Notes under the pieces: model-generated
Database searches by the model: none
What the model was told of the DNA's origin: nothing
The model's input: only the letters and a program-made list of their open reading frames with translations
Made by a program: the position numbers and the translations under genes
Shown here: positions 1 through 41,972 of the stretch, one piece after another
Layout of the letters: every line of letters begins with the position of its first letter
Position numbering within the stretch: position 1 is the stretch's first letter
Sequence record: MT711528.1
DNA from: Escherichia phage vB_EcoS_fTaEco03
Reading direction: 5' to 3' (one strand)
Length of the DNA stretch: 41,972 bases

Positions 1-1251
1 ATGAGTATTCAGCTATCCGCACCGCAGGCACTGTTCCTGAATTGCGGTAACAAATACAAAGCCTATGTCGGCGGCTTCGGCAGCGGAAAGACATTTGTTG
101 GCTGCCTTGACCTGCTTACGTTTATGCTCAAGCATCCAGGTACGCGCCTGGGTTACTTCGGCCCGACATACCCGGCTATCCGTGACATCTTCTACCCAAC
201 ATTTGAGGAAGCCGCTAACCTGCTCGGCCTCGATGTGCTGGTTAAATCTGGCGACAAAGAAGTCGTGGTTACTCGCGGTAAGACGGTGCTCGGTACAGTT
301 ATCTGCCGTTCTATGGATAACCCAGGCTCGATAGTCGGCTTCAAAATCGCTGCTGCGGTCGTGGATGAGCTTGATGTATTGAGCCGTGAGAAAGCTGAGC
401 TGGCGTGGAACAAAATAGTCGCCCGTATGCGTCTGGTTATCCCCGGCGTAACTAACCACATCTCTGTCACCACGACACCGGAAGGGTTCAAGTTCGTCTA
501 CGCCAAGTTCAAAGAGAACCCGACGCCGAGTTACTCGATGGTGCAGGCTTCTACACACGAGAACGCGCGATTCCTGCCACCTGACTACATTAGTTCGCTG
601 ACCGAGACTTATCCGGCGCAGTTGATTAACGCGTATCTGAATGGTGAGTTCGTCAACCTTACCTCCGGCAGCGTGTATTACGCATATGACCGCCGTAAGC
701 ACCGCAGCAAAGAGGTAATTCAACCGGGCGACACGTTGTACATCGGGCAGGACTTCAACGTTACGAAGAACGCCAGCGCCGTGTATGTGCAACGTAAAGA
801 CGGCTGGCACGCGGTGGCAGAACTGAAAGGTCTGTTTGATACGCCGGACACCGTGCGTGTAATTACTGAGAAGTGGAAGTCGCAGGGCCACCGCATAGTC
901 GTTTACCCGGACGCCAGCGGCAAGAACCGCAAGACCAACTCGGCGTCAATCTCAGATATTGCGTTACTCCAGCAGGCCGGTTTCGATGTTCGCGCTAAAT
1001 CCGCCAACCCTCCGGTTAAAGACCGTGTTTTAGCCGTGAATACCGCACTGGAAAAAGGTAAGCTGTGGGTTAATGACCACTTATGCCCCGAGATAGCGAA
1101 GACGCTGGAGCAGCAGGCATACGATGATAACGGAGAGCCAGCTAAAGACGGCATCATTGACCATATGGCGGATGCTCTCGGCTATCCTGTAGTTTACGAG
1201 ATGCCGGTGGTTAAACCAGTAATCAACATCCCGGTGACTTTCGCACTTTAA
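1..1251 (+). CDS. terL: Terminase large subunit
   Basis: Complete 416 aa ORF starting at position 1; Walker A P-loop VGGFGSGKT near N-terminus; immediately followed by portal-sized ORF. Confidence 0.85.
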   Translation: MSIQLSAPQALFLNCGNKYKAYVGGFGSGKTFVGCLDLLTFMLKHPGTRLGYFGPTYPAIRDIFYPTFEEAANLLGLDVLVKSGDKEVVVTRGKTVLGTVICRSMDNPGSIVGFKIAAAVVDELDVLSREKAELAWNKIVARMRLVIPGVTNHISVTTTPEGFKFVYAKFKENPTPSYSMVQASTHENARFLPPDYISSLTETYPAQLINAYLNGEFVNLTSGSVYYAYDRRKHRSKEVIQPGDTLYIGQDFNVTKNASAVYVQRKDGWHAVAELKGLFDTPDTVRVITEKWKSQGHRIVVYPDASGKNRKTNSASISDIALLQQAGFDVRAKSANPPVKDRVLAVNTALEKGKLWVNDHLCPEIAKTLEQQAYDDNGEPAKDGIIDHMADALGYPVVYEMPVVKPVINIPVTFAL

Positions 1252-1262
1252 GAGGACAACAA

Positions 1263-2756
1263 ATGGTTTCCGCAAACATTAACGCAGGGCAAGGGCAGAA
1301 CGTTAAAACCCGCCACCGCCAGTACGAAGAGTATTTCCCTAAGTGGCAGAAGGTGCGACATGCGCTTTCTGGCGACCTGACATCGTATCTACGTGACGTC
1401 AGTAAGAACGAGCCGGACCCGGTTTACGGTCGCCAGCGTCAGGCTGAATACGAAGCGGGGGCAATTTGCTACAACTTCACCAAGCGAACGCTTTCAGGCA
1501 TGGTCGGCAGCGTAATGCGCAAAGACCCAGAGATGATTATTCCGTCTCAGATGGAATACCTGACCACTAACTGTGACGGGTCGGGCGTTGGCCTGTGGCA
1601 GCACGCACAGGATACTCTGTATGAGATTGATGCTGTTGGTCGCGGTGGCTTGCTGGTTGACGCCCCCGCGGTAGAAGTAGCTACCATGGCAGAGCAAAAC
1701 GAGGGTTTACTAAACCCAACAATCGCTTTCTACACCGCAGAGAATATCATCAACTGGCGTCTCCAGCGCGTCGGGTCTGTTAATCGTGTGGTTATGGTTG
1801 TATTGCGTGAGGAATACGAGTACACCGATGGTGCGGATGAGTTCAGCCCCAACTACGGCGAGCAATACCGAGTCCTTGATATTTTCGAAGGCCAGTATCG
1901 CCAGCGTCTGTACCGCTTTAACCAGAAAGGTGCACTGATGGAAGGTGGCTATATCGAAATATTCCCGAAACTCGGTAATATTCCGGTCGGGGTGATTCCG
2001 TTCACGTTCATCGGCGCGGGAAATAACGACTCAACCCCTGACGATGCACCTTTGCTGCCGTTGGCTGAACTTAATATCGGGCACTTCCGCAACAGCGCGG
2101 ACAATGAGGAGTCCAGCTTCGTCGTAGGCCAGCCTACTCTGTTCATCGCCCCCGGTGAGAACATGAGCATGGGACAATGGAAAGAAGCCAACCCTCACGG
2201 AGTGCGTATGGGGTCACGTTCTGGCCATAACATCGGTTACGGCGGCAATGCGTTTCTGGTCCAGGCCAGTGAGAACAACCTAGCCAAGCAGAACATGTTG
2301 GATAAAGAGAACCAGGCAATCCAGATTGGTGCACAGCTTATTACCCCGACGCAGCAAATCACCGCGGAATCGGCACGCCTGCAACGCGGCGCTGATACGT
2401 CCGTTATGGCAACAATCGCACGTAACGTAAGCATGGCGTATACCGATGCGTTGCGCTGGGTCGCGGGTATGCTTGGGATTAGCGACAGCACTGAAATTGA
2501 GTTCAAACTGAACATGGAGTTCTTCCTGCAACCAATGACCGCTCAGGACCGCGCGCAGTGGATGGCGGATATTAACGCGGGCCTGTTACCGGCTACCGCT
2601 TACTATGCTGCGTTGCGTAAGGCGGGGGTAACTGACTGGACAGACGAGGACATTCAGAACGCTATCGAGGATGCGCCTCTGCCATTAGGTGCGGTTGCTC
2701 AGGTGGCTGGGGAGATTCCGCAGTCGGCGCAGCAAAAAGACCCCACCCAGCAGTAA
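1263..2756 (+). CDS. Portal protein (putative)
   Basis: 497 aa ORF directly downstream of terL, size and position typical of portal; followed by terminator hairpin 2767-2787. Confidence 0.7.
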   Translation: MVSANINAGQGQNVKTRHRQYEEYFPKWQKVRHALSGDLTSYLRDVSKNEPDPVYGRQRQAEYEAGAICYNFTKRTLSGMVGSVMRKDPEMIIPSQMEYLTTNCDGSGVGLWQHAQDTLYEIDAVGRGGLLVDAPAVEVATMAEQNEGLLNPTIAFYTAENIINWRLQRVGSVNRVVMVVLREEYEYTDGADEFSPNYGEQYRVLDIFEGQYRQRLYRFNQKGALMEGGYIEIFPKLGNIPVGVIPFTFIGAGNNDSTPDDAPLLPLAELNIGHFRNSADNEESSFVVGQPTLFIAPGENMSMGQWKEANPHGVRMGSRSGHNIGYGGNAFLVQASENNLAKQNMLDKENQAIQIGAQLITPTQQITAESARLQRGADTSVMATIARNVSMAYTDALRWVAGMLGISDSTEIEFKLNMEFFLQPMTAQDRAQWMADINAGLLPATAYYAALRKAGVTDWTDEDIQNAIEDAPLPLGAVAQVAGEIPQSAQQKDPTQQ

Positions 2757-2792
2757 GTTCACATATAGCCCCGAAAGGGGCTTTCTTATAGT

Positions 2793-3869
2793 ATGCTATT
2801 AACTTTAGCGCCACGGGGTTTATCTATGAGCTTACTTACATCACTAATCAGCCACCAGATATGGCTGCAACGCACCGCATCCGGTGAGGTGAAAGACCTC
2901 GCGCCGTTCATTAAGGAGATGCGGGACGAAATCAAACGGCAGGTGCTGCTATTCGGCAACGACGGTCGCAGCACTGCGCGACTGAATAAACTGTTACGTG
3001 ACCTTGAAGAAGCACTGACAGGACTTACTGGTGACTGGCAAACAAAGCTGGCAGAAGACCTCAAGGAACTGGCGGTGTATGAAGCTGAGTGGAACGTAAA
3101 GACCCTGTCCGCCAACGTAGATGCGGAATTTGTTACGCCCACCGCCGAACAGGTGTGGGCCGCTGCTGAGTTTCAGCCATTATCATTGAGTGGCAAGCCA
3201 GTTGATTTCACTAAACTGATGTCAGGTTGGGGTGAAACGGAAGTAGCACGTCTTGTAACCGGCGTTAAGATGGGCTTTGTACAAGGTCAAACAACACGGC
3301 AGATTGTTAAGAATGTAGTAGGCGCCGGTGGGCTGGCTGACATCTCTGAGCGTAACGCCGCTACCGTCATCCGCACCGCGCTGTCTCACGTGTCCAACGA
3401 AGCCCGTAACGAGACGTACCGCCAGAACGACGACATCATCGAGAAGTACGAGTGGGTGTCAACGCTTGACAGCCGCACCAGTACGATTTGCAGGGTCAGA
3501 GACGGGATGACGTGGGAAATTGGTAAGGGGCCGATGCCCCCCGCCCATCCGAACTGCCGGTCGTGCACGGCTCCGGTAATCAGTTCCGAGTTCGACTTCC
3601 TCGATAAAGGCGCAAAACGCGCGGCTAAAGGCGCGGAAGGTGGCACTCAGGTAAGCGTAGACACCACTTACTACGAGTTCCTTAAACAACAACCGGCGTG
3701 GTTTCAGGACCAGGCGCTCGGCCCGGTGCGAGGTAAGATTTTCCGTAACAGCGGTATATCGCCGGAAGAGTTTCGCGTAATATCTGTAGATGGTTTCGGG
3801 AATCCGCTCACGCTTAAGCAGATGGCGGAACTCGATAAACGTGTTGCTGATTATCTGAAAGGGGAATAA
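2793..3869 (+). CDS. Head morphogenesis / minor head protein (putative)
   Basis: 358 aa ORF after portal, the conserved position of SPP1 gp7 / Mu F-like head morphogenesis proteins; start may be ATG 2826 instead. Confidence 0.5.
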   Translation: MLLTLAPRGLSMSLLTSLISHQIWLQRTASGEVKDLAPFIKEMRDEIKRQVLLFGNDGRSTARLNKLLRDLEEALTGLTGDWQTKLAEDLKELAVYEAEWNVKTLSANVDAEFVTPTAEQVWAAAEFQPLSLSGKPVDFTKLMSGWGETEVARLVTGVKMGFVQGQTTRQIVKNVVGAGGLADISERNAATVIRTALSHVSNEARNETYRQNDDIIEKYEWVSTLDSRTSTICRVRDGMTWEIGKGPMPPAHPNCRSCTAPVISSEFDFLDKGAKRAAKGAEGGTQVSVDTTYYEFLKQQPAWFQDQALGPVRGKIFRNSGISPEEFRVISVDGFGNPLTLKQMAELDKRVADYLKGE

Positions 3870-4330
3870 TGATGGGCTTTTTCAAAGTAACTGACGTACC
3901 GTCTCGTCGCGTAGTCCAGTACGCCCGCGTGTCTGGCTCTGGCGAGAACGTGGTGTTTATTGAAGACGAAAGTGTACTCGGAACACCAGTGGACGATATG
4001 CCGTTTGCGGACAAGACCGGTATTGCGCTGCCAGCGGCAGGTATGCTTTATGAGATTCAGTACCTGGCGGATGCTGGTGATGTGTATTTCTCCGTACAAC
4101 CGCAGGACGCTGAACTGGCAGACGGCAGCGCAAATATCGCTGTCGAAGTTAAGGCGGGCAAAGCACCATATGCGCTGACCTGGTACAAAGACGGGAAGGA
4201 AGTGGTAAACGCCCCGGAAGAGGCTCTGTCTCTGACGGTTAACGCAGTTGGTGAATACTTCGTTAAAGTCACTGATGCCGACGGTATAGAGGCCGTAAGT
4301 AAGGCAGCGAAGGTTACTAAGCCAGAATAA
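3869..4330 (+). CDS. Hypothetical structural protein, possible Ig-like C-terminal domain
   Basis: 153 aa ORF whose ATG overlaps previous stop (TAATGATG); followed by strong terminator 4335-4356. Confidence 0.45.
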   Translation: MMGFFKVTDVPSRRVVQYARVSGSGENVVFIEDESVLGTPVDDMPFADKTGIALPAAGMLYEIQYLADAGDVYFSVQPQDAELADGSANIAVEVKAGKAPYALTWYKDGKEVVNAPEEALSLTVNAVGEYFVKVTDADGIEAVSKAAKVTKPE

Positions 4331-4334
4331 ACTG

Positions 4335-4356
4335 AAGCCCCGAAAGGGGCTTTTTA
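4335..4356 (+). terminator. Rho-independent terminator
   Basis: aagccccGAAAggggctt stem-loop followed by TTT. Confidence 0.7.
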
Positions 4357-4366
4357 GTGCCTGTGA

Positions 4367-4406
4367 TTATTCCAGTTATTCCACTCAATTGTAAATGTTG
4401 GAATAA
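4367..4406. promoter_or_regulatory. TTATTCCA repeat array (two direct copies 4367-4374, 4376-4383 plus inverted TGGAATAA 4399-4406)
   Basis: Read directly; a second TGGAATAA copy lies at 5182-5189 upstream of another TTGACA; candidate regulator binding sites. Confidence 0.4.
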
Positions 4407-4421
4407 ACTATTCGAATAGTT
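4406..4421. promoter_or_regulatory. Perfect 16-bp palindrome AACTATTCGAATAGTT abutting -35
   Basis: Self-complementary 16-mer read directly; overlaps first base of TTGACT. Confidence 0.5.
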
Positions 4422-4448
4422 GACTTTTCACCAAAAATGTGCTAAGCT
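4420..4448 (+). promoter_or_regulatory. Sigma70-like promoter (TTGACT - 17 bp - TGcTAAGCT extended -10)
   Basis: -35 TTGACT 4420-4425, -10 TAAGCT 4443-4448 with upstream TG; homologous copy at 34949-34977. Confidence 0.55.
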
Positions 4449-4451
4449 CCA

Positions 4452-4489
4452 CCTGAGCTTGTGAAGTATGAACAAGCGACCGCGGCGCG
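4452..4489 (+). promoter_or_regulatory. Conserved 38-nt promoter-proximal leader element, copy 1
   Basis: CCTGAGCTTGTGAAGTATGAACAAGCGACCGCGGCGCG identical to 34981-35018; contains hairpin GCTTGT-N9-ACAAGC. Confidence 0.6.
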
Positions 4490-4626
4490 GGCAGGTAACG
4501 GAGCGGGACGTAAGTCCTGAGTGTAGTTACGCTGACGCGTTCGGAAGGGCCATACTCTATTGCTTGTGTAAAAAGTAACTGGTTTACTGAGATTACGCCG
4601 TTTCTATGTTTAAATGATAAGGACTA

Positions 4627-4655
4627 GCGCCCCGCTTTAAGGCGGGGCTTTACTT
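4627..4655 (+). terminator. Terminator-like hairpin inside leader, upstream of spanin genes
   Basis: gccccgcTTTAAGgcggggc then TTTACTT; lies between promoter/leader and first CDS. Confidence 0.5.
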
Positions 4656-4672
4656 ATCGAGAAAGGGGAAAC

Positions 4673-5059
4673 ATGAATCTTAAAGCAACTGTCGTAGCGG
4701 GAGCATGTTTCATCATCCTGGCTTACGCACACGGCATCTACCAGTATCGCAGCGGCTGGAACGGAGGCCGGGCGAATCTCGTTTCGCAGCAACAGCAGAA
4801 AGCACATGCTGAGTTAGCTAAGAAAACACAACGGCAGCAGCAGGATGAATCGAAGGCCGCCGCCGCTGATAACGAAGGCAAGACGAAATCAGAGGTAATC
4901 ACCCGTGAAGTCGTTAAGTACATTAAAACGCCTGGCCGCAGCGTGTGCACTTTTGACCCTGAGCGCGTGCAGCTCAAGTCCCGCGCCGTCGCAAACGCCA
5001 ATTCCATCCCCGGATACGACGATGATGCAGCCGCCGTGCAAACTGGCACTGCCAAGTAA
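4673..5059 (+). CDS. i-spanin (Rz-like), putative
   Basis: 128 aa; N-terminal TM segment VVAGACFIILAYAHGIY, Q/K/E-rich coiled-coil-like middle; contains overlapping lipoprotein ORF in +1 frame. Confidence 0.55.
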   Translation: MNLKATVVAGACFIILAYAHGIYQYRSGWNGGRANLVSQQQQKAHAELAKKTQRQQQDESKAAAADNEGKTKSEVITREVVKYIKTPGRSVCTFDPERVQLKSRAVANANSIPGYDDDAAAVQTGTAK

Positions 5060-5168
5060 CGACGCGGATGAGGATTTAGCTATTGACGTCCAGAACGCAG
5101 AATGTGTACGGCAACTGAGACTTAAAGTGTTCATGTTGCAGGATTACGTGAGGAATATTCTGGAATAG
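4905..5168 (+). CDS. o-spanin (Rz1-like) lipoprotein, putative
   Basis: Starts inside Rz-like ORF in another frame and extends past it; signal peptide with lipobox LTLSAC; proline-rich mature part. Confidence 0.5.
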   Translation: MKSLSTLKRLAAACALLTLSACSSSPAPSQTPIPSPDTTMMQPPCKLALPSNDADEDLAIDVQNAECVRQLRLKVFMLQDYVRNILE

Positions 5169-5247
5169 TTGCCTTGTATGTTGGAATAATTTATTCTTGA
5201 CATGTAAATCCGGGTGGCCCGGATTCCAACGTCCAGGGGACATACTG

Positions 5248-5874
5248 ATGAGCGAAGAAGTGAAAGACGAAACTATCGAACAACAAGAGACTAAGACCAC
5301 GTTTACCAAAGAAGAAGTTGACGCGCTGGTATCCGGTCTTAAAGCTAACAACGAGAAGCTCTTGTCTGAAAAGAAAGCTGCTGCCGCTGCTGCGAAAGAA
5401 GCCGCAGATGCGAAGCTGAAAGCCGAACAGGAACGCGCAAAACAGAACGGCGAACTTGAGGCATTCGAGAAAACGTTGCGCAGTCAGTATGAGCCAGTAC
5501 TCGCCGAGAAAGACGGTAAGATTAGCAAAATGGCTGAGCGTATCCTCGGCGCAGAACGTAAATCAGTTATCAGCCAGTTGTCTGGCATGTTGATTGATGA
5601 GAGCGCAGCGGATATTATCGCTATGATGGTCAAGACCGAATTTGACGGCGATGACGTTGTGACCAAGTTCACAGGTGCGGACGGTAATGTCATCACCACC
5701 GACGCAGAGCAATTTAAAAAGTATCTGCGTGAGCACAAAGCATTCTCACATCTGATTAAAGCAGATGCAGCAACCGGCGGCGGGGCTTCCGGTAACAAAA
5801 ATTCTACTGGCGGGGCCGGTGGTACGGACGTAATTCAACAAAAACTTAACGCCAAATACGGCAAACGAGGATAA
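5248..5874 (+). CDS. Scaffolding protein (putative)
   Basis: Acidic, helical/coiled-coil-rich ~208 aa protein immediately upstream of capsid gene; start refined to ATG 5248 with GGGGA RBS (ORF track began at 5197). Confidence 0.5.
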   Translation: MSEEVKDETIEQQETKTTFTKEEVDALVSGLKANNEKLLSEKKAAAAAAKEAADAKLKAEQERAKQNGELEAFEKTLRSQYEPVLAEKDGKISKMAERILGAERKSVISQLSGMLIDESAADIIAMMVKTEFDGDDVVTKFTGADGNVITTDAEQFKKYLREHKAFSHLIKADAATGGGASGNKNSTGGAGGTDVIQQKLNAKYGKRG

Positions 5875-5880
5875 GAGATT

Positions 5881-6849
5881 ATGGCTCTGTCAGATATGAA
5901 GGTTTATAACGACGATATCGTCGGTACCACTATCGAACTGCTTGGTCAGAAAACTGACCAGTTTAACGCGGCCTCCGGTGGTGCAATTGTACTGTCTACT
6001 GCCTCATGGCGCGGTGATTTCTCCCGTGAGTCTTTCTTTAACCAGATTGCCTCCGCTAAACGCCGCGTTGACCGTTACGCCGCTATCGCGTCTCAGGCAG
6101 CTACCGCGCTGACTCAGGGCGAGCATGTAGGCGTTAAAGTCGCTGGCGGCTTCGGACCGGTACTGTTCGAGCCTGCGCAAATGACCTGGCTGAACGAAGA
6201 CCCGGCGAGCGCGATTCGTGCTATTTCCGAAGGCTTCTCTGACGCACTGTTAGCTGACCAGCTTAACACCGCTGTTGGTGCCGCCGTTGCCGCGGTATCA
6301 GGTCAGACTGCACTGGTTAACGATGTATCCGCGACCGCTGGCTTGTCCCTGAACGTGCTGAACAACAGCCACGCTAAATTCGGCGACCAGTCTCAGTTGT
6401 TGGTCACTGACATCATGACCGGTGCTGCTTATCACACGCTGGTAGATAAAGCGCTGACCAACGCAAACCAGTTGTTCGTTGCTGGCAACGTTATGGTTGT
6501 CGATGTTCTCGGCAAGCGTTACGTAATCTCTGACATTCCTGCGCTGTACGAGGCCGGTACTCCGAACAAGACTAAGGTTCTGTCCGTAGTTGCGAACGGC
6601 ATCATCGTTGATAATGCTTCTGACATTATCAGCAACATTGACACCAGCAACGGTAACACCCGCATCCAGACCACCTGGCAGGCGGACTACAGCTTCGGCC
6701 TGAAACTGAAAGGCTACAGCTGGGACGTTACCAACGGCGGTAAATCTCCGCTGGACGCAGAACTGTTCACCGCGACTAACTGGGACAAAGCTGTTGCCGA
6801 GAACAAGCACACCCTCGGTACTCTGGCAATCGCCGACGCAGACCTGTAA
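5881..6849 (+). CDS. Major capsid protein (putative)
   Basis: 322 aa ORF after scaffold-like gene, followed by strong terminator 6866-6890; position typical for major capsid. Confidence 0.6.
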   Translation: MALSDMKVYNDDIVGTTIELLGQKTDQFNAASGGAIVLSTASWRGDFSRESFFNQIASAKRRVDRYAAIASQAATALTQGEHVGVKVAGGFGPVLFEPAQMTWLNEDPASAIRAISEGFSDALLADQLNTAVGAAVAAVSGQTALVNDVSATAGLSLNVLNNSHAKFGDQSQLLVTDIMTGAAYHTLVDKALTNANQLFVAGNVMVVDVLGKRYVISDIPALYEAGTPNKTKVLSVVANGIIVDNASDIISNIDTSNGNTRIQTTWQADYSFGLKLKGYSWDVTNGGKSPLDAELFTATNWDKAVAENKHTLGTLAIADADL

Positions 6850-6865
6850 CACGGTTAGTAGTAAA

Positions 6866-6890
6866 AACAAAGGGGCTTCGGCCCCTTTTT
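6866..6890 (+). terminator. Rho-independent terminator after capsid gene
   Basis: aaaggggcTTCGgccccttt + TT; typical capsid-gene attenuator. Confidence 0.7.
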
Positions 6891-6906
6891 ACTAGGAGAA
6901 ATTAAA

Positions 6907-7074
6907 GTGGAAATTAAATACGTACCAATGCCAATTACCATCGAGCAGAAGCGCGAGTATAACCGTCAGGGGTTCCGTGTGGTAGATGCTCGTTTCGCAC
7001 CAGAAGGCACCGTGGTAGAATCGGCTAAAGAAGAGACACCACGCCGCCAGCGCCGGGCTAAATCAGAGGAATAA
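6907..7074 (+). CDS. Small hypothetical protein (55 aa)
   Basis: GTG start 7 nt after AGGAGA RBS; not in ORF track (below size cutoff); ends 3 nt before next ATG. Confidence 0.35.
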   Translation: MEIKYVPMPITIEQKREYNRQGFRVVDARFAPEGTVVESAKEETPRRQRRAKSEE

Positions 7075-7077
7075 TTT

Positions 7078-7590
7078 ATGCCGCTAATCGTGGAAGACGG
7101 GTCGATAGTACCTAACGCTGACAGTTACGTTAGTCTGGCTGACGCCCGCGCGTTAGCGGCTAATTACGGTCTTGGGTTACCGGCAGACGATACCGCTGCA
7201 GAGGTGGCCCTGCGCAACGGCGCTACTTATGTTGGGCTTGCGGAACCTCAGATGTGCGGGCGTCGCGTATCCGCTGAACAGTCTCTGGCGTACCCACGTA
7301 CAGGAACAACACTAAACGGCTTCACCGTAGCGGATAATGTTATCCCGTCGCAGTTAATCCGGGCACAAGTAATCGCTGCGATTACGTATGGTGCAGGTAC
7401 TGATGTTCGGGCTAACTCAGATGGGCGTTCCGTGCAGACTGAGCGTGTTGAGGGTGCGGTAACAGTGACCTACTTCAACAACGGCAGCAGTGGTGCTACG
7501 ACCGCGATTACCGCTGCGGACGACGCCTTACGCCCGTTACTGTGCGGTGGTCTTAACAATGGCTTCTCGTTTAACGTGTACCGGGGTTAA
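7078..7590 (+). CDS. Structural protein (head-tail connector region), hypothetical
   Basis: 170 aa ORF in tightly packed morphogenesis cluster. Confidence 0.45.
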   Translation: MPLIVEDGSIVPNADSYVSLADARALAANYGLGLPADDTAAEVALRNGATYVGLAEPQMCGRRVSAEQSLAYPRTGTTLNGFTVADNVIPSQLIRAQVIAAITYGAGTDVRANSDGRSVQTERVEGAVTVTYFNNGSSGATTAITAADDALRPLLCGGLNNGFSFNVYRG

Positions 7591-7592
7591 AA

Positions 7593-8207
7593 ATGGCAAA
7601 GACCAAAACAGAGATATTTGCCCTTATCGGCGCTAACCTTCCCGATAACACCACCGGGCTTATCACACCCGAGAAGTTACGCGAAGTAATGACGCAGATG
7701 GCAGATTCGCCTATCTATGCCACTCCCGGGGTGAAAGAGGTAGAAGTTCTCCGTGCCACGTCAACCGTGGCGCAAGCGCCTACCGCAGTAGATACAGCGT
7801 TACAGTTAACTTTCGGGGCTGCGCAGGGAGGCGCGTCTAACCCGGTAATGATTAATGCCGCAGGGCTTGTTACATTCAACACCGCTGGTAACTACGCCGT
7901 TCGCATCAAGTTACAGGCGGGGCGTACTGGCGCTAGTGGGACATCAATCCTGCTATCACGTATTTTAGTAAACGGTGCTCAGTACGGCTCTCCCGCAGCA
8001 ACTAAGCTGGTAAGCGCCGACATAACAATTCCTATTGAGTCCCGCGTTGTTATTAGCCCAACCGCAGGCCAGACGTTTGCCGTTCAGATTATGCGGGATA
8101 GCTCCGGGGCTAACTTTGGCGGCGTATACCCTCAAGCGGCTACCGTAACCGCATGGGGCACAGCGCCTTCTGCGCTACTGGTTATTTCGAGACTGGAGGC
8201 CGCCTGA
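7593..8207 (+). CDS. Structural protein, hypothetical
   Basis: 204 aa ORF, 2-nt gap from previous gene. Confidence 0.45.
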   Translation: MAKTKTEIFALIGANLPDNTTGLITPEKLREVMTQMADSPIYATPGVKEVEVLRATSTVAQAPTAVDTALQLTFGAAQGGASNPVMINAAGLVTFNTAGNYAVRIKLQAGRTGASGTSILLSRILVNGAQYGSPAATKLVSADITIPIESRVVISPTAGQTFAVQIMRDSSGANFGGVYPQAATVTAWGTAPSALLVISRLEAA

Positions 8208-8301
8208 TGAATAAGTTCACATGTGGTGTAGTTTTTGGTTTTCTTACCGCGGTAGTCTTGCACAGTTACGGTGTTCTTTTGACGCTGCAAGAGGTGCTAA
8301 A

Positions 8302-8661
8302 ATGAGCACCGCTTTCAGTAAACGTATGCAAGGCGTGGGTACGCGCCTGCTAACCAAATTCGGTAGCACGGTATCTCTGATTCGCGCTGGTTCAAAAGTA
8401 TGGGATGAAGTTCTCGGTGAGTACGTCTGGTCTGCGGATGAAGTGTTGCCGTTGAAGGCCGTTCCGGTTCCGGTAAACGCGGGACTGGTAAACGGTACGA
8501 CGATTCAGGCTGGCGACATGATTGTTAAAGCCGATTACAGCGTCGTTCCGAAGATGGAAGACAAGGTGCAATTCGGCGGCGAGCAATGGTCCATCGTAGC
8601 TATTGAGAAGAAGATGGTTAACGATGACGTCGTGGCGTACTTTATTCAGGTGAGAAAATGA
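8302..8661 (+). CDS. Head-tail joining protein, hypothetical
   Basis: Start refined to ATG 8302 (RBS AGGTG); ATGA overlap with next gene. Confidence 0.4.
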   Translation: MSTAFSKRMQGVGTRLLTKFGSTVSLIRAGSKVWDEVLGEYVWSADEVLPLKAVPVPVNAGLVNGTTIQAGDMIVKADYSVVPKMEDKVQFGGEQWSIVAIEKKMVNDDVVAYFIQVRK

Positions 8662-9053
8662 GTTTCGCGCTCGATGTCTCTAAGTTCGCGGAAAAGGCGA
8701 AGAAGAACCCTGAGAAGGTGATGCGTCAGGTGTCTATCAAGCTGTTTTCCGCTATTATAAAGGCGAGTCCGGTAGACACGGGCCGCTTTCGTATGAACTG
8801 GATGGCATCTGGCGGTACTCCTGCTTCCGGGATTACGGACGCTACGGATAAATCAGGAAACACAGCAACCGGAAACGCTACGAGTTTCGTGCTGAAAGCC
8901 GCTGACTGGCATGAGTTCACGCTGACAAATAATCTGCCGTATGCGCAACGGCTGGAGTATGGTTGGTCGCAACAGGCGCCAGCCGGGGTTGTCAGGACTA
9001 ATGTGTCTCGCTTCCAGCAACTCATTAACGAAGAAGCCAACAAGGTGAAATGA
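8658..9053 (+). CDS. Head-tail joining protein, hypothetical
   Basis: 131 aa ORF, translationally coupled to neighbours (overlapping stop/start). Confidence 0.4.
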   Translation: MSFALDVSKFAEKAKKNPEKVMRQVSIKLFSAIIKASPVDTGRFRMNWMASGGTPASGITDATDKSGNTATGNATSFVLKAADWHEFTLTNNLPYAQRLEYGWSQQAPAGVVRTNVSRFQQLINEEANKVK

Positions 9054-9466
9054 TGGGCTACTTTGAGGACTTAACAAAAGCGTTCGATGTTCCGCTGGTA
9101 GCCTTCGGAACCGCCAACGGCATCAAGGTCGCGCTTGAAAACATCGACGCGCCGACGTCAACCGATACGCCATATCTGGCAAGTTACATGTTACTGGCGG
9201 ATACCGAGCAAGCAGATTTGTTCTTCACGGAACAACGCGCGGGTGTTTATCAGGTCGACATTAACTACGCATCGGTGAAAGGTAGCGCGCCAATCAATAA
9301 AATGGCAGACTTACTTAACACGGCATTCAAAGCAGGTAAGTCATTTTCTCGTAACGACATCTGCGCCGAGGTTCAATCGGTTAGCCTGGGGCCGCTGATT
9401 GTAGAAAACGGAAGGGCCAAACGACCATTGTCAATTAACTTTATTGCATTCACCAAGAGGCTGTGA
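9050..9466 (+). CDS. Tail completion protein, hypothetical
   Basis: 138 aa ORF, overlapping stop/start with neighbours. Confidence 0.4.
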   Translation: MMGYFEDLTKAFDVPLVAFGTANGIKVALENIDAPTSTDTPYLASYMLLADTEQADLFFTEQRAGVYQVDINYASVKGSAPINKMADLLNTAFKAGKSFSRNDICAEVQSVSLGPLIVENGRAKRPLSINFIAFTKRL

Positions 9467-10635
9467 ATATGGCTACAACTCCTTTTAAGGGCGCGAATAC
9501 TGCGCAATTCTATGTGGCAGAAACTACCCCTGGCGTAACACCGACTAACCCGGTCTGGTCGCCATTGCGCAACACAGGTGGCGTTCCTGCCATTACCCGC
9601 GACACGCTGACCTCCAACGAACTGGACGGCAGCCGTGAAACTACGTCAATCCGCACCGGTAACAAACAGGTTAGCGGAGAATACGCTATTGAGCTTAGCT
9701 CGAAAAGCCAGGATGACTGGCTGGCGGGAGCTTTAGGCTCTACATGGCAATCCGGTAGTTCTCTGACCGGGCTATCAATTACCGTCGCGCCTGCAGACAA
9801 GACCTTTACCCGTGCCGAAGGTAGCTTTATTTCTGACGGCGTTGAAGTGGGCGACCTGATTGCGTTTACCGACTTAACCGGTGACAACGCAAAACCGTTT
9901 ATCGTAACTGCAGTAGAGGCGCTGGTAGTGACCGGGGCGGGTATCCAGCATACCCTGACCACAGAGACAGTAACTACCGCCGCTAAGACAGGGGATAAAC
10001 TGGAAACGGGAAGCCAGTGCAAGACGTTCTCTATTCTCACCTGGTACAAAGGCCAGTGCGGCGGGACTGACGCGTACACACTAACCAAAGGCGTGGAAGT
10101 TTCTGGTTTTACCATCGAACAGGCTGTTAACGCTATGGTAACTGGCAGCTTCCCGTTCATCGGTCGCAGTCAGGAGATTCTCACCACGCAGCCGTCTGGT
10201 TCTGATTTCTCCTCTGTTACGTTTGGTGACGAGCCATTCTCCTCGGTCGATGTTTCTGTGTTCGACGGTTCTACGCCGTTGCGTTGCGACAGCCTGACCA
10301 TCACCAACGACAACAGCGCGTCCGCACAGTTCGAACTCGGCAACACTAACGTAGCGTTTGTGGAGCGTAGCCGAGCAGCTAACACCTTCTCCATCTCCGG
10401 TAAGCTGTACGACATGGCGATGATTCAGAAGTTTATCAACGAGCAGCAGGTGGAGATTAACTCTATTCTGGCTGGGGTAAACGGGGCTATGTCTTTCAGT
10501 TTGAAACGTGCAGAACTTACGGCGGTTACACCTGAGATTGGAGGACCTGAGTCAATCACTCAGTCTATTGAAGGCCAGGCTACTGGCAACCAGTACCAGT
10601 CGTCTATTGTTATTCAGCGTATCACATACGCATAA
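9463..10635 (+). CDS. Major tail protein (putative)
   Basis: 390 aa ORF, last gene before bidirectional terminator; position upstream of chaperone/tape-measure genes. Confidence 0.5.
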   Translation: MNMATTPFKGANTAQFYVAETTPGVTPTNPVWSPLRNTGGVPAITRDTLTSNELDGSRETTSIRTGNKQVSGEYAIELSSKSQDDWLAGALGSTWQSGSSLTGLSITVAPADKTFTRAEGSFISDGVEVGDLIAFTDLTGDNAKPFIVTAVEALVVTGAGIQHTLTTETVTTAAKTGDKLETGSQCKTFSILTWYKGQCGGTDAYTLTKGVEVSGFTIEQAVNAMVTGSFPFIGRSQEILTTQPSGSDFSSVTFGDEPFSSVDVSVFDGSTPLRCDSLTITNDNSASAQFELGNTNVAFVERSRAANTFSISGKLYDMAMIQKFINEQQVEINSILAGVNGAMSFSLKRAELTAVTPEIGGPESITQSIEGQATGNQYQSSIVIQRITYA

Positions 10636-10639
10636 AACT

Positions 10640-10663
10640 AAGGCCCCGTTTGGGGCCTTTTTC
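10640..10663. terminator. Bidirectional terminator between converging genes
   Basis: aggccccGTTTggggcct with T-run on plus and A-run upstream (T-run on minus). Confidence 0.7.
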
Positions 10664-11218
10664 TTACAAGCCTAATCTTAAAGCAATGCCTATAGCGTTC
10701 GATTTAACGTAACCCGGTATGATGTAGGTGTCATAATATTTTACACCATCAATATCGTACAGGTAACCGCGGCTGTCCCCTTCAAACGTATGGCCGTCTC
10801 TGTGCAAGCGGACGATTCTCACATCATGCCCCGCGGCAACGATAGGGGCTACTTCGCTGGCGAACCCGCCATCAGACACCACAAAAACTTCGTCGCCGTC
10901 GGGCAAGTTTCCGGCAAGATACTTACCGAAATAATCATCACCGAATACCGGTTTAATGAATTGCTCGGAAATGGCAATCATGAACTGACGCCGAGACAAC
11001 CCGTTAAGGAAACCCTCTGGCTTTTCTTTCCGCGCCCGGTCGTCGTAGCCGTCGAGAAACTCGCGGTAAGCATCCTGGCCTAACGCAGCCATAGCAATAT
11101 TGAACATCGGATTCTTGAAACTGGCGACACCCTTCGCAAAGCCCATTTCTACCAGCGCCCTAGCAAGTGTGTCTTTCCCGCAGCCTGCAGGGCCATTAAG
11201 AATAATTACCTTAGCCAT
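10664..11218 (-). CDS. P-loop nucleotide/polynucleotide kinase (dNMP-kinase-like)
   Basis: 184 aa; Walker A GPAGCGKDT at N-terminus. Confidence 0.55.
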   Translation of the reverse strand: MAKVIILNGPAGCGKDTLARALVEMGFAKGVASFKNPMFNIAMAALGQDAYREFLDGYDDRARKEKPEGFLNGLSRRQFMIAISEQFIKPVFGDDYFGKYLAGNLPDGDEVFVVSDGGFASEVAPIVAAGHDVRIVRLHRDGHTFEGDSRGYLYDIDGVKYYDTYIIPGYVKSNAIGIALRLGL

Positions 11219-11703
11219 TATTTATCACTCCCATGTGGTTTTAAGTGTGTAGAGTTCCCGTTACAGTCGTATTCAGTAACTGCGTGAGTGGTTATGCCGA
11301 GTTCGCGGAAATGCTTTATTACCGCTGGAGAGTCGTCGAATGCACACAAGATTCTCTCCGGCCCAATAGCACGCAACACCTCTTCTTTAATTACGATGTC
11401 TTTTCTGTTGTCGTGTTTGCTGCGCATGATTAACTGATAAAATTCGACGCGGTGGCGATGCAACCACATTCTGGTTTCTTTTTCCGCGTCATCACTACGG
11501 CCTGTTAAGATAATAACGGCATAGCGACGATTAAGGGCGTTACACAGTTCGATGTTATCTTTAATGGGTGCATCGTCTTTGCACGCCATGTTAAATGGTT
11601 TCCACGCCCAGGTTTCGCCGTAGTTATCTTTCGGCAGCAGGTGTAAACGATGAGTACCATCTGCCAATGTCCCGTCTAAATCGAAAATCACAATATCTTT
11701 CAT
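11218..11703 (-). CDS. HAD-superfamily phosphatase
   Basis: 161 aa; N-terminal HAD motif I FDLDGTLAD; overlapping start/stop with neighbours. Confidence 0.6.
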   Translation of the reverse strand: MKDIVIFDLDGTLADGTHRLHLLPKDNYGETWAWKPFNMACKDDAPIKDNIELCNALNRRYAVIILTGRSDDAEKETRMWLHRHRVEFYQLIMRSKHDNRKDIVIKEEVLRAIGPERILCAFDDSPAVIKHFRELGITTHAVTEYDCNGNSTHLKPHGSDK

Positions 11704-12830
11704 CCAAGCATCTCCGGTGAAATAGTTAAACGTGCGACCTCGCCATATTCGGCGCTATAAGTAATTACGTTTGCACTGCGGCCCGACATCCACCCACCGC
11801 GGGAGGCATATGCATCTTTAGCCGCGAGAGTGCGGTGTTGCTCAACAATCATGTTACGGCTTTCTACAATCTTTTGGTGGTGCAGGTGACCCACGTGGGC
11901 GTAGCTGTAAACACTCTCGCCGAACGCTTTGCGGAACTTGGCAATCATAACCGGTTCGATAGCGTCGAATCGTGCTTTATGCCCATGATGGAAGAACAGC
12001 GTCGTTTTGCCGTGTTGCACCATCTTGTAAACATCCGGCGACGTATCGACGAACACACGCGGTTCATTGTCGTACAGCGTACTAAACATCTCAGCTAACC
12101 AAATCATTCCGCTTTCGTCGTGGTTACCTTGCACGATAAGCAAGCGAACATTTTTATGTTTAACGAGAGCCATATCAATGACACGGCGGACCATACGAAT
12201 CATGTAGCGTACAAGTTTCTGATAGCGGGTGTCAGCGTCAAGAACATGACCACTGGCAGGTGTAACGGCGTCCAGACTATCGAAATGCGCAAGGTCGCCC
12301 AGCAGATTAATAACTCCTGTTCCGGCATCCGGTGCTTTCTGGAACGCTGCGTCGAACCAGCGGGAGAACAGGTCTTCCGCAATCTTCATGTCCCAGTCGT
12401 CGCCGCTCTCGTCAGCCCAGGCCAGCATACCGAGATGGAAATCAGACACAGTGTAAAGGTTGAGTAGCTTGTCGTCTCGTTTGGCGCGAACGGCTTTAAC
12501 AGGTGCAACTGGTGTAATCTCCGACTTCATGCCTTCGATTACGGCTTTCATCAATTCAACCTGACGTTCGGCATCGGTGTCGGTCTTAACCCATTGCAAC
12601 TTGGTGTTGCCAAACTCATCCACCAGTGATGATGTTCCTTTAATCTTGTAGCCGTCCGGTACAAGGTAACTAACGTCACGCCCGTGGCCTACACCTTTCT
12701 TAGCCAGCTTCGCTTTACGTATACGAATAACGCGGTCGGAGATGCCGTATTTACGGGCGATGTCGATATTCTTCATACCGGCGTTCAATTCTTCCTGTAA
12801 CTGTTCGTCGGTTATTTTCTTCCTGGCCAT
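11700..12830 (-). CDS. Calcineurin-like metallophosphoesterase with N-terminal HTH domain
   Basis: 376 aa; phosphoesterase motifs DFHLG, GDLAHFD, GNHDE, GHLHH in order; N-terminal ~45 aa HTH-like segment; GAGGAA RBS. Confidence 0.6.
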   Translation of the reverse strand: MARKKITDEQLQEELNAGMKNIDIARKYGISDRVIRIRKAKLAKKGVGHGRDVSYLVPDGYKIKGTSSLVDEFGNTKLQWVKTDTDAERQVELMKAVIEGMKSEITPVAPVKAVRAKRDDKLLNLYTVSDFHLGMLAWADESGDDWDMKIAEDLFSRWFDAAFQKAPDAGTGVINLLGDLAHFDSLDAVTPASGHVLDADTRYQKLVRYMIRMVRRVIDMALVKHKNVRLLIVQGNHDESGMIWLAEMFSTLYDNEPRVFVDTSPDVYKMVQHGKTTLFFHHGHKARFDAIEPVMIAKFRKAFGESVYSYAHVGHLHHQKIVESRNMIVEQHRTLAAKDAYASRGGWMSGRSANVITYSAEYGEVARLTISPEMLG

Positions 12831-12867
12831 GCTTATTCCTCGTGTTTAGGATTTGTCCTATACTAGC

Positions 12868-13074
12868 TCACTTCTCTTTGACATTCGAGTTGCACGCCCA
12901 GATTAAGATAAATACCCACGGCAGCAGAACCCAACCAAGAAACAGATTAGCCATGAATATCGCTAACTTCGCTTTATGGTTACGGAAGTACGCAACCAGG
13001 AAAGGCGCGAAATAAGCTAGCAGTGCAAACAGAATTAAGGAAACTGGTAAACTTGACATTTTAAACCCCTTCAT
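12868..13074 (-). CDS. Small two-TM membrane protein, superinfection-immunity (Imm)-like
   Basis: 68 aa, two hydrophobic helices flanking FRNHK and GWVLLPW motifs recalled from Imm-type proteins; first gene after minus-strand promoter. Confidence 0.4.
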   Translation of the reverse strand: MKGFKMSSLPVSLILFALLAYFAPFLVAYFRNHKAKLAIFMANLFLGWVLLPWVFILIWACNSNVKEK

Positions 13075-13089
13075 TGTTGGTGTAAGTGA

Positions 13090-13118
13090 ATAGTACCCTA
13101 TTATATTGGGGTGTGCAA
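13090..13118 (-). promoter_or_regulatory. Promoter family member (TTGCAC - 17 - TACTAT) with AATAG-N4-CTATT inverted repeat
   Basis: Minus strand reads CTTGCACACCCCAATATAATAGGGTACTATTCAC, near-identical to 35245-35278 on plus strand. Confidence 0.5.
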
Positions 13119-13226
13119 GTAATGTGATAGAATAAGTTTGCGCCTAGTGTCGCACACGAAAAGCGGGTGGTTCCCGTCTGGCGCATTTATCGTTAACCTG
13201 TAACCTCTTAACCAAAGGATTAAAGA

Positions 13227-13643
13227 ATGAAACTTTCTGATTTTTATTTCGAAGAGAAAGCACTGGTAGGCAAGAAGATGCCCATTCTGCTGCCAAACGG
13301 CGAAGACTCCGGTGAATGGCTTAACGTTGTAAGTCCCGATGCGGATGTCGCCGTTAAAGCGGGGCGTGCTTTCATTATTGCGTACCGTCGCGGGTTGGCG
13401 CGTTTCGAAGAACTGGAAAAAGCCGCCAAAGAATCCGGCGACTATACTGAATATAACCTGGCTATTAACGAACTGGCGGAAGACCTCAACCGGCAACTCG
13501 CGGCAGAAGTCGTAAACGGCTGGAGCTTTGATGAGCCTTTCTCTAAAGAAGCATTTAACAAATTGCTGGACCAGTTCAAGGCATTAGGCACACAGGTAGC
13601 AGCGTTCCATAACGCTGAGCGCAAAGCATTACAGGAAAAGTAG
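13227..13643 (+). CDS. Tail assembly chaperone (gpG-like)
   Basis: 138 aa acidic protein directly upstream of tape measure; AAGGA RBS; ends GAA AAG TAG at slippery run. Confidence 0.55.
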   Translation: MKLSDFYFEEKALVGKKMPILLPNGEDSGEWLNVVSPDADVAVKAGRAFIIAYRRGLARFEELEKAAKESGDYTEYNLAINELAEDLNRQLAAEVVNGWSFDEPFSKEAFNKLLDQFKALGTQVAAFHNAERKALQEK

Positions 13644-14008
13644 ACGCGCTGTACAGGTTCGCCACCTATGAGTTTGTGGATAAGCATAAAATCAGAGAGT
13701 TTGATTCTATAGCCGACGGACACGAACAGGCGCTTATCGCGATGGGTGTAATCGATAAGAAAAAACGTGCAGCGCGACGGGGTGGGCCAGAATGCCCGCC
13801 CCTTTTTATATCCACCTTCGAGACGTACTGCGACATTAAGTTTACGCGACACGTGCGCGAGGACGCTGTAGTATTGTTCGCAAGAGAATCCGTTACGTGG
13901 CAAGACCTGAAAGCCTATCTCGATGTTACGCAAAAACAGCTTAGCCTGTTCGAGATAGACATTATCATGGGCTTAGAAGCAATCTTTGAAGGTAGAAATC
14001 ATGGCTGA
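13619..14008 (+). CDS. Tail assembly chaperone frameshift extension (gpGT-like C-terminal part)
   Basis: Open -1 frame overlapping end of 13227-13643 and running to tape measure start; no good independent start. Confidence 0.45.
   Translation, partial: AQSITGKVDALYRFATYEFVDKHKIREFDSIADGHEQALIAMGVIDKKKRAARRGGPECPPLFISTFETYCDIKFTRHVREDAVVLFARESVTWQDLKAYLDVTQKQLSLFEIDIIMGLEAIFEGRNHG
13634..13640 (+). other. Putative -1 programmed ribosomal frameshift site (GGAAAAG)
   Basis: A AAG lysine codon just before TAG; the -1 frame is open from 13619 to 14008. Confidence 0.45.
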
Positions 14009-16274
14009 TACCGCTAGCTTGATCGTACGAGTATCATCGACCGGCGTCGATAAAACCACATCACAACTGAACGGGCTTACCAAAGCCGCGGGGGCCGCCG
14101 CCGCTGCCGTTGTCAGTCTGGAAACTGCCAAACAGGTGTTCAGTGCGCTGGTGGACTCCCAGCGCAACTTCGATAAGCTGAACTCCGGCCTCATCACAAT
14201 GACCGGGAGCGCTGAGAACGCGGCTAAGGCTTTCAGCGTCCTGCAACAGTTCGCAAAAGAAACCCCATATGGCCTTAACCAGGCGGTGGAAGGCTTTACT
14301 AAGCTGGTTGCCCTCGGCCTGAACCCAAGCAAAGAGGCGTTAATCTCCTACGGCAACACCGCGGCGGCTATGGGTAAAGACCTTAATCAGATGATTGAGG
14401 CGGTTGCCGACGCCAGTACCTTTGAGTTTGAGCGACTGAAAGAGTTCGGTATCAAGTCTTCCCAACAGGCGGATACCGTTTCGTTCACGTTTCGCGGCGT
14501 AACGACCACGGTTAAAAAGAACTCCGAAGAGATTCAGAAATACCTGCTGAACATAGGCAACACCGATTTCGCCGGAGCGATGGAGACGCGCTCGAAGACC
14601 TTAGACGGTCAGTTATCCAGCCTGGCGGACTCCTTCGACGGCCTTGTTCTTGCGGTAGCGCAATCCGGTTTTGGTGACGCCGTAGGTGAGCAAGCCGCGA
14701 GAGCGGAAGATGCTATCACGGCACTCACCGACGCCATAGCGTCTAATGAGATAGCAGCCACGCTCCAGGATTGGGTGACACTGTTCAATGAATCGTTCAA
14801 GTTTATTTCTGATGCCCTGAATGACCTGGCATACGACACCGAGGACAAATCCGTTGATATGTCAGACTCGCTGGGGGCTATACCTGATGCTATCCGTGAG
14901 TGGTTGCCTGACATTCAGCAGACATTCCACGAGGTTATTGCGTGGTTCCAGCGCATTGACGATTACGCTGTAGCGTTAGGTCAGACCCTTGCTGATGTGT
15001 TTGACCCGAGCAAAACGGCAGCGCTCACATTTAAAAACCTGACCGCAGAGGCTGACGCCGCATACGCCGCCAGCATAAAACGCGCAGCGGCGGAATCCCA
15101 GGCCATTACCGACAGGTCTAAGCAGCGTAAGAAAGAAATTGAGGAACAGCGCAAGCAGTATGACGAGCGCAAGAAGCAAGAAATTGACTTAGCCAGCCTT
15201 GTTAATAAAAAGGGTGGAACTGGCGGCACCGGAAACGCCGACGATAAAGCGGCAAAAGCAGCCGCTAAGAAAGCTGAGCAGTTGCGGAATCAGGCGCAAG
15301 ACTACCTCGACACTTTGGCCCGTCAGAACAACGACGAGTTAAAGGCTATTGACGCGCAGGAACAGCAGAAACTGGCTAAAGCAAAAGAGTTCTACAGCCA
15401 GGGTGCGTTGTCTCTGAAAGAATACGAACAAGCTAAAACAGCTATCGTCCTCGAAGCCGGACAAAAACGACAAGATGAACTGGATAAACGCCAGAAAGAA
15501 GCCCAGGAAAAGCAACAGAAAGGCGACGACTTCATGGCTCAGATTATGGGCCAGAACGCTACTGAGCTTGAGCTTCTCGACATCCAGGAACAGCAGAAAC
15601 TGGCGGTAGCCGATAAGTACCGTGAACAGGGTCTGATTAGCGAGAAGCAGTATCAGGCCGCGCTTAACGCCATCAACGAGCAGTATGCTATGAAGCGCGC
15701 CGACGCAACGGCGACCGCCTTTGGTAATATGGCCTCAAACATTGGGTCTGCGTTGGGCGAGGCTTCAGGTGCGTATAAGGCATTCGCTATCGTACAGGCC
15801 ACTATAGCCACGTACACCGCAGCTATTGAAGCGTATAAGTCAACGGCTGCTATCCCTGTAGTCGGCCCGTTCCTGGCTCCTGTAGCTGCCGCCGCTGCCG
15901 TTGGGGCAGGTATGGCGCAGATTTCCGCTATCAGGTCCGCGCGTGAACAGGGGGGACAGTTATCCGCAGGGCAGGCTTCCACCATCGCAGAACGCGGTAA
16001 ACCAGAAGTCATCATGCCTGCTGGCGCATCTCGTGTTCGCACCGCGCAGCAGATGAAAGAAATTATGGGGCAAAACGGGTCTTCTTCCGGACCGTCTAAT
16101 GTTACCATCGTAAACAACACGAGTTCTCAGATTGGCAACGTATCCACTGAACAAGATGATGAAGGCCGTTTGCGTATCATCATTGAAGAGCAAGTGGCGG
16201 CCTCTTTGCAGAACAGCAACAGTAAGATTAGCAAGGCCCGCAAGGCCACAAGAAACGCGCCGGGGTTCAAATAA
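14001..16274 (+). CDS. Tail tape measure protein
   Basis: ~757 aa, alanine/coiled-coil-rich, after chaperone pair and before distal tail genes; start refined to ATG 14001 (RBS GAAGGTAG). Confidence 0.8.
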   Translation: MADTASLIVRVSSTGVDKTTSQLNGLTKAAGAAAAAVVSLETAKQVFSALVDSQRNFDKLNSGLITMTGSAENAAKAFSVLQQFAKETPYGLNQAVEGFTKLVALGLNPSKEALISYGNTAAAMGKDLNQMIEAVADASTFEFERLKEFGIKSSQQADTVSFTFRGVTTTVKKNSEEIQKYLLNIGNTDFAGAMETRSKTLDGQLSSLADSFDGLVLAVAQSGFGDAVGEQAARAEDAITALTDAIASNEIAATLQDWVTLFNESFKFISDALNDLAYDTEDKSVDMSDSLGAIPDAIREWLPDIQQTFHEVIAWFQRIDDYAVALGQTLADVFDPSKTAALTFKNLTAEADAAYAASIKRAAAESQAITDRSKQRKKEIEEQRKQYDERKKQEIDLASLVNKKGGTGGTGNADDKAAKAAAKKAEQLRNQAQDYLDTLARQNNDELKAIDAQEQQKLAKAKEFYSQGALSLKEYEQAKTAIVLEAGQKRQDELDKRQKEAQEKQQKGDDFMAQIMGQNATELELLDIQEQQKLAVADKYREQGLISEKQYQAALNAINEQYAMKRADATATAFGNMASNIGSALGEASGAYKAFAIVQATIATYTAAIEAYKSTAAIPVVGPFLAPVAAAAAVGAGMAQISAIRSAREQGGQLSAGQASTIAERGKPEVIMPAGASRVRTAQQMKEIMGQNGSSSGPSNVTIVNNTSSQIGNVSTEQDDEGRLRIIIEEQVAASLQNSNSKISKARKATRNAPGFK

Positions 16275-16774
16275 TGAGCGACTTATATTTCCCACGTAGC
16301 CTTAAGCCAATTGTATCGAAAGGCTACTCAATGACCAGACGTAACAACGTCTGGAGTGTAGATTTAGCTGGTGGTGGTGTACGTCAGGGGCGCGACACGT
16401 ATTACGACGTGTTCCCGATAAGCGTAACCCTGCTCACATCGGCGCTGGGGCGGCAAGCGTTTCTGTCGTTCCTTGAGAAAGTAGATGGCGGTGCGTCAAG
16501 TTTCTGGATGGCGCACGACTTCGGCATGGGTATTGAGGATTATCAGGTAACCATTACGTCCACTATCGCCGAGTCCACCGAAGACGGGATTAACTGGACA
16601 ATCACCTTCACGGCAACCGCTGAGAAATCGCCGTTCCAGGACCTTGAGAACCAGTGCCTTGTTAACAATCTGCCGGATTTGTATGGTTGTTACGGGGACT
16701 GTCTGGGTAGTTTCCTTAAAGCCTACGGAACCGCGCAATCAACGTTTCCACGAATTTGGGACCCGATGCAATGA
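16274..16774 (+). CDS. Distal tail / minor tail protein
   Basis: 166 aa; ATGA overlap with tape measure stop. Confidence 0.5.
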   Translation: MSDLYFPRSLKPIVSKGYSMTRRNNVWSVDLAGGGVRQGRDTYYDVFPISVTLLTSALGRQAFLSFLEKVDGGASSFWMAHDFGMGIEDYQVTITSTIAESTEDGINWTITFTATAEKSPFQDLENQCLVNNLPDLYGCYGDCLGSFLKAYGTAQSTFPRIWDPMQ

Positions 16775-17286
16775 GTCAGGAATCAGTAGAAGCTGCCTAT
16801 CGCCGTAAGTTGGCATCAAATCCAGACGGCGAGATGGACTACATCACGTTGCAAATCAGCCACCCGTTGCTGTCGAAGACGTACTATCTTGTGCGCGGGC
16901 TGCAGGAACTTACGGCGACACTGGAAACCGGCGAAACTATCACATTCGAACCCACCCCGATGGAAGCGTCGGGGGCCGCTAACAACAGTGATATGGACCA
17001 GACTACCACGTTTACTCTACCGGATATTATCAATCAACTGGATGATGAGATGGATAAAATCCCGATGAGTAACACCGAGTTGCCGAAATTCGTCTTCCGC
17101 CGTTATGTCAGTACCGACCTGTCTTATCCGGCGGACGGCCCGGTCGTGTACGAGTTACAGGCTATCAACCAGGAGAAAGGCGAGTTCTCCGCAGATGTCG
17201 GTACACCTATGCTGAACCAACGGAGCACTGGTATACTGATGACACCTAAAGAGATACCGTTATTGCGCGGCCTGTTGACCACATGA
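16771..17286 (+). CDS. Minor tail protein
   Basis: Start refined to ATG 16771 overlapping previous TGA. Confidence 0.5.
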   Translation: MSQESVEAAYRRKLASNPDGEMDYITLQISHPLLSKTYYLVRGLQELTATLETGETITFEPTPMEASGAANNSDMDQTTTFTLPDIINQLDDEMDKIPMSNTELPKFVFRRYVSTDLSYPADGPVVYELQAINQEKGEFSADVGTPMLNQRSTGILMTPKEIPLLRGLLTT

Positions 17287-17648
17287 ATATTAACGACTAC
17301 ACGGGAATACCTTACGACTTTCGCAAACGTAATTGCTGGCACCATGTGCGCATTGTCCGCGCGGATGCCGGGTTAGAAACCCCGGCGTTCGACGTTACAA
17401 GCCCAACGGCAATTAACGACGCGTTTGACGAAGGCCACCGCAACACGAAGGGGCTTACGAAAATTGATAAGCCTGAAAACTTCTGTGCGGTGCTTATGGG
17501 GTATCGCCGAGGCGGTCGTATTGTGTGGCACGCGGGAGTTTACTTCGACGGGATGGTTAGCCATTGCGAGCTTGCCTCACGTCAAGTACGGCTTGACAGG
17601 CTGGCGGACCTCAGAGACACGTACACGGAGATTGAATTTTGGCGATAA
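17283..17648 (+). CDS. Tail assembly protein (small, Cys/His-containing)
   Basis: 121 aa; overlapping stop/start with neighbours. Confidence 0.45.
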   Translation: MNINDYTGIPYDFRKRNCWHHVRIVRADAGLETPAFDVTSPTAINDAFDEGHRNTKGLTKIDKPENFCAVLMGYRRGGRIVWHAGVYFDGMVSHCELASRQVRLDRLADLRDTYTEIEFWR

Positions 17649-20152
17649 TCCTGCACTACACGCGAAACGCTGATGGCGCTTTCGACCGTACAAAACACGT
17701 CGGGATGCCGATGGAGTTTGTCGTTAACCGTATCCCGGACGGCGTGCCAGTGCGCGTCTACCTCGGCGAAATTGGTGATGATACCGACGTAACTGACGAC
17801 TTCGACGCACTCAAAGACGAATACGCCGTGTACCACATTATAGAGGGTGCTGGTAGCGGGGCGCTTGGTGCTGTTAGTAAGGTGTTCGGTTTTATCCTTA
17901 AGCCAATCGCTAAGTTGTTTGGTCTGAACATGTCCGCAAACGCCAACTATACGGCGACTAACAACCAGACAACATCTCCAAATAATAGCCTCACAGACCG
18001 CTCAAACAAACCACGCCCTTACGAGCGCTCCTATGACATCTGCGGGACTGTGCAGACAATCCCTAATGACCTGATGCAGACGTATAAGGCGTTCAACTCC
18101 ACTGGTGCTTTGCTGGAGTATTCGTACTATGACGCAGGGCGCGGACATCTGCATATTGAGGCTGATGGCGTCACAGAGGGCGACACCCTGATAAGCGACA
18201 TCACAGGTTCCTCTGTTGCCGTATACGCGCCGTATACGTCACCGAACAACACCACATCGCCGCAACTACAAATCGGCGACGTCATCGACCAGAAACTCTA
18301 TGTGACGTACTCTAACGACGACGTTGACGGTATTGTACTGAAAGCGCCAAACGACATTGGAGCTAACCCAAGCGCCGACGGCACAGCTAAACGTATTTCA
18401 AACACCGGCTACATTTATGACCCGTCAGGGGACTCTGCTTTTTCTGAGTTTCTTAGCGTCGGGGATGTCGCGGTTCTGAGCAACTTCGACGTTGCCGATG
18501 TGACTAACCTGAATGGTTCGTTTGAGGTTTTATACGTTGACGACTTCGAAGTGAGATTAGCCGTAAACGGCGCGTCTAACTGGGCAGCGTTGACCAGCGG
18601 GCAAACGTACGCCCTAACAGAGCGTTCAGATACGTTTATCGGCCCGAGCGACACCTATGACGTATCCCTTACAGACTGGTATTACATGGTGCGCGGAGAA
18701 GTTGACCGGGTGCTTGCTAACGTCGCGGGGCAGAACGGCCTCTACAAATACGACGGCGGCTATAACCGCACCAGCGTAACCGTAGAACTCCAGTACCAGA
18801 TGATTGACTCTCGGCGCAACCCATTGAGCGATATTTACACAGTACAGGCTACAATTACCGGTAATAGCACGGATTACGTCGGTACGTCTATCTACGGGCA
18901 ATTGCCTACTGCATCGCGTTTCCGCGCCCGTATGCGCCGTATAACGAATTTTGATAAGGACTACAACGGTACAGTAAGCGACGAGATAACCTTCATCAAC
19001 CTGTACGGGCAGTCGCTGGACACAACCCCACACTACGGCAACCGAACTACCGTGCATTGCGCACGTAAACAGACGCCGCGTGCCGCCAGTATCGACAACC
19101 CAGAACTGCGCATGATTGCGACCGAGATGTGCTACAAATATCTGGGTAATGGGGTATTCGACCCAGTAATGACGCCTAATACACAGGCGGTGCAGTCGCT
19201 AATCAGACTGGCGCGTGACCCGGCGGTTGGTAATCTGGAGCTGACAACGGCAAACATGGACAAGTTACTCGCCGTGCAGGAAGAGATTGAATCTTATTTT
19301 GGCAGCGAATTAGCCGGGCAATTCTGCTACACGTTCGACGACTACGACACGACGATGCAGGACATTGTTCAGACCATAGCTGAAGCCGTGTTCTGTACTG
19401 CGTACCGTAAAGGCGCGGACATTATGCTGCGTTTCGACCGTCCGGTTGCAGGGCCTGAAATGGTGTTCACCCACCGTAGTAAGACGACCGGTACGGAGAA
19501 ATGGACCCGCACGTTCAACGATTCTACGACCTACGATAGCCTGTCGTTCTCGTACATCGACCCGGATACGAACGTACAGGAAACGATTTATATCCCGGAA
19601 GAACTCGGTGCAAACACTGAGGAGTACGAATCGAAGGGCGTGCGCAACTATCAGCAGGCGTACTGGCTGGCATGGCGTCGCTACCAGCGCAATGCGTTAA
19701 GTAAAGTTGTCGTAGAGTTCGAAGCTACCGAAGAGGGGGCACTCGCTACACCTGGCGGCGTAATCAGCGTGGTTAAAGGCTCACGCATCGCGCCGCAGGA
19801 TGGTTATGTTGTTGCCGTTAACGGGCTTACGCTTACGCTGTCTCAGCCAGTTACGTTTACCCCCGGAGACGACCACTCCATCATCCTCAAGAAGCGCGAT
19901 GGCTCTGTGCAGAGTATCTCGGTTATCAAAGGAAGCCACGACCGCGAGGTGATTATGCTCTCCGCGCCGGAAGAAGCAATCTACACGGGGAATAGCGCGC
20001 TAAAAACTGAGTTTTCATTCGGCAACGAAGCAAGGCATAATGCTCAGAAGATAGTTGTTTCTTCAATCGACCCGGGCGACGACCGCACGGTCAAGATTAC
20101 TGGCTACAACTATGACGACGGATTCTATAAATACGACGGCGTCGCGCCATAA
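17639..20152 (+). CDS. Tail tip / central tail fibre protein (gpJ-like)
   Basis: 837 aa ORF after small tail genes; track start is TTG 17639 (GGAG 8 nt upstream); alternative ATG 17705. Confidence 0.55.
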   Translation: MAIILHYTRNADGAFDRTKHVGMPMEFVVNRIPDGVPVRVYLGEIGDDTDVTDDFDALKDEYAVYHIIEGAGSGALGAVSKVFGFILKPIAKLFGLNMSANANYTATNNQTTSPNNSLTDRSNKPRPYERSYDICGTVQTIPNDLMQTYKAFNSTGALLEYSYYDAGRGHLHIEADGVTEGDTLISDITGSSVAVYAPYTSPNNTTSPQLQIGDVIDQKLYVTYSNDDVDGIVLKAPNDIGANPSADGTAKRISNTGYIYDPSGDSAFSEFLSVGDVAVLSNFDVADVTNLNGSFEVLYVDDFEVRLAVNGASNWAALTSGQTYALTERSDTFIGPSDTYDVSLTDWYYMVRGEVDRVLANVAGQNGLYKYDGGYNRTSVTVELQYQMIDSRRNPLSDIYTVQATITGNSTDYVGTSIYGQLPTASRFRARMRRITNFDKDYNGTVSDEITFINLYGQSLDTTPHYGNRTTVHCARKQTPRAASIDNPELRMIATEMCYKYLGNGVFDPVMTPNTQAVQSLIRLARDPAVGNLELTTANMDKLLAVQEEIESYFGSELAGQFCYTFDDYDTTMQDIVQTIAEAVFCTAYRKGADIMLRFDRPVAGPEMVFTHRSKTTGTEKWTRTFNDSTTYDSLSFSYIDPDTNVQETIYIPEELGANTEEYESKGVRNYQQAYWLAWRRYQRNALSKVVVEFEATEEGALATPGGVISVVKGSRIAPQDGYVVAVNGLTLTLSQPVTFTPGDDHSIILKKRDGSVQSISVIKGSHDREVIMLSAPEEAIYTGNSALKTEFSFGNEARHNAQKIVVSSIDPGDDRTVKITGYNYDDGFYKYDGVAP

Positions 20153-20206
20153 GGCAGCGGTTTCTCCGATGGATTCAGCAATGGTTTTAATTAAAGAGGA
20201 CTCTAT

Positions 20207-23161
20207 ATGTCAAGCGGATGTGGTGACGTTTTAAGCCTGGCGGATTTACAGACCGCCAAGAAGCACCAGATTTTTGAAGCCGAGGTTATCACGGGTAAAT
20301 CCGGCGGAGTAGCCGGGGGCGCAGATATTGATTACGCGACAAACCAGGTTACAGGGCAGACCCAGAAGACACTACCTGCCGTGTTGCGTGACGCTGGTTT
20401 TAAACTGGCAGATTTTGATTTCACGTCAGGCGGTACACTATCCGCTAACGACCGAAACACCGCAGTTTTGTGGCCGTCGTCCTCTGGTGGCGATGGGGAT
20501 TGGTACCATTGGTTGGGCGCTCTGCCAAAAACTATCCCGGCGTCATCTTCTCCGCAGTCCACCGGTGGCGTGGCAGATGGGGCGTGGCAGCCTGTCGGGT
20601 CGGTCATACTGCGGCAGCAAATATCTGATGTAAACGGTGCAATTCTGTACCCAGATTTACATGTGGCGCGATGGAAGGACGAATACGACCCGCGCGCATG
20701 GGGCGCCGTGGGCGACGGCGTAACTGATGATACTCAATCTATTTTTAATGTATTAGCAGCTTCCCACAACAATTGGATTATAGACGGCAGGGGCTTGACT
20801 TATAAAGTTTCCCAATTACCTGACATTAGTAAATTTAAGAATGCTGCATTCGTTTACGAGCGCGTAGCTGGGCAACCGCTTACTTATGTAGCTGATGGCT
20901 TCTTTAACAGCTCACTAACTAAGGTGACGGATACCCCGTTCTACAACGCATGGACGCAGGATAAAACTTTCGTCTACGACAATGTTATTTACGCTCCCTT
21001 TATGGCAGGCGAACGACATGGCGTTCAAAACTTACATGTAGCTTGGGTTCGCTCTGGTGACGACGGGCAGACTTGGTCAATGCCTGAGTGGTTGACCCCA
21101 ATCCATGCTGACTATAATGCTAGTGTTTCCGCGGACAGAGTTAACTACCACTGCATGAGCATGGGTACGTGCGGCAACCGATTATATGCAGTTATAGAAA
21201 CCCGCTACTTATCTAATATGCGGATGAAGAAGGCAGAACTTTGGTCACGCCCAATGCCGTATTTTAGACACCCAACCGGCGGAATAACTATTAGTTCTGG
21301 TTCCACTACTGCTACCATTGTTATAGAAAATCACGGCCTAAAAGCAGGAGATGCGGTTAACTTCTCTAATACATCGGCAACTGGCGTATCGGGTAATATG
21401 ACGGTTGCGTCTATAATTAACCGAAATACGTTCACTGTTACGCTCTCAAGCCCGGCGAGTTCCACCATAAACAATGCGGGTGTTACCTGGAACTTCGCAA
21501 CGCGATTCTGGGACAGCCCGTGGGAAATTACCGAATTGCCTGGGGTAGCATACTCCACTAACGCTGATTTGTGTGTCACGGAGACACATAGTTTTGCGGT
21601 TATAGACGATGTTAACTACACTATCGCTGTCGGCTATCACAACGGCGATGTGTCCCCTAGGCGTCTCGGTGTCTTGTATTTTAGTAACGTGTATGACAAT
21701 CCTGGCGTATTCGTTCGTCGCACTGTCGCTCAGGCATACGCTGATAACGCTTCTGAGCCGTGCGTGAAAAGTTATGGTGGTGTGTTATACCTTACCACAC
21801 GCGGCACATTACCTACTTCCCCTGGCTCTACACTGGCGATGAGCACCGATTCTGGGCAAAACTGGAGCTACTTGCGATTTCCGAACAATGTACATCACTC
21901 CAATCTTCCGTTCGCTAAAGTAGGTGACTATCTCTACATCTTTGGTACAGAACGTGCCTTTGGTGAGTGGGAAGGTGGTGAGCAGGACAGCCGCTATGAA
22001 GGTTCGTATCCGAGGACCTTTATGTGCAAAGTTAATGTGTCGTCCTGGCCTTCATCTTTAGATGATGTTCAGTGGTTTAATATTACCGACCAAATATACC
22101 AGGGTCATATCGTTAACTCTGCTGTCGGCGTCGGCTCGGTCTGTGTTAAAGATGGCTGGTTGTACTATATCTTTGGTGGGGAAGACTTCTTCTCTCCCTG
22201 GAGCATAGGGGATAACAGTGCGAAGTTATGGTACAAACATGATGGGCATCCGGCTGACTTATATAGCTACCGGATAAAGATTGAAGACCACCCGTATGTA
22301 TCCCGTGATTTCAAATACGGAGCAACTCCTAACCGTACACTACCTGTCGCCATGGGGGTAGATGGTGTACGTCATGTAGGGGCACCTTTAACATTTGATA
22401 ATGATGTAAGCGTGTACTCACTGCATGTAACGGGGCTGGAATACGATGGTACACAACAGTCCGCCGTGCGTGCACAGTTTGATGGTGATTACGGGCTGAT
22501 TTCAAAAACAGTCCCCACTAAAAACCCATCGGGTCAAAGACTGATAGTTAGCGGTGGTGATGGTGTATCCAGTTCCGATGGTGCGTTGCTGCAACTGTAC
22601 GGGGCAAACCATGCAACGCCTAACAGGGCTATTATGTATGCGTCAGGAGGCTTCTACTCATACAACAATTTTCTTCCTTACTTAGACTCGCAAGTGTCTT
22701 TAGGTTCGGCAGGTAATAGGTGGACTACGGTGTACGCGACCACCGGTACGATAAATACGTCTGATGGTACACTTAAGACGAATAAAGAGGAAATTGAGGG
22801 ACAACTCCTTACCGCATGGGAAGATATACATGTAATATCTTTTAAGTGGCTTGAAAGCCTAGCAATCAAGGGTGACACTGCAAGGATACACTTCGGTGTG
22901 ATAGCCCAAGATGTGCGAGACATCTTGGTCAACCATGGGCTTATGGAGAAAGATTCTACCGATTGTAAATATGCTTTCTTGTGCTACGACCCAATTGAAG
23001 CTGCGTATGATATTGATGAAGATGGCCAGACTGTACAAGTATCCCCTCCCGGCGGCAGATGGGGGGTTAGGGCGGACCAGATGTTCTTCATAGAGATTGC
23101 CTATCAGCGTAAGAAGATGCGCGAGTTCGAGAAGAGGCTGGCAGCACTAGAAGATAAATAA
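20207..23161 (+). CDS. Tailspike with sialidase-like Asp-boxes and C-terminal intramolecular chaperone (putative endosialidase)
   Basis: 984 aa; Asp-box motifs SGDDGQTW and STDSGQNW; C-terminal ~150 aa resembles self-cleaving chaperone domain with S-D-G-T-L-K motif. Confidence 0.65.
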   Translation: MSSGCGDVLSLADLQTAKKHQIFEAEVITGKSGGVAGGADIDYATNQVTGQTQKTLPAVLRDAGFKLADFDFTSGGTLSANDRNTAVLWPSSSGGDGDWYHWLGALPKTIPASSSPQSTGGVADGAWQPVGSVILRQQISDVNGAILYPDLHVARWKDEYDPRAWGAVGDGVTDDTQSIFNVLAASHNNWIIDGRGLTYKVSQLPDISKFKNAAFVYERVAGQPLTYVADGFFNSSLTKVTDTPFYNAWTQDKTFVYDNVIYAPFMAGERHGVQNLHVAWVRSGDDGQTWSMPEWLTPIHADYNASVSADRVNYHCMSMGTCGNRLYAVIETRYLSNMRMKKAELWSRPMPYFRHPTGGITISSGSTTATIVIENHGLKAGDAVNFSNTSATGVSGNMTVASIINRNTFTVTLSSPASSTINNAGVTWNFATRFWDSPWEITELPGVAYSTNADLCVTETHSFAVIDDVNYTIAVGYHNGDVSPRRLGVLYFSNVYDNPGVFVRRTVAQAYADNASEPCVKSYGGVLYLTTRGTLPTSPGSTLAMSTDSGQNWSYLRFPNNVHHSNLPFAKVGDYLYIFGTERAFGEWEGGEQDSRYEGSYPRTFMCKVNVSSWPSSLDDVQWFNITDQIYQGHIVNSAVGVGSVCVKDGWLYYIFGGEDFFSPWSIGDNSAKLWYKHDGHPADLYSYRIKIEDHPYVSRDFKYGATPNRTLPVAMGVDGVRHVGAPLTFDNDVSVYSLHVTGLEYDGTQQSAVRAQFDGDYGLISKTVPTKNPSGQRLIVSGGDGVSSSDGALLQLYGANHATPNRAIMYASGGFYSYNNFLPYLDSQVSLGSAGNRWTTVYATTGTINTSDGTLKTNKEEIEGQLLTAWEDIHVISFKWLESLAIKGDTARIHFGVIAQDVRDILVNHGLMEKDSTDCKYAFLCYDPIEAAYDIDEDGQTVQVSPPGGRWGVRADQMFFIEIAYQRKKMREFEKRLAALEDK

Positions 23162-23165
23162 AACT

Positions 23166-23187
23166 AAGGCCCCAAACGGGGCCTTTT
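23166..23187. terminator. Bidirectional terminator between tailspike and minus-strand replication operon
   Basis: aaggccccAAACggggcctt followed by T-run; near-identical to hairpin at 10640. Confidence 0.7.
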
Positions 23188-23189
23188 CT

Positions 23190-23327
23190 CTACTCTTCTG
23201 ATAACTTCTCCAGTACAAACGCCAGTTGCGCATTAGCGGCGTCTCTTTGCTGCCGTAGTCGTAGAACCTCCTCCTCAAGTTCCTTGATACGTTTTTGCAA
23301 TGCCGGAATCGGGGCTATGATGTTCAT
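23190..23327 (-). CDS. Small coiled-coil protein (45 aa), hypothetical
   Basis: ATGA overlap with helicase stop; GAGGT RBS; leucine-heptad-like sequence IKELEEEVLRLRQQ. Confidence 0.35.
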   Translation of the reverse strand: MNIIAPIPALQKRIKELEEEVLRLRQQRDAANAQLAFVLEKLSEE

Positions 23328-24748
23328 TTCTTACCTCGTCTCTTCATGTAATTAAGCAACTCTTCCTGGACCGATTTCTTCTCGTCAGTACGCGAGGCAA
23401 CAACCTCGTCCAGCGTGTCTTTAGCAACGATGTGATAGAGGAACACTGGTCGCTCGTGGCCCGCCTGCTTCTGGCGCACCGGGCCTATACGCTCGACAAC
23501 CTGCAAATAGTGCTCAAGGTTCCAGCCTTGCGAAATAAACGCCAGATGATGTCCGCCGTCCTGTAAATTCAAGCCATGGCCGGCTGACGCGGGGTGCACG
23601 CATAGGATTTCGATTTCGCCACGGTTCCACGCTTCCATCTGCTTATTACCTTTCGCACCTTTGGCAAACGCCTGCGCCTGTGGGAATCGCTTAAGGATGC
23701 GCTCCAGTTCGTGCTTGAACTGATAAGCCACAAGTAACGGTGCGCCCTGTAGCTCCTCAACAATCGACTCAAGCGCGTCCAGTTTCGTATCGTGTACTTT
23801 CTCCCAGTCTTTGGTTGCCTCACCGTCTGGCCCCGACACATATACGGCACCGGAGGCAATCTGCAAACACTTTGACGTCTTCGCCGCCGCGTTAGCCGCT
23901 TCAACTTCTCCGCTCTCCAGTTCCGCGAATAACTTCTCCTCCATATCTAGGTACGCCTGACGTGCCTTCTTCGGCAGGTCGATTTCAACCGGCACTATAA
24001 TAGGTGCTTCACACCCAAACCACTCAGCGGCGTCAATAGTGAGACTAATGTCCTTCATCTTCTGGTGGATCTCATTATCTGCACCAGGACGCGCATGATA
24101 CTCCCGCGCCATCGCCGACTTACCTTTCTGTACCGAGTTAAACCATCGGTCGGTGAATGCCGTATATGAGGACCCCAGGCGCTCGCCGGCGTCGATAAAC
24201 CAGTTCTGACCCCACAGGTCCTTGAGGCCGTTTGGTGAGGGCGTGCCGGTAAGGTTTATAAAACGCTTAACCTTTCCAAACGCCACCTTACTGAGCGCCT
24301 TTGCCCGCTTGCTACCACCTGAACGGCTGCGGAATGATTTCAGCTTCGTGCTTTCGTCGGCGACGATAACGGTAAAAGGCCAGTCGTCTTTGCCGTAGTA
24401 GTCAATCAGCCATTCGATAACTTCGTAGTTTGTACACACCACGTTAGCGTCTGATTCCAGCGCCGCGATGCGGCGCTTCTCTGAACCTGTCGCGTCTACG
24501 ACACGCAGACATGGGAAATTCCATTTCTCTTGCTCTGCCGGCCATGTGCCGGACGCAACACGTAAAGGAGCCAGAATTAACACGCGGTCGTCGTCCGTAA
24601 GTTGCCCGTTGCGGAACAGGCGGTTTAAAGTCCACAGGACGCTGCCAGTCTTCCCGGCGCCCATGCTCGCCCAAATATTACAGCGATGGTGCTGCAACAT
24701 GAACGAGGTCATGAGCTTCTGGTATTCGCGCCTTTGAAACTTACTCAT
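23324..24748 (-). CDS. SNF2/DEAD-like superfamily II helicase
   Basis: 474 aa; Walker A GAGKTGS, DExx box VIVADEST, motif III-like LTGTP. Confidence 0.75.
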   Translation of the reverse strand: MSKFQRREYQKLMTSFMLQHHRCNIWASMGAGKTGSVLWTLNRLFRNGQLTDDDRVLILAPLRVASGTWPAEQEKWNFPCLRVVDATGSEKRRIAALESDANVVCTNYEVIEWLIDYYGKDDWPFTVIVADESTKLKSFRSRSGGSKRAKALSKVAFGKVKRFINLTGTPSPNGLKDLWGQNWFIDAGERLGSSYTAFTDRWFNSVQKGKSAMAREYHARPGADNEIHQKMKDISLTIDAAEWFGCEAPIIVPVEIDLPKKARQAYLDMEEKLFAELESGEVEAANAAAKTSKCLQIASGAVYVSGPDGEATKDWEKVHDTKLDALESIVEELQGAPLLVAYQFKHELERILKRFPQAQAFAKGAKGNKQMEAWNRGEIEILCVHPASAGHGLNLQDGGHHLAFISQGWNLEHYLQVVERIGPVRQKQAGHERPVFLYHIVAKDTLDEVVASRTDEKKSVQEELLNYMKRRGKK

Positions 24749-25535
24749 TTACGGCCCCCATAAACGCCTTTATAAATTCGGCGGCTACTTGCGGGACGAT
24801 GGCATTGCCGTAACCGCGCAATCGTCCCACTCTGGCGGGTACCCCATTAGCCAGCGGGAATGTGCTGGGTTCAACTGGCCTGAATTTCCCATCCCGGCAT
24901 CCGAGCCAGTCAGCATCTGACCAGAACCCGTTAGGCGGATTGGCTGTGCCAGAGATGCCTCTGTTTGCAGATTGTGGCCCCCGTTCCTGCCCTGATGGCC
25001 TGCTCCCGCCGAGTTGTTCGCACACGGTGTTGGCCAGTTGCTGCGCTCCGAAGAACAATCGATTCCTTTTGTGCGGTGCGCCGACGCTACAAGCTGGGAG
25101 TACGGCAAACCCGACGGCGTAGTCTTCTCTTTCCAGGTGAGTTTGTAAATCGCACATCCACGATTTTGCAATTGCTGCCGCAACCTGCTCCCCAAAGATA
25201 ACTGGAGGGCGGCACTCGCTGATGAGGTCGAGGAACACAGGTGCGAGGTGTCTCTGGTCGAACTGTCCGAGTTGCTTTCCTGCCGTGCTAAACGGTTGGC
25301 AAGGCGGGCTTCCCGTCCAGAGAGGCGCATCTTCCGGAACTCCCGAAAGTCTGAGCGCGAGAGGCCAGCCGCCGATACCAGCGAAAAAATGACACTGGGT
25401 GAACCCGTCAAGGTCTTCTGGTCTAACTTCGGTAATGCTTCTTTCATCTACAACTCCAAAAGGTATGTGACCCTGTTTTATTAATTCACGCAGCCACGCG
25501 GCTGCGCCTTTATCCCATTCGTTGTAATAGTTCAT
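24741..25535 (-). CDS. DNA (cytosine-5) methyltransferase, short form
   Basis: 264 aa; motif I FAGIGG, motif IV PPCQPFS, motif VIII KRNRLFF, motif X GNAIVP. Confidence 0.7.
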
Positions 25536-25723
25536 TTCGCCACCAGAACCAGTTCCTTACGCCCGAACGCCGTAACGTTTCCTGTTACATCTTCGATAAC
25601 CAGTTTACCGTTCGACTCGACGAACACCGTATCAACGGCAACAGGGTGGCGGGTCTTAACGTTGAAAATCATATCGCCAGGTACGATGTCACGTGCTGGT
25701 TTACGGTCATATTCGTGTTTCAT
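25532..25723 (-). CDS. Hypothetical protein (63 aa)
   Basis: First ORF downstream of minus-strand promoter 25757-25785; ATGA overlap with methyltransferase. Confidence 0.45.
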   Translation of the reverse strand: MKHEYDRKPARDIVPGDMIFNVKTRHPVAVDTVFVESNGKLVIEDVTGNVTAFGRKELVLVAK

Positions 25724-25753
25724 TTCTCAATTCCTTATATTGTTGGTGTGTGA

Positions 25754-26038
25754 TTAACTATAATAGCTCGCTATTAGGTCGTCAACCTGTTTAAACGAAC
25801 CAACGATAAAAACATTTGCACCGCGTTTACGCATCCGCTCGTGCTCACGTATCTGGTGCGGGTCTGGCTTCGTGTTTTCGTCTTTCTTAACCTCGACGAA
25901 CCATATGACGCCGCCAGGGAGAATTACCAGCAGGTCGGGAGCGCCGGAGCGCCCCTCGTAGGAGAGCTTACGAACGAGGCCGCCGATGGCCTCGAATCGC
26001 TCTTTTGCGTATTTCTGTATTTTGCCTTCCGGTGTCAT
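25754..26038 (-). CDS. VRR-NUC-like PD-(D/E)xK nuclease
   Basis: ~94 aa from ATG 26038 (track began at TTG 26053); motif PDLLVILPGG...VEVKK. Confidence 0.5.
   Translation of the reverse strand: MTPEGKIQKYAKERFEAIGGLVRKLSYEGRSGAPDLLVILPGGVIWFVEVKKDENTKPDPHQIREHERMRKRGANVFIVGSFKQVDDLIASYYS
25757..25785 (-). promoter_or_regulatory. Promoter family member (TTGACG - 17 - TATAGT) with AATAG-N4-CTATT inverted repeat
   Basis: Minus strand reads TTGACGACCTAATAGCGAGCTATTATAGT. Confidence 0.55.
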
Positions 26039-26187
26039 GAGCGCGGAATCCAAGTAAGGAAAGCCCCGCCTAGAACGGCAACGCCAACAAACTTAAAGAA
26101 CAGGCCGTAACAGAACATCGCGGCTATTCCCGCACCGAGTAACAGCGCGAGCATGGTTACTATCGTCCAAAATACAAACATTGTCAT
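26035..26187 (-). CDS. Small hydrophobic membrane protein (50 aa)
   Basis: GAGGGG RBS; hydrophobic throughout; stop overlaps next ATG (ATGA); below ORF-track size cutoff. Confidence 0.3.
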   Translation of the reverse strand: MTMFVFWTIVTMLALLLGAGIAAMFCYGLFFKFVGVAVLGGAFLTWIPRS

Positions 26188-26269
26188 AATACGCACCCCT
26201 CACGTTTCGTATGTTCAATACCACAGCGCGGGCAGATTCGACAGTCTTCTTCATAAAACCAGTAAATTT

Positions 26270-26401
26270 TCATTCCAGCACCCACAGATAAATTGCGATG
26301 AACATGCCCAATATGGCAACCATCATGCCGTATTGACCCTCGTGACAGTAGACACCGGCAGCAAATCCCGCCAGTACCGCGATAATCAGTTTACTTGGCA
26401 T
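26270..26401 (-). CDS. Small hydrophobic membrane protein (43 aa)
   Basis: ATG 8 nt beyond the DNA polymerase stop in another frame; hydrophobic throughout. Confidence 0.3.
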   Translation of the reverse strand: MPSKLIIAVLAGFAAGVYCHEGQYGMMVAILGMFIAIYLWVLE

Positions 26402-28571
26402 AACGCTTCATCTCCGCGCCTTCTGCTACAAGAGGGAACCCCTCGGCCCACTCTGGTAATTCGCACATCAATCGTTCCAGTTCTGCGACATTGTATTCTG
26501 GTAAATCTGGTGTCTCGCAGATAATCTCATCGTGAACATGAAGCACAATCGGGTAGCCGTTTGCTTCGACGTTCAGCAGTGCATTAGCCAACAAATCACG
26601 GCACAGCGCCTGAGTGCAGTTTTCCACCAGTTTACCAGAGTAGGTGTACTGGAAGCCCCACTGACGGGTTAACTGGTTTTCGCCCTGGTACTTGATGCGC
26701 ACGTTGGTAGACACCTTCCCGTCTTCGTCTGTCTCTTTCGACACGCTTAACCCGACGCCAGGGTATGACATAACTCGACCAGACGGCAACGTCATACGCA
26801 ACCACCAACCGGCGACTTTGTTGCCGTTGTTGTCCGTTTCTACGTTGCGCGAAAACTTAACTCCCCGCGGCCCTGCGGTGAACTCTTTGCCCGGATTGCG
26901 GATAGCTGCCATAGCCGCGTCTTCAATATCCCGCCAGAAAGCTACTGTTTCCGGGTGTGACTCACGCCACATACGCTTGATAGCGTCGCAGGTACGCCAC
27001 ACTTTCTTATCAAGAATATAAGATGGTCGGTCATCATTTTCACCTGGACGTGGTGGTCGCTTGGCTTCCTGAATACGCGCCCACTCATATCCACGTGCGG
27101 TAGCAGCCCAGATGTGGTCGGGGAAAGTCCCGTCCATTGTTTTTGCCATATCAACAAGGTCAAGGCCGAGGTTCTTGGCGAACTGTACGAATGCGCCGAC
27201 ACCACCCGCGTAGCCAAGTCCAAGTTCGCATGCCTTACCAATCTGGCGTAAGTCTTTACGTTCTTTCTTAATGTAATCCGGCTCCATGCCGAACATCTTG
27301 CCTGCGGTTACGCAGTAAATATCCAGCCCGGCACGGAACGTATCAAGCGCGGTTTCTTCGCCAGCCAGCCACGCCAAACCGCGGCCTTCAACGTTCGAGT
27401 AGTCGGCGACGACAAACTTATACCCGGCTTCCGGGATAATGCAGCTGCGAACCGTAGATGCCGTTAGCTTGGCTACATCAAAACGGCGATGTGCTCGGCC
27501 CTTAAGTAATGCTGAAATACCTTTATCCAGTTCATCATCGTGATAGTACCCACGCGCCAGGTTCTGCGGCTGGAAGCCTTTACCCGCAAATCGTAACGTA
27601 CGTTTAGCTCCACCATACTGGATGCAACCGCGACGGCGGTCGTCAGACGAGCGGCCTAACAGCAGCGGGTTATATTTCGTTGACGCAGTGGATGCCGCCC
27701 CGAGGCGCATTTCTATAATCGTGCGGGCGTCGTCCGGTAAATCATCGTCAGCAAGCAGGTCGTTAAGCGTAGACTTCTGCGCGTTGTGGATGCGATGCGC
27801 AGGCGCCAGTTCACGCAGAATCGGCAGGAAGTCCTTACCTGTAAGCGAGCCGCCGTATTTACGTTGGGCTTCTTCCTGTAACTGTGCCTTGTGTTTCTCC
27901 ACAGCTTCAATTGCGGCTTCCGCCAGCGCAACGTCGACCTTAAACCCGCGGTCGTTAATTAACTGGTCCAGTTCCAGTACACGGTCTTCGAACTCGGAGT
28001 TACCCCAACGCGGCAACTTATGGAACACTTCACGCATCGCGGTGATGTCGCTAACGGCGTACTTGATGAACAGCGCCCACTCATCCGGGTGCGTTTCAGC
28101 AGTGTAGCGGCGAATTTTGTAGTTCTTCGGCGTCGGTTTAGAGAAACGCTGAATAAGCGCTTTGCCTCGTTTGTCTTTCGCGTTGTCTGCAGACACGCCA
28201 AGCACTTCGCACAATGCGTCGAGTGAACCCGGCAGCGCGTGACGAAACGCCCAAATCATCGTATCAATGGTGTTGCTTACGGGAATATCAAAACCCCAGC
28301 AGTGCTTCATGATGAGTCTGTCGAACATTGAGCCGTTGTGCCACACCATCTTAATACGGCTGTTTGGTTTCACCAGACGGCGTAACGCGCGGTGCAAATC
28401 ACCCGGCATGTCGCTGCCGTTGGTGCAATCCCATACCTGCACAGGCTCGTCGTCAAAAGCATATGTGCAGATTAGAACTTCGGTGGTTGGATGTTCGGCG
28501 TAAGCGTAGGAGCCGACTTTCTTCAAATCGGCTTCTGAGAATGTTTCAAAGTCTAAGAACAGGTAACTCAT
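26391..28571 (-). CDS. DNA polymerase I (family A) with 3'-5' exonuclease domain
   Basis: 726 aa; Exo I-like LFLDFETFS; pol motif A VVADYSNVEGR, motif B-like K...GLGYAGG, motif C VHDE. Confidence 0.85.
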   Translation of the reverse strand: MSYLFLDFETFSEADLKKVGSYAYAEHPTTEVLICTYAFDDEPVQVWDCTNGSDMPGDLHRALRRLVKPNSRIKMVWHNGSMFDRLIMKHCWGFDIPVSNTIDTMIWAFRHALPGSLDALCEVLGVSADNAKDKRGKALIQRFSKPTPKNYKIRRYTAETHPDEWALFIKYAVSDITAMREVFHKLPRWGNSEFEDRVLELDQLINDRGFKVDVALAEAAIEAVEKHKAQLQEEAQRKYGGSLTGKDFLPILRELAPAHRIHNAQKSTLNDLLADDDLPDDARTIIEMRLGAASTASTKYNPLLLGRSSDDRRRGCIQYGGAKRTLRFAGKGFQPQNLARGYYHDDELDKGISALLKGRAHRRFDVAKLTASTVRSCIIPEAGYKFVVADYSNVEGRGLAWLAGEETALDTFRAGLDIYCVTAGKMFGMEPDYIKKERKDLRQIGKACELGLGYAGGVGAFVQFAKNLGLDLVDMAKTMDGTFPDHIWAATARGYEWARIQEAKRPPRPGENDDRPSYILDKKVWRTCDAIKRMWRESHPETVAFWRDIEDAAMAAIRNPGKEFTAGPRGVKFSRNVETDNNGNKVAGWWLRMTLPSGRVMSYPGVGLSVSKETDEDGKVSTNVRIKYQGENQLTRQWGFQYTYSGKLVENCTQALCRDLLANALLNVEANGYPIVLHVHDEIICETPDLPEYNVAELERLMCELPEWAEGFPLVAEGAEMKRYAK

Positions 28572-28587
28572 TATTTTTGACCCTTAG

Positions 28588-28611
28588 TAAAAAGGCCCAA
28601 TGAAGGGCCTT
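28588..28611 (-). terminator. Intra-operon terminator/attenuator between SSB-like gene and DNA polymerase
   Basis: Minus strand AAGGCCC-TTCATT-GGGCCTT followed by TTTTTACT. Confidence 0.45.
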
Positions 28612-28630
28612 AGTTAAATTGATTCAGATA

Positions 28631-29257
28631 TTAGCGACGACGACGCTCGCGGCGCGGTGATTCATCTTCTTCGTCGTCTTCCAGGTCATTTACGCTGGCA
28701 GCGACTTTAGAACCGCCAAACGCTTTGCCTTCGCCAATGTATTTAATCGCCAGCAGGTTAACGCCGAGGACTTTATATTTCTGACTGAACCAGATTTCAA
28801 CGCTTACGTTAGCGACGCAGCCGCTGTAAACCTGTTCACCTTCAATCTGTTCGCCGTCTACATTGAAGTCCTGTTCTACCTGAGTCTCGCCTTTTTTAGA
28901 GGTTACAATCAGTGGCTGTTTCTGTGCCTTCGCCTTGAAGTAGAAGCCTTCCGGGAAGTCTTCAAACGGATTGTCGCGCTCGGCAATGTCTTTAATCGCA
29001 CATTTATCCATGTGCTTACCTTCGCCGTAGTTGGACTTCATCCACTTCTCAGCGGCAGCTGCGCCCAACGCTTCTTCAACCACAGCGTAAACGGTGTCGT
29101 AGAGCGCGTCGATTTGTGCGTGGTCAGACGGCAGGATGATAGTCGCGCTGTACTGGCCTTTAGTGATTGAGCCATCATCGTTTTCACGGTCTTTTTCGCG
29201 TTCGAATACGTTAACCCATGCAGTGTTTACTTTACGCAGATTCAGTTTAATACCCAT
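28631..29257 (-). CDS. Single-strand DNA-binding / annealing protein (putative)
   Basis: 208 aa with acidic C-terminal tail DDEEDE then RRERRRR; located beside nuclease and polymerase. Confidence 0.45.
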   Translation of the reverse strand: MGIKLNLRKVNTAWVNVFEREKDRENDDGSITKGQYSATIILPSDHAQIDALYDTVYAVVEEALGAAAAEKWMKSNYGEGKHMDKCAIKDIAERDNPFEDFPEGFYFKAKAQKQPLIVTSKKGETQVEQDFNVDGEQIEGEQVYSGCVANVSVEIWFSQKYKVLGVNLLAIKYIGEGKAFGGSKVAASVNDLEDDEEDESPRRERRRR

Positions 29258-29310
29258 CGTGATTTCTCGCTTTTCAGTTTACTCCGGGAACTGCCCGGCC
29301 AGTGATTAGA

Positions 29311-29339
29311 ACTATAATAGCTAACTATTCGGGTGTCAA
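29311..29339 (-). promoter_or_regulatory. Promoter family member (TTGACA - 17 - TATAGT) with AATAG-N4-CTATT inverted repeat
   Basis: Minus strand reads TTGACACCCGAATAGTTAGCTATTATAGT. Confidence 0.55.
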
Positions 29340-29343
29340 CACT

Positions 29344-30597
29344 TTATTCCAAATCTTCTTCACTAACCTGATTCCACTCAGGACGTTTGTCGTCTGCCGT
29401 TGCGACACATGGTGCGCCTGGCTTACGGGTAATAAACGGCTCAAGCGCTGCCATCTCATCCGCCGAAAGAACTTTTGCTGCCTCCGTAGGGGTCATCAAT
29501 ACCTCTTTTTTGAGAATGTCGCCGTGTGACACTTCAATCGCATCGGCATCTTTCCACGCACGGTTGCCCATCTTACCTTCAACCAGCTTGTACCCAGGAA
29601 CTTTCTTACCGGAATGCAATGCGGCGGTCATCGCTTTCTCAACCTTGTCGATGTGCTGGCGTAACAGCGGCAACTTCTCATACTCAACTACGAGTTGCTC
29701 CGTCGTCAGTTCCAGCACAAAGTCGTCTTCAAGTTCTTCCGCCAGTACAGAATTAACCGTCTTTGTACGCGCGGCACACTGTTCAGAGAACCGGCACCAC
29801 TGGCAACCATCGACCGACGGTTTAAAGTCCGACGCTTTCAGGTTCTTCTTTCCACGGAAATAAGCATCAAGCGCTAACAGTGCCCGTTTCTGTGCGAACT
29901 TAGCGAACAGTTCCAGACCTTCGACCGAGATGTCCCACTCTGACGCACCCCCCGCGTACGGCTGGAAGATGACCAGGCGCACTACTGTGATGTTATAACG
30001 TCTCTTGAGTCGGCGATAAACACCGAGAGCGTAAAGCATAAGCTGCTTGTTTTCTTTCGCTTCAACACGATGCCGTCCAGTTTTAAGGTCGCCAATAATG
30101 AGCATGTGCTCGTCGGTGTTCGCCAGTTCCTGGACAGCAACGAGGTCAGCCGTTCCGAACGTCTCGACACCTTCATACCCAGGATGCAATACCTCAGTAA
30201 GATTGACTCGCATTTCCAGCTTGGCGTAAGTCGCTACGTCGATAATCGCTTTGCAGTAGTCGGTGTACTTGCGCACCTGCTCAATCATGTCCGCCGTAAT
30301 CAGTACCGCGCCTTTCATTGGGCTGATTAGCGCCTTAATCTGACCTTTACCTTCATCCAGCACGTAAGCGCCGACTTCACGCTCTAACGGCAGCGCAGCA
30401 CCTTTGATGTACTGGTTAAGATGCATCTCGGCTATGGTGTGCATAGCTGTGCCTAATACCGCGGCTTTACCGGACGTGTTAGGAATATCTTTTTCACAGG
30501 CCAGAGAAGCCGGGCAGGTTAGCCACTTTTTAGCGCCTGACGGTGATAGTAAGGCGTGTACATCGTTATTGCCGCCGCGCTCTTTTAGAATCATCAT
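29344..30597 (-). CDS. Cas4/RecB-like PD-(D/E)xK exonuclease with Fe-S cysteine cluster
   Basis: 417 aa; nuclease motifs GDLKTGR and QLMLYA; one N-terminal Cys and C-terminal CQWCRFSEQC. Confidence 0.65.
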   Translation of the reverse strand: MMILKERGGNNDVHALLSPSGAKKWLTCPASLACEKDIPNTSGKAAVLGTAMHTIAEMHLNQYIKGAALPLEREVGAYVLDEGKGQIKALISPMKGAVLITADMIEQVRKYTDYCKAIIDVATYAKLEMRVNLTEVLHPGYEGVETFGTADLVAVQELANTDEHMLIIGDLKTGRHRVEAKENKQLMLYALGVYRRLKRRYNITVVRLVIFQPYAGGASEWDISVEGLELFAKFAQKRALLALDAYFRGKKNLKASDFKPSVDGCQWCRFSEQCAARTKTVNSVLAEELEDDFVLELTTEQLVVEYEKLPLLRQHIDKVEKAMTAALHSGKKVPGYKLVEGKMGNRAWKDADAIEVSHGDILKKEVLMTPTEAAKVLSADEMAALEPFITRKPGAPCVATADDKRPEWNQVSEEDLE

Positions 30598-30866
30598 TTA
30601 GTGCCCTCCGGCAGTTCCGGTAAATACATCCAGTGAGTTATGCCCATCTCGATATACCGTTTCGTATATAGCTGATTTCCGTTCTCATCCAGCCCAGCCG
30701 TAATGTCGTCGAAATAGTCCTGTATATGTACAAAATCGATCCCACCTTCCGGGAACCCGTTATCGTCATATTTACCACCATCTACTGAGCAAACTAAAAC
30801 AGAATCATCTTTTGACTCCGGCAATGCTTCGTTTACACTAACCCAATTCATACCCTGCTCTCCCAC
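30594..30866 (-). CDS. DUF551-like protein
   Basis: 90 aa ending ITHWMYLPELP, resembling C-terminal signature also present in 36024-36224. Confidence 0.45.
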   Translation of the reverse strand: MGEQGMNWVSVNEALPESKDDSVLVCSVDGGKYDDNGFPEGGIDFVHIQDYFDDITAGLDENGNQLYTKRYIEMGITHWMYLPELPEGTK

Positions 30867-31120
30867 TGGTCAATTAAATGTCGTGTCTTATGGTCGCAGT
30901 GCATAGCCCAGCTGTACATCGACTCAAAGACATAAAAGTCAGGCTTGGCGAATGTCGTGCGCTTAATCTGCGACACGTGACGGCCTATATCTTTAGACAG
31001 CGGTACTTTGCCTAAGTACGCCATCTCTTCCATCTGGTGTGCACCGGACGGCGCACGCAATAACCATAGCGCCTCTGTGGTATCCCGCCGGTCAACGGCG
31101 CGGTATAGTTGGTAAATCAT
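30848..31120 (-). CDS. Hypothetical protein (90 aa)
   Basis: ORF in early minus-strand operon; no recognisable motif. Confidence 0.4.
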   Translation of the reverse strand: MIYQLYRAVDRRDTTEALWLLRAPSGAHQMEEMAYLGKVPLSKDIGRHVSQIKRTTFAKPDFYVFESMYSWAMHCDHKTRHLIDQWESRV

Positions 31121-31163
31121 AATCCCGACCCTCAGTTAAAGCGGCCCGAAGGCCGCGGGATAG

Positions 31164-31634
31164 TTATTCTTCTTCGAAATACTTGTTCTTGATTGCTGTC
31201 AGGCGCTCCAGATACTCAGCCAGGTCTTCGTCTTTAATCGCTGCAATCTTCATCTTCTTACCGGTAAACTCTTCCAGCAGTTCGTCAGAATCGTCGCACG
31301 CGGCATCGCTTGGGCCTTCGTTAATCGCATCGTCGATAGCCTGAATCTGGTCGCGCAGAGACTGGTAATCGACTTCTTCTTTCTCTTCTTCCGGCTCTGG
31401 CGTTGGCTCCTCTACTTTAGCTTTACGCGGCTTGCGCTTCGGCTTCTCTTCTTCTGCTGGTTTAGTGTCAATGGTGTCTTCACCTTCTACCGGGATTTCT
31501 TTCGTTACTTCTTTCACAACAGTAGGCTCTATTGTTGCAGTTTTGGCAACGACAACTTGTTTCGCACTGTTTGCAGCAATCAGTTCGTGGGCGACTACGA
31601 AACGTTCCAGTAATACCAAGAATTTCTCTAACAT
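31164..31634 (-). CDS. Highly acidic early protein, hypothetical
   Basis: 156 aa, first gene after promoter 31666-31694; long E/D-rich tracts (EEPTPEPEEEKEEVD, DDSDELLEE). Confidence 0.5.
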   Translation of the reverse strand: MLEKFLVLLERFVVAHELIAANSAKQVVVAKTATIEPTVVKEVTKEIPVEGEDTIDTKPAEEEKPKRKPRKAKVEEPTPEPEEEKEEVDYQSLRDQIQAIDDAINEGPSDAACDDSDELLEEFTGKKMKIAAIKDEDLAEYLERLTAIKNKYFEEE

Positions 31635-31665
31635 TTGTTTCTCTCCTCTCGTTTGGTATGGGCTA

Positions 31666-31694
31666 ACTATAATAGCGAACTATTCACTTGTCAA
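31666..31694 (-). promoter_or_regulatory. Promoter family member (TTGACA - 17 - TATAGT) with AATAG-N4-CTATT inverted repeat
   Basis: Minus strand reads TTGACAAGTGAATAGTTCGCTATTATAGT; divergent from HTH regulator gene. Confidence 0.6.
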
Positions 31695-31758
31695 TGGGCT
31701 TTTCTAAAATAATTAATATGGTACTATTCACATATCAACTGACTAAGGAGTAATTGGC

Positions 31759-31974
31759 ATGCAACCATCTGAACTAGGTATCCGTGTAGAGCAACGCCGT
31801 AAAGAACTCGGTATCTCCCAGCGCCATCTGGCTGTCCTGGCCGGTGTTTCCCAAGGCGCAATTAACCAGCTTGCACTCGGTGTAACTCAGGACGTCCGCC
31901 CGGCGACGCTGTTTAAACTGGCGGAAGTGCTTGAAGTAGACGCCAAGTGGCTGGCGTTCGGTGAAGGGGCTTAA
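31759..31974 (+). CDS. XRE/Cro-type helix-turn-helix transcriptional regulator
   Basis: 71 aa; HTH segment ISQRHLAVLAGVSQGAINQL; AAGGAG RBS; followed by terminator. Confidence 0.7.
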   Translation: MQPSELGIRVEQRRKELGISQRHLAVLAGVSQGAINQLALGVTQDVRPATLFKLAEVLEVDAKWLAFGEGA

Positions 31975-31989
31975 CGCCCCTTTCTTTTT
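31965..31989 (+). terminator. Rho-independent terminator after HTH regulator gene
   Basis: ggggcTTAACgcccc + TTTCTTTTT; stop codon lies in loop. Confidence 0.65.
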
Positions 31990-31991
31990 AC

Positions 31992-34253
31992 CTATTCCAA
32001 ATCCTCCTCTGTCACTGTCAGCATTTCATTCGGTTCGTATATTGTCTTAGGAATTTTGTTGTCGTTTATACCCCACGGCAGCCGGTACTGCTTAGGTATG
32101 GGCCTGTTGTTGTTATCCAGACCCGAGACGATAATCCCGGCCTCATGCATCTCTTCCAGTTTCTTTCGAAGGTCGTTATTAGCGTTAATCGGTACGCCGT
32201 AACTATCTTCTTTCGCCGCTTTGACGATAGCGGACATAGAAAACCCGCGCTTGTCGTCACCCTGCTCCTGCAATTTACCCAATGCGTAAATAACCGTAGC
32301 CTCTTTGGAATCCAGTTTCTCGAACTGGCCTACCTTTTCTTTAACGGCTTCCTTCTGTTCGTCGGTCATACCTTCTACTTTCTTCACGAAGACAGAGAAG
32401 GCGTTGAAGTTGACAAAGACATCAATATGCGGATTTCCCGCGTCAAAATCGCGCACATCGTCGCTACTGTACCCTTCTGGAAGACCCATGAAGTTGTGAG
32501 TTGGTTCTTTCTTTTCTGGTGGTTCCGCTATCTGAATCTTCTGTATTACGAATCCTCTGGCTTTCTGCCGTTCTCCGTTTCGGTTCTTTATGTGGTACAG
32601 GTTTATCTCTAAGTTGTTATCGTTGTCCGGTTTATGCAGAAACATCCCGTTATCGATGGAGTTGTGAAAATCACTACCACCTTTCGGCATCATGCCGTTC
32701 TCGGATGGTACGGTTTCGTCGATGTTTTTAGTCGGGTGCACCATAGCGCCTACCGCAGCGTTAAGCGTCGACGCTATTTCGTTAAGCGCCTGCGCCGCTT
32801 CTTTCATCGACCTGTTGTCGTTCTCGTCGAAGCCCGGTATGCAAGTTTGTAGAGTATCAAACGTAACCTTTACAATTTTCTCTTCACCGGCAACACGGCG
32901 CATCATTCTCACCGCCTGGCGGCGCCACGCCTCATCAAGTAAATTACACCCATCGGCGACACAATCGATAATGTGCAAGCGGTCCAGGCTATCCCCGAGG
33001 GCAATCTGCAAAGACTTTTTATGTCGCTCGAACGACTGCGCACCTTCACCCGCAAAAATGAACGCATGTCCTTCTGCGACCTCAGCCCCGCCGAACGCAT
33101 ATCTTTTTTCAGCGGCAATAGCGGCGTCAATCGCCATACTAAATGTTGACTTACCAGTGTGGGACTTTGCGCAAATGTAGAACGATTCGTTGGTCTGCAT
33201 AAGGCCGTCTACTACGGGGTAAGCAGGTTCTTTTTCTACTTCCGGCTCGTCTTCAAGGTCTTCCAGCGTGCAAGTTACAGGCTCTTCGTTCTCTGTGCGG
33301 TGCAATTCCTCAATCTCTTCGTCCGGTAAATCCGGCAAAGCCGCACGAATGCTGTTAATACTGATAGGTTGCTTGTCTACGTTAAGCTCGTCGGGCAGGC
33401 CGCACATACGCAAGGCCAAATGTTGCCGACGGTTAAGCTCGGTACAAGCGCCGTTGTTTGTGTGCTGGCACACGAAGCGCACCTCTTTACCGTCAAGCAT
33501 GATGCTGGTGGAGCCTTTGCCTGTATGCAGATGTTCATTAGGGCATGGCACTTCATACCCTCGGCCGGAAGATAAAGCGTCAAGGCCCAGCTCGGCTTCG
33601 CAGAAATGAGCTATATCTGCGTTAAGCCCGTGCTCATCGGCGGCAAGTGTCTTAGCCTCGCGTTTACGCAGCCCCATCTCTTCGGCTTTCTTGATGTACC
33701 GCTCCGCACGGATAACACGCCCTTCTGTAACCGTTATCTTAGACTCTTTATGCGGCAGGTAGATGAGGCGGTTGCCGTCTTCCGTGCAGTGGTCGCGCAG
33801 CGATTCATCTATTTCTAACTCGGCACAAATAGCACGTTGCACCATCCACGCGTCGTTAGAGTTAAACGGCGTGCGAGCTGGAACCAGAACGCGGAAAGCG
33901 TAGTCACCGTTTTTACACGCGTGCTGGTGCGATGCCGTTGTATGCAGGATATTGAAGAACGGCGCGTTCTTGAATTTGCGTGTCAGGTCGCGGTACTGAG
34001 TACGGCTGAGATGGTCAAAGTCGAACTTAACCACACTGTCTTCCAGAATCGCATTCTTACGGCGACCGCCAACAGGAGCAATAGCCTTCTGTTTAATCTT
34101 GGCCGCGTCGTACTCTTCCTTAGTCCACGACGGGTCCACGGATAAACGCTTCGATGTATCACAGACATACTCCACAAACTGCTCCAGCGGCATTTCACGC
34201 GCTACAGGGTTTTTATCGAATGTATTGCGCAGCGTTGCAAAAACAATATTCAT
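31992..34253 (-). CDS. DNA primase / replicative helicase (P-loop NTPase)
   Basis: 753 aa; Walker A AKSHTGKST in central region; large N-terminal domain; position in replication module. Confidence 0.65.
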   Translation of the reverse strand: MNIVFATLRNTFDKNPVAREMPLEQFVEYVCDTSKRLSVDPSWTKEEYDAAKIKQKAIAPVGGRRKNAILEDSVVKFDFDHLSRTQYRDLTRKFKNAPFFNILHTTASHQHACKNGDYAFRVLVPARTPFNSNDAWMVQRAICAELEIDESLRDHCTEDGNRLIYLPHKESKITVTEGRVIRAERYIKKAEEMGLRKREAKTLAADEHGLNADIAHFCEAELGLDALSSGRGYEVPCPNEHLHTGKGSTSIMLDGKEVRFVCQHTNNGACTELNRRQHLALRMCGLPDELNVDKQPISINSIRAALPDLPDEEIEELHRTENEEPVTCTLEDLEDEPEVEKEPAYPVVDGLMQTNESFYICAKSHTGKSTFSMAIDAAIAAEKRYAFGGAEVAEGHAFIFAGEGAQSFERHKKSLQIALGDSLDRLHIIDCVADGCNLLDEAWRRQAVRMMRRVAGEEKIVKVTFDTLQTCIPGFDENDNRSMKEAAQALNEIASTLNAAVGAMVHPTKNIDETVPSENGMMPKGGSDFHNSIDNGMFLHKPDNDNNLEINLYHIKNRNGERQKARGFVIQKIQIAEPPEKKEPTHNFMGLPEGYSSDDVRDFDAGNPHIDVFVNFNAFSVFVKKVEGMTDEQKEAVKEKVGQFEKLDSKEATVIYALGKLQEQGDDKRGFSMSAIVKAAKEDSYGVPINANNDLRKKLEEMHEAGIIVSGLDNNNRPIPKQYRLPWGINDNKIPKTIYEPNEMLTVTEEDLE

Positions 34254-34378
34254 TTCTTTTTCTCCGCACGTTCTAAGGCTTCCTGCATACGGCGCATTGC
34301 GCGGTTCATCTTTACTGGTGCGAAGAAATCAGCGCCGTGTTTCTGGCGGCGTAGCTGTGGAACTATTAACTTCGTCAT
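34250..34378 (-). CDS. Small basic protein (42 aa), hypothetical
   Basis: AAGGA RBS; stop overlaps primase ATG (ATGA); below ORF-track cutoff. Confidence 0.3.
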   Translation of the reverse strand: MTKLIVPQLRRQKHGADFFAPVKMNRAMRRMQEALERAEKKK

Positions 34379-34428
34379 TGTATAATCCTTGTGCTTACTT
34401 TGATGATTTATGCTTCGGCCCCGACGTT

Positions 34429-34662
34429 CTAGCGTTGGGGTTTCTTTTGTCTACGCACCGCATTAACCCACTCTCCTTCGCTACGGTAAAAACTGCAATC
34501 AAGGATATCCTCTATAGAAAATTTAACTATTTTAGTGGGTCCACAAAAGTTATAAGGGAAAAGTTCTACATAACACCCATCGTCGGTTATATTTGACGCA
34601 ATCTTGAAATAATATTTAATGCTGCCGTCTTCGCGGAAGCTACAACCCATACGCCCAATCAT
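34429..34662 (-). CDS. Hypothetical protein (77 aa)
   Basis: ORF between AlpA-like gene and primase; ATGA overlap upstream. Confidence 0.4.
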   Translation of the reverse strand: MIGRMGCSFREDGSIKYYFKIASNITDDGCYVELFPYNFCGPTKIVKFSIEDILDCSFYRSEGEWVNAVRRQKKPQR

Positions 34663-34841
34663 TTCACGTTCTCCTTAATCCATGCTTCAACTTTATTACG
34701 GTCGAATGTTCCTGGTAAACGGCGACCCATAACCTTAATACAACAATCCGGGAATTTACCACTGCGTAACCAGTTATTAATTGTCTGACGTGTCACCCCA
34801 ATACGCTCGGCTACTTCATTCTGGGTCATGTAATGTTGCAT
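34659..34841 (-). CDS. AlpA-like HTH DNA-binding protein
   Basis: Start refined to ATG 34841 (AGGAG RBS); sequence VAERIGVTRQTINNWLRSGKFP resembles AlpA/Xis-type HTH. Confidence 0.55.
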   Translation of the reverse strand: MQHYMTQNEVAERIGVTRQTINNWLRSGKFPDCCIKVMGRRLPGTFDRNKVEAWIKENVK

Positions 34842-34872
34842 TTTTAAATCTCCTGTTTGTTTGGTGAAGCCA

Positions 34873-34901
34873 AGTATAGGATAGCGGGAATGTAAAAGCA
34901 A
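34873..34901 (-). promoter_or_regulatory. Promoter for leftward early operon (TTGCTT - 17 - TATACT)
   Basis: Read on minus strand upstream of AlpA-like gene. Confidence 0.5.
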
Positions 34902-34948
34902 CCAAAACACCACACAAAGTTACTAAGATACAAAAGATGCTACTAGTA

Positions 34949-34977
34949 TTGACTTTTACTAAGAAATATGGTAAGCT
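34949..34977 (+). promoter_or_regulatory. Sigma70-like promoter (TTGACT - 17 - TGgTAAGCT), twin of 4420-4448
   Basis: Same -35, spacer length and extended -10 as promoter at 4420. Confidence 0.55.
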
Positions 34978-34980
34978 CAG

Positions 34981-35018
34981 CCTGAGCTTGTGAAGTATGA
35001 ACAAGCGACCGCGGCGCG
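34981..35018 (+). promoter_or_regulatory. Conserved 38-nt promoter-proximal leader element, copy 2
   Basis: Identical 38-mer to 4452-4489; downstream blocks TCTATTG and TTACTGA also shared. Confidence 0.6.
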
Positions 35019-35163
35019 CGGCAGGCGAAACGAGCACGTGTAACGTGTGGAGTGAGGCTCGCTGGCGCGTTTGGGAGGCCCAAAGTCTATTGTAATTCCC
35101 GCCTAATTATCTAAGTTACTGATTTGCCGTAGGTTAGAACCGCCAGCTCACTCACTCACTCTT

Positions 35164-35178
35164 GGTGCCTTCGGCACC
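35164..35178 (+). other. Stable hairpin GGTGCC-TTCG-GCACC in leader
   Basis: Perfect 5-6 bp stem with TTCG tetraloop, preceded by (CTCA)n at 35147-35161. Confidence 0.4.
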
Positions 35179-35245
35179 ACGTTCGTTTCGTTTCGCTCGC
35201 TACCCCCTTAAACGAAAGAATCACAACGGCAACGTAACTAATCTC

Positions 35246-35274
35246 TTGCACACCCCAACATAATAGGATACTAT
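35246..35274 (+). promoter_or_regulatory. Promoter family member (TTGCAC - 17 - TACTAT) with AATAG-N4-CTATT inverted repeat
   Basis: CTTGCACACCCCAACATAATAGGATACTATTCAC upstream of gene 35309. Confidence 0.55.
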
Positions 35275-35308
35275 TCACTTATCGAAACGAGACAGAGGAG
35301 TGAGGGTT

Positions 35309-35500
35309 ATGTTTAAACGTGGTCAGTTGGTTAAATGCGCCGACGATAAACACGGCGTAATTGAATTAAAATCTGCTTTATTTCCAGGAAAGTACGTAGT
35401 TACCGTGCAAAATGTGAGAGGAGTAAATTCACAAATATACGTAGCGGAGGAGAACTTAAAACTCATCGGCAACAATTTTAAATTTAAAGGGGTGAAGTGA
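35309..35500 (+). CDS. Early protein, hypothetical (63 aa)
   Basis: ATG 35309 with GAGGAG RBS; ATGA overlap with next gene. Confidence 0.5.
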   Translation: MFKRGQLVKCADDKHGVIELKSALFPGKYVVTVQNVRGVNSQIYVAEENLKLIGNNFKFKGVK

Positions 35501-35700
35501 TGGAAGAATTATTTGAAGAACTGAAACATCATGATTTCGAGGAAATATATTTCGTAGCTGAACGCTACGAGGTGCATCTGGCGGACGGTATAACGGTTAT
35601 TACATCTACCAGCGAGCGAATGTTAAATAGCTTACGAGCAATACGAACGGCATCGAATCATGATGCTTGTGCCGACGACTCTGAGGGAGGTTGCCGTTAA
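35497..35700 (+). CDS. Early protein, hypothetical (67 aa)
   Basis: Translationally coupled chain of small ORFs. Confidence 0.45.
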   Translation: MMEELFEELKHHDFEEIYFVAERYEVHLADGITVITSTSERMLNSLRAIRTASNHDACADDSEGGCR

Positions 35701-35879
35701 TGCGAATCCGTATAACTGACCGCAGGCTTATCCGTATAACTGACCGCAGGCTTATAGATTTCTGTATCTCGGTAGGTGATGTTTTTCCGGCGTTCAGCAT
35801 CAACCATTATGGTTTTATGATTGAGTACAAAGGGTCGTTATTGTTCGTGTATCGGGATGAATGTGAGGTTCTGGTATGA
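35700..35879 (+). CDS. Small ORF containing 24-bp tandem repeat (repeated RITDRRLI peptide)
   Basis: ATG overlaps previous TAA; spans direct repeats 35706-35753. Confidence 0.3.
   Translation: MRIRITDRRLIRITDRRLIDFCISVGDVFPAFSINHYGFMIEYKGSLLFVYRDECEVLV
35706..35753. repeat. Perfect 24-bp tandem direct repeat x2 (ATCCGTATAACTGACCGCAGGCTT)
   Basis: Two identical adjacent copies read directly. Confidence 0.85.
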
Positions 35880-36028
35880 GAGAAGCATTTGAACGGTGGG
35901 CTGTGGTCGAGGGTCTGCCGGTTAACAAGGGTTCAAAGAAAGAGTACCTGAACGTTAAGACGCGTCTCGCGTGGCGGGCGTGGAAAGCTGGTGTGCAATC
36001 CTTGATTGAAAGAGGTGTGAGGTATGGG
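35876..36028 (+). CDS. Early protein, hypothetical (50 aa)
   Basis: ATGA overlap upstream; stop overlaps next ATG. Confidence 0.35.
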
Positions 36029-36224
36029 TGAGTGGATTAAGTGTAGTGAGATGCTGCCGGGTAATGGGTATACGGATAAAGAGTTCCTGGTGTATGAAAC
36101 GTTAAATAACGCAGTTCAGCACGATTATTACATAGTTCCTGATGACGGGAGAAAGCCTTTCTGGAATCACTACGATAAGTACGTGACGCACTGGATGCCG
36201 TTACCCGAGCCGCCAGAAGTGTGA
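36024..36224 (+). CDS. DUF551-like protein
   Basis: 66 aa ending VTHWMPLPEPPEV, the signature recalled for DUF551 phage proteins. Confidence 0.55.
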   Translation: MGEWIKCSEMLPGNGYTDKEFLVYETLNNAVQHDYYIVPDDGRKPFWNHYDKYVTHWMPLPEPPEV

Positions 36225-36358
36225 TGTTCAATAGTTTGGGATTTTACTGAGTGACTTACGCTGCTACACAGCAGCGTACAACTTTAACTTAGTGTCGTCA
36301 AAAGGCGACACTTTCATCAAACGCAACAATCGAAGCGACTATTGCAGGAGATGCAACA

Positions 36359-36532
36359 ATGATTACTAAAGAACAGGCTGAACGACTAATCACGTTAATC
36401 GACACGATGGTTGATGCTAAAACCGATTTAGCAACGGCGACAGAGGAATCCGCTACCTGGTCGCTTGAAGAAAGAGAGGCAGAAGCGGAAAGGGAGTTAC
36501 AGGCATTCATCGACTCCATAACACACCAATAA
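36359..36532 (+). CDS. Small acidic protein (57 aa), hypothetical
   Basis: GGAG RBS 8 nt upstream; below ORF-track cutoff. Confidence 0.35.
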   Translation: MITKEQAERLITLIDTMVDAKTDLATATEESATWSLEEREAEAERELQAFIDSITHQ

Positions 36533-36539
36533 AATTTAC

Positions 36540-36568
36540 TTGCACACTAAGATAGAATAGGCTACTAT
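36540..36568 (+). promoter_or_regulatory. Promoter family member (TTGCAC - 17 - TACTAT) with AATAG-N4-CTATT inverted repeat
   Basis: ACTTGCACACTAAGATAGAATAGGCTACTATTCAT. Confidence 0.5.
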
Positions 36569-36598
36569 TCATTTACACAAGCGAGAGGAGAGACAGAG

Positions 36599-36736
36599 AT
36601 GGGCTGGTACGGTAGCTGGACTTTAGGCGAACTGGTAGACGCTTACGAAATAATTAGTAGCACTTCGGTGTGTGACGGCGACACTAAATCGCTGCTAGTC
36701 GGGGTGGATGCGAAAAGGGGTGAAGCTGATGAGTAA
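36599..36736 (+). CDS. Small protein (45 aa), hypothetical
   Basis: GAGAGGAG RBS; overlaps start of next gene. Confidence 0.3.
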   Translation: MGWYGSWTLGELVDAYEIISSTSVCDGDTKSLLVGVDAKRGEADE

Positions 36737-37274
36737 CAAAAACGAAATATTCGAGTACCTGATCGACCAGCTACGGCAGCAGGTAAATAACAGCCGGAGC
36801 GAAGACCTGGCTCATGAGGTGCAGTCACTTAAGAATCAGTTACGTGATGCTTCGGTGCAGATTAAGGAGTTGCGGGAAGACAACATTAAGAAATCTGAGC
36901 ACATATCGCACCTGACAGGGCAAGTTAAGGAGTTGCATCTGGCATTGGTCGAGGCTACTGGTGACGTGGAGGCATACAAACTTATCCGCAAAGGTGCGTA
37001 CGGTTCGGAGCAATCTGGTTGCCGAAAAGAAGATACGCAGGAATGTGACCACAATTGGATTATCGCTCCAGGATTGTTTATTGCCGAAGGCCACAAGGAC
37101 AACGTGCCCGGTAGCCGGTTTTGCTGCGAATGCGGCAAGCGTGAGTGGGGCGGACTTGAGTATGGGGCAACAGCCTGTACACAGGAGTGCAAACACAGTT
37201 TCTATTATGTAATAACAGATGGCTCCGCGCCGTTCGGTACGAAAGTATGTAAAACGTGCGGGGAATACTTCTGA
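36729..37274 (+). CDS. Coiled-coil protein with C-terminal cysteine-rich (zinc-ribbon-like) region
   Basis: Start refined to ATG 36729; C-terminus has CCECGK ... CTQEC ... CKTCG. Confidence 0.5.
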   Translation: MSNKNEIFEYLIDQLRQQVNNSRSEDLAHEVQSLKNQLRDASVQIKELREDNIKKSEHISHLTGQVKELHLALVEATGDVEAYKLIRKGAYGSEQSGCRKEDTQECDHNWIIAPGLFIAEGHKDNVPGSRFCCECGKREWGGLEYGATACTQECKHSFYYVITDGSAPFGTKVCKTCGEYF

Positions 37275-37477
37275 TGACCAGCATCTTATTTATCTGGGTA
37301 CTGTCCACGGGTCAGATGCAACTAGCGGCATCAGAAACGTTTTATTCGATGGAGGCGTGCCAGTCCGCGGCACGCGCCGCAGAGAACGCACACTTCCTGT
37401 TTCAGGGTGACAAGCCCAACGATTCAGAGGTACGCGCTATCTGCTCACCTAAGCGACTTGGGAAACAGGAGAAGTGA
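37274..37477 (+). CDS. Small protein with N-terminal hydrophobic/signal-like segment
   Basis: Start refined to ATG 37274 overlapping previous stop; MTSILFIWVLSTG hydrophobic N-terminus. Confidence 0.4.
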   Translation: MTSILFIWVLSTGQMQLAASETFYSMEACQSAARAAENAHFLFQGDKPNDSEVRAICSPKRLGKQEK

Positions 37478-37479
37478 TT

Positions 37480-37686
37480 ATGGTACAGAGATATGATTTA
37501 ACAGAAGACTGCGTGAGTGGCACGGTAGATATAACGCCTGTCCCGGACTCGCATGAAGGGCGTTATGTGGCCTACGAAGATTACGCGAAACTGGAGCGCA
37601 AACTGCGTGAGCTTGCTAAGCAGGTAGTAAACAGTCCGTGCGACTGGAAGACGGATGAATTGGCGCGCGAGATTCTCGGAATATGA
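37480..37686 (+). CDS. Hypothetical protein (68 aa)
   Basis: ATG 37480; ATGA overlap with next gene. Confidence 0.4.
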   Translation: MVQRYDLTEDCVSGTVDITPVPDSHEGRYVAYEDYAKLERKLRELAKQVVNSPCDWKTDELAREILGI

Positions 37687-37976
37687 GCCTGGCAACTGAC
37701 ATCCTGAAACGAAGCGGCCTTGCGCCGCTGTCGCCGAGAGCTAAAACACAGATATACAAGCGCCGCCGTAACGCGCTGTACCCTGAGATTCAGGCCCGAC
37801 GCAAAGCTATCCGCGCCTGTGGCTTCCAGAACGGGAAGGCCGTGAATCTCGGTGAGTTCAAAACACAGGAACGTGCAGCTATAGCTAATCGGTTATTTAA
37901 TTACTGGAAATCGCTTGGATACGATGATATTCCGACGAAACCACAGAGACGACAATACATCTGGAGACATAAATAA
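37683..37976 (+). CDS. Basic protein (97 aa), hypothetical
   Basis: K/R-rich; its last 110 nt fall in the duplicated 299-bp unit. Confidence 0.45.
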   Translation: MSLATDILKRSGLAPLSPRAKTQIYKRRRNALYPEIQARRKAIRACGFQNGKAVNLGEFKTQERAAIANRLFNYWKSLGYDDIPTKPQRRQYIWRHK

Positions 37977-38165
37977 ACCGTTATTAAGATAATTCCTACC
38001 CGTGGTATCCTCCAGTTACTGCATACTTAATACGCACCTGGAGGATTCATCTTGGATAAATTTACTGAAACAGTGACGGGGTGGCTTCTCGCTGCCGCAC
38101 TAGCCGGAGGGGTTATCGGACTACGACAACATAAGTCCGTTATTTCTGGCCCTATCGACGGATTC
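37867..38165. repeat. 299-bp tandem direct repeat, copy 1
   Basis: Identical to 38166-38464 at every position compared. Confidence 0.9.
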
Positions 38166-38183
38166 AGGAACGTGCAGCTATAG
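38052..38183 (+). pseudogene. Truncated holin 5' fragment created by the duplication (43 codons)
   Basis: Same start context as holin gene at 38351; frame ends at TAG 38181-38183 after the repeat junction. Confidence 0.4.
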
Positions 38184-38464
38184 CTAATCGGTTATTTAAT
38201 TACTGGAAATCGCTTGGATACGATGATATTCCGACGAAACCACAGAGACGACAATACATCTGGAGACATAAATAAACCGTTATTAAGATAATTCCTACCC
38301 GTGGTATCCTCCAGTTACTGCATACTTAATACGCACCTGGAGGATTCATCTTGGATAAATTTACTGAAACAGTGACGGGGTGGCTTCTCGCTGCCGCACT
38401 AGCCGGAGGGGTTATCGGACTACGACAACATAAGTCCGTTATTTCTGGCCCTATCGACGGATTC
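38166..38464. repeat. 299-bp tandem direct repeat, copy 2
   Basis: Identical to 37867-38165. Confidence 0.9.
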
Positions 38465-38659
38465 TGCTTTATTGCTACTGGTTTCGCCTGCGCTGTATTT
38501 GGCGCACCTCTCGCGGCTCAATGGTTCGGTATCACGGGCGACCGTGAAATCGCTGGCCTTGGCTTCATCATCGCTATTCTCTGGATGCCTATCTATTCCC
38601 GTCTCTCCAGTATCGTCGCTGGAGAATACATCGCGCGTCGAGGAGGCACAGATGAATGA
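38351..38659 (+). CDS. Holin (three hydrophobic segments), putative
   Basis: ~100 aa with three hydrophobic helices and charged C-terminus RRGGTDE; start TTG 38351 or GTG 38372; precedes lysozyme. Confidence 0.55.
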   Translation: MDKFTETVTGWLLAAALAGGVIGLRQHKSVISGPIDGFCFIATGFACAVFGAPLAAQWFGITGDREIAGLGFIIAILWMPIYSRLSSIVAGEYIARRGGTDE

Positions 38660-38924
38660 GTTATTCTGGTTCGGCGGTATGCTGGCAATCGGCGGCACAT
38701 CGCTGTTTAATGTATACCATCCGAGCGTGGATGACGGGCTATTTGGTCGGGTGCTCTATATCCTGACTGCTATCGTCTGCGCTGCCGGATGTATCCACCT
38801 GTTACAGGGCAGCATGTCACCAACGCTGCCTGAGACATTAATCACATTAGTTGCGCTGCGCCAGATTCGCCAGGCGTGGCTGTCATACGGAGGGCATAAG
38901 CGTGTCTCGAAACATTTCAGATAA
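38652..38924 (+). CDS. Second holin-like / lysis membrane protein
   Basis: Start refined to ATG 38652 (AGGAGG RBS, overlaps holin stop); 90 aa with two hydrophobic helices. Confidence 0.5.
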   Translation: MNELFWFGGMLAIGGTSLFNVYHPSVDDGLFGRVLYILTAIVCAAGCIHLLQGSMSPTLPETLITLVALRQIRQAWLSYGGHKRVSKHFR

Positions 38925-39390
38925 TGGATTGCATTTTACCGCCGCATGGGAGACTTTCTGCGGAACTGCGTATCGTGCTACGCCGAACGAGAAGTACCTG
39001 ACTATTGGTTATGGTCACTACGGGCCAGACGTAACACCAGGTAAGACCATCACACCAGGACAGGGCTTGCTGTTACTGAATCGCGATATGGCTAAGGCTG
39101 TAGCTGCTGTTGACGCAGCAGCACACCATTCGCTTACACAGGCACAGTTCGATGCGGTGTGTGACCTGGTCTATAACGCAGGTGCTGGTGTGATAGCAGC
39201 TACTACCGGAACCGGTAAGGCGCTGCGTTCGGGTGATATTACGACGCTGCGGGCTAAGCTGGCGCTGTTCATCAACCAGAACGGCAAACCGTTACTTGGC
39301 CTGCGTCGCCGTACCGCAGGACGTCTGGCATTGTTCGACGGTAAACCGTGGCAGGAGGCTGAGGCTATTGGGCGCGCGGTGAAAGGTTGA
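38902..39390 (+). CDS. Endolysin, GH24 phage lysozyme family
   Basis: Start GTG 38902 (GGAGGG RBS); lysozyme-like N-terminal signature W-E ... TIGYGH and FDAVCDLVYNAG. Confidence 0.75.
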   Translation: MSRNISDNGLHFTAAWETFCGTAYRATPNEKYLTIGYGHYGPDVTPGKTITPGQGLLLLNRDMAKAVAAVDAAAHHSLTQAQFDAVCDLVYNAGAGVIAATTGTGKALRSGDITTLRAKLALFINQNGKPLLGLRRRTAGRLALFDGKPWQEAEAIGRAVKG

Positions 39391-39454
39391 CACCTGAGAC
39401 TAATCCGACGATACTTAAATCACCTCCTGCTCCATCCCTCTGCTCTCCAGTTTT

Positions 39455-39487
39455 ATCCCGGCCCTGACCCAGCCGGGATTTTTTTTA
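39455..39487 (+). terminator. Rho-independent terminator after lysis cassette
   Basis: atcccggcCCTGACCCAgccgggat followed by T8. Confidence 0.75.
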
Positions 39488-39508
39488 TCTATTTTCTGTA
39501 ATGACTAG

Positions 39509-39537
39509 TTGACTATTACCATCGACCCTATTATATT
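39509..39537 (+). promoter_or_regulatory. Sigma70-like promoter (TTGACT - 17 - TATATT)
   Basis: Read directly upstream of gene 39572. Confidence 0.5.
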
Positions 39538-39571
39538 TACTCCATAGACAACGAGAACGGAGTAGAGAGAA

Positions 39572-39760
39572 ATGATGACTAAGATTAAGCATACCGATAA
39601 CTGGGGTGATTTCATGGAGATAGAGAAATGCCGTGACGGGACATTACTTATAATTTGTACAGACGGAGATACCGACGAATCAGTTAGTGTTAACGTGAGT
39701 ATGGATGATTTTATGATTATTGTTGAGCAAGTGGCGGCTTTTTACGGAGATGATAAATGA
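39572..39760 (+). CDS. Hypothetical protein (62 aa)
   Basis: ORF with GGAG-containing RBS; ATGA overlap downstream. Confidence 0.45.
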   Translation: MMTKIKHTDNWGDFMEIEKCRDGTLLIICTDGDTDESVSVNVSMDDFMIIVEQVAAFYGDDK

Positions 39761-39906
39761 AAATCACAGATATCGAAGCATTCAAAGACGCACAACTGAT
39801 GGCGCGCATCGCCGTTAGTAACCTGAGCAGCAGCATTCCCGCGGACGCGTTCTGGTTCGCCGCGATGCAGACACTTAAAGCAGCTTATGCAGGAGAGAAG
39901 AAATGA
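39757..39906 (+). CDS. Hypothetical protein (49 aa)
   Basis: ATGA-coupled small ORF, below track cutoff. Confidence 0.3.
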   Translation: MKITDIEAFKDAQLMARIAVSNLSSSIPADAFWFAAMQTLKAAYAGEKK

Positions 39907-40058
39907 GCGAACACGGTGAAGTAAGCCAACCCTTACGAGTAGGCCGTAAAGTCAGTCACACCCCGTTCCCGACACGCGAGGAACTGATGAAACGTAACAG
40001 TTTCCCGGGACCGGACAAGAACAAGTATCTCAATCGCATGTGGGGAGAGAAAAAATGA
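39903..40058 (+). CDS. Hypothetical protein (51 aa)
   Basis: ATGA-coupled small ORF, below track cutoff. Confidence 0.3.
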   Translation: MSEHGEVSQPLRVGRKVSHTPFPTREELMKRNSFPGPDKNKYLNRMWGEKK

Positions 40059-40240
40059 CCGACCGTGAATACGAAAAGATGATGGTAGAGGCCGTTAACG
40101 GCGGCGTGGACATTGCTCACGTGATGCACGTCCTGAATACTAAAATCGCGGTAGCCGAGCAAATGGTTGAGTCGCTTTATGAGACGCGCCGTGAACTGAT
40201 TAACCGCTTCAACCTGAACAAGGGTGATACCAATGCCTAA
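40055..40240 (+). CDS. Hypothetical protein (61 aa)
   Basis: Start refined to ATG 40055 overlapping previous TGA. Confidence 0.4.
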   Translation: MTDREYEKMMVEAVNGGVDIAHVMHVLNTKIAVAEQMVESLYETRRELINRFNLNKGDTNA

Positions 40241-40481
40241 AATCACAATCGCATCGCTCGAGCGACGTATTCTGGTGCTTGAGTCGGAGAAACAGACGTT
40301 AGGCGGGCAACTGTCGATTAACGGTGAGTACCAGTTAGCCGCATTTAAGGTTCTTCTCATGTTGTTGAGAGGAGAAGAGGAAAAGATGAACGCCTGCGAG
40401 CATGATTACCGCCTGCATTTAGTTGATGGGGTGCATCGAGCCACATGCTTAAAATGCGGTAAAGCGTATGAAAGCGCCTGA
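40233..40481 (+). CDS. Hypothetical protein with C-terminal CxxC pair
   Basis: ATG 40233; C-terminal CEHDY ... CLKCG. Confidence 0.4.
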   Translation: MPKITIASLERRILVLESEKQTLGGQLSINGEYQLAAFKVLLMLLRGEEEKMNACEHDYRLHLVDGVHRATCLKCGKAYESA

Positions 40482-40650
40482 ACCCGTAGTTATCGATGGC
40501 GTCCTGTGGAAACCATACTCGGTTAACCACATCGACGCCGACGGGAAGAAGTTCAGCTTCTACATTTTTGCAATTAGCCGTGAGCACGCCGCTTGTGTGG
40601 TCGACGATATACGAGAAACGGCGTGGCTTGGTGATGAGATAGTGGGGTGA
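40468..40650 (+). CDS. Hypothetical protein (60 aa)
   Basis: ORF from track; overlaps neighbours. Confidence 0.35.
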   Translation: MKAPEPVVIDGVLWKPYSVNHIDADGKKFSFYIFAISREHAACVVDDIRETAWLGDEIVG

Positions 40651-40652
40651 TT

Positions 40653-40823
40653 ATGTTCAGTGACATTAACGCGGCAATCGAAGAAGCAATCTGGCGTCGT
40701 TACAACGGCGAGCAACAACGGCACTTTTGCCTGGTGCAACGCGGTAACATGGTTGCTGTGGTACAGGACCGTGATAATAAATATCCGAATGCGATGTGGA
40801 CAACGAGGAATTTTTTAGGATGA
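40653..40823 (+). CDS. Hypothetical protein (~56 aa)
   Basis: ATG 40653 three nt after previous stop; end coordinate approximate. Confidence 0.3.
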   Translation: MFSDINAAIEEAIWRRYNGEQQRHFCLVQRGNMVAVVQDRDNKYPNAMWTTRNFLG

Positions 40824-41056
40824 TTACCAGCATTCCGAACCTGATTAAAGAATTCGGCACGATGGCGGAGACATGCCGACAAACCGGCATCAACGAGATG
40901 ACGATTGCCAAGTACAGCAAAGACGTTAACTGCGAGCGCCATGTAATTTATAACAACCGTCTGATGACGCACGTTAAGACAAGCCCGGTGTTATTCACGC
41001 GCCGGGGTATCACTAAAACGGAGCAACGTATTGCTAAAGAGGAGAGTGGGGAATGA
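40820..41056 (+). CDS. Hypothetical protein (78 aa)
   Basis: ATG 40820 with AGGATG context. Confidence 0.4.
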   Translation: MITSIPNLIKEFGTMAETCRQTGINEMTIAKYSKDVNCERHVIYNNRLMTHVKTSPVLFTRRGITKTEQRIAKEESGE

Positions 41057-41211
41057 TTAGTATTCTGGAGTTCATCGACAACCAAGTTTGGTACGAGCCA
41101 GAGTTAAATAAGTATTCAGTTAATGGGAAAATATTTCGGCGCAAAGGCCAGGCAGAGCGTTACGCAGCTAAACTATACCGTCAGCTTGTCAAGGATGGTT
41201 TCTTCAAATGA
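41053..41211 (+). CDS. Hypothetical protein (52 aa)
   Basis: ATGA overlap with previous gene. Confidence 0.3.
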   Translation: MISILEFIDNQVWYEPELNKYSVNGKIFRRKGQAERYAAKLYRQLVKDGFFK

Positions 41212-41314
41212 GACTACTAATCATCCCTAACGCCTGGGCCATTCCCGTAGCTAACGACCATTACGGCGGCGACGGTAAAAGAGCACCACGCCACGGCCTA
41301 TACAACTGATACAA

Positions 41315-41336
41315 GCCCTCTACCGAGGGCTTTTCT
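41315..41336 (+). terminator. Rho-independent terminator before terminase region
   Basis: gccctcTACCgagggc followed by TTTTCTG. Confidence 0.6.
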
Positions 41337-41430
41337 GTACATCCTGCCCAATCACCTTATATAATCCATTTAGACGCGTAGGGCGCGTCTGGTGCGCTCT
41401 GATGGTCAGACGCATATGCAAGGGGATTAT

Positions 41431-41972
41431 ATGAAGCTGAAACTCAAGCAGCCATCGCCAGAGGTGGTGCAAGCTGCACATGAAGAAGCTGTTAGTGCAA
41501 ACCGCCGACGTAAACGACCGCGTGGGAAACAGAGCCTTTATCAATCGTCCCGTAATTCCGCCGCGTTGTGGGACCCGGACTATTGCGACGCGTTAATCGA
41601 GTTCTTCGACCGTACGTCGTGGGAACTTGTGCCTACGTCCAAGGGTGACGAACGTCCGCTGATTCAGGATAAACCGCCGTCACTGGCCCGCTTCGCCTCA
41701 CACATCGGCGTAACTATCCCGATTATTAAGCTGTGGCTGCGTGAGATTCCCGCATTTGCAGAAGCCTATGAAACAGCACAGGCGCTGGAAGAGGCATATT
41801 TCACTGAGACAGGGGCCGCGGGCATCTCTGCTACGTTCGCCGCAGCTAAACTGGGCCTCGGTAAAGAGAAACCAGTCGAATCCACCGAAGAAACGGCACC
41901 GACTGAGATTATTTTTAGTGTTGCAGAGCCTGTAGGTAAAATTGTAACAACGAATATGGGTGAGGTAGAGGA
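41431..41972 (+). CDS. terS: Terminase small subunit (3' end runs off window; closes on positions 2-4 if circular)
   Basis: ATG 41431 with AAGGGGA RBS; open to window end (180 codons); absent from ORF track for lack of in-window stop. Confidence 0.6.
   Translation, partial: MKLKLKQPSPEVVQAAHEEAVSANRRRKRPRGKQSLYQSSRNSAALWDPDYCDALIEFFDRTSWELVPTSKGDERPLIQDKPPSLARFASHIGVTIPIIKLWLREIPAFAEAYETAQALEEAYFTETGAAGISATFAAAKLGLGKEKPVESTEETAPTEIIFSVAEPVGKIVTTNMGEVE

Follow-up and report, generated by a model that had tools for sequence, protein, structure and literature searches.

A covarying leader RNA upstream of the spanin and capsid genes of Guernseyvirinae phages, with a possible role in transcript elongation

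The window, the whole 41,972-nucleotide stretch of Escherichia phage vB_EcoS_fTaEco03 (record MT711528.1) that was analysed, comes from a Kagunavirus of the Guernseyvirinae, as are the annotated relatives fFiEco03 and fBC-Eco01. It carries two copies of a promoter-leader element, one at the head of the operon that opens with an Rz-like spanin gene (locus 1) and the other beyond the leftward replication genes (locus 2; Table 1). The 301 bases around locus 1 are 98-100% identical to about 180 phage records, which comprise Escherichia phages K1G, K1H, fKuEco01 and fTaEco01, Kagunavirus isolates and a set of Salmonella phages. No RNA polymerase gene is annotated in fFiEco03 or fBC-Eco01, and PHROGs scans of 20 small ORFs (part of the genome's ORFs, including those tested within 35309-41211) found no antiterminator family, whether N-like or Q-like; most small early ORFs were without known function in these scans. 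To our knowledge the Guernseyvirinae encode no RNA polymerase, sigma factor or recognised antiterminator. A published RNA-seq study of Kagunavirus gives gene classes and does not cover the leaders (PMC12645636).

Table 1 Features of the window and of two related genomes
Feature	Position	Strand	Detail or basis
Terminase, portal, MuF and Hoc-like genes	1-4330		Precede copy 1
TTATTCC/TGGAATAA repeats	4367-4406		Upstream of locus-1 promoter
Copy 1 promoter	4420-4448	+	-35 TTGACT 4420-4425, 17-nt spacer, extended -10 TGcTAAGCT, -10 4443-4448
Hairpin H1 (copy 1)	4457-4477	+	Predicted fold; 100% of cells pair (alignment A3)
Stem II (copy 1)	4480-4544	+	Covariance model R1, alignment A3
Single-stranded tail (copy 1)	4545-4562	+	AAGGGCCAUACUCUAUUG
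A/U-rich 3' half of leader	4563-4628	+	Conserved block CUGAGAUUACGCCGUUUC
Terminator-like GC hairpin	4629-4648	+	GCCCCGC-UUUAAG-GCGGGGC, then UUUACUUAUC (DNA: TTTACTTATC); terminator scan
Rz-like spanin gene, then scaffold, major capsid protein, head-tail and tail genes	4673-5059 (spanin)	+	Annotation of near-identical phages
Intrinsic terminator after capsid gene	6869-6888		AAAGGGGCUUCGGCCCCUUUUUACU
Intrinsic terminator after tail tube gene	10640-10659		
Intrinsic terminator before tape measure gene	13779-13802		
Replication genes	23324-34913	-	Between tail genes and copy 2
HTH gene, divergent from copy 2 promoter	34659-34853	-	HTH family matches
Copy 2 promoter	34949-34977	+	-35 TTGACT 34949-34954, 17-nt spacer, TGgTAAGCT, -10 34972-34977
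Copy 2 structured RNA	34978-35092	+	H1 34986-35006, stem II 35009-35074, tail 35075-35092; R1 86.1 bits, E 1.7e-20; predicted fold
GC hairpin closing copy 2 leader	35163-35179	+	UGGUGCC-UUC-GGCACCA; terminator scan; variants among relatives
Second promoter, between copy 2 leader and first gene (ATG 35309)	35246-35274	+	TTGCAC-17-TACTAT
Small genes, holins, endolysin, running on into terminase genes	after copy 2	rightward	
Type II leader (locus 2)	fBC-Eco01 37473-37734		
Type III leader (locus 2)	Ent1 37435-37730		Also in many IMG/VR contigs

The initial annotation had described a promoter of the form TTGACT-17-TGnTAAGCT and a following segment as repeated elsewhere in the genome, with further shared blocks over about 150 nt, and this description was borne out. 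A repeat search aligned 4420-4489 with 34949-35018 (87% over 70 nt); the exact 35-mer GAGCTTGTGAAGTATGAACAAGCGACCGCGGCGCG occurs twice in the genome, at 4455-4489 and 34984-35018, with none expected (100 shuffles); and local blastn extended the match to 4420-4562 against 34949-35092 (79.6% over 147 nt, E 1e-25). Both copies have the extended -10 promoter, and its spacer sequence differs between them; the -35, the TG and TA(A/C)GCT are kept in all K, B, C and J variants, and the fBC-Eco01 record annotates the copy 1 promoter as a predicted host promoter. The single-nucleotide indel said to break any common reading frame is an extra C in copy 2 after GGCGCG. In copy 1 the position of the -10 hexamer is such that transcription should start at G4455 or A4456, which places hairpin H1 at the very 5' end of the transcript; for copy 2 the predicted start is 34984 or 34985.

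The shared part of both leaders is a structured non-coding RNA of about 114 nt, beginning at about +1 of the sigma-70 extended -10 promoter. It consists of the 5'-terminal hairpin H1 (GCUUGU-GAAGUAUGA-ACAAGC), the 65-nt irregular hairpin stem II, separated from H1 in copy 1 by the junction GA, and a single-stranded tail. From the base upward, the lower part of stem II is made up of CCG/CGG, a bulged C, GGCGCG/CGCGUU, CAG/CUG and GUAAC/GUUAC; the upper part comprises an internal loop, GGAGC//GAGUGUA, and an apical hairpin, GGGAC-GUAA-GUCCU, with a GUAA tetraloop. The unpaired stretches GG(C)AG, GGAGC and GAGUGUA are conserved. Read with the preceding CGG, the tail is CGGAAGGGCC..CUAUUG; its purine-rich frame CGGAAGGGCC-N6-UAUUG ends at 4562 and surpasses every other stretch in conservation when the K, J and E types described below are compared, and no conserved pairing partner was found for it. 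The 38-nt segment first taken for one hairpin is indeed shared by the two copies, but it comprises the 21 nt of H1 plus the 5' strand of the hairpin that closes at 4544.

Loci for comparison were gathered from the spanin-upstream region of 46 IMG/VR contigs, from the HTH-adjacent region of 32 contigs and from other loci, to give 39 distinct variants; a profile search for the spanin recovered only the 48 loci that the single-protein search had given, with no more distant ones. The covariance model R1 took its structure from copy 1, and its 68 matches were realigned before the pairs were counted. The covariation analysis of the two copies with their homologues, which the initial annotation had proposed, gave a clear answer: even allowing for the bias of alignment A3 towards R1, to which it was fitted, the signal exceeds the controls by a very large margin, and the compensatory changes can be read directly in the raw sequences, with a standard pair in 96.3% of cells across the 39 variants, as against 31-43% when the 3' partners are slid by 1-3 columns, and with compensatory changes at 12 of the 28 pairs. 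The covariation score is 0.28, while the slid controls reach at most 0.05 and none of 500 shuffles scored as high. Pair 42-107, for example, is CG in 22 variants, UA in 14 and AU in 3, and the four apical pairs show three to four pair types each, with pairing in 100% of cells. Inspected by eye, one pair of the lower helix appears as C-G, U-A or A-U, the middle helix is found as GUAAC/GUUAC, GGAAC/GUUCC or GAAAC/GUGUC, and the apical hairpin as GGGAC/GUCCU, CGGAC/GUCCG, GGUGC/GCACU, CACGUG/CGUGUG, GUGCC/GGCAC or GGGCGU/ACGCCC. H1 has the counterparts GCUUGUG/CGCAAGC, ACGCU/AGCGU and UUCGU/ACGAA in relatives, with a loop of 9, 6 or 3 nt according to lineage, and in all lineages it starts no more than about 2 nt from the predicted start site. 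The covariation is confined to the helices, the loop and tail sequences remaining constant. The RNA fold is under strong purifying selection; conservation had earlier been placed at the level of RNA or DNA, and it is the RNA that the covariation of the 39 variants singles out, the compensatory pair changes speaking against a DNA-level mechanism of the qut type.

Several other readings of the same bases were considered and rejected. A 38-codon ORF is annotated here in a number of GenBank records (in one of them as fBC-Eco01_09); its ATG sits in the loop and 3' arm of H1, and the ATG or the frame is lost in the C-type (GATATCGC), J-type and E-type variants, so that a recurrent 'hypothetical protein' call in deposited genomes is false. 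The minimum free energy fold of copy 1 contains a pseudoknot between the H1 loop AGUAUG and CAUACU in the tail, but the tail varies to CAUAGU, CAAAGU and CGUACU with no compensation in the loop, and the pairing is missing in the C, J and E types. A boxA-like CUCUAUUG, an ops-like GAGUGUAG and a series of CsrA-type GGA motifs, judged by eye, are insufficiently conserved, and an SD-like GGAAGGG followed by a UUG mini-ORF, also judged by eye, is too poorly conserved. In two Jerseyvirus records a 'tRNA-Ser' is annotated beneath the blast match, on the other strand and upstream of the element; ARAGORN found no tRNA in the genome.

The RNA is found well beyond the immediate relatives of the phage. 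The Kagunavirus form, or K type, lies upstream of the spanin gene in 180 records; the J type occupies the same place in 269 Jerseyvirus records (R1 58-62 bits); and a third, much more diverged form, the E type, is present at the syntenic site in phiEap-2, an unclassified Guernseyvirinae phage. The J type has H1 as ACGCU-UUC-AGCGU, CGCG/CGCG and GGGCGU-CACA-ACGCCC in stem II, and the frame ACCGCGG..CGCAUUCGGAAGGGCC. The phiEap-2 element (R1 16.8 bits, E 0.013, the top match in that genome) keeps a 5-bp 5' hairpin, a long stem that includes CGUAAC/GUUACG, the GUAA loop and CGGAAGGGCC in a largely different sequence. This RNA family spans the Guernseyvirinae and lies upstream of the lysis and capsid genes in about 450 related phage genomes. 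Over 34 K-type loci, conservation of the 114-nt element is 98.3% and that of the remaining leader 98.1%, as compared with 91.7% for the adjacent spanin DNA; at four loci where the spanin DNA falls to 73-82%, the leaders are 97-100% identical. The element was not found in the 5,426 complete E. coli genomes searched; in scans with loose GC-rich patterns, none of 120 bacterial-genome loci among the matches listed was real on nhmmer filtering. A search of HK022 with R1 gave no match. Rfam 15 gave none for the whole window at the gathering score, and at E up to 10 it returned chance-level scores below 17 bits; full-text literature searches found no description of the element. It is apparently an undescribed structured leader RNA family.

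Beyond the tail, the 3' half of the leader contains a block, (A)UCUAAG..GCCGUA, that recurs in all leader types and at both loci. This half is as well conserved as the folded part, for which a model of the HK022 put type, discussed below, gives no account. Between the leader and the first gene stands the terminator-like hairpin of the earlier description, the GC hairpin at 4629-4648, which ends 15 nt before the spanin ribosome-binding site and is under selection, its stem showing compensatory variants (GCCCUGC/GCAGGGC, GCCCGGC/GCCGGGC and GCCCGAC/GUCGGGC). In the K type it is followed by UUUACUUAUC, a weak U-tract, so that it may be a weak terminator in Kagunavirus; the J type has UUAGCGUAU and the E type UGUUACG, neither of them a U-tract. 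On comparison of the three types, what is conserved would be a hairpin that precedes the spanin ribosome-binding site by 15-25 nt and not a canonical terminator. A riboswitch-like alternative pairing of this hairpin with stem II was rejected: RNAalifold of the 3' half shows the terminal hairpin only, and the likeness of GCGGGGC to GCGCGGGC is lost in the J type. Good intrinsic terminators stand farther along, within the downstream operon (Table 1), several more are annotated in that of Ent1, and no strong promoter follows them within the operon. Four of the five genome occurrences of TGGAATAA fall within 4367-4406 and 5182-5189, and K-, J- and E-type phages alike retain the TTATTCC/TGGAATAA repeats ahead of the locus-1 promoter; the repeats are probably binding sites for a DNA-binding regulator.

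The second locus is more variable. Copy 2 is present in about 42 of the 180 Kagunavirus-type records, and Jerseyvirus has the element in a single place. In other phages, locus 2 holds one of two unrelated leaders, type II or type III (Table 1), each laid out as a strong sigma-70 promoter, GC-rich hairpins, a closing GC hairpin, a promoter TTGCAC-17-TACTAT and the first gene; the GC-rich hairpins of type III are hypervariable yet base-paired. The 3' halves of all leader types share AUCUAAG..GCCGUAG, and those of types I and III also share GGGC..CU(C/A)UAUU. The copy 2 sequences of L177 and L179 are nearly identical to the copy 1 sequences of L113 and L137, and type I variants have thus moved between loci; such movement argues for an equivalent cis role at both. 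Given this movement, the twin arrangement is a duplication or exchange of the locus-1 element into a slot that takes interchangeable leader modules. In the window, the GC hairpin at the end of the copy 2 leader has a (CACT)n microsatellite before it and an interrupted U-tract after it. The 37-nt motif holding the second promoter recurs at 13083-13119 (minus strand) and 36539-36586, and fBC-Eco01 annotates the TTGCAC-17-TACTAT motif as a PHIRE 'phage promoter'. The distance from promoter to GC hairpin is about 175-200 nt at both loci, and the overall layout that had been noted from the start (promoter, some 200 nt, GC hairpin, lysis or structural genes) is as described.

It is tempting to suggest that the RNA is a cis-acting leader which governs elongation or termination in its own operon, and which works like the put RNA of HK022 without being put. 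This is the reading we favour, at somewhat less than an even chance, on the strength of the position of the RNA, its twin arrangement, the exchange of modules, the terminators within the operon and the lack of a recognisable antiterminator protein. The RNA would fold on leaving RNA polymerase and affect, in cis, the very transcription complex that produced it, possibly while host or phage proteins occupy the conserved loops, and elongation would thereby be made resistant to termination, either at the GC hairpin of the leader or at the terminators at 6869-6888 and 10640-10659 inside the downstream operon. Timing would be set at the promoter through the TTATTCC/GGAATAA repeats, whose conservation upstream of it suggests that a DNA-binding regulator performs this task and leaves processivity to the RNA. 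Against the put-like reading, there may be no leader terminator to overcome, given the weak U-tract of Kagunavirus and the lack of one in Jerseyvirus and phiEap-2; the separate promoter that follows the leader at locus 2 means that this leader could be a transcription unit of its own; and attenuation by a terminator placed after a capsid gene is common in phages lacking any antitermination system.

The constancy of loops and tail beside covarying helices is typical of RNAs recognised by proteins, and could also mark a protein-binding site, either a nut-like antitermination site or a site for a phage or host RNA-binding regulator, at which a factor would read the loops GGCAG, ACGGAGC and GAGUGUAG together with the CGGAAGGGCC tail and turn on read-through or translation during infection. 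The RNA is promoter-proximal and precedes a hairpin, like nutL, and a partner could have gone unrecognised because most small early ORFs are without known function. Such a site is nonetheless unlikely: there is no pair resembling boxA and boxB, the H1 loop ranges from 3 to 9 nt, the PHROGs scans of 20 small ORFs gave no N-like or Q-like family, and the type II and III leaders of locus 2 lack the motifs (no match to R1), so that one factor could not serve both operons. The same strong promoter and GC hairpin, some 175-200 nt apart at both loci, would also suit an independent gene for a small RNA, some 200 nt long and bounded by a promoter and a terminator of its own, of which the window would hold two paralogues; the RNA would act in trans on host or phage targets, and read-through into the operon would be incidental. 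The conservation of the entire 224-nt leader at 98%, including its unstructured 3' half, is in keeping with this, as is the separate promoter of the genes downstream of locus 2. It sits badly, however, with locus 1, where no other strong promoter was found before the essential spanin, scaffold and capsid genes; in the J and E types the terminal hairpin is not followed by the U-tract expected of a good terminator or an Hfq-type end, most relatives have a single copy, the second being replaced by unrelated leaders, and no target complementarity was identified. We regard this alternative as quite improbable.

Equally improbable in our estimate is an element for processing or stability, in which the 5' hairpin would shield the transcript from 5'-end-dependent decay, stem II would be cleaved, and the hairpin near the ribosome-binding site would stabilise the mature mRNA or tune its translation. 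No lineage does have H1 more than about 2 nt from the 5' end, and the K, J and E types all retain the hairpin just before the ribosome-binding site, even where the U-tract is missing. With its roughly 22 bp and its internal loops, stem II matches phage RNase III substrates, such as the known sites of T7 and lambda, in both length and bubbles. Yet the loop and tail sequences are conserved more strictly than such elements usually need, and the 3' half common to the unrelated type II and III leaders is left unexplained. Taken together, the protein-site, small-RNA and RNase III or stability alternatives are about as likely as the put-like reading. Very remote by comparison is a mechanism like that of Q and qut, in which a DNA element in or near the promoter and a sigma-dependent promoter-proximal pause load a phage antiterminator and the transcript of about 200 nt is a by-product, like lambda 6S RNA. 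The layout fits that of lambda PR'-6S-tR' before lysis and structural genes, and K-type copies have a -10-like AAGTAT at +10 to +15. This hexamer, however, is restricted to the K and B variants, C, J and E having lost it; the spacer, the expected seat of a Q-binding element, differs between the copies; no Q family protein was found among the 20 small ORFs scanned; and compensatory changes mean selection on RNA pairing, not on DNA sequence, a covariation which the Q/qut mechanism does not predict.

A fold under selection at the 5' end of the spanin, scaffold and capsid transcript, in some 450 genomes, offers an easily testable candidate for a control element of the late operon. Few E. coli and Salmonella phages are isolated for therapy more often than the Guernseyvirinae. 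If the RNA proved put-like, it would be only the second phage RNA family to act in this way, and a compact part for synthetic antitermination; if it proved to be a free small RNA or a processing site, it would still be a well-supported, undescribed RNA family that merits an Rfam entry.

Comparison with known systems sharpens these alternatives. Like lambda N/nut, the element is a promoter-proximal RNA found once per early operon, with a small hairpin beside a conserved single-stranded block, but it has no boxA (CGCUCUUA), CUCUAUUG is only loosely like GCUCUUUA, and H1 differs from a boxB-like 15-mer with a GNRA-like pentaloop. Among the 20 small ORFs no gene resembling N was recognised, and the likeness to nut sites drawn in the initial annotation was not upheld. 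That to qut fared no better, since AAGTAT is not conserved in other variants and the same ORFs include no Q-like protein. The lambda PR'-qut-6S RNA-tR' region does have the same parts immediately ahead of lysis and structural genes: a promoter that looks constitutive, some 200 nt of transcript and a hairpin. There, however, function rests with DNA elements and the Q protein, and selection does not act on the RNA fold, whereas here the fold covaries and no Q is recognisable. Bacillus EAR, pLS20 conAn2 and the Tn916 leader are likewise structured leader RNAs, proposed or shown to carry RNA polymerase through several terminators (PMC8191782, PMC11658703), but they belong to unrelated hosts and are unrelated in sequence, and the present RNA has no match in Rfam.

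The closest functional parallel is with HK022 put, although kinship as a family did not hold. The put RNAs are cis-acting antiterminators of lambdoid phages that need no protein factor, their suppression of downstream terminators depending on the beta' zinc-binding domain. A put covariance model, R2, built from eight sequences (HK022 putL and putR, HK639, phiEt88, UPF_BP1, CobraSix, S9-5 and PDP110P2), recovered putL at 97.1 bits and putR at 48.8 bits but found nothing in the window or in Ent1, a Jerseyvirus, with default filters; with filters off, scores over 4300-4800 were at most 3.6 bits. A blastn search with putL matched 21 records, none of them Guernseyvirinae. Membership of the put family was rejected on these results, and nothing can be transferred from put by homology. 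The Guernseyvirinae RNA has no sequence or structure homology to put; it is also longer (about 90 nt structured as against about 70, plus a conserved 3' tail), belongs to virulent phages and not to temperate lambdoid or P22-like ones, and is single-copy in most relatives. The resemblance is one of arrangement. HK022 putL directly follows its promoter (PMC9378689), and here H1 and stem II form two hairpins that begin about 2 nt past the predicted start; this window, like HK022, has two diverged copies, each following a promoter and leading to hairpins or terminators and a long operon, although about 42 of the 180 Kagunavirus-type records carry the second copy and Jerseyvirus has one. Both RNAs belong to enterobacterial phages transcribed by the host RNA polymerase (PMC9378689). 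The way leaders replace one another at locus 2 recalls how lambdoid phages trade nut and put modules. It is perhaps conceivable, though we think it doubtful, that the RNA represents a second, evolutionarily independent class which binds host RNA polymerase alone and confers resistance to termination, as a swappable module in the late operon of virulent siphoviruses; in that event, control of the put type would be a general phage strategy and not a peculiarity of HK022.

Upstream of the locus-1 promoter, which drives the first copy of the structured type I leader RNA ahead of the spanin, scaffold and capsid genes, short TGGAATAA/TTATTCC repeats are kept in Kagunavirus, Jerseyvirus and phiEap-2, and four of the five occurrences genome-wide flank the spanin gene. 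A DNA-binding protein that regulates the late promoter probably recognises these repeats. The major capsid protein encoded downstream is a rarely seen module: identity reaches 90% or more in only about 20 records, the next nearest matches are from Vibrio phages (62–64% identity), and the majority of matches fall below 60%. That a standard leader of the Kagunavirus type lies upstream of so rare a capsid module points to mosaic exchange in the region 3' of that leader. Further along, the strongest plus-strand intrinsic terminator-like site in the window stands after the gene for the tail assembly chaperone and before that for the tape measure protein. The tail genes 3' of it would need read-through.

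Two kinds of gene call lie in or near the element. A 38-codon "hypothetical protein" has been placed within the structured RNA itself in several GenBank records (fBC-Eco01_09 in phage fBC-Eco01, and its equivalents); almost certainly this is no real gene. In some Jerseyviruses a tRNA-Ser(UGA) is called on the minus strand, both by ARAGORN and in a RefSeq record, some 70 nt 5' of the element, where it overlaps the end of a Hoc-like gene and the terminator of that gene; no such call was returned for other Jerseyvirus loci or for the window.

At locus 2, the position of the second copy, a (CACT)n microsatellite varies in unit number among phages, with three units in the window and about six in the related locus L180. 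Phages that lack copy 2 carry there unrelated structured leaders, types II and III. The type III leader forms a long hypervariable hairpin in which base pairing is kept despite differing sequences, and it has a CCUUCC block complementary to GGAAGG in the type I tail. Beyond locus 2, directly 5' of the holin region, the window contains an exact 299-nt tandem duplication, which could be genuine or an assembly artefact.

Features in the window and in related phages, with coordinates
Feature	Coordinates	Strand	Remarks
TGGAATAA/TTATTCC repeats	4367-4406; 5182-5189		
Major capsid protein gene	5881-6849		
Terminator-like site	13779-13802	+	GGGGUGGGC..GCCCGCCCC UUUUUAU
TTGAC[A/G]-17-TATAGT promoters	25757-25785; 29311-29339; 31666-31694	-	
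(CACT)n microsatellite	35148-35162		Directly 5' of hairpin closing copy 2 leader; equivalent in L180
37-nt motif, TTGCAC-17-TACTAT	35245-35281; 13083-13119 (-); 36539-36586		First two 94.6% identical
Tandem duplication	37866-38463		Two copies, 100% identity
Terminator, promoter and 5' hairpin preceding small terminase gene	41310-41432		Terminator AAGCCCUC..GAGGGCUUUU
Promoter TGTACA-18-TATAAT	41336-41365		After this terminator
Hairpin AGACGCG-UAGG-GCGCGUCU	within 41310-41432		Between this promoter and small terminase gene
38-codon ORF	fBC-Eco01 (L002) 6200-6316		
Type II/III leaders	fBC-Eco01 37473-37734; Ent1 (L433) 37435-37730; L189-L202		Locus 2
Called tRNA-Ser(UGA)	L163 1154-1232; L432 526-603	-	Jerseyvirus loci

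Other promoters are spread over the genome. The region preceding the small terminase gene is a further promoter with a 5'-hairpin leader. Three near-consensus sigma-70 promoters with conserved flanks are distributed along the replication gene block. The 37-nt motif, found 5' of several gene blocks, looks like a phage-specific promoter or operator class separate from the twin promoter of the leader, and in fBC-Eco01 matching sequences are annotated as PHIRE "phage promoters".

Follow-up and report, generated by a model that had tools for sequence, protein, structure and literature searches.

Four minus-strand genes lying between the tail-tube and tail-chaperone genes of Escherichia phage vB_EcoS_fTaEco03 encode an Imm-like membrane protein, a metallophosphoesterase with an N-terminal HTH (HTH-MPE), a HAD phosphatase, and a P-loop kinase. 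With moderate confidence, we propose that this island, as a leftward unit separate from the late operon, serves mainly in DNA breakdown and deoxynucleotide supply during host takeover. The phosphoesterase is a conserved, nuclease-like core gene, and the phosphatase and kinase are an optional pair that recurs behind it.

Organization of the island

The window analyzed here is the stretch of 41,972 nucleotides in record MT711528.1, a Kagunavirus (K1G-like) genome. The island is 99.8% identical to that of phage fKuEco01, where the genes are already annotated, and it matches its surroundings in GC content (0.49). It is flanked by the tail tube gene (9463-10635, plus strand) and the tail chaperone genes (13227-14008, plus strand). 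Reading leftward on the minus strand, its genes are those for the Imm-like small membrane protein (12868-13074; a 68-amino acid open reading frame with a likelier start at ATG 13059, giving 63 amino acids), the HTH-MPE (11700-12830; 376 amino acids), a stand-alone HAD phosphatase of the PNKP-phosphatase type without a kinase domain (11218-11703; 161 amino acids), and a P-loop nucleotide kinase of the T4 gp1 (dNMP kinase) family (10664-11218; 184 amino acids). All remaining genes from 1 to 23161 are structural plus-strand genes (terminase, portal, head, tape measure, tail tip, and tailspike), confirming the initial annotation of an oppositely oriented block within a morphogenesis run. The four gene identities proposed there were also correct, with family assignments far above chance: PF25109 (HAD_PNKP) at 7.8e-20, PF14373 (Imm_superinfect) at 9.3e-13, phrog_139 for the kinase at 5.4e-46, and phrog_704 for the MPE at 3.7e-167. 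None of the four proteins had a match in PADLOC, and NCBIfam gave nothing above its cut-offs.

The MPE and HAD genes overlap by 4 nt and the HAD and kinase genes by 1 nt, and these start/stop overlaps suggest co-translation. A candidate sigma70-type promoter for the island is predicted on the minus strand at 13090-13118 (TTGCAC at 13118-13113, N17, TACTAT at 13095-13090) and is conserved across genera, the Jerseyvirus equivalent being TTGCAT-N17-TATTAT in the matching place; the initial annotation had likewise credited the island with a promoter of its own. An overlapping match from the promoter scan (ATCACA-N17-TATAAT, 13128-13100) is not kept in the Jerseyvirus loci. At the other end, the tail-tube gene on the plus strand and the kinase gene on the minus strand share a hairpin terminator (10640-10659) with an 8-bp GC-rich stem and a T-run on each strand; folding energies for the plus and minus strands are -15.8 and -19.1 kcal/mol, respectively, with z about -2.9. 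The island had been described as bracketed by a bidirectional terminator; the hairpin is indeed bidirectional, but the bracketing is too strong because it stands at one end only, the opposite end being a divergent promoter region.

Elsewhere the phage genome encodes PolA, a gp2.5-like SSB, an exonuclease, and a helicase-primase. The absence of a ligase noted in the initial annotation holds for DNA and RNA ligases across the genome, since every plausible-gene open reading frame of at least 250 amino acids is assigned to structure, replication, or lysis.

Distribution and synteny

Relatives were searched with a six-sequence alignment of the MPE as the query. In answer to the question of presence or absence raised by the initial annotation, the MPE is constant, occurring at the island position in every Guernseyvirinae locus examined, while the HAD and kinase genes are present in 12 of 35 Guernseyvirinae loci and absent from the other 23. 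The phrog_704 MPE family has more than 4600 clusters at 50% identity and is a core gene in Guernseyvirinae, Drexlerviridae, and Dhillonvirus; an exonuclease of the HTH-MPE type is persistent in 508 of 522 Drexlerviridae (PMC13164509). In T1-like phages and Dhillonvirus the MPE adjoins lysis or terminase genes, where an early role in host takeover has no obvious fit.

In IMG/VR, 16 Kagunavirus loci and 35 Webervirus-like loci have the order MPE, HAD, kinase, as does phage Bubbly, and the order extends to lineages whose MPEs are only 41-50% identical. Wherever they occur, the HAD and kinase genes are together, with overlapping start and stop codons. Comparable arrangements are built from other proteins: 18 Vequintavirus-like and other loci have an HTH-bearing RNase-H-fold exonuclease (phrog_403) followed by the kinase and a different HAD (phrog_420), and in T7-like Vibrio phages another MPE (phrog_221) is followed by a nucleoside deoxyribosyltransferase-like gene and then the kinase. 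Direct comparison of the island MPE with those of phi-A318 and a Vequintavirus-like phage showed no similarity. Both the recurrent order of nuclease, HAD, and kinase and its non-homologous replacements argue for a working unit in DNA breakdown and deoxynucleotide supply, although phrog_403 may be no more than the proofreading subunit of a polymerase, and the argument from displacement would then be weaker. A thymidylate synthase lies near such a locus in one case.

The genes that follow the MPE vary within one genus and include HAD plus kinase, a 76-amino acid gene (phrog_2452), HNH endonucleases, a Rha/Ant antirepressor, and methyltransferase fragments. The 76-amino acid gene, which replaces HAD and kinase in many relatives, is neither a T7 gp1.7-type nucleotide kinase nor a kinase remnant. 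Such variable cargo, together with the frequency of HNH homing endonucleases at the site, could mean that the island is no functional unit and that the site behind a core gene is a hot spot where recombination or homing gathers unrelated genes, with HAD and kinase as a mobile cassette. The genes for the "PNK" (gp09), dNMP kinase (gp14), and MPE (gp66) are dispersed in TLS (PMC11447400), and an SH3 protein occupies the equivalent slot in Drexlerviridae (PMC13164509), both in keeping with this explanation. It is nevertheless unlikely in view of the recurrence of the same three genes where the MPEs have diverged to 41-50% identity, the invariable pairing of HAD and kinase, and the analogous trios of non-homologous proteins in other phage groups.

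The HTH-metallophosphoesterase

The N-terminal HTH of the phosphoesterase, which the initial annotation had rightly recognized, consists of three helices in the AF2 model (residues 8-44, nt 12699-12809), and in the Webervirus orthologue Sigma70_r4_2 exceeds the Pfam cut-off. A beta hairpin and helix (residues 61-103) separate it from a calcineurin-fold catalytic domain (residues 119-376, nt 11703-12476). All five calcineurin motifs (DxH, GD, GNH[DE], H, and GHxH) are present, and D130, H132, G178, D179, N236, H237, H282, G314, and H317 are invariant among 54 sequences with 31-49% identity; this diversity comes from a library of 50% clusters, as the first homologue search returned near-identical sequences only.

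The initial annotation had called for a comparison of Mre11/SbcD-like with PP2A-like enzymes. By its structural model the MPE appears closest to DNA nucleases (PolD DP1, Mre11, and SbcD), and PPP-type Ser/Thr phosphatases (PP2A, lambda phosphatase) are not its nearest structural class. The top Foldseek match is Rv0805, a cyclic-nucleotide phosphodiesterase, at TM scores of at most 0.43 with no close solved relative, and for the MPE and the kinase, PDB sequence searches with single sequences and profiles returned no more than weak Mre11/SbcD matches and noise from P-loops or HTHs. Literature searches for an experimentally tested function of the phrog_704 family yielded genome reports only.

A nuclease of this kind could instead act on phage DNA in replication or recombination, as an Mre11-like resector or DP1-like proofreader, with the kinase and HAD as ordinary neighbors from nucleotide metabolism. 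This would fit the annotation of TLS gp66 as a "proof-reading exonuclease" (PMC11447400), the dependence of T1-like phages, which have no polymerase of their own, on recombination genes, and the polymerase-type 3'-5' exonuclease that is the Vequintavirus counterpart. It is rather improbable here: no Rad50/SbcC or DP2 partner is encoded in the phage genome, the phage PolA has its own exonuclease domain (phrog_403 signal), and the neighbors that the MPE has in other families, genes for lysis or terminase, are atypical of replisome parts.

The HAD phosphatase and the kinase

The HAD protein belongs to phrog_415 (2.9e-67) as well as to HAD_PNKP. Compared with residues 161-298 of RB69 PseT it has 29% identity (E 9e-13), with DLDGT, (S/T)GR, RKD, and DD conserved, and on these motifs it is a predicted DxDxT-type 3'-phosphatase domain as in Pnkp systems. 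Its PDB sequence matches are Pnkp1 of an RNA-repair system, which is the best, and the phosphatase domain of T4 Pnk. The database label "polynucleotide kinase" for this 161-amino acid protein is wrong, however, since it has no kinase domain. T5 Dmp, a 5'-dNMPase, is also in phrog_415 (3.6e-57) but has no Pfam HAD_PNKP match; BLAST weakly aligns only 48 N-terminal residues of the island protein with it (E 1e-4), so by this measure the island HAD is closer to the PseT 3'-phosphatase than to Dmp.

The kinase shares phrog_139 with T4 gp1, which matches that family at 1.8e-65, and its P-loop GCGKDT corresponds to the SGKDT of gp1. Foldseek with its AF2 model (pLDDT 93.9) ranked phosphomevalonate kinase 7xnd, a small-molecule kinase, first, the T4 dNMP kinase 1DEK second, and adenylate kinases after these; 1DEK has the highest TMq (0.65) among the solved structures matched. 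From its family and modeled fold the protein looks like a T4 gp1-type dNMP kinase, with dNMP phosphorylation as its predicted activity. Identity as a 5'-OH polynucleotide kinase is not supported: there is no match to the Pnk PHROGs phrog_505 or phrog_2071 (PseT), the top 50 fold matches contain no polynucleotide kinase, and where hhalign aligns the kinase profile with RB69 PseT (92% probability), the 62 N-terminal columns cover the P-loop region only, with the non-conserved "AMAAL" facing "RDDYR", the stretch with the catalytic Asp/Arg of Pnk.

These results bear directly on the end-healing analogy of the initial annotation, in which a HAD 3'-phosphatase, a kinase, and a phosphoesterase would together restore ligatable RNA or DNA ends after attack by host defense nucleases, like T4 Pnkp or bacterial Pnkp/Hen1. 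The PNKP family membership and PseT motifs of the HAD, its best match to Pnkp1, and the PseT alignment of the kinase are all in keeping with it, and the domain order of mammalian PNKP is HAD then kinase, as in the island. The kinase, however, has gp1-family membership with 1DEK and NMP-kinase folds and does not conserve the aligned Pnk Asp/Arg region, the genome has no ligase, and ApeA, a system that cleaves tRNA, is effective against Guernseyvirinae, all of which make end healing quite improbable. The initial annotation had itself named two findings that would count against it, an ordinary dNMP kinase and a phosphoesterase present at this position in all relatives, and essentially both were obtained: the kinase falls with phrog_139 and the 1DEK fold, and the MPE is constant at the locus in the Guernseyvirinae examined. 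That the enzymes act together is nonetheless supported by recurrent synteny, and among the other roles suggested at the outset nucleotide salvage is the best fit.

Least probable of all is that the MPE, as a small-molecule phosphodiesterase, destroys alarm nucleotides or the nucleotide signals of immunity, whether cyclic or linear, clearing danger nucleotides (m6-dAMP, deoxydinucleotides) together with the HAD, for while Rv0805 is the top Foldseek match, the HAD is related to a 5'-dNMPase, and described defenses sense m6-dAMP (PUA-Cal-HAD) or deoxydinucleotides (ApeA) from phage-driven DNA breakdown, the enzyme is fused to a conserved DNA-binding HTH, no PADLOC or anti-defense family matches, and Guernseyvirinae are still sensitive to ApeA.

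The Imm-like membrane protein

The first gene of the island scores 48.3 bits with PF14373 against a gathering cut-off of 27.9, matches phrog_1039 at 4.7e-23, and has an AAGGGG ribosome-binding site before ATG 13059; its translation contains two hydrophobic stretches. The Jerseyvirus orthologue scores 56.7 bits with PF14373, and Imm was detected by HMM in 23 of 35 Guernseyvirinae-type loci. Superinfection exclusion is a reasonable prediction at the level of the family. The transcriptome paper on the Kagunavirus K1B4 places Imm among the "late" genes, at a resolution too coarse for the timing of the island.

Proposed function and significance

Gene structure, family membership, fold, and synteny together suggest the following activities and substrates for the breakdown and supply of DNA precursors. 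Imm would belong to the T4 Imm family as a small protein of the inner membrane and probably excludes the DNA of superinfecting phages. The HTH-MPE would be a binuclear-metal phosphodiesterase with an intact catalytic site, from the branch of the DNA nucleases (DP1/Mre11/SbcD-like), recruited to DNA by its own HTH in place of a Rad50/SbcC or DP2 partner, and would most likely cut the host chromosome or replication and recombination intermediates to yield 5'-dNMPs. The HAD may remove phosphate from 3'-phosphorylated ends or 3'-dNMPs, like T4 PseT, or from selected 5'-dNMPs, like T5 Dmp, and the gp1-type kinase would convert dNMPs to dNDPs that feed the family-A DNA polymerase encoded by the phage. 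The nuclease-like MPE is a core gene, and HAD and kinase would serve as an optional booster cassette. Several points count against the supply model. Most Guernseyvirinae loci lack HAD and kinase, and the MPE has no close solved relative. A dNMP phosphatase beside a dNMP kinase would create a futile cycle unless their specificities differ. Dhillonvirus, with a 76%-identical MPE, resists ApeA, a defense thought to sense DNA-breakdown products, while Guernseyvirinae are sensitive to it.

A further-reaching reading, which is possible but advanced only tentatively, is that the phrog_704 HTH-MPE is the host-chromosome-degrading nuclease of T1-type phages and also, with the phosphatase and dNMP kinase, forms a dedicated three-enzyme salvage line rebuilt from non-homologous parts in several unrelated phage lineages. 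T1 and TLS both break down the DNA of the host and reuse its nucleotides, with no gene assigned; the degradation by T1-type phages has been known since 1981 and affects transduction frequency (PMC11447400). As a nuclease-like core gene, the HTH-phosphoesterase is a concrete and easily testable candidate for this gene.

Because GenBank already carries annotations for the block and the literature describes its counterpart in Drexlerviridae, nothing here is categorically new; what is added is the correction of the label "polynucleotide kinase" for the HAD, the gp1-type nature of the neighboring kinase, and the character of the HTH-phosphoesterase as a nuclease-like core gene. Therapy collections make wide use of these phage groups. 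Whether they break down host DNA, and by what means, matters for the risk of transduction and for which nucleotide-sensing defenses are triggered.

Comparison with known systems

The pre-early operon of T5 (A2 - T5.005 - A1 - dmp) encodes the DNA-binding A2, a 2-TM protein, A1, and the 5'-dNMPase Dmp. Host DNA degradation by T5 requires A1, which is also sufficient for it; A1 is predicted to be a metallophosphatase and is similar to Mre11 and to proofreading nucleases. The island resembles the operon in HTH function, a 2-TM protein, a predicted nuclease of metallophosphatase type, and a phrog_415 phosphatase, and some members of the A1 family have an N-terminal HTH; in T5, however, the HTH is a separate protein and the breakdown products are excreted rather than recycled. 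With hhalign, the island MPE and T5 A1 align over 21 columns around GNHD only (probability 19%), and with the A1-family profile the HTH alone aligns (probability 33%), with no homology detected in the catalytic domain. The parallel is therefore one of analogy rather than homology. Mycobacteriophage A10ZJ24 gp48 is an MPE that has phosphodiesterase activity and damages the genomic DNA of its host (PMC12287305), but it belongs to a separate MPE family from phrog_704 and, with motif I at residue 10, lacks an N-terminal HTH; the ten organism names most frequent in the tblastn matches include no Mycobacterium phages.

From T4, three proteins can be compared. The HAD domain of PseT (Pnkp) is homologous to the island phosphatase, with common motifs, but the island has neither a fused or adjacent Pnk-type kinase, its neighbor being gp1-type, nor an RNA ligase partner. 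T4 gp1 (PDB 1DEK) shares with the island kinase its PHROG, the GKDT variant of the P-loop, and the best TM-score, while being longer (241 against 184 amino acids) and alignable from profile to sequence over the P-loop only. T4 Imm is likewise a small hydrophobic protein with an Imm_superinfect domain, and the exclusion activity of the island protein is putative.

The Drexlerviridae block "DNA repair exonuclease - PNK - dNMP kinase - lysis" (PMC13164509) contains orthologues in the same order, with 41-46% identity for the HTH-MPE, about 57% for the HAD, and about 46% for the kinase in T1-like phages. It lies beside the lysis cassette, whereas the island lies within the tail module and runs on the opposite strand, with Imm first and the shared terminator last. 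In Drexlerviridae the "PNK" and dNMP kinase are the commonest genes directly behind the exonuclease, and a role in nucleotide supply has been proposed for both (PMC13164509).

Gene content and flanks

The minus-strand genes in the tail region are best read as a predicted unit for DNA breakdown and deoxynucleotide supply, headed by a superinfection-immunity gene (Imm) that, on the best-supported reading, is unrelated to the rest. The four genes described in the initial annotation are confirmed at 10664-13074, between the plus-strand tail-tube (9463-10635) and tail assembly chaperone (from 13227) genes of the structural block (1-23161; terminase, portal, head, tail, tailspike). They are, all on the minus strand, a P-loop kinase (10664-11218), a HAD phosphatase (11218-11703, 161 aa), a metallophosphoesterase (MPE, 11700-12830), and Imm (12868-13074), already annotated in GenBank as putative deoxynucleotide kinase, putative polynucleotide kinase/phosphatase, metallophosphoesterase, and superinfection immunity protein. 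At the MPE/HAD and HAD/kinase junctions each stop codon overlaps the next start, and GC content is not unusual. Over the surrounding 2.9 kb, identity is 99.8% with Escherichia phage vB_EcoS_fKuEco01 (Kagunavirus, Guernseyvirinae) and 96-98% with the K1G and K1ind phages. The genome also has a lysis cassette and a minus-strand replication block with helicase, DNA methyltransferase, family-A DNA polymerase, gp2.5-like SSB, exonuclease, and helicase-primase.

A GC-rich hairpin at 10640-10659, with T-runs on both strands (-15.8 and -19.1 kcal/mol), plausibly stops both converging units; the initial description of the island is borne out, except that the terminator lies at one of its ends and does not bracket it. 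Upstream of Imm, a 150-nt divergent region is near-invariant between Kagunavirus and Jerseyvirus, and the promoter proposed for the island has a conserved candidate there, TTGCA(C/T)-N17-TA(C/T)TAT on the island strand.

On the plus strand, the conserved intergenic stretch that immediately precedes the chaperone gene (13137-13201) gives a full-model match to Rfam RF02996 (int-alpA RNA) at 31.8 bits, which is 4 bits short of the gathering threshold (E 5.5e-4 for 3 kb); the score is 32.5 bits in another Kagunavirus locus (L017). The middle hairpin has compensatory changes between Kagunavirus and Jerseyvirus (GTGT/ACAC vs CGGT/ACCG), and the element may regulate the downstream tail operon. A 41-aa ORF at 13061-13186 (minus), annotated for fKuEco01 as a hypothetical protein, overlaps this element as well as the conserved promoter, has no family match, and is probably not a gene. 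The chaperone ORFs 13227-13643 and 13676-14008 (plus) each match one half of the 259-position profile phrog_15027, in order, and the fKuEco01 record fuses them into a frameshift product, the programmed frameshift commonly found ahead of the tape-measure gene.

Distribution and synteny

The comparison with related phages called for in the initial annotation covered 35 Guernseyvirinae-type IMG/VR loci retrieved via the MPE. In all 35 the MPE is flanked by the chaperone and tail-tube genes, while Imm is detected by HMM in 23 and HAD plus kinase are present in only 12. The MPE is a core, nuclease-like gene, and HAD and kinase are an optional cassette. Cargo in the remaining loci includes a 76-aa gene, HNH endonucleases, and a Rha/Ant antirepressor; the HNH and antirepressor genes suggest that the slot after the MPE is a variable site driven by homing. 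A pure hot-spot explanation of the island is possible. The conserved 76-aa gene (phrog_2452), found in many Guernseyvirinae, directly follows the MPE in place of HAD and kinase in L012, L014, L020, L025, L035, L084, and others, and also occurs in L005 (5682-5912). Its match is to the last 70 residues of ~240-aa PHROG profiles, and it is not related to the kinase, T7 gp1.7, or any window protein.

The 80 loci of a kinase-seeded set fall into a few architectures. The order is MPE, HAD, kinase in 16 Kagunavirus loci and in 35 that are Webervirus-like. In 3 T7-like Vibrio phage loci, the kinase comes after another type of MPE (phrog_221) and a gene resembling nucleoside deoxyribosyltransferase; in 18 Vequintavirus-like and other loci, it follows an RNase-H-fold exonuclease (phrog_403) and precedes a different HAD-like protein (phrog_420). 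The kinase is accompanied by the exonuclease only in 2 loci and stands alone in 6. That phages have repeatedly brought together a nuclease, a nucleotide kinase, and a phosphatase using non-homologous parts is the best argument for joint function. The phrog_403 proteins, which might be a polymerase subunit, have an N-terminal HTH matching the HTH profile of the MPE family, although HTH motifs are generically similar.

In the T7-like Vibrio phages, as in phi-A318 (L007, 2673-3008), the phrog_221 metallophosphoesterase and a gene for a DUF7768/nucleoside 2-deoxyribosyltransferase-like protein precede the gp1-type kinase and a DNA ligase-like gene follows, another compact nucleotide or DNA-processing cluster.

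The HTH-phosphoesterase

The MPE belongs to phrog_704 (3.7e-167), an extensive family (2050 phage records; 4630 clusters at 50% identity) outside every characterised one. All five calcineurin-fold motifs are invariant across 54 diverse members, so the protein is presumably active. In its AF2 model (pLDDT 90.6), a three-helix HTH at the N-terminus is followed by a beta hairpin plus helix and then by the catalytic domain. This HTH is similar to sigma-70 region 4, LuxR, and GerE, and a Webervirus orthologue exceeds the Pfam Sigma70_r4_2 cut-off; initially thought unusual, it is indeed present, but as a family hallmark rather than a single-gene oddity. Between the nuclease-like and PP2A-like alternatives raised at first, the MPE is nuclease-like; a role in phage replication or recombination is also possible, as is one in removing signal nucleotides. 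Fitting poorly with breakdown and supply, the MPE adjoins late genes in other families: it is solitary in Dhillonvirus, just upstream of the small terminase gene, and is flanked by an HNH gene and holin in TLS. Another poor fit is that Dhillonvirus, which has the MPE, resists ApeA while Guernseyvirinae are sensitive.

Kinase and HAD phosphatase

Pfam and NCBIfam recognise only a P-loop in the kinase. In PHROGs it matches phrog_139 (5.4e-46), as does the biochemically characterised dNMP kinase T4 gp1 (1.8e-65), while RB69 PseT, a polynucleotide kinase/3'-phosphatase, matches phrog_505, 415, and 2071; the island kinase does not match PseT families phrog_505 or 2071. The best fold matches of its AF2 model (pLDDT 93.9) are silkworm phosphomevalonate kinase and T4 dNMP kinase (1DEK, TMq 0.65), then adenylate kinases, with no polynucleotide kinase among the top 50. 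From the shared family and predicted fold, the protein is classed as a small-molecule nucleotide kinase of gp1 type. A contrary result is the hhalign match of the kinase profile to PseT (92% probability, 62 N-terminal columns); that stretch is the P-loop region, and the columns opposite PseT RDDYR are not conserved. Names for this kinase in relatives are inconsistent (Era GTPase, RFC large subunit, methyltransferase, phosphomevalonate kinase).

The HAD protein passes the Pfam HAD_PNKP model (7.8e-20), is 29% identical to the PseT phosphatase domain (E 9e-13) with the DLDGT, (S/T)GR, RKD, and DD motifs kept, and matches Pnkp1 and T4 Pnk phosphatase chains in the PDB. Although its top PHROG, phrog_415, bears the label "polynucleotide kinase", no kinase domain is present. 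The 5'-deoxynucleotidase T5 Dmp also matches phrog_415 (3.6e-57), with weak pairwise similarity to HAD. Judged by sequence, the substrates may be 3'-phosphate ends, 3'-dNMPs, or 5'-dNMPs. In GenBank records of relatives the 161-aa protein is widely named "polynucleotide kinase" or "3'-phosphatase, 5'-polynucleotide kinase", a label that derives from phrog_415.

If phosphatase and kinase shared their nucleotide substrates, the result would be a futile cycle, which fits poorly with breakdown and supply. The end healing first envisaged, with kinase, HAD, and phosphoesterase together healing broken nucleic-acid ends, fails on two defining features: a PNKP-type phosphatase is the sole defining feature kept, while a Pnk-type kinase is missing, as is a ligase, which was not seen initially and is not encoded in the genome.

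Comparison with known systems

A 2026 study of the T1-like group reports that, among 522 Drexlerviridae, a "DNA repair exonuclease" is persistent in 508, and "PNK" and dNMP kinase are the commonest genes right after it, for which better nucleotide supply was suggested (PMC13164509). According to the TLS re-annotation, T1 and TLS break down the host genome and recycle its nucleotides, with no genes yet assigned to this trait (PMC11447400). Another phage MPE, from a mycobacteriophage, likewise disrupts host DNA (PMC12287305). In T5, breakdown of host DNA requires the predicted metallophosphatase A1, which also suffices for it and is said to resemble double-strand-break-repair and proofreading nucleases, while the 5'-dNMPase Dmp raises virulence (bioRxiv 10.64898/2026.04.02.716235). 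The T5 operon order (DNA-binding A2, 2-TM protein, A1, dmp) is mirrored by Imm, HTH-MPE, and HAD; no homology was found between the MPE and A1 catalytic domains, so the parallel is an analogy. DNA-binding A2 is separate from A1 in T5, whereas some A1 homologues (P0463, P0465, P0466, P0467, P0469, P0493, and P0505; 46-48% identity; some contigs ~31-73 kb) have N-terminal HTH domains (PF13384, PF13936, PF04218, PF02796) on the same chain. An HTH joined to a metallophosphoesterase may be a recurrent design of phage nucleases.

Follow-up and report, generated by a model that had tools for sequence, protein, structure and literature searches.

The genome of Escherichia phage vB_EcoS_fTaEco03 carries promoter-like elements on both strands in which a short inverted repeat (IR), AATAG-N4-CTATT, recurs, raising the question of what the repeat does and which protein might recognize it. 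The window, i.e. the whole stretch of 41,972 nucleotides that was analysed, is a near-complete genome of a Kagunavirus (Guernseyvirinae), a lytic E. coli K1 phage. Members of this subfamily (Kagunavirus, Jerseyvirus) are often isolated, and have been proposed as therapy against K1 E. coli and Salmonella.

A motif search across the genome and its relatives, suggested with the original prediction, recovered all six predicted copies as exact palindromes (AATAGNNNNCTATT; at 13089, 25762, 29316, 31671, 35262 and 36556) against 0.01 expected by chance, with the arms kept in the relatives (see below); none of 100 shuffles attained six. With at most one mismatch, 11 matches were found versus 1.04 expected, including weak sites at 2787, 4415, 34080 and 39504 and a degenerate plus-strand copy, predicted near 31712-31730 and located at 31715-31728. 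When all 5+5 palindromes are counted de novo, AATAG-N4-CTATT ranks first in the window, and also in phages fTaEco01 and Jersey. Jersey has four exact palindromes (0.01 expected) and Serratia phage Tsm2 has two (0.00 expected). Five of the six exact copies in the window are intergenic, the exception being the copy at 25762. A role as RNA or DNA hairpin was rejected, as pairing of the arms yields no more than -1.5 to -3.7 kcal/mol, and it is also disfavoured by the location of the arms upstream of the predicted start in one of the two promoter classes (class A, below). Across the entire window, no Rfam family matched at gathering score.

The promoters of the six exact copies all face the adjacent first gene, at strand switches or after terminators (Table 1). 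They have -35-like and -10-like hexamers 17 bp apart, within the 16–18 bp that characterize sigma-70 promoters, in two layouts. In class A (25762, 29316 and 31671; TTGACR-N4/5-IR-ATAGTT), the palindrome is inside the spacer and only its last T enters the -10 hexamer TATAGT, while in class B (13089, 35262 and 36556, plus the degenerate 31715; TTGCAC-N10-IR) the right arm lies within the -10 hexamer TACTAT. The overlap of repeat and -10 that had been predicted for every copy thus holds for class B, but in class A the repeat occupies mostly spacer. The predicted reading as -35, 17-bp spacer and -10 was upheld, since the minus-strand promoters 31694-31666, 29339-29311 and 25785-25757 (11/12, 11/12 and 10/12 consensus positions, respectively) are the three best sigma-70 matches in the 22–42 kb region. 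The class B arrangement TTGCAC-17-TACTAT matches at 7/12 positions by hand count and was missed by the sigma-70 scan; it is conserved in relatives, and such poor matches might need something else for activity. These look like promoters, as predicted, but of host sigma-70 type and with two architectures, rather than a special phage class. The degenerate IR at 31715 falls within a -10 TACTAT (31722-31727) or, on another reading, directly follows an alternative promoter, TTCACT-16-TAAAAT (31683-31710). No strong plus-strand terminator was found between the operon start at 36600 and the terminator at 39458-39487, so this operon probably extends to the lysis genes.

Table 1. Coordinates of promoters, inverted repeats (IR) and genes in the window
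Feature	Position	Strand	-35, spacer, -10	IR	Setting
Class B promoter	13090..13118	-	TTGCAC (13118-13113), 17 bp, TACTAT (13095-13090)	13089-13102 (AATAGTACCCTATT)	Heads leftward Imm/metallophosphoesterase/kinase operon, 13074 down to 10664
Class A promoter	25757..25785	-	TTGACG-17-TATAGT	25762-25775, in spacer	Heads leftward operon 25723 to 23324: 63-aa protein, methyltransferases, SNF2 helicase
Class A promoter	29311..29339	-	TTGACA-17-TATAGT	29316-29329	Heads SSB-like (Enc34 type) and DNA polymerase operon
Class A promoter	31666..31694	-	TTGACA-17-TATAGT	31671-31684	Heads leftward operon 31634 down to 29344; divergent from XRE gene
Degenerate IR	31715..31728	+		AATATGGTACTATT, one mismatch	Promoter region of the XRE gene itself
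Class B promoter	35246..35274	+	TTGCAC-17-TACTAT	35262-35275	Heads rightward small-gene operon, start near 35300-35310
Class B promoter	36540..36568	+	TTGCAC-17-TACTAT	36556-36569	Heads rightward operon from 36600
Possible weak site	2787..2800	+		TATAGTATGCTATT	Right after terminator 2767-2782, upstream of head-morphogenesis gene
Possible weak site	39504..39517	+	TTGACT (39509)-17-TATATT (39537); site overlaps -35	ACTAGTTGACTATT	Just after terminator 39458-39487, ahead of small-gene/packaging block
XRE/HTH_3 gene	31759..31974	+			71-aa 434-Cro homologue, proposed operator-binding repressor
HTH_17 gene (excisionase/AlpA-like)	34659-34841	-			60 aa; Pfam 1.6e-8
63-aa protein gene	25532-25723	-			No recognisable DNA-binding domain
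VRR-NUC gene	25754-26053	-			Last codons contain the IR at 25762

Comparison with about 35 Kagunavirus and Jerseyvirus genomes, and with Serratia phage Tsm2, revealed that the arms are fixed at orthologous promoters, while the central four bp differ, as does the distance from the -35. All 34/34 Kagunavirus and Jerseyvirus loci have a site with at most one mismatch (30 exact) in front of the SSB-like gene, and upstream of the XRE gene the arms are kept, again with at most one mismatch, in 34/34 loci. The degenerate copy at 31715 has the same mismatch in the Kagunavirus loci covering the site. The central four bases take 12 forms in Kagunavirus class A promoters, and the -35 and IR are separated by 4 or 5 nt in class A promoters, by 10–11 nt in class B, and by 7 nt in the Jersey ortholog of the 13089 site (an exact palindrome at 16957). 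The position relative to the -10 also varies among relatives, and Tsm2 bears the motif at promoters of both classes. Fixed arms with a variable centre and -35 gap are the pattern that a protein binding DNA as a dimer would leave; the alignments thus fit the predicted built-in operator. In Cornellvirus the exact consensus is lost at the orthologous promoters and the palindromes appear to have shifted to ATTAS-N4-STAAT, a weakly represented variant (2 exact copies versus 0.12 expected).

The same comparison bears on a reading in which there is no operator, and duplication of promoter cassettes has produced the repeat incidentally, as an AT-rich palindrome kept only for the -10-like hexamers that it supplies. 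The right arm indeed abuts or overlaps the -10 in every copy, and the class B copies look like duplicated cassettes, with extended identity among them (CTTGCACAC..ATAATAGGnTACTATTCAYTTA) and the same leader and RBS. However, the left arm in class A, which has no promoter role as sigma-70 reads none of the spacer bases among which it is placed, is invariant in 34/34 SSB-like loci while its neighbours vary. Moreover, the same palindrome occurs at three registers from the -35 (4/5, 7 and 10/11 nt), and the Cornellvirus promoter upstream of the SSB-like gene retains the promoter-constrained right arm but has a changed, free left arm. We consider a mere by-product improbable.

If the repeat is an operator, its most plausible ligand is the XRE protein, which the original prediction had named as a possible binder. 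This protein matches Pfam HTH_3 (2e-11), and its closest solved relative by sequence is 434 Cro (E 5.5e-7, full length). Its predicted fold comprises five helices and matches 2cro best among PDB entries (TM 0.72/0.78; 2cro/3cro TM 0.72-0.78). The gene is flanked by two copies of the repeat, the exact 31671 and the degenerate 31715, which are 44 bp apart from start to start. Homologues with 38–45% identity in unrelated phages also adjoin repeated 5-N4-5 palindromes, namely TAAAG-N4-CTTTA at -99 and -53, and TGTAG-N4-CTACA three times. Flanking copies, 434-Cro homology and fold, and these analogues make the XRE protein the favoured candidate. The recognition helices give mixed evidence. Against the assignment, the Kagunavirus and Jerseyvirus proteins are only ~51% identical and have different helices (SQGAINQL and SQSLITHL) in spite of a common core motif; in its favour, the Cornellvirus helix is altered (VTQSAISHL) alongside the shift in the promoter palindromes. 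This covariation of recognition helix and operator is suggestive only, as independent lineages are too few, and the link between type of XRE protein and operator flank (below) comprises two or three independent events that are confounded with phylogeny.

The geometry resembles that of phage 434, in which operators are 14 bp with 5+5 contacted positions and 4 central bases (PMC1636474). As in 434 Cro, the protein in the window has 71 residues and five helices and is homologous over its full length. As in 434 OR/OL, the site is a 14-bp two-fold symmetric sequence with conserved outer 5+5 positions and four free central ones, the sites overlap promoter elements, and the regulator gene adjoins its own sites. 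The half-site differs, being AATAG here and ACAA(T/G) in 434, and so does the arrangement: 434 has two clusters of three adjacent cooperative sites, whereas here single sites occur at at least six promoters across 24 kb, with two only in the XRE region. A lambdoid immunity region (cI-cro switch) would have a divergent cI-type repressor, an integrase and a lysogeny module, and this region does not conform to it. The gene divergent from the XRE gene encodes a 156-aa acidic protein without Pfam domain, and neither a cI partner of the XRE gene, nor an integrase or peptidase-domain repressor, is annotated in a 97.6%-identical relative. A search of 5,426 E. coli genomes turned up no prophage copy of the XRE/operator module, the sole match being a CRISPR spacer. 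The lack of an annotated cI partner and integrase and of prophage copies indicates that this is not a lysis-lysogeny switch. By comparison, gp53 of CobraSix, the Cro of a lambdoid Enterobacter phage, is 39% identical to the protein in the window and lies between cI-like gp52 and cII-like gp54, in the cro position. The CobraSix cI-cro intergenic region contains three 14-bp ACAG-N6-CTGT palindromes; unlike the phage studied here, CobraSix is temperate, its operators are clustered in the classical manner, and its half-site is another one.

The operator could instead belong to another phage protein, such as the HTH_17 protein or a small protein like the 63-aa product. A screen for genes present in Kagunavirus and Jerseyvirus but not in Cornellvirus, which is noisy due to overlapping frames, returned these two and a few small unassigned ORFs. 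The HTH_17 domain binds DNA, and the protein is shared, at 80% identity, by Kagunavirus and Jerseyvirus, which both have the motif; Cornellvirus, without the exact motif, has no such protein, and the 63-aa protein has the same distribution. Small proteins of the HTH_17/excisionase type, however, usually recognize direct repeats and not palindromes of 14 bp. In the transcriptome of the related phage K1B4, an HTH-domain gene, _008, is among the four earliest (PMC12645636), and gene order suggests that it corresponds to the HTH_17 gene. Despite this distribution, HTH_17 was rejected as binder, because it is dispensable in Tsm2, which keeps the motif but has no HTH_17 homologue (best E 0.22, versus 1.4e-42 for the Jersey control). 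In addition, the HTH_17 helix varies within Kagunavirus (TRQTINNW, TRRTLNNW, SPMTLNRW) while motif and flanks are unchanged, the promoter region of the HTH_17 gene has no palindrome copy, and the genus-specific outer base (TAATAG/CTATTA in Jerseyvirus; G/T and A/C in Kagunavirus) tracks the type of XRE protein and not that of HTH_17. For the 63-aa protein, the absence of a recognisable DNA-binding domain argues against such a role. On balance, a different phage-encoded binder has only a small chance of being correct.

About equally unlikely is binding by a host (Enterobacterales) protein, through which the phage would time or tune its promoters. The motif is common to phages of E. coli, Salmonella and Serratia, so that a conserved host factor is conceivable, but we know of no E. 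coli regulator with an AATAG-N4-CTATT consensus. Cornellvirus infects Salmonella, as Jerseyvirus does, yet has lost the consensus at orthologous promoters, so the motif is not imposed by the host. Furthermore, the layout of the site agrees with the 434-Cro-like protein that the phage itself encodes, and whose gene is flanked by two copies.

The repeat has in fact been published before, as PHIRE "phage promoters" in two Kagunavirus papers: seven copies with consensus tgAATAGTa-ccTATTat-T in fBC-Eco01 (PMC9825357), and seven in VB_EcoS-Golestan, including TAATAGGATACTATTCACTT and TTATAGTATGCTATTAACTT (PMC7203180). These lists give 20-mers and mention neither the palindrome nor the sigma-70 hexamers, nor that there are two architectures or a link with an HTH protein. 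That a phage-encoded RNA polymerase uses the sites, as in the fBC-Eco01 list of 'Phage RNAP promoter' PP1-PP7 (PMC9825357), has next to no probability and is effectively refuted by the missing RNAP gene: that paper offers none, the annotations of the 97.6%-identical relative and of Jersey contain none, and a scan of ten of the largest ORFs gave no RNA polymerase domain. The sites also bear canonical sigma-70 hexamers at 17 bp. In the Jersey record (NC_021777), promoters resembling TTGACA(N15-18)TATAAT are entered at 29238-29266, 32925-32953 and 39893-39920, as plain host promoters with no operator recorded. Each of these three contains an exact AATAG-N4-CTATT, and 29238-29266 is the ortholog of the promoter at 25757..25785. 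A literature search for promoters or operators of Jersey-like phages, or for Cro-like regulators of virulent phages, yielded nothing usable.

Taken together, we regard it as reasonably likely that the elements are sigma-70 promoters with an AATAG-N4-CTATT operator bound by the 434-Cro-like XRE repressor; both the physical binding and the repressive sign we infer. We propose that host sigma-70 RNA polymerase would read every element as a promoter, each with one 14-bp two-fold symmetric operator between about -25 and -6. The 71-aa protein would most likely bind each operator as a dimer, with one recognition helix per AATAG arm and the central 4 bp uncontacted. Since the site fills the spacer in class A and covers the -10 in class B, occupancy should exclude RNA polymerase. 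One small repressor could thereby hold down at least six transcription units in different parts of the genome. On the leftward strand these would be three operons for replication/recombination and the Imm/nucleotide-metabolism operon, and on the rightward strand two small-gene operons, of which the second probably extends to the lysis genes. The repressor gene would also be a target itself, through the weaker copy. Such a circuit may serve as a late shut-off or as a feedback throttle.

The only transcriptome of a relative, that of K1B4 (PMC12645636), places Imm, methyltransferase and DNA polymerase genes in the latest-peaking class. These genes belong to operator-bearing operons, which is at odds with a simple scheme of early expression followed by shut-off. 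Samples were taken up to 120 min, whereas the latent period is 30 min, and phage reads are never above 8.9% (PMC12645636); the series covers several infection cycles and hence does not resolve a single one; the data are gene-level classes, and the supplements contain host annotation only (PMC12645636).

A wider evolutionary scenario is tentative, and we hold it to be rather doubtful. An obligately lytic siphovirus lineage may have retained an orphan Cro from a temperate ancestor, its single operator having spread on both strands to the majority of the early and middle promoters, so that a genome-wide one-protein regulon sets the temporal programme. At 13089 the operator may lie under overlapping face-to-face promoters, where repression of the leftward early unit could free rightward transcription of tail genes.

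If the proposed circuit is correct, one 71-aa protein and one 14-bp site would explain the co-regulation of most non-structural transcription units, and a Cro-type regulator would be at work outside a lysis-lysogeny switch. The published label of 'phage RNAP promoters' would be corrected, and the pair would constitute a compact, portable repressor/operator system with two ready-made promoter architectures. The circuit is tidy but fairly ordinary gene control, and opens no new class of mechanism.

Two of the weak sites may also be considered. Membership of the 2787 site in the family is uncertain: its centre and right arm resemble an extended -10 (TGcTATTAA), and its sequence equals the PHIRE promoter before ORF3 in phage Golestan (PMC7203180). 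The 39504 site, of uncertain status, may be mere -35 context; it is conserved in Kagunavirus, and its Jerseyvirus counterpart is AATAGTTGACTAGT.

The 14-bp inverted repeat AATAG-N4-CTATT was found at all six positions named in the original prediction, and the proposed degenerate seventh copy is present as well, at 31715, with one mismatch. Exact matches to AATAGNNNNCTATT number six against 0.01 expected, a count reached in no shuffle; allowing at most one mismatch there are 11 against 1.04 expected, the degenerate copy among them. In a blind count of all 5+5 palindromes with gaps of 0–10 this motif ranks first. The predicted promoter family is real and was correctly read. As a sequence, the repeat is not new. 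It had been found with PHIRE, in seven copies each, in the Kagunavirus fBC-Eco01, with the consensus tgAATAGTa-ccTATTat-T and labelled as phage-RNAP promoters (PMC9825357), and in VB_EcoS-Golestan (PMC7203180), and the record of the Jerseyvirus Jersey annotates three orthologous sites as sigma-70 promoters. The palindrome, its two architectures and the link to an HTH protein are mentioned in neither of these papers nor in the Jersey record. The gene content is at odds with the phage-RNAP label, as no RNA polymerase domain was detected in ten of the largest ORFs in a domain scan.

Two promoter architectures can be distinguished (see Table). Class A comprises the three best sigma-70 matches of a generic scan of the 22–42 kb region; here the palindrome fills the spacer, from about -25 to -12. 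The remaining three copies (class B) have TTGCAC-17-TACTAT, which is weaker (7 of 12 by manual count) but conserved, and their palindrome extends from about -19 to -6. The overlap of the repeat with the -10 hexamer, originally proposed for every copy, holds for class B, where TACTAT contains the right arm, but in class A the last T is the sole base shared with the -10 sequence TATAGT. The Jersey orthologue of site 13089 shows a third register (TTGCAT-N7 before the repeat, with -10 TATTAT), and the existence of three registers implies that the palindrome can be uncoupled from the core promoter. Downstream of most palindrome promoters, in relatives as well, there is a conserved leader whose end is a strong RBS (..AAACGAGAGGAG.. 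or ..ACACCAACAAT..AAGG..). The three parts, promoter, operator and RBS, seem to have been dispersed together as a single cassette.

Table. Coordinates of palindrome promoters, HTH genes and other elements in the window
Feature	Position	Strand	Sequence or score
Class A, site 25762	25785-25757	-	TTGACR-N4-AATAG-N4-CTATT-ATAGTT; 10 of 12
Class A, site 29316	29339-29311	-	As for 25762; 11 of 12
Class A, site 31671	31694-31666	-	As for 25762; 11 of 12
Class B, site 13089		-	CTTGCACAC-N8-AATAGG-N-TACTATTCAYTTA
Class B, site 35262		+	As for 13089
Class B, site 36556		+	As for 13089
Class B, degenerate site 31715			As for 13089, degenerate
Leader with RBS (about)	25725-25750, 31640-31660, 35280-35300, 36575-36598		
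XRE gene (HTH_3)	31759-31974	+	Pfam 2e-11
HTH_17 gene	34659-34841	-	Pfam 1.6e-8
CRISPR spacer match	31691-31722		
One-mismatch look-alikes	39504-39517, 4415-4428		ACTAGTTGACTATT, AATAGTTGACTTTT
Candidate opposing promoter	13077-13104	+	TTGGTG-16-TATTAT
41-aa hypothetical ORF	13061-13186	-	
GC-rich hairpin	10640-10659, 23166-23185, 28592-28611		AAGGCCCC-N4-GGGGCCTT
Two-copy element	4415-4650, 34945-35180	+	

For comparison, Jersey, the Cornellvirus VSiP, Serratia phage Tsm2 and 73 IMG/VR loci around XRE homologues were used. The motif search by which the prediction could be checked gave, besides the six exact copies in the window, four in Jersey (0.01 expected) and two in Tsm2 (0.00 expected), at orthologous promoters. 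Among the fetched loci, the motif is the top palindrome in every Kagunavirus and Jerseyvirus locus, and is absent from Cornellvirus and all unrelated contigs. Conservation was also counted with genes, not the motif, as anchors (130 nt upstream, at most one mismatch): a site was present in 34 of 34 Kagunavirus/Jerseyvirus loci both upstream of the SSB-like gene (30 exact) and upstream of the XRE gene, a level reached by about 2.6% of random 130-nt windows drawn from the window genome with its real sites included. In close relatives the arms do not change, while 12 different central tetranucleotides occur in Kagunavirus class A and the -35 is separated from the repeat by 4 or 5 nt. Since the left arm of class A is invariant within a spacer in which sigma-70 reads no bases, another reader is needed. 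Judged from these patterns, the simplest reading is that the palindrome would be a site for a dimeric DNA-binding protein. A role as a hairpin was rejected, the structure being too weak (-1.5 to -3.7 kcal/mol) and the class A copy lying upstream of the predicted start.

The window encodes two HTH proteins. The XRE gene is flanked by the exact copy 31671 and the degenerate copy 31715, which is the usual layout of an autoregulated repressor. The closest solved relative of its product is phage 434 Cro (end-to-end alignment, E 5.5e-7, both 71 residues), and the AlphaFold model (pLDDT 78, five helices) has 434 Cro and 434 repressor structures (2cro, 1zug, 1pra, 3cro) among its best PDB matches, with TM 0.72–0.78. 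The recognition helix retains the Gln aligned with Gln28 of 434 Cro, and the 'RP' loop is retained too. For 434 Cro, operator position 1 is an adenine that Gln28 reads, and AATAG-N4-CTATT likewise begins with A. The layout of the repeat is exactly that of the 434 operators, which are 14 bp long and are contacted at the five outer bases of each side but not at the four inner ones (PMC1636474).

The XRE protein is present in roughly 500 phage records. XRE homologues elsewhere also adjoin repeated 14-bp palindromes of the same geometry, which may be regarded as independent analogues: three small contigs have TAAAG-N4-CTTTA at positions -99 and -53 relative to the gene, and another has TGTAG-N4-CTACA three times around it. 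In the lambdoid Enterobacter phage CobraSix, a homologue with 39% identity lies in the cro position, flanked by cI-like and cII-like genes, and the intergenic region contains ACAGTTAAAACTGT, ACAGAAATAACTGT and ACAGATAAAACTGT.

The rival candidate, that the HTH_17 protein reads the palindrome, at first sight matches the motif distribution, as the protein is found at 70–100% identity in Kagunavirus and Jerseyvirus and is absent from Cornellvirus. However, Tsm2 lacks an HTH_17 homologue (best E 0.22 versus 1.4e-42 for the Jersey control) and yet exact copies occur in two of its promoters, one of class A ahead of its SSB-like gene and the other of class B, and the HTH_17 recognition helix occurs in three forms within Kagunavirus with the sites unchanged. 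Only one feature of the sites differs systematically between the genera, the base next to each arm, and it tracks the type of XRE protein, not that of HTH_17. Jerseyvirus sites always read TAATAG...CTATTA, whereas in Kagunavirus the left flank is G/T and the right flank is A in class A and C in class B. Cornellvirus has a different XRE helix (VTQSAISHL), and its orthologous promoters bear ATTAG/ATTAC-N4-(C/G)TAAT in place of the motif; in the promoter of the SSB-like gene, the right arm, constrained by promoter function, is kept and the free left arm is now ATTAT. This apparent co-variation of XRE protein and site spans two or three independent lineages, is confounded with phylogeny, and is supportive but not decisive.

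We propose, from sequence comparison and structural modelling, that each element combines a sigma-70 promoter with a 434-type operator to which a Cro-like repressor would bind. The promoters would be used directly by the host RNA polymerase, class A being near consensus, and a Cro-like dimer bound between -25 and -6 would occlude the polymerase. Negative control by this one protein would extend to three leftward replication/recombination operons, the Imm/metallophosphoesterase/kinase operon and two rightward small-gene operons, with the XRE gene controlling itself through the weaker site. The second rightward operon probably includes lysis genes, because there is no strong plus-strand terminator before 39458-39487. 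No copy is found at the HTH_17/primase operon or at promoters 34947, 39387 and 41336. Such a circuit could act as a late shut-off or as a steady feedback throttle. A literature search found no experimental work on the XRE regulator. The only transcriptome for this phage group, that of K1B4, places Imm, methylase and DNA polymerase genes in the last-peaking class and an HTH-domain gene in the first, in a text with leftover drafting notes (PMC12645636). As sampling extended to 120 min with a latent period of 30 min and phage reads were at most 8.9%, a single cycle is not resolved and the data carry little weight either way; its early, middle and late classes should not be used for timing the palindrome promoters.

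The 41,972-bp window represents nearly the whole genome of a Kagunavirus (Guernseyvirinae) and is 97.6% identical to Escherichia phage vB_EcoS_fTaEco01 over the tested 8 kb, with 451 related records, mostly Salmonella and Escherichia phages. On the gene map taken from the fTaEco01 annotation, packaging, head and tail genes form a rightward block, there is an endosialidase tailspike that Pfam also recognizes, several replication/recombination operons point leftward, and small genes and lysis genes form rightward blocks. Neither an integrase nor a cI-type repressor is annotated in this relative. Less usual is that the phage appears to be strictly lytic and that most of its non-structural promoters would each have a single, dispersed operator.

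A search of 5,426 complete E. coli genomes gave no prophage copy of the XRE/operator module; the sole match there to the XRE promoter region is a 32-nt CRISPR spacer of 100% identity (L079 402-433, E. coli 2017.09.02CC chromosome). The array adjoins iap and, as read from its repeat GTGTTCCCCGCGCCAGCGGGGATAAACCG, is of type I-E; the spacer is a trace of past immunity to this phage group.

Several further elements were observed. The one-mismatch look-alikes are centred on the TTGA of a -35 hexamer TTGACT, and a promoter at 39509 overlaps the uncertain site 39504; in Jerseyvirus the mismatch falls in the opposite arm (AATAGTTGACTAGT). Their similarity to the motif may reflect weak operators covering the -35, or no more than common -35 context. 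An extra exact copy with no discernible -35, absent from the window, occurs in several Kagunavirus relatives (L006 14663, L012 14750, L014 14567, L017 13351), where it precedes the counterpart of the 36556 promoter by about 150 nt. Over the palindrome at 13089 a promoter can also be read on the opposite strand, aimed at the tail-gene block from 13227 onward, for which no other promoter was found. The two may form a face-to-face pair with one operator, or the TTGGTG may be just the complement of the leftward leader. A 41-aa hypothetical ORF that is annotated in the close relative (TE1_020 in MT711527) extends across the promoter and operator at 13089 and could not be transcribed and translated from that promoter; the gene call is probably spurious.

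A GC-rich hairpin present three times and conserved in Jersey looks like a shared bidirectional terminator cassette, copies 10640 and 23166 lying at meeting points of convergent transcription units. Finally, a two-copy element without a long ORF and with no significant Rfam match begins in each copy with a sigma-70-like promoter (TTGACTTTT..-17-TAAGCT), followed by about 55 nt (CCTGAGCTTGTGAAGTATGAACAAGCGACCGCGGCGCG..GGCAGG) identical but for one inserted base, a diverged middle with several compensatory-looking changes, a second conserved block, and a terminator-like hairpin; it may represent a phage non-coding RNA some 200 nt long.

Follow-up and report, generated by a model that had tools for sequence, protein, structure and literature searches.

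Phage endosialidases (endo-N-acetylneuraminidases, EC 3.2.1.129) form family GH58 of the CAZy classification. The enzyme of phage 63D is listed as a characterized 108-kDa endo-N-acetylneuraminidase, with reference to Machida et al. 2000, and has been reported as a tetramer (PMC5380687). Recombinant ORF40 of phage JSSK01, which shares 97.1% identity with the tailspike analyzed here, is found at the tail tip and removes the capsule of K1 cells (PMC11641727), and ULINTec2, whose spike is 99.3% identical, is a K1-dependent phage (PMC8541614). A Ser/Lys catalytic dyad in the C-terminal chaperone domain (S911/K916 in endoNF, the enzyme of phage K1F) has also been described (PMC3742443). The enzyme family, its structure, the self-cleaving chaperone, and the 63D/K1G sequence type are already known from the literature and databases, and the tailspike presented here is not a novel finding, since a review already lists the 63D-type enzyme as a characterized endosialidase.

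The locus compared with these systems lies in the complete Kagunavirus genome of Escherichia phage vB_EcoS_fTaEco03 (MT711528.1; 41,972 nucleotides), which was analyzed as a whole and is referred to as the window. The gene almost certainly encodes a polysialic-acid-degrading tailspike with which a Kagunavirus that depends on the K1 capsule (a siphophage of the K1G/K1H/63D type) destroys its receptor.

The tailspike gene, its surroundings, and its close relatives

The open reading frame that a preceding sequence-only reading had placed at 20207..23161 (+) is real. It runs from an ATG to a stop codon, which is included in these coordinates, and encodes a tailspike endosialidase precursor of 984 aa with a computed mass of 108.0 kDa. 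A ribosome-binding site (AAGAGGA) is located 7 nt 5′ of the start, and the frame matches the phrog_1171 family “tail spike protein” with an E-value of 7e-292. The window is collinear with the genome of fTaEco01 over its full length (98–99% identity), and the gene order is the same in both, with a J-like tail-tip gene followed by the tailspike gene and then by a convergent helicase gene. The GC-rich hairpin AAGGCCCC-AAAC-GGGGCCTT (23166..23185, given without strand), which is marked by a terminator-like site on the minus strand and by the sequence itself, sits 3′ of the tailspike stop codon between the tailspike gene and the convergent, leftward replication genes. It is likely a two-way terminator, and the annotation of phage Schulenburg has a bidirectional terminator at the equivalent location. 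Rfam gave no match anywhere in the window, and no tRNA genes were found in it.

Two further features of the window are more interesting than the tailspike. A C5 DNA-methyltransferase gene at 24741-25535 (-) harbors a conserved second protein, termed frame B, in its +1 frame. A Pfam scan of 37 aligned members of this protein yielded nothing meaningful (one member matched Cytochrom_C1 with an E-value of 0.002), the frame-B protein of the window itself had no match in Pfam or NCBIfam or in a profile search of the PDB, and its AlphaFold model is unusable (pLDDT 49). Literature searches on Mte8 and on cytosine methyltransferases of phages with overlapping frames yielded no pertinent paper. The second feature is a promoter-plus-leader element that is present in two ultra-conserved copies.

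At the DNA level, the tailspike gene is 99.9% identical to TE1_028 of fTaEco01, which is annotated as “tailspike endosialidase,” and 98.3%, 97.5%, and 96.0% identical to the genes of K1G, K1H, and 63D, respectively, three phages with isolation hosts of serotype O18:K1:H7. At least 95% protein identity is reached in 21 phage records. The spikes of vB_EcoS_fTaEco01, fKuEco01, ULINTec2, K1G, and K1H share 98.1–99.7% protein identity with the window tailspike; in these five phages and in JSSK01 the gene takes the same genomic position as in the window, and their hosts are K1-encapsulated. The fTaEco01 spike differs by S306R and V787A, and its Glu517 codon contains an ambiguous base; a literature search on phage fTaEco01 found nothing. 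The exact tailspike protein is absent from a public protein collection of 15 billion sequences, and by its sequence the window tailspike represents a new allele that is set apart from that of fTaEco01 by two defined residues. Since this collection lacks the exact sequence, the activity of the allele is expected from homologs that are 97–99.7% identical.

Domain layout and the modular N-terminus

All four endosialidase domains of Pfam are present in the precursor together with Peptidase_S74, each far above the curated cut-offs, so that the proposed profile search for sialidase/endo-N and peptidase S74 domains found both kinds. The protein starts with a virion-attachment (adaptor) module (aa 1–132, 20207..20602, +) that contains a Tail_spike_N match at aa 97–131 (PF18668, E 1.3e-13). 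It is followed by the endosialidase N-terminal extension End_N_terminal (aa 167–233, 20705..20905, +; PF12218, E 3.6e-37). The catalytic domain is a six-bladed β-propeller (aa 234–693, 20906..22285, +) that matches End_beta_propel over 367 of the 367 profile positions (PF12217, E 1.1e-222) and is interrupted by a lectin-like β-barrel insertion (aa 351–433, 21257-21505, +; End_beta_barrel, PF12195, E 1.8e-41). A stalk of the End_tail_spike type (aa 694–851, 22286..22759, +; PF12219, E 5.8e-74) leads to the C-terminal intramolecular chaperone/autoprotease (aa 852–984, 22760..23158, +, 15.2 kDa; Peptidase_S74, PF13884, E 7.8e-13).

The structural matches in the PDB agree with this layout. The alignments begin at aa 166 and cover aa 166–851, with E = 0 for 4HIZ, whose chain sequence is that of gp143 from phage phi92 (endoN92), and E-values of about 1e-229 for 1V0E/3GVL (endoNF of K1F; 1.4e-229 for 1V0E). 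Solved structures at 72–83% identity span aa 166–851, and the C-terminal domain is covered by an endoNF structure, 3GW6 (E 2e-57 to 2e-59), and also matches the chaperone-bearing fibers 7Y5S, 3GUD, and 4UW8. The sequence-only reading had anticipated a chaperone/peptidase domain in the last ~150 aa, and the Peptidase_S74 and 3GW6 matches support the domain, which at 133 aa is slightly smaller than proposed.

The N-terminus has relatives of its own. Residues 1–141 share 67% aa identity with the spike of phage Schulenburg, the remainder of which is unrelated, and in Kagunaviruses with other spike bodies the DNA matches to the tailspike gene reach only nt 1–393 or less. The module of aa 1–132 is the only part that is common to the tailspike and to Kagunavirus spikes with a different catalytic body. 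Judged by these alignments, the tailspike fits the modular type of the Kagunaviruses (Guernseyvirinae), in which a common attachment module is followed by an exchangeable catalytic body. The junction near aa 132 is a clean case of tailspike cassette exchange, a principle that is already known.

Active site and predicted self-cleavage

Two Asp-boxes, SGDDGQTW (aa 283–290, 21053-21076, +) and STDSGQNW (aa 546–553, 21842-21865, +), are found with the expression S.D.G..W, as had been noticed before, and the propeller that they had suggested is supported by the PF12217, 4HIZ, and 1V0E/3GVL matches. In the 1V0E alignment, both boxes coincide with motifs of endoNF (SGDDGQTW and SRDIGQTW). The same alignment places E517 (21755-21757), R532 (21800-21802), and R583 (21953-21955; all +) opposite E581, R596, and R647 of endoNF. 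Glu581, Arg596, and Arg647 are the catalytic residues of endoNF. In the stalk, the residue aligned to Q853 of endoNF is a leucine in the tailspike and likewise in phi92. Q853 is part of the polysialic-acid binding site in the endoNF stalk, and secondary binding by the tailspike may differ from that of endoNF because of this leucine.

The candidate cleavage motif NTSDGTLK is present as well, with its SDxxxK core SDGTLK at aa 852–857 (22760-22777, +). The dyad for self-cleavage, S852 (22760-22762, +) and K857 (22775-22777, +), is conserved in endoNF and aligns to position 911, an alanine in the 3GW6 chain, and to K916. The alanine presumably reflects an S911A mutant. The 4HIZ chain terminates at the residue aligned to T851 of the tailspike, and in the GenBank record of phi92 the mature protein ends with ...TGTINT and the C-terminal domain starts with SDGTLK, which gives the homologous site TINT|SDGTLK. 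By analogy, the tailspike is predicted to mature at T851|S852, with computed masses of 92.8 and 15.2 kDa for the two products.

Proposed function and comparison with known endosialidases

The earlier proposal of a depolymerase with the K1 capsule as receptor is borne out by the relatives of the tailspike, which include the annotated endosialidase of fTaEco01, the genes of K1G, K1H, and 63D (96–98%), a 97%-identical recombinant protein that removes the K1 capsule, and a K1-dependent phage with a 99.3%-identical spike (PMC11641727, PMC8541614). The direct evidence consists of the domain content, the conservation of motifs and catalytic residues, and near-identity to characterized enzymes, and nothing in the sequence speaks against a K1 endosialidase.

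The main or an additional substrate could instead be another polysialic acid, for example the K92 capsule with its alternating α-2,8/α-2,9 linkages, and the host range would then extend beyond K1. Beyond the Kagunavirus group, endoN92 has the nearest catalytic domain (83% identity in the propeller), and the phi92 record annotates this enzyme as degrading both α-2,8 and α-2,8/α-2,9 polymers. This substrate is nevertheless unlikely, as all close relatives either were obtained on K1 strains or have been called K1-specific, and among four narrow-spectrum (K1-dependent) phages that were characterized closely, ULINTec2 had the narrowest spectrum (PMC8541614). Since the catalytic body is closer to endoN92 than to endoNF, there is a small chance that spikes of the 63D/K1G type also cleave the K92 capsule; no K92 test of such an enzyme was found in the literature consulted. 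If true, K92 cleavage would mean a second, unrecognized host serotype for K1G/63D-type siphophages.

It is very improbable that the spike binds polysialic acid as a lectin-like adhesin but is catalytically dead and no depolymerase. Binding-competent, inactive endosialidase variants do exist and serve as detection reagents (PMC5380687), and the activity of the exact window allele is drawn from homologs, but the glutamate and both arginines of the active site are conserved, and the tailspike shares 97–99.7% identity with the spikes of productive phages that depend on K1 and with a capsule-removing recombinant enzyme. Although short motifs such as the Asp-box and SDxxxK can arise randomly, chance matches in an unrelated tail fiber are ruled out by the exactly two Asp-boxes seen against about 0.015 expected at the composition of the tailspike and by full-length domain and structure matches with E-values down to 0.

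As a K1 endosialidase, the 108 kDa precursor would trimerize with the aid of its own C-terminal chaperone domain. After folding, the Ser852/Lys857 dyad would cut the chain between T851 and S852, freeing a 15-kDa fragment and leaving a mature spike of 93 kDa that would be docked at the tail tip by its N-terminal 132 residues. [quoted passage not shown] For the window allele, this activity is expected by analogy, as hydrolysis of α-2,8 polysialic acid is reported for the 97%-identical 63D enzyme and JSSK01 ORF40 removes the capsule. The assignment confirms that the genome belongs to a phage specific for the K1 capsule. This is of use in predicting hosts, in selecting phages for therapy, or in employing the enzyme as a polysialic-acid reagent.

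K1F endoNF (1V0E, 3GVL, 3GW6) has the fold and domain order of the tailspike, and the two Asp-boxes, the E/R/R residues of the active site, and the Ser/Lys autocleavage dyad are conserved between them. It is more distant in sequence, an overall identity of 47.6% to K1F having been reported for JSSK01 (a 97% relative of the tailspike), and it differs by a T7-type N-terminal adaptor and by a longer insertion within the C-terminal domain. The phi92 endoN92 (gp143, 4HIZ) is homologous to the tailspike from aa 133 to the end (identity of 83% for the propeller, 72% for the stalk, and 71% for the C-terminal domain), and its maturation motif TINT|SDGTLK is identical. As a myovirus, phi92 has another kind of baseplate, and its N-terminal attachment module is therefore unrelated; aa 1–132 of the tailspike have no counterpart in gp143. 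The hosts of phi92 include K92 as well as K1. The tetramer reported for the 63D enzyme does not agree with the trimer that 4HIZ and 3GW6 lead one to expect and is hard to reconcile with the trimeric relatives. The 63D enzyme itself (AB015437/BAA32990) resembles the tailspike in length (984 aa), domain order, and precursor mass (108 kDa) at 97.2% protein identity, and the 28 substitutions between the two are scattered, with none at E517, R532, R583, S852, or K857.

Tailspike gene, domain architecture and catalytic residues

The tailspike is encoded on the + strand by an uninterrupted ORF (20207-23161) of 984 codons from ATG to stop, with an AAGAGGA ribosome-binding site 7 nt upstream of the ATG. 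Downstream of the stop, a GC-rich hairpin (AAGGCCCC-AAAC-GGGGCCTT, 23166-23185) lies between the gene and the replication genes, which run leftward toward it. A 45-aa ORF (23190-23327, − strand), hypothetical in the fTaEco01 annotation, is located between this likely terminator hairpin and the helicase gene and shows weak coiled-coil-type Pfam matches (DUF1192, ZapB-like).

A sequence-only reading had predicted the gene product to be a K1-capsule depolymerase, and its ORF coordinates and motifs are all found as written. In a regex scan the Asp-box pattern occurs exactly twice, as SGDDGQTW (aa 283-290) and as STDSGQNW (aa 546-553), against ~0.015 chance occurrences expected, and a single SDxxxK motif is present (SDGTLK, aa 852-857). 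The C-terminal domain, which had been estimated at ~150 aa, comprises 133 aa. Six Pfam domains score far above their curated cut-offs: Tail_spike_N (aa 97-131, E 1.3e-13), End_N_terminal (aa 167-233, E 3.6e-37), End_beta_propel (aa 234-693, E 1.1e-222), End_beta_barrel, which is inserted in the propeller (aa 351-433, E 1.8e-41), End_tail_spike (aa 694-851, E 5.8e-74), and Peptidase_S74 (aa 852-912, E 7.8e-13). In a search of solved structures, aa 166-851 match 4HIZ, a chain with the sequence of phi92 gp143 (endoN92), with E = 0, and the endosialidase of phage K1F (endoNF; 1V0E, 3GVL, 3GVJ, 3GVK) with ~1e-229. For the C-terminus, the match is to 3GW6, the structure of the endoNF chaperone domain (E 2e-57 to 2e-59). 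These matches support the predicted sialidase β-propeller and the predicted chaperone/peptidase domain, and all features that define phage endosialidases and S74 chaperone domains are present as far as they can be examined in silico.

E517, R532, and R583 are the conserved counterparts of endoNF E581, R596, and R647, the catalytic residues of that enzyme; the residue offset was checked by counting along the 1V0E alignment. The counterpart of endoNF Q853, presumably part of a secondary polysialic-acid binding site, is a leucine in the stalk of the tailspike, as it is in phi92. In the 3GW6 alignment, S852 aligns to position 911 and K857 to K916. Position 911 is an alanine in the 3GW6 chain, presumably reflecting an S911A mutant. 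In phage endosialidases, the Ser/Lys pair forms the catalytic dyad for self-cleavage (PMC3742443). The GenBank annotation of phi92 ends the mature spike at ...TGTINT and starts the released C-terminal domain at SDGTLK. The maturation-site sequence is identical in both proteins, and the last residue of the 4HIZ chain corresponds to the last of the mature spike. The alignment and the phi92 record both support the candidate cleavage motif. Cleavage at this site would convert the 108.0-kDa precursor into predicted products of 92.8 kDa (aa 1-851) and 15.2 kDa (aa 852-984).

Methyltransferase locus and other features of the genome

The window is collinear with fTaEco01 throughout (98-99% identity) and begins at the same terminase codon, which identifies it as a complete Kagunavirus (Guernseyvirinae) genome. 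A 452-bp stretch (7667-8118) in the head-tail connector region is missing from fTaEco01. It completes a 204-aa ORF (7593-8207, +) with an end-to-end match to phrog_3614 (unknown function). Two small ORFs take the place of this ORF in fTaEco01, which therefore probably carries a deletion. The largest of the further stretches without fTaEco01 counterpart is 36872-37273, in an ORF of 188 aa whose function is unknown (36708-37274, +, phrog_6094); the others are 39576-39747 and the short gaps 24932-25001, 31505-31556, and 37495-37571.

The C5 DNA-methyltransferase gene (frame A, 24741-25535, −, 264 aa) matches Pfam DNA_methylase, phrog_363, and M.HhaI. Wholly within it, the +1 frame harbors a 220-aa ORF (frame B, 24785-25447, −) that starts with its own GGAG-N6-ATG directly after an in-frame stop. 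Frame B matches phrog_1008 (E 1.6e-52), and its family comprises 5569 protein clusters; among the 120 clusters listed, no Pfam domain is present. A Pfam scan of 37 aligned members gave nothing meaningful, the single match being Cytochrom_C1 in one member (E 0.002). Neither a PDB profile search nor NCBIfam scans of two members gave a match. Some GenBank records annotate both ORFs, with frame B named, for example, "putative Mte8-like protein". A literature search found no paper on frame B or the dual-frame locus.

The conservation of frame B was assessed in 80 viral contigs picked by frame-A homology only (44-74% identity), disregarding frame B; a frame-A ORF was identifiable in 76 of them. The +1 frame holds a stop-free run of at least 60% of the frame-A length in 75 of the 76 homologues, the +2 frame in none, and the +1 run is longer than in all 300 codon shuffles in 37. 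Selection was measured as third-position identity in frame A wherever two sequences encode the same amino acid. This identity is 0.40-0.42 in the codons that code in frame A only (8-36 and 257-271) and 0.43 in codons 37-90, and it rises to 0.71 in codons 131-160 and 0.70 in codons 211-256. The two raised stretches coincide exactly with the conserved motifs of frame B, ...YxLTWKxxxTPSG... and a second, nearly invariant one, a pattern characteristic of genuine dual coding for these segments. From these sequence comparisons, the locus seems to be a dual-coding gene that is deeply conserved.

WPTP-type modules are gained and lost in frame B between phages while frame A stays open through them. In one distantly related contig (L076; frame A 249-2018, frame B 433-1989), frame B carries an insertion of ~190 aa (CxxC...CxxC...LDRIDP...) between methyltransferase motifs VI and VIII, which is read as HNH-like. 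Frame A is open throughout the insertion, suggesting translation of frame B over its full length. The AlphaFold model of frame B is unusable (pLDDT 49). Its product may be a separate protein or may be joined to frame A by frameshifting.

A non-coding element is present in two copies (4420-4565 and 34949-35095, both +) that are 81% identical to each other. Both contain a promoter-like site (TTGACT-N17-TAAGCT) followed by a conserved leader of ~110 nt, and both can adopt a shared predicted fold in whose apical hairpin 3 or 4 base pairs carry compensatory changes, with both sides altered. Across 180 records of Escherichia and Salmonella phages, 177 carry copy 1 at an identity of 95% or more, mostly unannotated, a conservation far above that of the genomes overall. 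The element has no Rfam match; as a tentative idea, it could be a promoter-proximal regulatory RNA, perhaps an antiterminator.

Relatives, predicted maturation and mosaic structure of the spike

As a finding, the tailspike is already known. Its relatives are the tailspike endosialidases of fTaEco01 (DNA 99.9%, protein 99.7%) and fKuEco01 (99.7%, 99.4%), the endo-N-acetylneuraminidase of ULINTec2 (99.6%, 99.3%), the tailspike 63D sialidases of K1G (98.3%, 98.5%) and K1H (97.5%, 98.1%), and the endo-N-acetylneuraminidase of 63D (AB015437, "Phage #D"; 96.0%, 97.2%). The exact allele was not found in the protein collection, and only two defined residues differ from the nearest deposited sequence. 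The catalytic Glu517 codon of fTaEco01 (MT711527.1, 21316-21318, aligned to 21755-21757 of the window) contains an ambiguous base and is translated as X, a flaw in the deposited record with no biological meaning.

Recombinant ORF40 of JSSK01, which is 97.1% identical to the tailspike, has been localized to the tail tip; it strips a K1 strain of its capsule and shows K1-specific agglutination (PMC11641727). ULINTec2 depends on K1 and infects a narrow range of K1 hosts (PMC8541614). Near-identity to both spikes supports the K1 capsule as receptor, and the sequence-only interpretation is supported in full.

The domain content, the conserved catalytic and cleavage residues, and the near-identity to tested enzymes are direct observations. 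By analogy to homologues, the chaperone domain would drive folding of the stalk trimer, and the folded trimer would place S852 and K857 for the cut at T851/S852, upon which the 15-kDa C-terminal domain would leave. The mature spike, held by its N-terminal module, would then hydrolyze α-2,8 polysialic acid, giving the virion access to the outer membrane. Cleavage of the K92 polymer, as annotated for the nearest catalytic relative (phi92), is unlikely for this enzyme type; the literature yielded no test of it.

The 63D enzyme (108 kDa) is listed among the characterized endo-N-acetylneuraminidases (PMC5380687). It differs from the tailspike by 28 substitutions, none at catalytic or cleavage residues. 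It has been reported as a tetramer (PMC5380687), which conflicts with its trimeric relatives. Homology to phi92 gp143 starts at aa 133, with 52% identity in the neck, 74% in the N-terminal extension, 83% in the propeller, 72% in the stalk, and 71% in the C-terminal domain. Kagunaviruses with other tailspike bodies have at most the first 393 nt in common with the gene; the spike of Schulenburg shares 67% identity across aa 1-141, beyond which the two proteins are unrelated. Based on these two boundaries, the spike is a mosaic of a genus-specific attachment module (aa 1-132) and an endosialidase cassette. The cassette is also found in myophages (phi92, phAPEC8 group), podophages, and the CUS-3 prophage, and cassette exchange of this sort is a known principle (PMC5380687).

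Follow-up and report, generated by a model that had tools for sequence, protein, structure and literature searches.

The occurrence of one promoter and leader segment ahead of two groups of rightward (plus-strand) genes in Escherichia phage vB_EcoS_fTaEco03 poses the question of whether the two copies form a shared functional element and, if so, what such an element might do. The window analysed here is the whole stretch of 41,972 nucleotides (MT711528.1), a complete Kagunavirus genome (Guernseyvirinae) that is 99% identical to phage vB_EcoS_fTaEco01. A repeat search of the window found a direct repeat of 70 nt linking 4420-4489 (copy 1) and 34949-35018 (copy 2) at 87% identity. A 39-mer taken from 34980 has two sites, one exact at 34980-35018 and one with a single mismatch at 4451-4489, and it was matched in 0/100 dinucleotide shuffles of the window. 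As the mismatch in copy 1 falls on the first base, the identical block is 34981-35018, exactly the 38-nt segment reported in a first-pass annotation of copy 2, and its twin is 4452-4489. The homology does not stop with that segment however, and continues past 35018 to ~35140 in copy 2 and to ~4610 in copy 1, ~190 nt overall, with indels and compensatory changes beyond the identical block.

Our interpretation, which we hold with a probability of roughly 85%, is that the repeat is a Guernseyvirinae-specific module coupling a promoter to a structured 5' leader RNA, with copy 1 ancestral and copy 2 acquired by recombination. Each copy is a host-type promoter and, after it, a folded RNA of ~110 bases with which a long untranslated leader before rightward genes begins. 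Of the phages isolated for therapy and food biocontrol of E. coli and Salmonella, Guernseyvirinae (Kagunavirus, Jerseyvirus) are among the most frequent, and the leader would control entry into the operon for their most abundant virion proteins.

Predicted promoters and their surroundings

The promoters, the structured domains and the neighbouring DNA elements are as follows.

4406..4421, unstranded: perfect 16-bp palindrome AACTATTCGAATAGTT, overlapping the first 2 bases of the copy 1 -35 hexamer (direct reading)
4420..4448, plus strand: copy 1 promoter, TTGACT, 17-nt spacer and TGcTAAGCT with an extended -10 (repeat and direct reading)
4455..4565, plus strand: copy 1 structured 5' domain (covariance model, 130.5 bits, E = 5e-36; covariation; single-sequence fold)
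34949..34977, plus strand: copy 2 promoter, TTGACT, 17-nt spacer and TGgTAAGCT (repeat and direct reading)
34984..35095, plus strand: copy 2 structured 5' domain (covariance model, 84.9 bits, E = 2e-22; fold)
35245..35281, plus strand: another conserved promoter, unlike that of the copies, TTGCAC-17-TACTAT, flanks also conserved (repeat families I1, I2 and I6)

The promoter that the first-pass annotation placed in both copies is supported by the shared TTGACT-17-TGnTAAGCT with its extended -10. Neither copy was listed by a simple promoter scan of the window because TAAGCT fits TATAAT at 3/6 positions only, and the promoter status is therefore one that we infer from the sequence. The site also carries a predicted 'host promoter' in the record of phage fBC-Eco01, where its depositors had placed it independently. 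The elements suggest a strong extended -10 promoter for host sigma-70 that would start transcription 0-2 nt before the terminal hairpin P1, with predicted transcription starts at G4455 (+/- 1-2 nt) for copy 1 and G34984 for copy 2. The palindrome AACTATTCGAATAGTT, centred at about -41.5 relative to the predicted copy 1 start, may be an operator; it has a single site in the window even when up to 3 mismatches are allowed, and it is kept in Kagunavirus-type relatives, while T102-type relatives retain GAATA-N3-TATTC only.

The copies do head both of the plus-strand units described as major, although a third plus-strand unit exists, the tail genes from 13227, which have their own promoter region unlike copies 1 and 2. 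Likewise copy 2 is in leader position at the head of the early/lysis region but does not stand directly before its first gene, as the promoter at 35245-35281 intervenes. This promoter lies between the hairpin at 35163-35179 and the first gene ATG at 35309, outside the twin-repeat family, and belongs to a TTGCAC-17-TACTAT family of four copies at 13083-13119 (minus strand), 31714-31734, 35245-35281 and 36536-36578 (all plus strand).

A covarying RNA fold

The elements of the fold, all on the plus strand and identified with the covariance model and by folding, are given below.

4457-4462 with 4472-4477, plus strand: copy 1 P1
4480-4482 with 4542-4544, plus strand: copy 1 P2a
4484-4489 with 4536-4541, plus strand: copy 1 P2b
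4492-4499 with 4526-4534, plus strand: copy 1 P3
4504-4509 with 4514-4519, plus strand: copy 1 P4
4545-4565, plus strand: copy 1 conserved tail AAGGGCCAUACUCUAUUGCUU
34986-34991 with 35001-35006, plus strand: copy 2 P1
35009-35074, plus strand: copy 2 long hairpin P2-P4
35075-35095, plus strand: copy 2 tail GAGGCCCAAAGUCUAUUGUAA

The domain consists of the 5' hairpin P1, 1-2 unpaired bases, the long imperfect hairpin P2-P4 and a single-stranded tail, with a GC-rich hairpin ~70 nt further 3' of the tail. In both copies the tail is made up of GGAAGGGCC, 4-6 nt and CUAUUG, and is invariant and single-stranded. The base of P2 is also conserved (CCG / C-bulge / GGYGCG paired with CGCRUU / CGG) and the distal P3-P4 is free to vary or be lost: P3 and P4 of copy 2 differ from those of copy 1 through compensatory changes, the architecture is unchanged in T102-type Jerseyviruses despite another P1 sequence and other P3/P4, and phage SLMP1 carries a natural deletion of P3/P4 that retains P1, the P2 base and the tail.

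In order to assess covariation we used 64 covariance-model matches across relatives, which represent 43 distinct sequences. Among the distinct sequences 92.3% of cells are paired and double changes occur at 12 pairs, and the covariation score is 0.304 compared with 0.105 in shuffles (0/500 reach 0.304) and at most 0.079 in slid controls. A long-range P2b pair is CG 22, UA 18 and AU 2 times in the alignment of relatives and was recovered unaided by RNAalifold from a plain MAFFT alignment. The covariation is specific to the plus-strand RNA. The fold of this strand is better than that of the minus strand by 8-13 kcal/mol, and on the opposite strand two conserved G-U pairs would become A-C. Thermodynamic stability alone is not significant (z from -1 to -2), so that the case for an RNA structure rests on covariation. 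A covariance-model search of the window returned 2 sites only, copy 1 and copy 2, and this, together with conservation across Kagunavirus and Jerseyvirus and the plus-strand covariation, supports the earlier view of a shared functional element rather than a coincidence.

Several further pairings were considered and rejected. A P0 pairing of CCU with AGG, first suggested by RNAalifold, involves variable 5' bases (CCU, ACU, CAU) that probably precede the start; a pseudoknot between P1 loop and tail (AGUAUG with CAUACU) would require a tail position that varies freely and a P1 loop that differs in other variants; and the P3/P4 internal loop could form the tandem G-A pairs of a K-turn but is without the canonical 3-nt bulge followed by GA. 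P2b has a weak local competitor in the hairpin CCGC-GGY-GCGG, for which one compensatory change is seen (in the variant L018); this hints at a folding switch and is too thin to claim as one.

No match to the window was found in Rfam 15 at the gathering threshold, and in E-value mode both leaders and those of T102 and SLMP1 gave matches only at E ~0.8 or worse. ARAGORN found no tRNA or tmRNA in the window. From its sequence the leader domain is a new RNA family known only from the subfamily Guernseyvirinae, at the least a well-supported one that is amenable to simple experiments. A loose pattern scan of viral contigs gave mostly chance matches; the contigs that scored with the model were Guernseyvirinae only, and an 18-bit group proved to be coding sequence. 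A metagenome scan likewise returned only Guernseyvirinae-like contigs of ~44 kb.

Leader 3' parts, distribution and the origin of copy 2

Downstream of the structured domain the two leaders are composed as follows.

4566..4628, plus strand: copy 1 leader 3' half, A/U-rich, with a conserved ...AUUACGCCGU... motif (alignment; conserved in 179/191 records)
4629..4657, plus strand: copy 1 leader-terminal hairpin GCCCCGCT-TTAA-GGCGGGGC followed by TTTACTTAT (terminator scan, compensatory variants)
35100..35146, plus strand: copy 2 leader 3' part, homologous to the resident early-right leader (local alignment, z = 7-8)
35147..35161, plus strand: (CTCA)3 and CTC, a C-rich, G-poor microsatellite (direct reading)
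35163..35195, plus strand: hairpin TGGTGCC-TTC-GGCACCA followed by an interrupted T tract CGTTCGTTTCGTTTCG (terminator scan)

Among relatives from Kagunavirus and Jerseyvirus, the two genera compared, the copy 1 leader is present at 95-100% identity in 179/191 phage records. Salmonella phage S100 shares the leader with the window at 99% identity and its flanking genes at 69-77%, so that near-identity of the leader is maintained between genera whose genes are ~70% identical. By this comparison the leader is far more conserved than the surrounding coding DNA and is the most conserved non-coding stretch found here. We regard copy 1 as probably ancestral, the original leader of the spanin/scaffold/capsid operon. 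Copy 2 is found in ~40/180 phage records, about a quarter of genomes, and is by sequence comparison a recombinant: a promoter and 5' domain of the copy 1 type took the place of the 5' part of the resident early-right leader. Its 3' part aligns locally with the early-right leaders of S100, T102 and fBC-Eco01 at z = 7-8 against shuffles, and the joint lies near TATCTAAG. The capsid leader shows no significant sign of shared descent with the resident early-right leader (z <=2); it is the copy 2 3' part alone that matches the leaders of the early-right type.

One test set for the shared element had been whether the copies were a recent duplication absent from relatives, and the outcome is only half favourable, as the two copies differ, with copy 1 in essentially all of them and copy 2 a minority recombinant that has nevertheless diversified. 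Copy 2 is split into several variants in which base pairing is retained, and it is therefore no fresh neutral duplication. Some copy 2 variants bear the central domain of a copy 1 variant (L010 compared with L023 and L038), which indicates ongoing exchange, and the promoter and RNA together behave as a movable cassette.

The hairpins that end the two leaders are not alike in strength. The copy 1 hairpin (4629-4648) ends 24 nt upstream of the ATG at 4673, from which the genes run in the order i-spanin, o-spanin, scaffold and major capsid, and its stem exists in compensatory variants (GCCCTGC/GCAGGGC, GCCCGGC/GCCGGGC and GCCCGAC/GTCGGGC). From its sequence it looks like an intrinsic terminator and is more convincing than the hairpin at 35163-35179. 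In T102-type leaders the U tract is very poor (UUAGCGUAU), and the hairpin there may therefore not terminate at all. In copy 2 the (CTCA)n tract reported previously is present as three full units at 35147-35158 followed by CTC, and one relative has six units. The GGTGCC-TTCG-GCACC tetraloop described after it is not what the sequence forms, because cUUCGg would throw the stem out of register; the hairpin at 35163-35179 has instead a 7-bp stem and a UUC triloop. It passes a loose terminator scan (5 T in 8, the tract being CGTTCGTT) and would be at best a weak intrinsic terminator.

Possible functions of the leader

As to what the leader does, we tentatively propose that it acts in cis by helping RNA polymerase pass the leader terminator. 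The nascent 5' domain would act on its own transcription complex, either alone like the put RNA of phage HK022 or with a partner factor, and polymerase from the leader promoter would then pass both the terminator at the leader end and the partial terminators within the operons, with a fraction of transcripts halting at the hairpin to give a short leader RNA of ~195 nt. Copy 1 is the sole promoter-like site before the capsid operon, and in S100, Ivi and fBC-Eco01 leftward genes lie between the leader and the upstream operon, so that the capsid mRNA must begin at the leader promoter and cross the hairpin. A role in cis is also supported because the promoter and 5' domain moved together to a second operon head, because the rightward units hold further terminator-like hairpins (at 36292, 41313, 2767, 4334 and 6870) and because the layout parallels putL and putR. 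The cis-acting control that the first-pass annotation argued for is plausible on sequence grounds.

Other observations speak against read-through. The start, the 3' ends and the read-through itself are all ones that we infer. A strongly processive antiterminator would run past the operon-end terminators at 10640 and 4334, which are ordinary 8-bp hairpins, into antisense territory, and since copy 2 is followed by another promoter the early genes may not depend on it. Inspection of the alignments found no conserved mutually exclusive antiterminator/terminator pairing of the riboswitch or classical attenuator kind; a short G+C-rich complementarity between P4 and the terminator arm shows no covariation because P4 varies while the terminator does not. 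A known antiterminator protein is not encoded: no Q-type, N-type or other antiterminator was found among 20 small rightward-strand proteins compared with PHROGs, whose matches were every one of unknown function, or among 10 proteins, taken from both strands of the early and regulatory regions, compared with Pfam, searches that a novel antiterminator could escape.

The closest known parallel is with putL and putR of HK022, nascent RNAs that make E. coli RNA polymerase terminator-resistant (PMC9378689). These are two similar RNAs of ~70 nt downstream of two phage promoters, each folded into two stem-loops that together make a V, with conserved internal loops or a triplex, and they bind the zinc-binding domain of the polymerase beta' subunit and suppress pausing and termination without phage proteins (PMC9378689). 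Here too there are two related structured RNAs (4455-4565 and 34984-35095), each after a promoter and upstream of terminator-like hairpins, and the leader element begins, as putL does, at the 5' end of the transcript. Again as in put, two stem-loops are joined by 1-2 unpaired bases, in this case P1 and P2-P4 with covariation support, and no dedicated antiterminator protein is recognisable in the genome. The likeness is by analogy only, because there is no homology of sequence or structure and the covariance model, run with filters off over the HK022 immunity region, gave at most 6 bits and nothing at the put sites. The leader element is also longer (~90-110 nt), its second stem has a dispensable distal part followed by an invariant single-stranded tail, and its phage is virulent rather than lambdoid. 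We consider it doubtful that the 5' domain is a second, independently evolved, factor-independent put-like antiterminator, portable with its own promoter in virulent Guernseyvirinae. If the leader alters either the polymerase or the fate of the transcript it would be a compact natural expression module, and could add an example of RNA-based elongation control, for which HK022 put is almost the sole phage case.

A rather unlikely alternative to read-through is that the leader governs mRNA stability, processing or translation, with P1 shielding the transcript from 5'-end-dependent decay, the long hairpin serving as a processing or protein-binding site, and the GC hairpin by the ribosome-binding site forming a protective capsid-mRNA 5' end after cleavage of the A/U-rich spacer. 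Stem-loops at the 5' end stabilise E. coli mRNAs such as ompA, and P1 of either sequence type sits at 0-2 nt from the predicted 5' end, even though the two types have unlike P1 sequences. The terminal hairpin directly before the Shine-Dalgarno covaries, the U tract is weak in T102-type phages and the operon codes for the most abundant virion proteins. The conserved structure and sequence of the leader however go well beyond what a protective hairpin requires, as in the invariant tail and the P2 base with its bulge and tandem G-U pairs, and at copy 2 another promoter separates leader from genes. Since SLMP1 is viable with P3/P4 of the long helix deleted, processing of the RNase III type of a ~22-bp helix cannot be essential.

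It is slightly less likely again that the product is a short RNA, in which case the copies would be small-RNA genes of ~195-215 nt from promoter to terminal hairpin whose RNA acts in trans or titrates a protein, through the conserved tail or a protein-binding core on host or phage targets, and the capsid operon would be fed by leak-through. Promoter, structured RNA and GC-rich hairpin do form discrete units, at the early-right position the genes have a separate promoter after the hairpin, and relatives have there a different ~260-nt RNA that ends in a strong terminator. The tail, invariant without covariation, would fit a seed or binding site, and a second copy would raise the dose. Against a short RNA, complementary stretches of at least 11-12 nt elsewhere in the phage genome are about as frequent as expected by chance, the leader has no similarity to any E. 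coli genome, the hairpins are without the long U tail typical of Hfq-dependent small RNAs, and in those genomes that have leftward genes upstream, copy 1 must serve as the capsid mRNA 5' UTR as well.

It is highly improbable that the element is a transcription-primed replication origin, in which the promoter and a G-rich transcript would prime DNA synthesis through a persistent R-loop as in T4 oriF/oriG or ColE1. Copy 2 is at the switch from leftward replication genes to rightward genes and at both the cumulative GC skew minimum and the lowest G+C content of the genome, but the skew simply tracks gene orientation, the universal copy 1 is inside the morphogenesis region and most relatives are without copy 2. 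Covariation that keeps intramolecular helices, G-U pairs included, points moreover to a folded RNA rather than an RNA-DNA hybrid. Least credible of all is that the leader has no function of its own, being either a promoter region that was recently duplicated or gene-converted or the coding DNA of a small protein: copy 2 is indeed a recombinant in a minority of genomes with ongoing exchange between variants, and a frame starting at the P1-loop ATG is 36 aa long in the commonest copy 1 variant (38 aa in the window by hand translation), but the helices are kept through compensatory changes and indels in a leader far more conserved than nearby coding DNA, and a small coding ORF was rejected as neither frame nor product is conserved among relatives, the frame running to 9-48 aa with unrelated sequences after frameshifts and its ATG missing in 18/64 distinct leaders.

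Returning to the cis-acting read-through that we tentatively prefer, other antitermination systems offer partial likenesses. The nut sites at which lambda N acts consist of boxA and boxB, and rrn-type leaders of boxB-boxA-boxC. As with nut there are twin RNA sites near two operon starts, each with a hairpin and a conserved single-stranded motif, but the tail is not boxA, the would-be boxA 'GC' positions vary and the hairpin loops are not conserved; boxA GCTCTTTAACAA at up to 3 mismatches has no site in either leader (window, 42 compared with 36.6 expected). ConAn of Gram-positive conjugative elements is a processive antitermination RNA that needs a protein partner (PMC8191782). B. subtilis EAR, ConAn and the leader are all structured RNAs at the start of a long operon with internal terminators, although the first two belong to other taxa and homology to the leader was not detected (no Rfam match).

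In the late leader of lambda, the promoter PR' gives rise to the 194-nt '6S' RNA, which ends at the terminator tR', and Q is the antiterminator. Copy 1 similarly has a constitutive-looking sigma-70 promoter, a ~200-nt leader and the terminator-like hairpin at 4629-4648, and is followed by lysis-type (spanin) and morphogenesis genes. Unlike lambda, no Q-family protein was found by Pfam or PHROGs, and the conserved feature is a covarying folded RNA rather than a DNA binding site with a promoter-proximal pause; T102-type leaders have no equivalent of the weak -10-like AAGTAT (NANNAT) that lies at +10 to +15, in the P1 loop of Kagunavirus-type leaders only.

Genome layout and the repeated promoter-leader pair

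The window is the complete genome of a virulent siphovirus with three rightward and two leftward gene blocks. Its 34600-35600 region matches 181 phage records and shares 99.4% identity with Escherichia phage vB_EcoS_fTaEco01 (Guernseyvirinae, Kagunavirus); gene names were transferred from the records of fTaEco01 and fBC-Eco01.

35309 to the window end and on to 4330, plus strand: small genes, holins and endolysin, terminase, portal, head morphogenesis
4673-10635, plus strand: spanins, scaffold, major capsid, connectors, tail tube
13227-23161, plus strand: tail genes
Two leftward blocks, minus strand: replication and nucleotide metabolism genes

Two tandem repeats were also seen in the first rightward block. 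One is a perfect 299-bp duplication (37866-38164 and 38165-38463) between an ORF ending at 37976 and the holin gene; as the corresponding genes of fTaEco01, the closest relative, are only 76 nt apart, it is either specific to this genome or an assembly artefact. The other, a perfect 24-bp repeat (35706-35729 and 35730-35753) within a small ORF (35691-35879), duplicates eight codons in frame.

The 38-nt segment that the first-pass annotation described as repeated is so: the 39-mer from 34980 has just two occurrences, an exact one at 34980-35018 and one at 4451-4489 that differs at the first base, and no shuffled sequence matched it. A repeat search returned a 70-nt pair (4420-4489, copy 1, and 34949-35018, copy 2) with 87% identity, which is real and well beyond chance, and in pairwise alignment the similarity runs with indels from the promoter to about +190, beyond the length first reported. 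The repeat is an RNA structure. The promoter claimed for each copy is likewise predicted here, with TTGACT, 17 nt and TGnTAAGCT in both. A consensus promoter scan lists neither copy because TAAGCT matches TATAAT at just 3/6 positions; our call draws on a -35 hexamer that is nearly perfect, on the spacing, on the extended -10 TG and on fBC-Eco01, where this site was annotated independently by computation. Copy 1 is numbered from a predicted +1 at G4455.

A 16-bp perfect palindrome, AACTATTCGAATAGTT (4406-4421), overlaps the copy 1 -35 hexamer, centred at about -41.5 from the predicted start; it occurs once in the genome, is kept in Kagunavirus-type relatives and could serve one of the small HTH proteins as operator. 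The copy 1 leader also contains, just 5' of its terminal hairpin, a weaker promoter-like TTTACT-16-TATGTT (4581-4609), which the fBC-Eco01 record labels 'host promoter 2' and which T102-type leaders (those of a divergent Jerseyvirus group) do not keep.

Downstream of copy 2, the reported (CTCA) tract was found at 35147-35158, followed by CTC. It ranges from 3 to 6 units among variants, and such a C-rich (CUCA)n stretch could conceivably be a Rho loading site in this leader. The hairpin reported after it is present (35163-35179), but its supposed UUCG tetraloop was rejected, since a 7-bp stem closes a UUC triloop. Copy 2 does lie upstream of the first gene (35309), but another conserved promoter (35245-35281) intervenes.

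Structure and distribution of the leader RNA

The copy 1 leader has the following parts.

4457-4462 with 4472-4477: helix P1
After P1: GA, then a long hairpin
4480-4482 with 4542-4544: helix P2a, CCG with CGG, then a bulged C
4484-4489 with 4536-4541: helix P2b, GGCGCG with CGCGUU
4492-4499 with 4526-4534: helix P3, then a purine-rich internal loop
4504-4509 with 4514-4519: helix P4
4545-4565: single-stranded tail, AAGGGCCAUACUCUAUUGCUU
3' of the tail: A/U-rich stretch with a conserved ...GCCGU... motif
4629-4648: hairpin plus TTTACTTAT, ending 24 nt upstream of the spanin ATG

Relatives were collected by scanning viral contigs with the exact core (42 loci), by a protein-anchored scan using the downstream spanin (48 loci), from whole genomes and by a metagenome scan. 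RNAalifold on MAFFT alignments proposed P1 and the long-range helix, and the central region occurs in at least seven variants differing by compensatory changes, those of P4 including GGGAC-GUAA-GUCCU, CGGAC-GUUAA-GUCCG, GGUGC-GUUA-GCACU, CACGU-GUAA-CGUGU, ACGUC-UCGA-CGUGU and GGGGC-GUUA-GCCCU. A covariance model with an explicit structure, built from 32 sequences, hit exactly two sites in the window, 4455-4565 (130.5 bits) and 34984-35095 (84.9 bits), two in phage Ivi and a single site in each of fBC-Eco01, S100 and T102, with no further match in these five genomes at E up to 10. In the model-derived alignment (64 hits, 43 distinct), which is fitted to the model, 92.3% of cells pair, double changes occur in 12 of 28 pairs and the covariation score is 0.304, compared with 0.105 for shuffles (0/500 reach 0.304) and at most 0.079 when partners are slid 1-3 columns. 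The key long-range pair also varies in the unfitted MAFFT alignment (CG 15, UA 15, AU 2). The plus-strand fold is better than the minus-strand fold by 8-13 kcal/mol and two G-U pairs are conserved, which together indicate a feature of the plus-strand RNA; folding stability by itself is unremarkable (z from -1 to -2).

In T102 and other divergent Jerseyviruses P1 reads ACGCU-UUC-AGCGU and P3/P4 likewise differ, with ACCGCGGUGCGG...GCAUUCGGAAGGGCC...CUAUUGC retained, while Salmonella phage SLMP1 (L046, 1479-1535), an isolated phage, carries a natural deletion of ~40 nt that removes P3/P4, so that GGAC closes P2b. What stays constant is therefore a core in which P1, the base of P2 and the single-stranded tail join; the distal hairpin need only pair, or be missing. 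The sequences bordering the SLMP1 deletion, GGACGC / GAACGC, form a short direct repeat. P2b has a potential competitor in a weak local hairpin, CCGC-GGY-GCGG, which shows one compensatory change and is possibly a folding intermediate.

The first-pass annotation had allowed for a recent duplication lacking conservation in relatives. Copy 1 proved conserved: of the 191 phage records across both genera that match its 253-nt leader, 179 are 95-100% identical to it. Copy 2 is detectable in just ~40 of 180. The genes around the leader are 69-77% identical between the window and S100. Genomes without copy 2 (fBC-Eco01, S100, T102) have in its place a strong terminator preceded by a consensus sigma-70 promoter and a 5' leader of unrelated sequence; the downstream promoter is the same. 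The 3' part of the copy 2 leader (from ~35100) matches these resident early-right leaders significantly (z = 7-8) and the capsid leader does not (z <=2). Copy 2 is thus a chimera, its promoter and 5' domain having moved as one module, and this promoter-RNA module is also selected as a unit at the second operon head. In some copy 2 variants the central domain is the one carried by a rare copy 1 variant (L010 vs L023, L038 and L044 in our collection), so exchange between the sites continues; exchange, instead of absolute constraint, probably accounts for some of the identity over 38 nt, and the P1 loop sequence varies among other variants. Within reach of pattern-based retrieval, no members were found outside Guernseyvirinae-like contigs in viral, metagenome and E. 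coli collections.

Possible roles of the leader

At the level of RNA, the evidence supports the claim of a shared functional element. In S100, Ivi and fBC-Eco01 the genes immediately upstream of the leader are leftward and no second promoter-like site serves the capsid operon; it is close to shown that the capsid mRNA there must start at the copy 1 promoter, carry the leader RNA at its 5' end and cross the GC-rich hairpin. Further terminator-like hairpins lie within both rightward units (36292, 41313, 2767, 4334 and 6870), and in function the element comes nearest to the lambda PR'-6S-tR' late leader and the HK022 put RNAs (PMC9378689). Together with the transfer of the module, these points favour an action in cis, by which the leader RNA would influence elongation and termination, and to this plausible reading we give a probability of roughly 35%. 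Against it, there is no homology to put (the covariance model had no match at the put sites located in the HK022 immunity region), terminators at operon ends are ordinary, the U tracts of T102-type leader hairpins are poor and a promoter sits downstream of copy 2.

It is less likely that the leader stabilises or processes the transcript, and slightly less likely again that it yields a terminated small RNA acting in trans; complementarity of the leader to the rest of the phage was not above chance. An R-loop origin is very improbable, and an element that is functionless or coding even more so, the ORF opened by the P1-loop ATG not being conserved.

As regards partners for an action in cis, no Q-type or other known antiterminator was found among 20 small rightward-strand proteins (PHROGs) or 10 candidates (Pfam), nor was a conserved alternative pairing of leader with terminator. 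A boxA motif search rejected the tail as boxA, and no Rfam family, tRNA or tmRNA matched. The element thus constitutes an RNA family that is new and narrowly distributed; in architecture it is like known phage leader/antiterminator arrangements, yet it belongs to none of them.

Other promoters and terminators

Three further repeated families were seen in the window.

13083-13119, minus strand; 31714-31734, 35245-35281 and 36536-36578, plus strand: promoter family TTGCAC-17-TACTAT
25756-25786, 29310-29340 and 31665-31695, minus strand: promoter-like family GTTGAC(G/A)...17...TATAGT
4326-4355, 10632-10661 and 23158-23187: terminators AAGGCCCC-NNNN-GGGGCCTT

TTGCAC-17-TACTAT copies are up to 95% identical with conserved flanks of ~37 nt, and in fBC-Eco01 the same sites are annotated 'phage promoters' by PHIRE; judged from sequence, such long conservation suggests a bound regulator. 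The minus-strand family stands ahead of leftward replication genes. The near-identical terminators, with flanking A and T runs, close the three rightward blocks, and those at 10640 and 23166 read as such on both strands. Ahead of the tail operon (window 13120-13226), an extended -10-like site of its own, TGATAGAAT (~13124-13132), stands back to back with a minus-strand class B promoter; 3' of this site is a leader of ~85 nt with a long GCGCC...GGCGC hairpin.

In most Guernseyvirinae the resident early-right unit consists of a consensus sigma-70 promoter, an untranslated hairpin RNA of ~260 nt and a strong terminator, then a separate promoter, and appears to be a second family, as yet uncharacterised, of small RNAs or leaders. 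Examples from the collected relatives are as follows.

L097, 39063-39375: resident early-right unit
L095, 41075-41360: resident early-right unit
L002, 37473-37740: resident early-right unit

Follow-up and report, generated by a model that had tools for sequence, protein, structure and literature searches.

A perfect 299-bp tandem duplication at the start of the lysis cassette in one Kagunavirus record: assembly overlap or very young duplication

Introduction

Spontaneous tandem duplications have long been known in phages, with classical cases in lambda, T4 rII and P22. These duplications lie head to tail, create one novel junction and leave an intact copy of each gene that they interrupt; they are tolerated within headful capacity and are expected to be unstable. 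Duplications that arise by recombination or slippage usually have breakpoints with microhomology of a few bases, a common feature that is not obligatory. In phage stocks, any particular spontaneous duplication is rare.

Perfect repeats can also be produced during genome assembly. Short-read phage assemblies routinely yield contigs with identical ends, an artefact that has to be removed before a genome is reordered (bioRxiv 10.64898/2026.07.08.737226), and some assemblers give a repeat at each contig end (PhageTerm paper, PMC5557969). An untrimmed overlap of a circular contig, which apc.pl removes and which CheckV may take for a DTR, is characterized by perfect identity without microhomology, by an arbitrary position relative to genes and by a record that has been closed and re-ordered.

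A third group of systems bears on repeats that reach into holin genes. In lambda (S105/S107) and phage 21 (S68/S71), dual starts yield a second product that contains the holin N-terminal region and is made from the same translational signals. Known antiholins are either near-full-length versions of the holin that differ by few N-terminal residues or the products of separate, dedicated genes.

Here, we analyze a tandem repeat in the record of Escherichia phage vB_EcoS_fTaEco03 (MT711528.1), whose 41,972-nucleotide sequence, the window, was examined along its whole length. The repeat shares the head-to-tail arrangement, the one novel junction and the intact gene copies of classical phage duplications; however, those were proven physically or genetically, whereas this one is known from one sequence and has 1 nt of microhomology. 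It resembles an untrimmed overlap in its perfect identity, its arbitrary position and its closed, re-ordered record, but its copies are internal and adjacent and do not lie at the record ends, so that rotation without trimming would be required, and its 299 nt exceed the usual default k-mer overlaps. If real, it would also encode a second product with the holin N-terminal region behind the same translational signals, as the dual-start holin genes do, although this product is a 43-aa fragment that lacks the second and third transmembrane segments and is conserved in no relative.

Results

A circularized and rotated Kagunavirus genome

The window is a complete Kagunavirus (Guernseyvirinae) genome, that of an E. 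coli siphophage specific for the K1 capsule, and an endosialidase tailspike is present in its closest relatives. The closest genomes, vB_EcoS_fKuEco01 (MT711525) and vB_EcoS_fTaEco01 (MT711527), are collinear with it at 97.7–98.2% identity. Base 1 is the ATG of TerL, as in these two siblings, both of which are flagged circular, and the TerS frame crosses the record origin to end in the first 4 bases (...NMGEVEE, then the stop). A TerS frame that spans the origin of a record starting at the TerL ATG indicates that the sequence was circularized and rotated, and the former contig ends must therefore have been joined somewhere inside it.

Kagunaviruses appear to package their DNA by the headful mechanism. 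The TerS of relatives is annotated as P22 gp3-like, a headful system, and Terminase_6N/6C domains are present in TerL. In the 43,466-bp genome of the Kagunavirus fBC-Eco01, PhageTerm detected no termini (PMC9825357), and termini were not determined for another member of the genus (PMC13507304). Relatives have genomes of 40.6 to 45.6 kb. TerL had no match in a PDB sequence search.

Elsewhere in the window, the segment 7667-8118 is absent from the two closest genomes. The ORF spanning it (7593-8207) encodes 204 aa, compared with two short ORFs (58 and 32 aa) in the siblings, and lies between connector and tail genes. The segment has the appearance of a mosaic replacement within the structural module.

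A 299-bp array with one novel junction

Two adjoining 299-bp units occupy positions 37866-38164 and 38165-38463 on the plus strand, and a direct string comparison found them identical at 299 of 299 positions. A repeat search likewise recovered 299-bp units at 100% identity with a spacing of 299, and Tandem Repeats Finder, run on the array, reported a period of 299, 2.0 copies, 100% matches and a score of 1198. Chance as the source of such a repeat is out of the question. The register of the array can be moved 0 nt further leftward and 1 nt (C) further rightward; the perfect tandem duplication that the initial annotation had placed at 37867-38464 is the same array, one base off. The window holds no second long perfect repeat, the next direct repeat being 70 nt long at 87% identity.

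Each unit consists of the last 111 nt of an upstream gene, the 75-nt leader of the holin gene and the first 113 nt of that gene, in agreement with the earlier description of a gene end, an intergenic region and the 5' part of a holin gene. The resulting order is a 97-aa gene, the 75-nt leader, a 43-codon ORF, an orphan gene fragment, the leader again and a 102-aa holin. The novel junction at 38164/38165 reads ..GACGGATT/CAGGAACG.. and can also be written as ..CCTATCGACGGATT/CAGGAACGTGCAGC.. Microhomology at the breakpoints amounts to 1 nt (C), the level expected by chance, as determined by string comparison and checked as well against the breakpoints of the siblings.

Genes interrupted by the duplication

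The upstream gene is intact at 37683-37976 (plus strand; 97 aa, phrog_9632), and the duplication begins exactly at its codon 62. Its second, partial copy occupies 38165-38275 (plus strand) and comprises codons 62-97 and the stop, as seen in the sequence and the ORF list; this is the orphan 3' fragment that had been noted before. The fragment is out of frame with the 43-codon ORF and contains no in-frame ATG, GTG or TTG, so it is presumably untranslated.

The 43-codon ORF (38052-38183, plus strand) is chimeric. It encodes holin residues 1-38 followed by RNVQL, a tail that derives from the upstream-gene fragment read out of frame, and it is assigned to phrog_2359 with an E value of 8.5e-5. From the holin, the product would retain the N-terminus, first hydrophobic segment and loop, and it would stop just before the second hydrophobic segment. 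The ORF list confirmed this truncated holin ORF at its annotated position, and its start context, which had been claimed to equal that of the full gene, is indeed the same in leader, Shine-Dalgarno sequence and TTG codon.

The intact holin gene (38351-38659, plus strand) encodes 102 aa from a TTG start, belongs to phrog_2359 ("holin"; E = 1.4e-29) and is annotated as class II holin-like in relatives. Hydropathy places hydrophobic segments at three sites (about residues 9-24, 38-58 and 66-84), the first of them Ala/Gly-rich, and the C-terminus reads ...ARRGGTDE. Residue 38, where the second segment starts, marks the duplication breakpoint. Downstream, and outside the duplication, are a second holin-family gene (38652-38924, plus strand; 90 aa, phrog_2508 "holin", class I holin-like in relatives) and an endolysin gene (38902-39390, plus strand; 162 aa, Phage_lysozyme, PF00959, also annotated as endolysin in relatives) whose product has no N-terminal hydrophobic segment. 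The endolysin gene begins 243 nt downstream of the 102-aa holin gene. Family assignment, the annotation of relatives and the second holin and endolysin downstream all speak for the holin identity proposed in the initial annotation, and the 102-aa protein has the features predicted of a holin, being small, with transmembrane segments and a charged C-terminus, and encoded beside an endolysin. Pfam searches with both holins and the upstream protein identified no families, and we found no experimental literature on the function of the phrog_2359 holin family. The class labels used in relatives run opposite to the usual definitions, since hydropathy gives the 102-aa protein (class II holin-like) three hydrophobic segments and the 90-aa protein (class I holin-like) two.

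A conserved hairpin in the holin leader

The duplicated leader is predicted to fold into a hairpin (-20 kcal/mol, z -2.2). Copy 1 lies at 38007-38046 on the plus strand, with arms ATCCTCCAG (38007-38015) and CTGGAGGAT (38038-38046); copy 2, at 38306-38345 on the same strand, is identical and directly upstream of the intact holin gene. The GGAGG Shine-Dalgarno sequence (38040-44) is located inside the 3' arm of the hairpin, and the TTG start follows 7 nt further on. Across 43 Kagunavirus leaders, the TTG start is constant (43/43), and 15 of the 16 leader variants share the same 9-bp stem; the sole change, A to G, keeps a G.U pair. An invariant stem suggests that the hairpin is conserved, but supplies no proof by covariation. 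The constancy of the stem contrasts with the divergence of the holin protein, which goes down to 77% identity. The predicted hairpin would sequester the Shine-Dalgarno sequence, an arrangement reminiscent of the translational control of lambda S. An Rfam search with the leader gave no match. A weak promoter-like site with 9/12 matches is also duplicated within the unit.

The junction in other genomes and metagenomes

Comparison with sibling isolates had been proposed as a check on the duplication, and fKuEco01 and fTaEco01 each carry one copy. Alignment to these genomes omits exactly one unit, and their breakpoints are plain ancestral sequence. We also searched 50,697 phage records by megablast with a 140-nt junction probe. 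Seventy records matched the probe, and every match of full coverage consisted of two pieces in the single-copy order, none of them contiguous; the junction was absent from 195 related GenBank phages. Exact scans for the junction found no match in IMG/VR, in GTDB genomes (one per species) or in JGI metagenome contigs. Likewise, 40 holin-encoding Kagunavirus loci from IMG/VR contained no direct repeat within 1.5 kb on either side.

Searches at the protein level covered NCBI, ENA and Logan. Sixteen contigs encode the exact 102-aa holin and 20 the exact 97-aa protein, and the junction occurred in none of the listed contigs with an identical holin or upstream protein. The exact 43-aa product was not found in any public assembly. 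Where the two genes are adjacent among the matches listed, the 97-aa gene ends 75 nt before the holin start; two matches have an extra gene in between. OZ035754 was considered as a second case of duplication and rejected, as it carries a mosaic insertion of ~430 bp between the upstream gene and the holin gene. Altogether, nothing comparable was present in more than 250 Kagunavirus genomes or contigs. Judged by these sequences, all of which come from other strains (~97-98% identity at best, and ~97% or less for the contigs with identical proteins), the duplication is private to this record, although privacy alone does not make a duplication false.

Four independent Kagunavirus contigs from IMG/VR (L006, L018, L031 and L038) end within ~70 bp of one another, just downstream of the endolysin gene. 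We considered these ends, which lie ~1 kb downstream of the holin gene, as a related break and rejected the idea: they scatter over ~39530-39600 and do not fall at the duplication. Near these contig ends lies a strong promoter-like site (TTGACA-17-GATACT, 39387-39415). The clustering of the ends could stem from a convention for where records start, or from an assembly break that recurs.

Candidate small RNAs and other repeats in the window

Two paralogous elements lie on the plus strand at ~4420-4565 and 34949-35095. In each, a near-consensus sigma-70 promoter (TTGACT-17-TAAGCT) precedes a conserved predicted transcript of ~100 nt, placed at 4452-4565 and 34981-35095. We collected 47 instances from the window, the two siblings and 42 IMG/VR loci, representing 29 distinct variants, of which 19 were aligned. 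In this alignment, the predicted structure pairs 97.3% of cells, compared with 32-48% for slid partners, and the covariation score of 0.181 exceeds those of the shuffles (0.069) and of the slid partners (at most 0.076). At several pairs, both bases are replaced and pairing is retained (for example, CG to UA and GC to CG, in either direction). Rfam found no match anywhere in the window, both elements included, and our literature search turned up no link between Kagunavirus and small RNAs; in relatives, a hypothetical CDS of 36 aa is annotated across the first copy. We regard the two elements as a candidate pair of phage small RNAs that has so far gone undescribed.

Other elements were observed as well. 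A perfect 24-bp tandem repeat of 2.1 copies (ATCCGTATAACTGACCGCAGGCTT) occupies 35706-35755 in the early-gene region, and the motif AACTATAATAGC..GTCAAC occurs three times in the replication module (25756-25786, 29310-29340 and 31665-31695). Elements that combine a GC-rich hairpin with a T-run, at 4326-4355, 10632-10661 and 23158-23187, resemble intrinsic terminators.

Discussion

The initial annotation had left open whether the perfect repeat reflects a very recent event or an assembly artefact. The perfect identity stands, and the evidence leans toward the artefact: the record is rotated, the junction is private and the breakpoints lack microhomology beyond a single base. Specifically, we consider it somewhat better than an even bet (probability roughly 0.55) that the second copy is an in-silico product, an untrimmed contig-end overlap that was joined on rotation. 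The assembler would have produced a linear contig of a circularly permuted genome, with ends overlapping by 299 identical bases and situated, as we infer, at 38164/38165. Closing this contig and rotating it to the TerL ATG without trimming the overlap would then leave an internal, perfect head-to-tail duplication, at a site that is arbitrary and merely happens to be the start of the lysis cassette. The genome of the real phage would measure 41,673 bp and contain the upstream gene, the leader and the holin gene once each, exactly like those of its relatives, and the 43-codon ORF would not be present in the virus.

What favors this artefact reading is the combination of rotation, perfect identity, 1-nt microhomology, single-copy siblings and a private junction; the two copies abut at 100% identity, and the record holding them had been closed and re-ordered. 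The repeat length equals 300 - 1, the size of an overlap of k-1 or of read length minus one, which is suggestive but carries little weight. Against it, 299 lies outside the commonest default k values and matches no k-mer overlap that the most popular assembler gives by default. Nor is such a repeat present in the sibling records, which follow the same start convention. If all three records come from one laboratory, as the start convention and ~98% identity suggest, overlaps are normally trimmed there, and the read-mapping checks that this laboratory reports for its assemblies (PMC9825357) should expose a false junction. Moreover, if a real duplication is very young, other strains are just as likely to lack the junction.

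The principal competitor is such a duplication: a genuine, very recent and neutral or nearly neutral event, generated by illegitimate recombination that needs practically no homology, or by a replication error, and fixed by the single-plaque bottleneck of phage isolation. We hold this to be possible but clearly the less likely account, and even when neutral and adaptive versions are pooled, a genuine duplication falls short of an even chance. The deposited sequence does contain the duplication, each affected gene keeps one intact copy and zero divergence is what a young event predicts. At 41,972 bp the genome is well inside the capacity indicated by relatives of 40.6-45.6 kb, and with packaging apparently by headful and relatives of up to 45.6 kb, an extra 299 bp should be tolerated. 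That the siblings show no untrimmed overlaps would point to careful curation, if they share a source with this record. Set against these points are the microhomology of just 1 nt and the fact that no independent second occurrence appeared in the phage collection, IMG/VR, GTDB, JGI or NCBI/ENA/Logan. In addition, short-read assemblers have difficulty resolving a perfect tandem repeat of 299 bp, whereas mis-circularization generates one easily, and untrimmed overlaps are common in records (bioRxiv 10.64898/2026.07.08.737226; PMC5557969). With 299 bp of perfect homology, a real duplication should be lost by recombination unless selected.

Selection could in principle act on the second leader and the 43-aa membrane peptide, and a version of the genuine reading holds that the duplication was kept as advantageous, with the peptide interacting with the full holin and shifting lysis timing. 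The ORF has the exact leader, Shine-Dalgarno sequence and TTG start of the holin, so that the peptide, if real, would be made at roughly holin-like rates, and it ends precisely before the second hydrophobic segment. The Ala/Gly-rich first segment and the duplicated weak promoter-like site (9/12) are compatible with such a role, and in the phage 21 pinholin an N-terminal transmembrane domain times hole formation (bioRxiv 10.1101/2021.04.20.440580). All of the arguments against a real duplication apply here as well, however. An antiholin would be expected to bind and inhibit its cognate holin and to be conserved beside it, and the 43-aa ORF is absent from all relatives, with no conservation across more than 250 Kagunavirus genomes or contigs; zero divergence leaves no time for a signature of selection. 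We found no precedent in the literature for duplications of the holin region that tune lysis time, and an effect of the peptide is pure conjecture. The earlier suggestion of altered lysis timing is thus conceivable, given an N-terminus, first segment and loop behind an identical ribosome-binding site, but we found no support for it, and we consider adaptive retention improbable. A shade less probable still is that the record caught a real duplication within generations of its origin, and with it the one-step birth of an antiholin-like 43-aa peptide that modulates holin triggering. Least probable of all is that the two copies are direct terminal repeats of linear virion DNA, brought together when a termini-completed sequence was rotated to TerL. 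PhageTerm can output genomes completed with repeats (PMC5557969), and rotation of such an output gives exactly this picture. Yet no PhageTerm termini were detected in fBC-Eco01 (PMC9825357) and none were determined in the other Kagunavirus (PMC13507304), the records of relatives are flagged circular and a terminus that cuts two coding genes would be unusual. The P22 gp3-like TerS of relatives and the Terminase_6N/6C domains of TerL point indirectly to headful-type packaging, which makes a true 299-bp terminal repeat unlikely.

Neither an assembly overlap nor a genuine duplication is novel: one is the familiar untrimmed-overlap error, displaced inward by rotation, and the other a classical phage tandem duplication. 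If the second copy is an artefact, the record is 299 bp too long, and its lysis cassette includes an ORF and a gene fragment that are both spurious; comparative or lysis-gene analyses would then take the repeat for biology, and the record needs correction. If it is real, it is an ordinary tandem duplication, unstable and very young, of a type long familiar from phages, and the transcript is longer by 299 nt that carry a second leader and the 43-codon ORF. Should the duplication be real and the truncated holin fragment measurably change lysis timing, the phage would offer a clean and natural point from which to study the origin of antiholin-like regulators.
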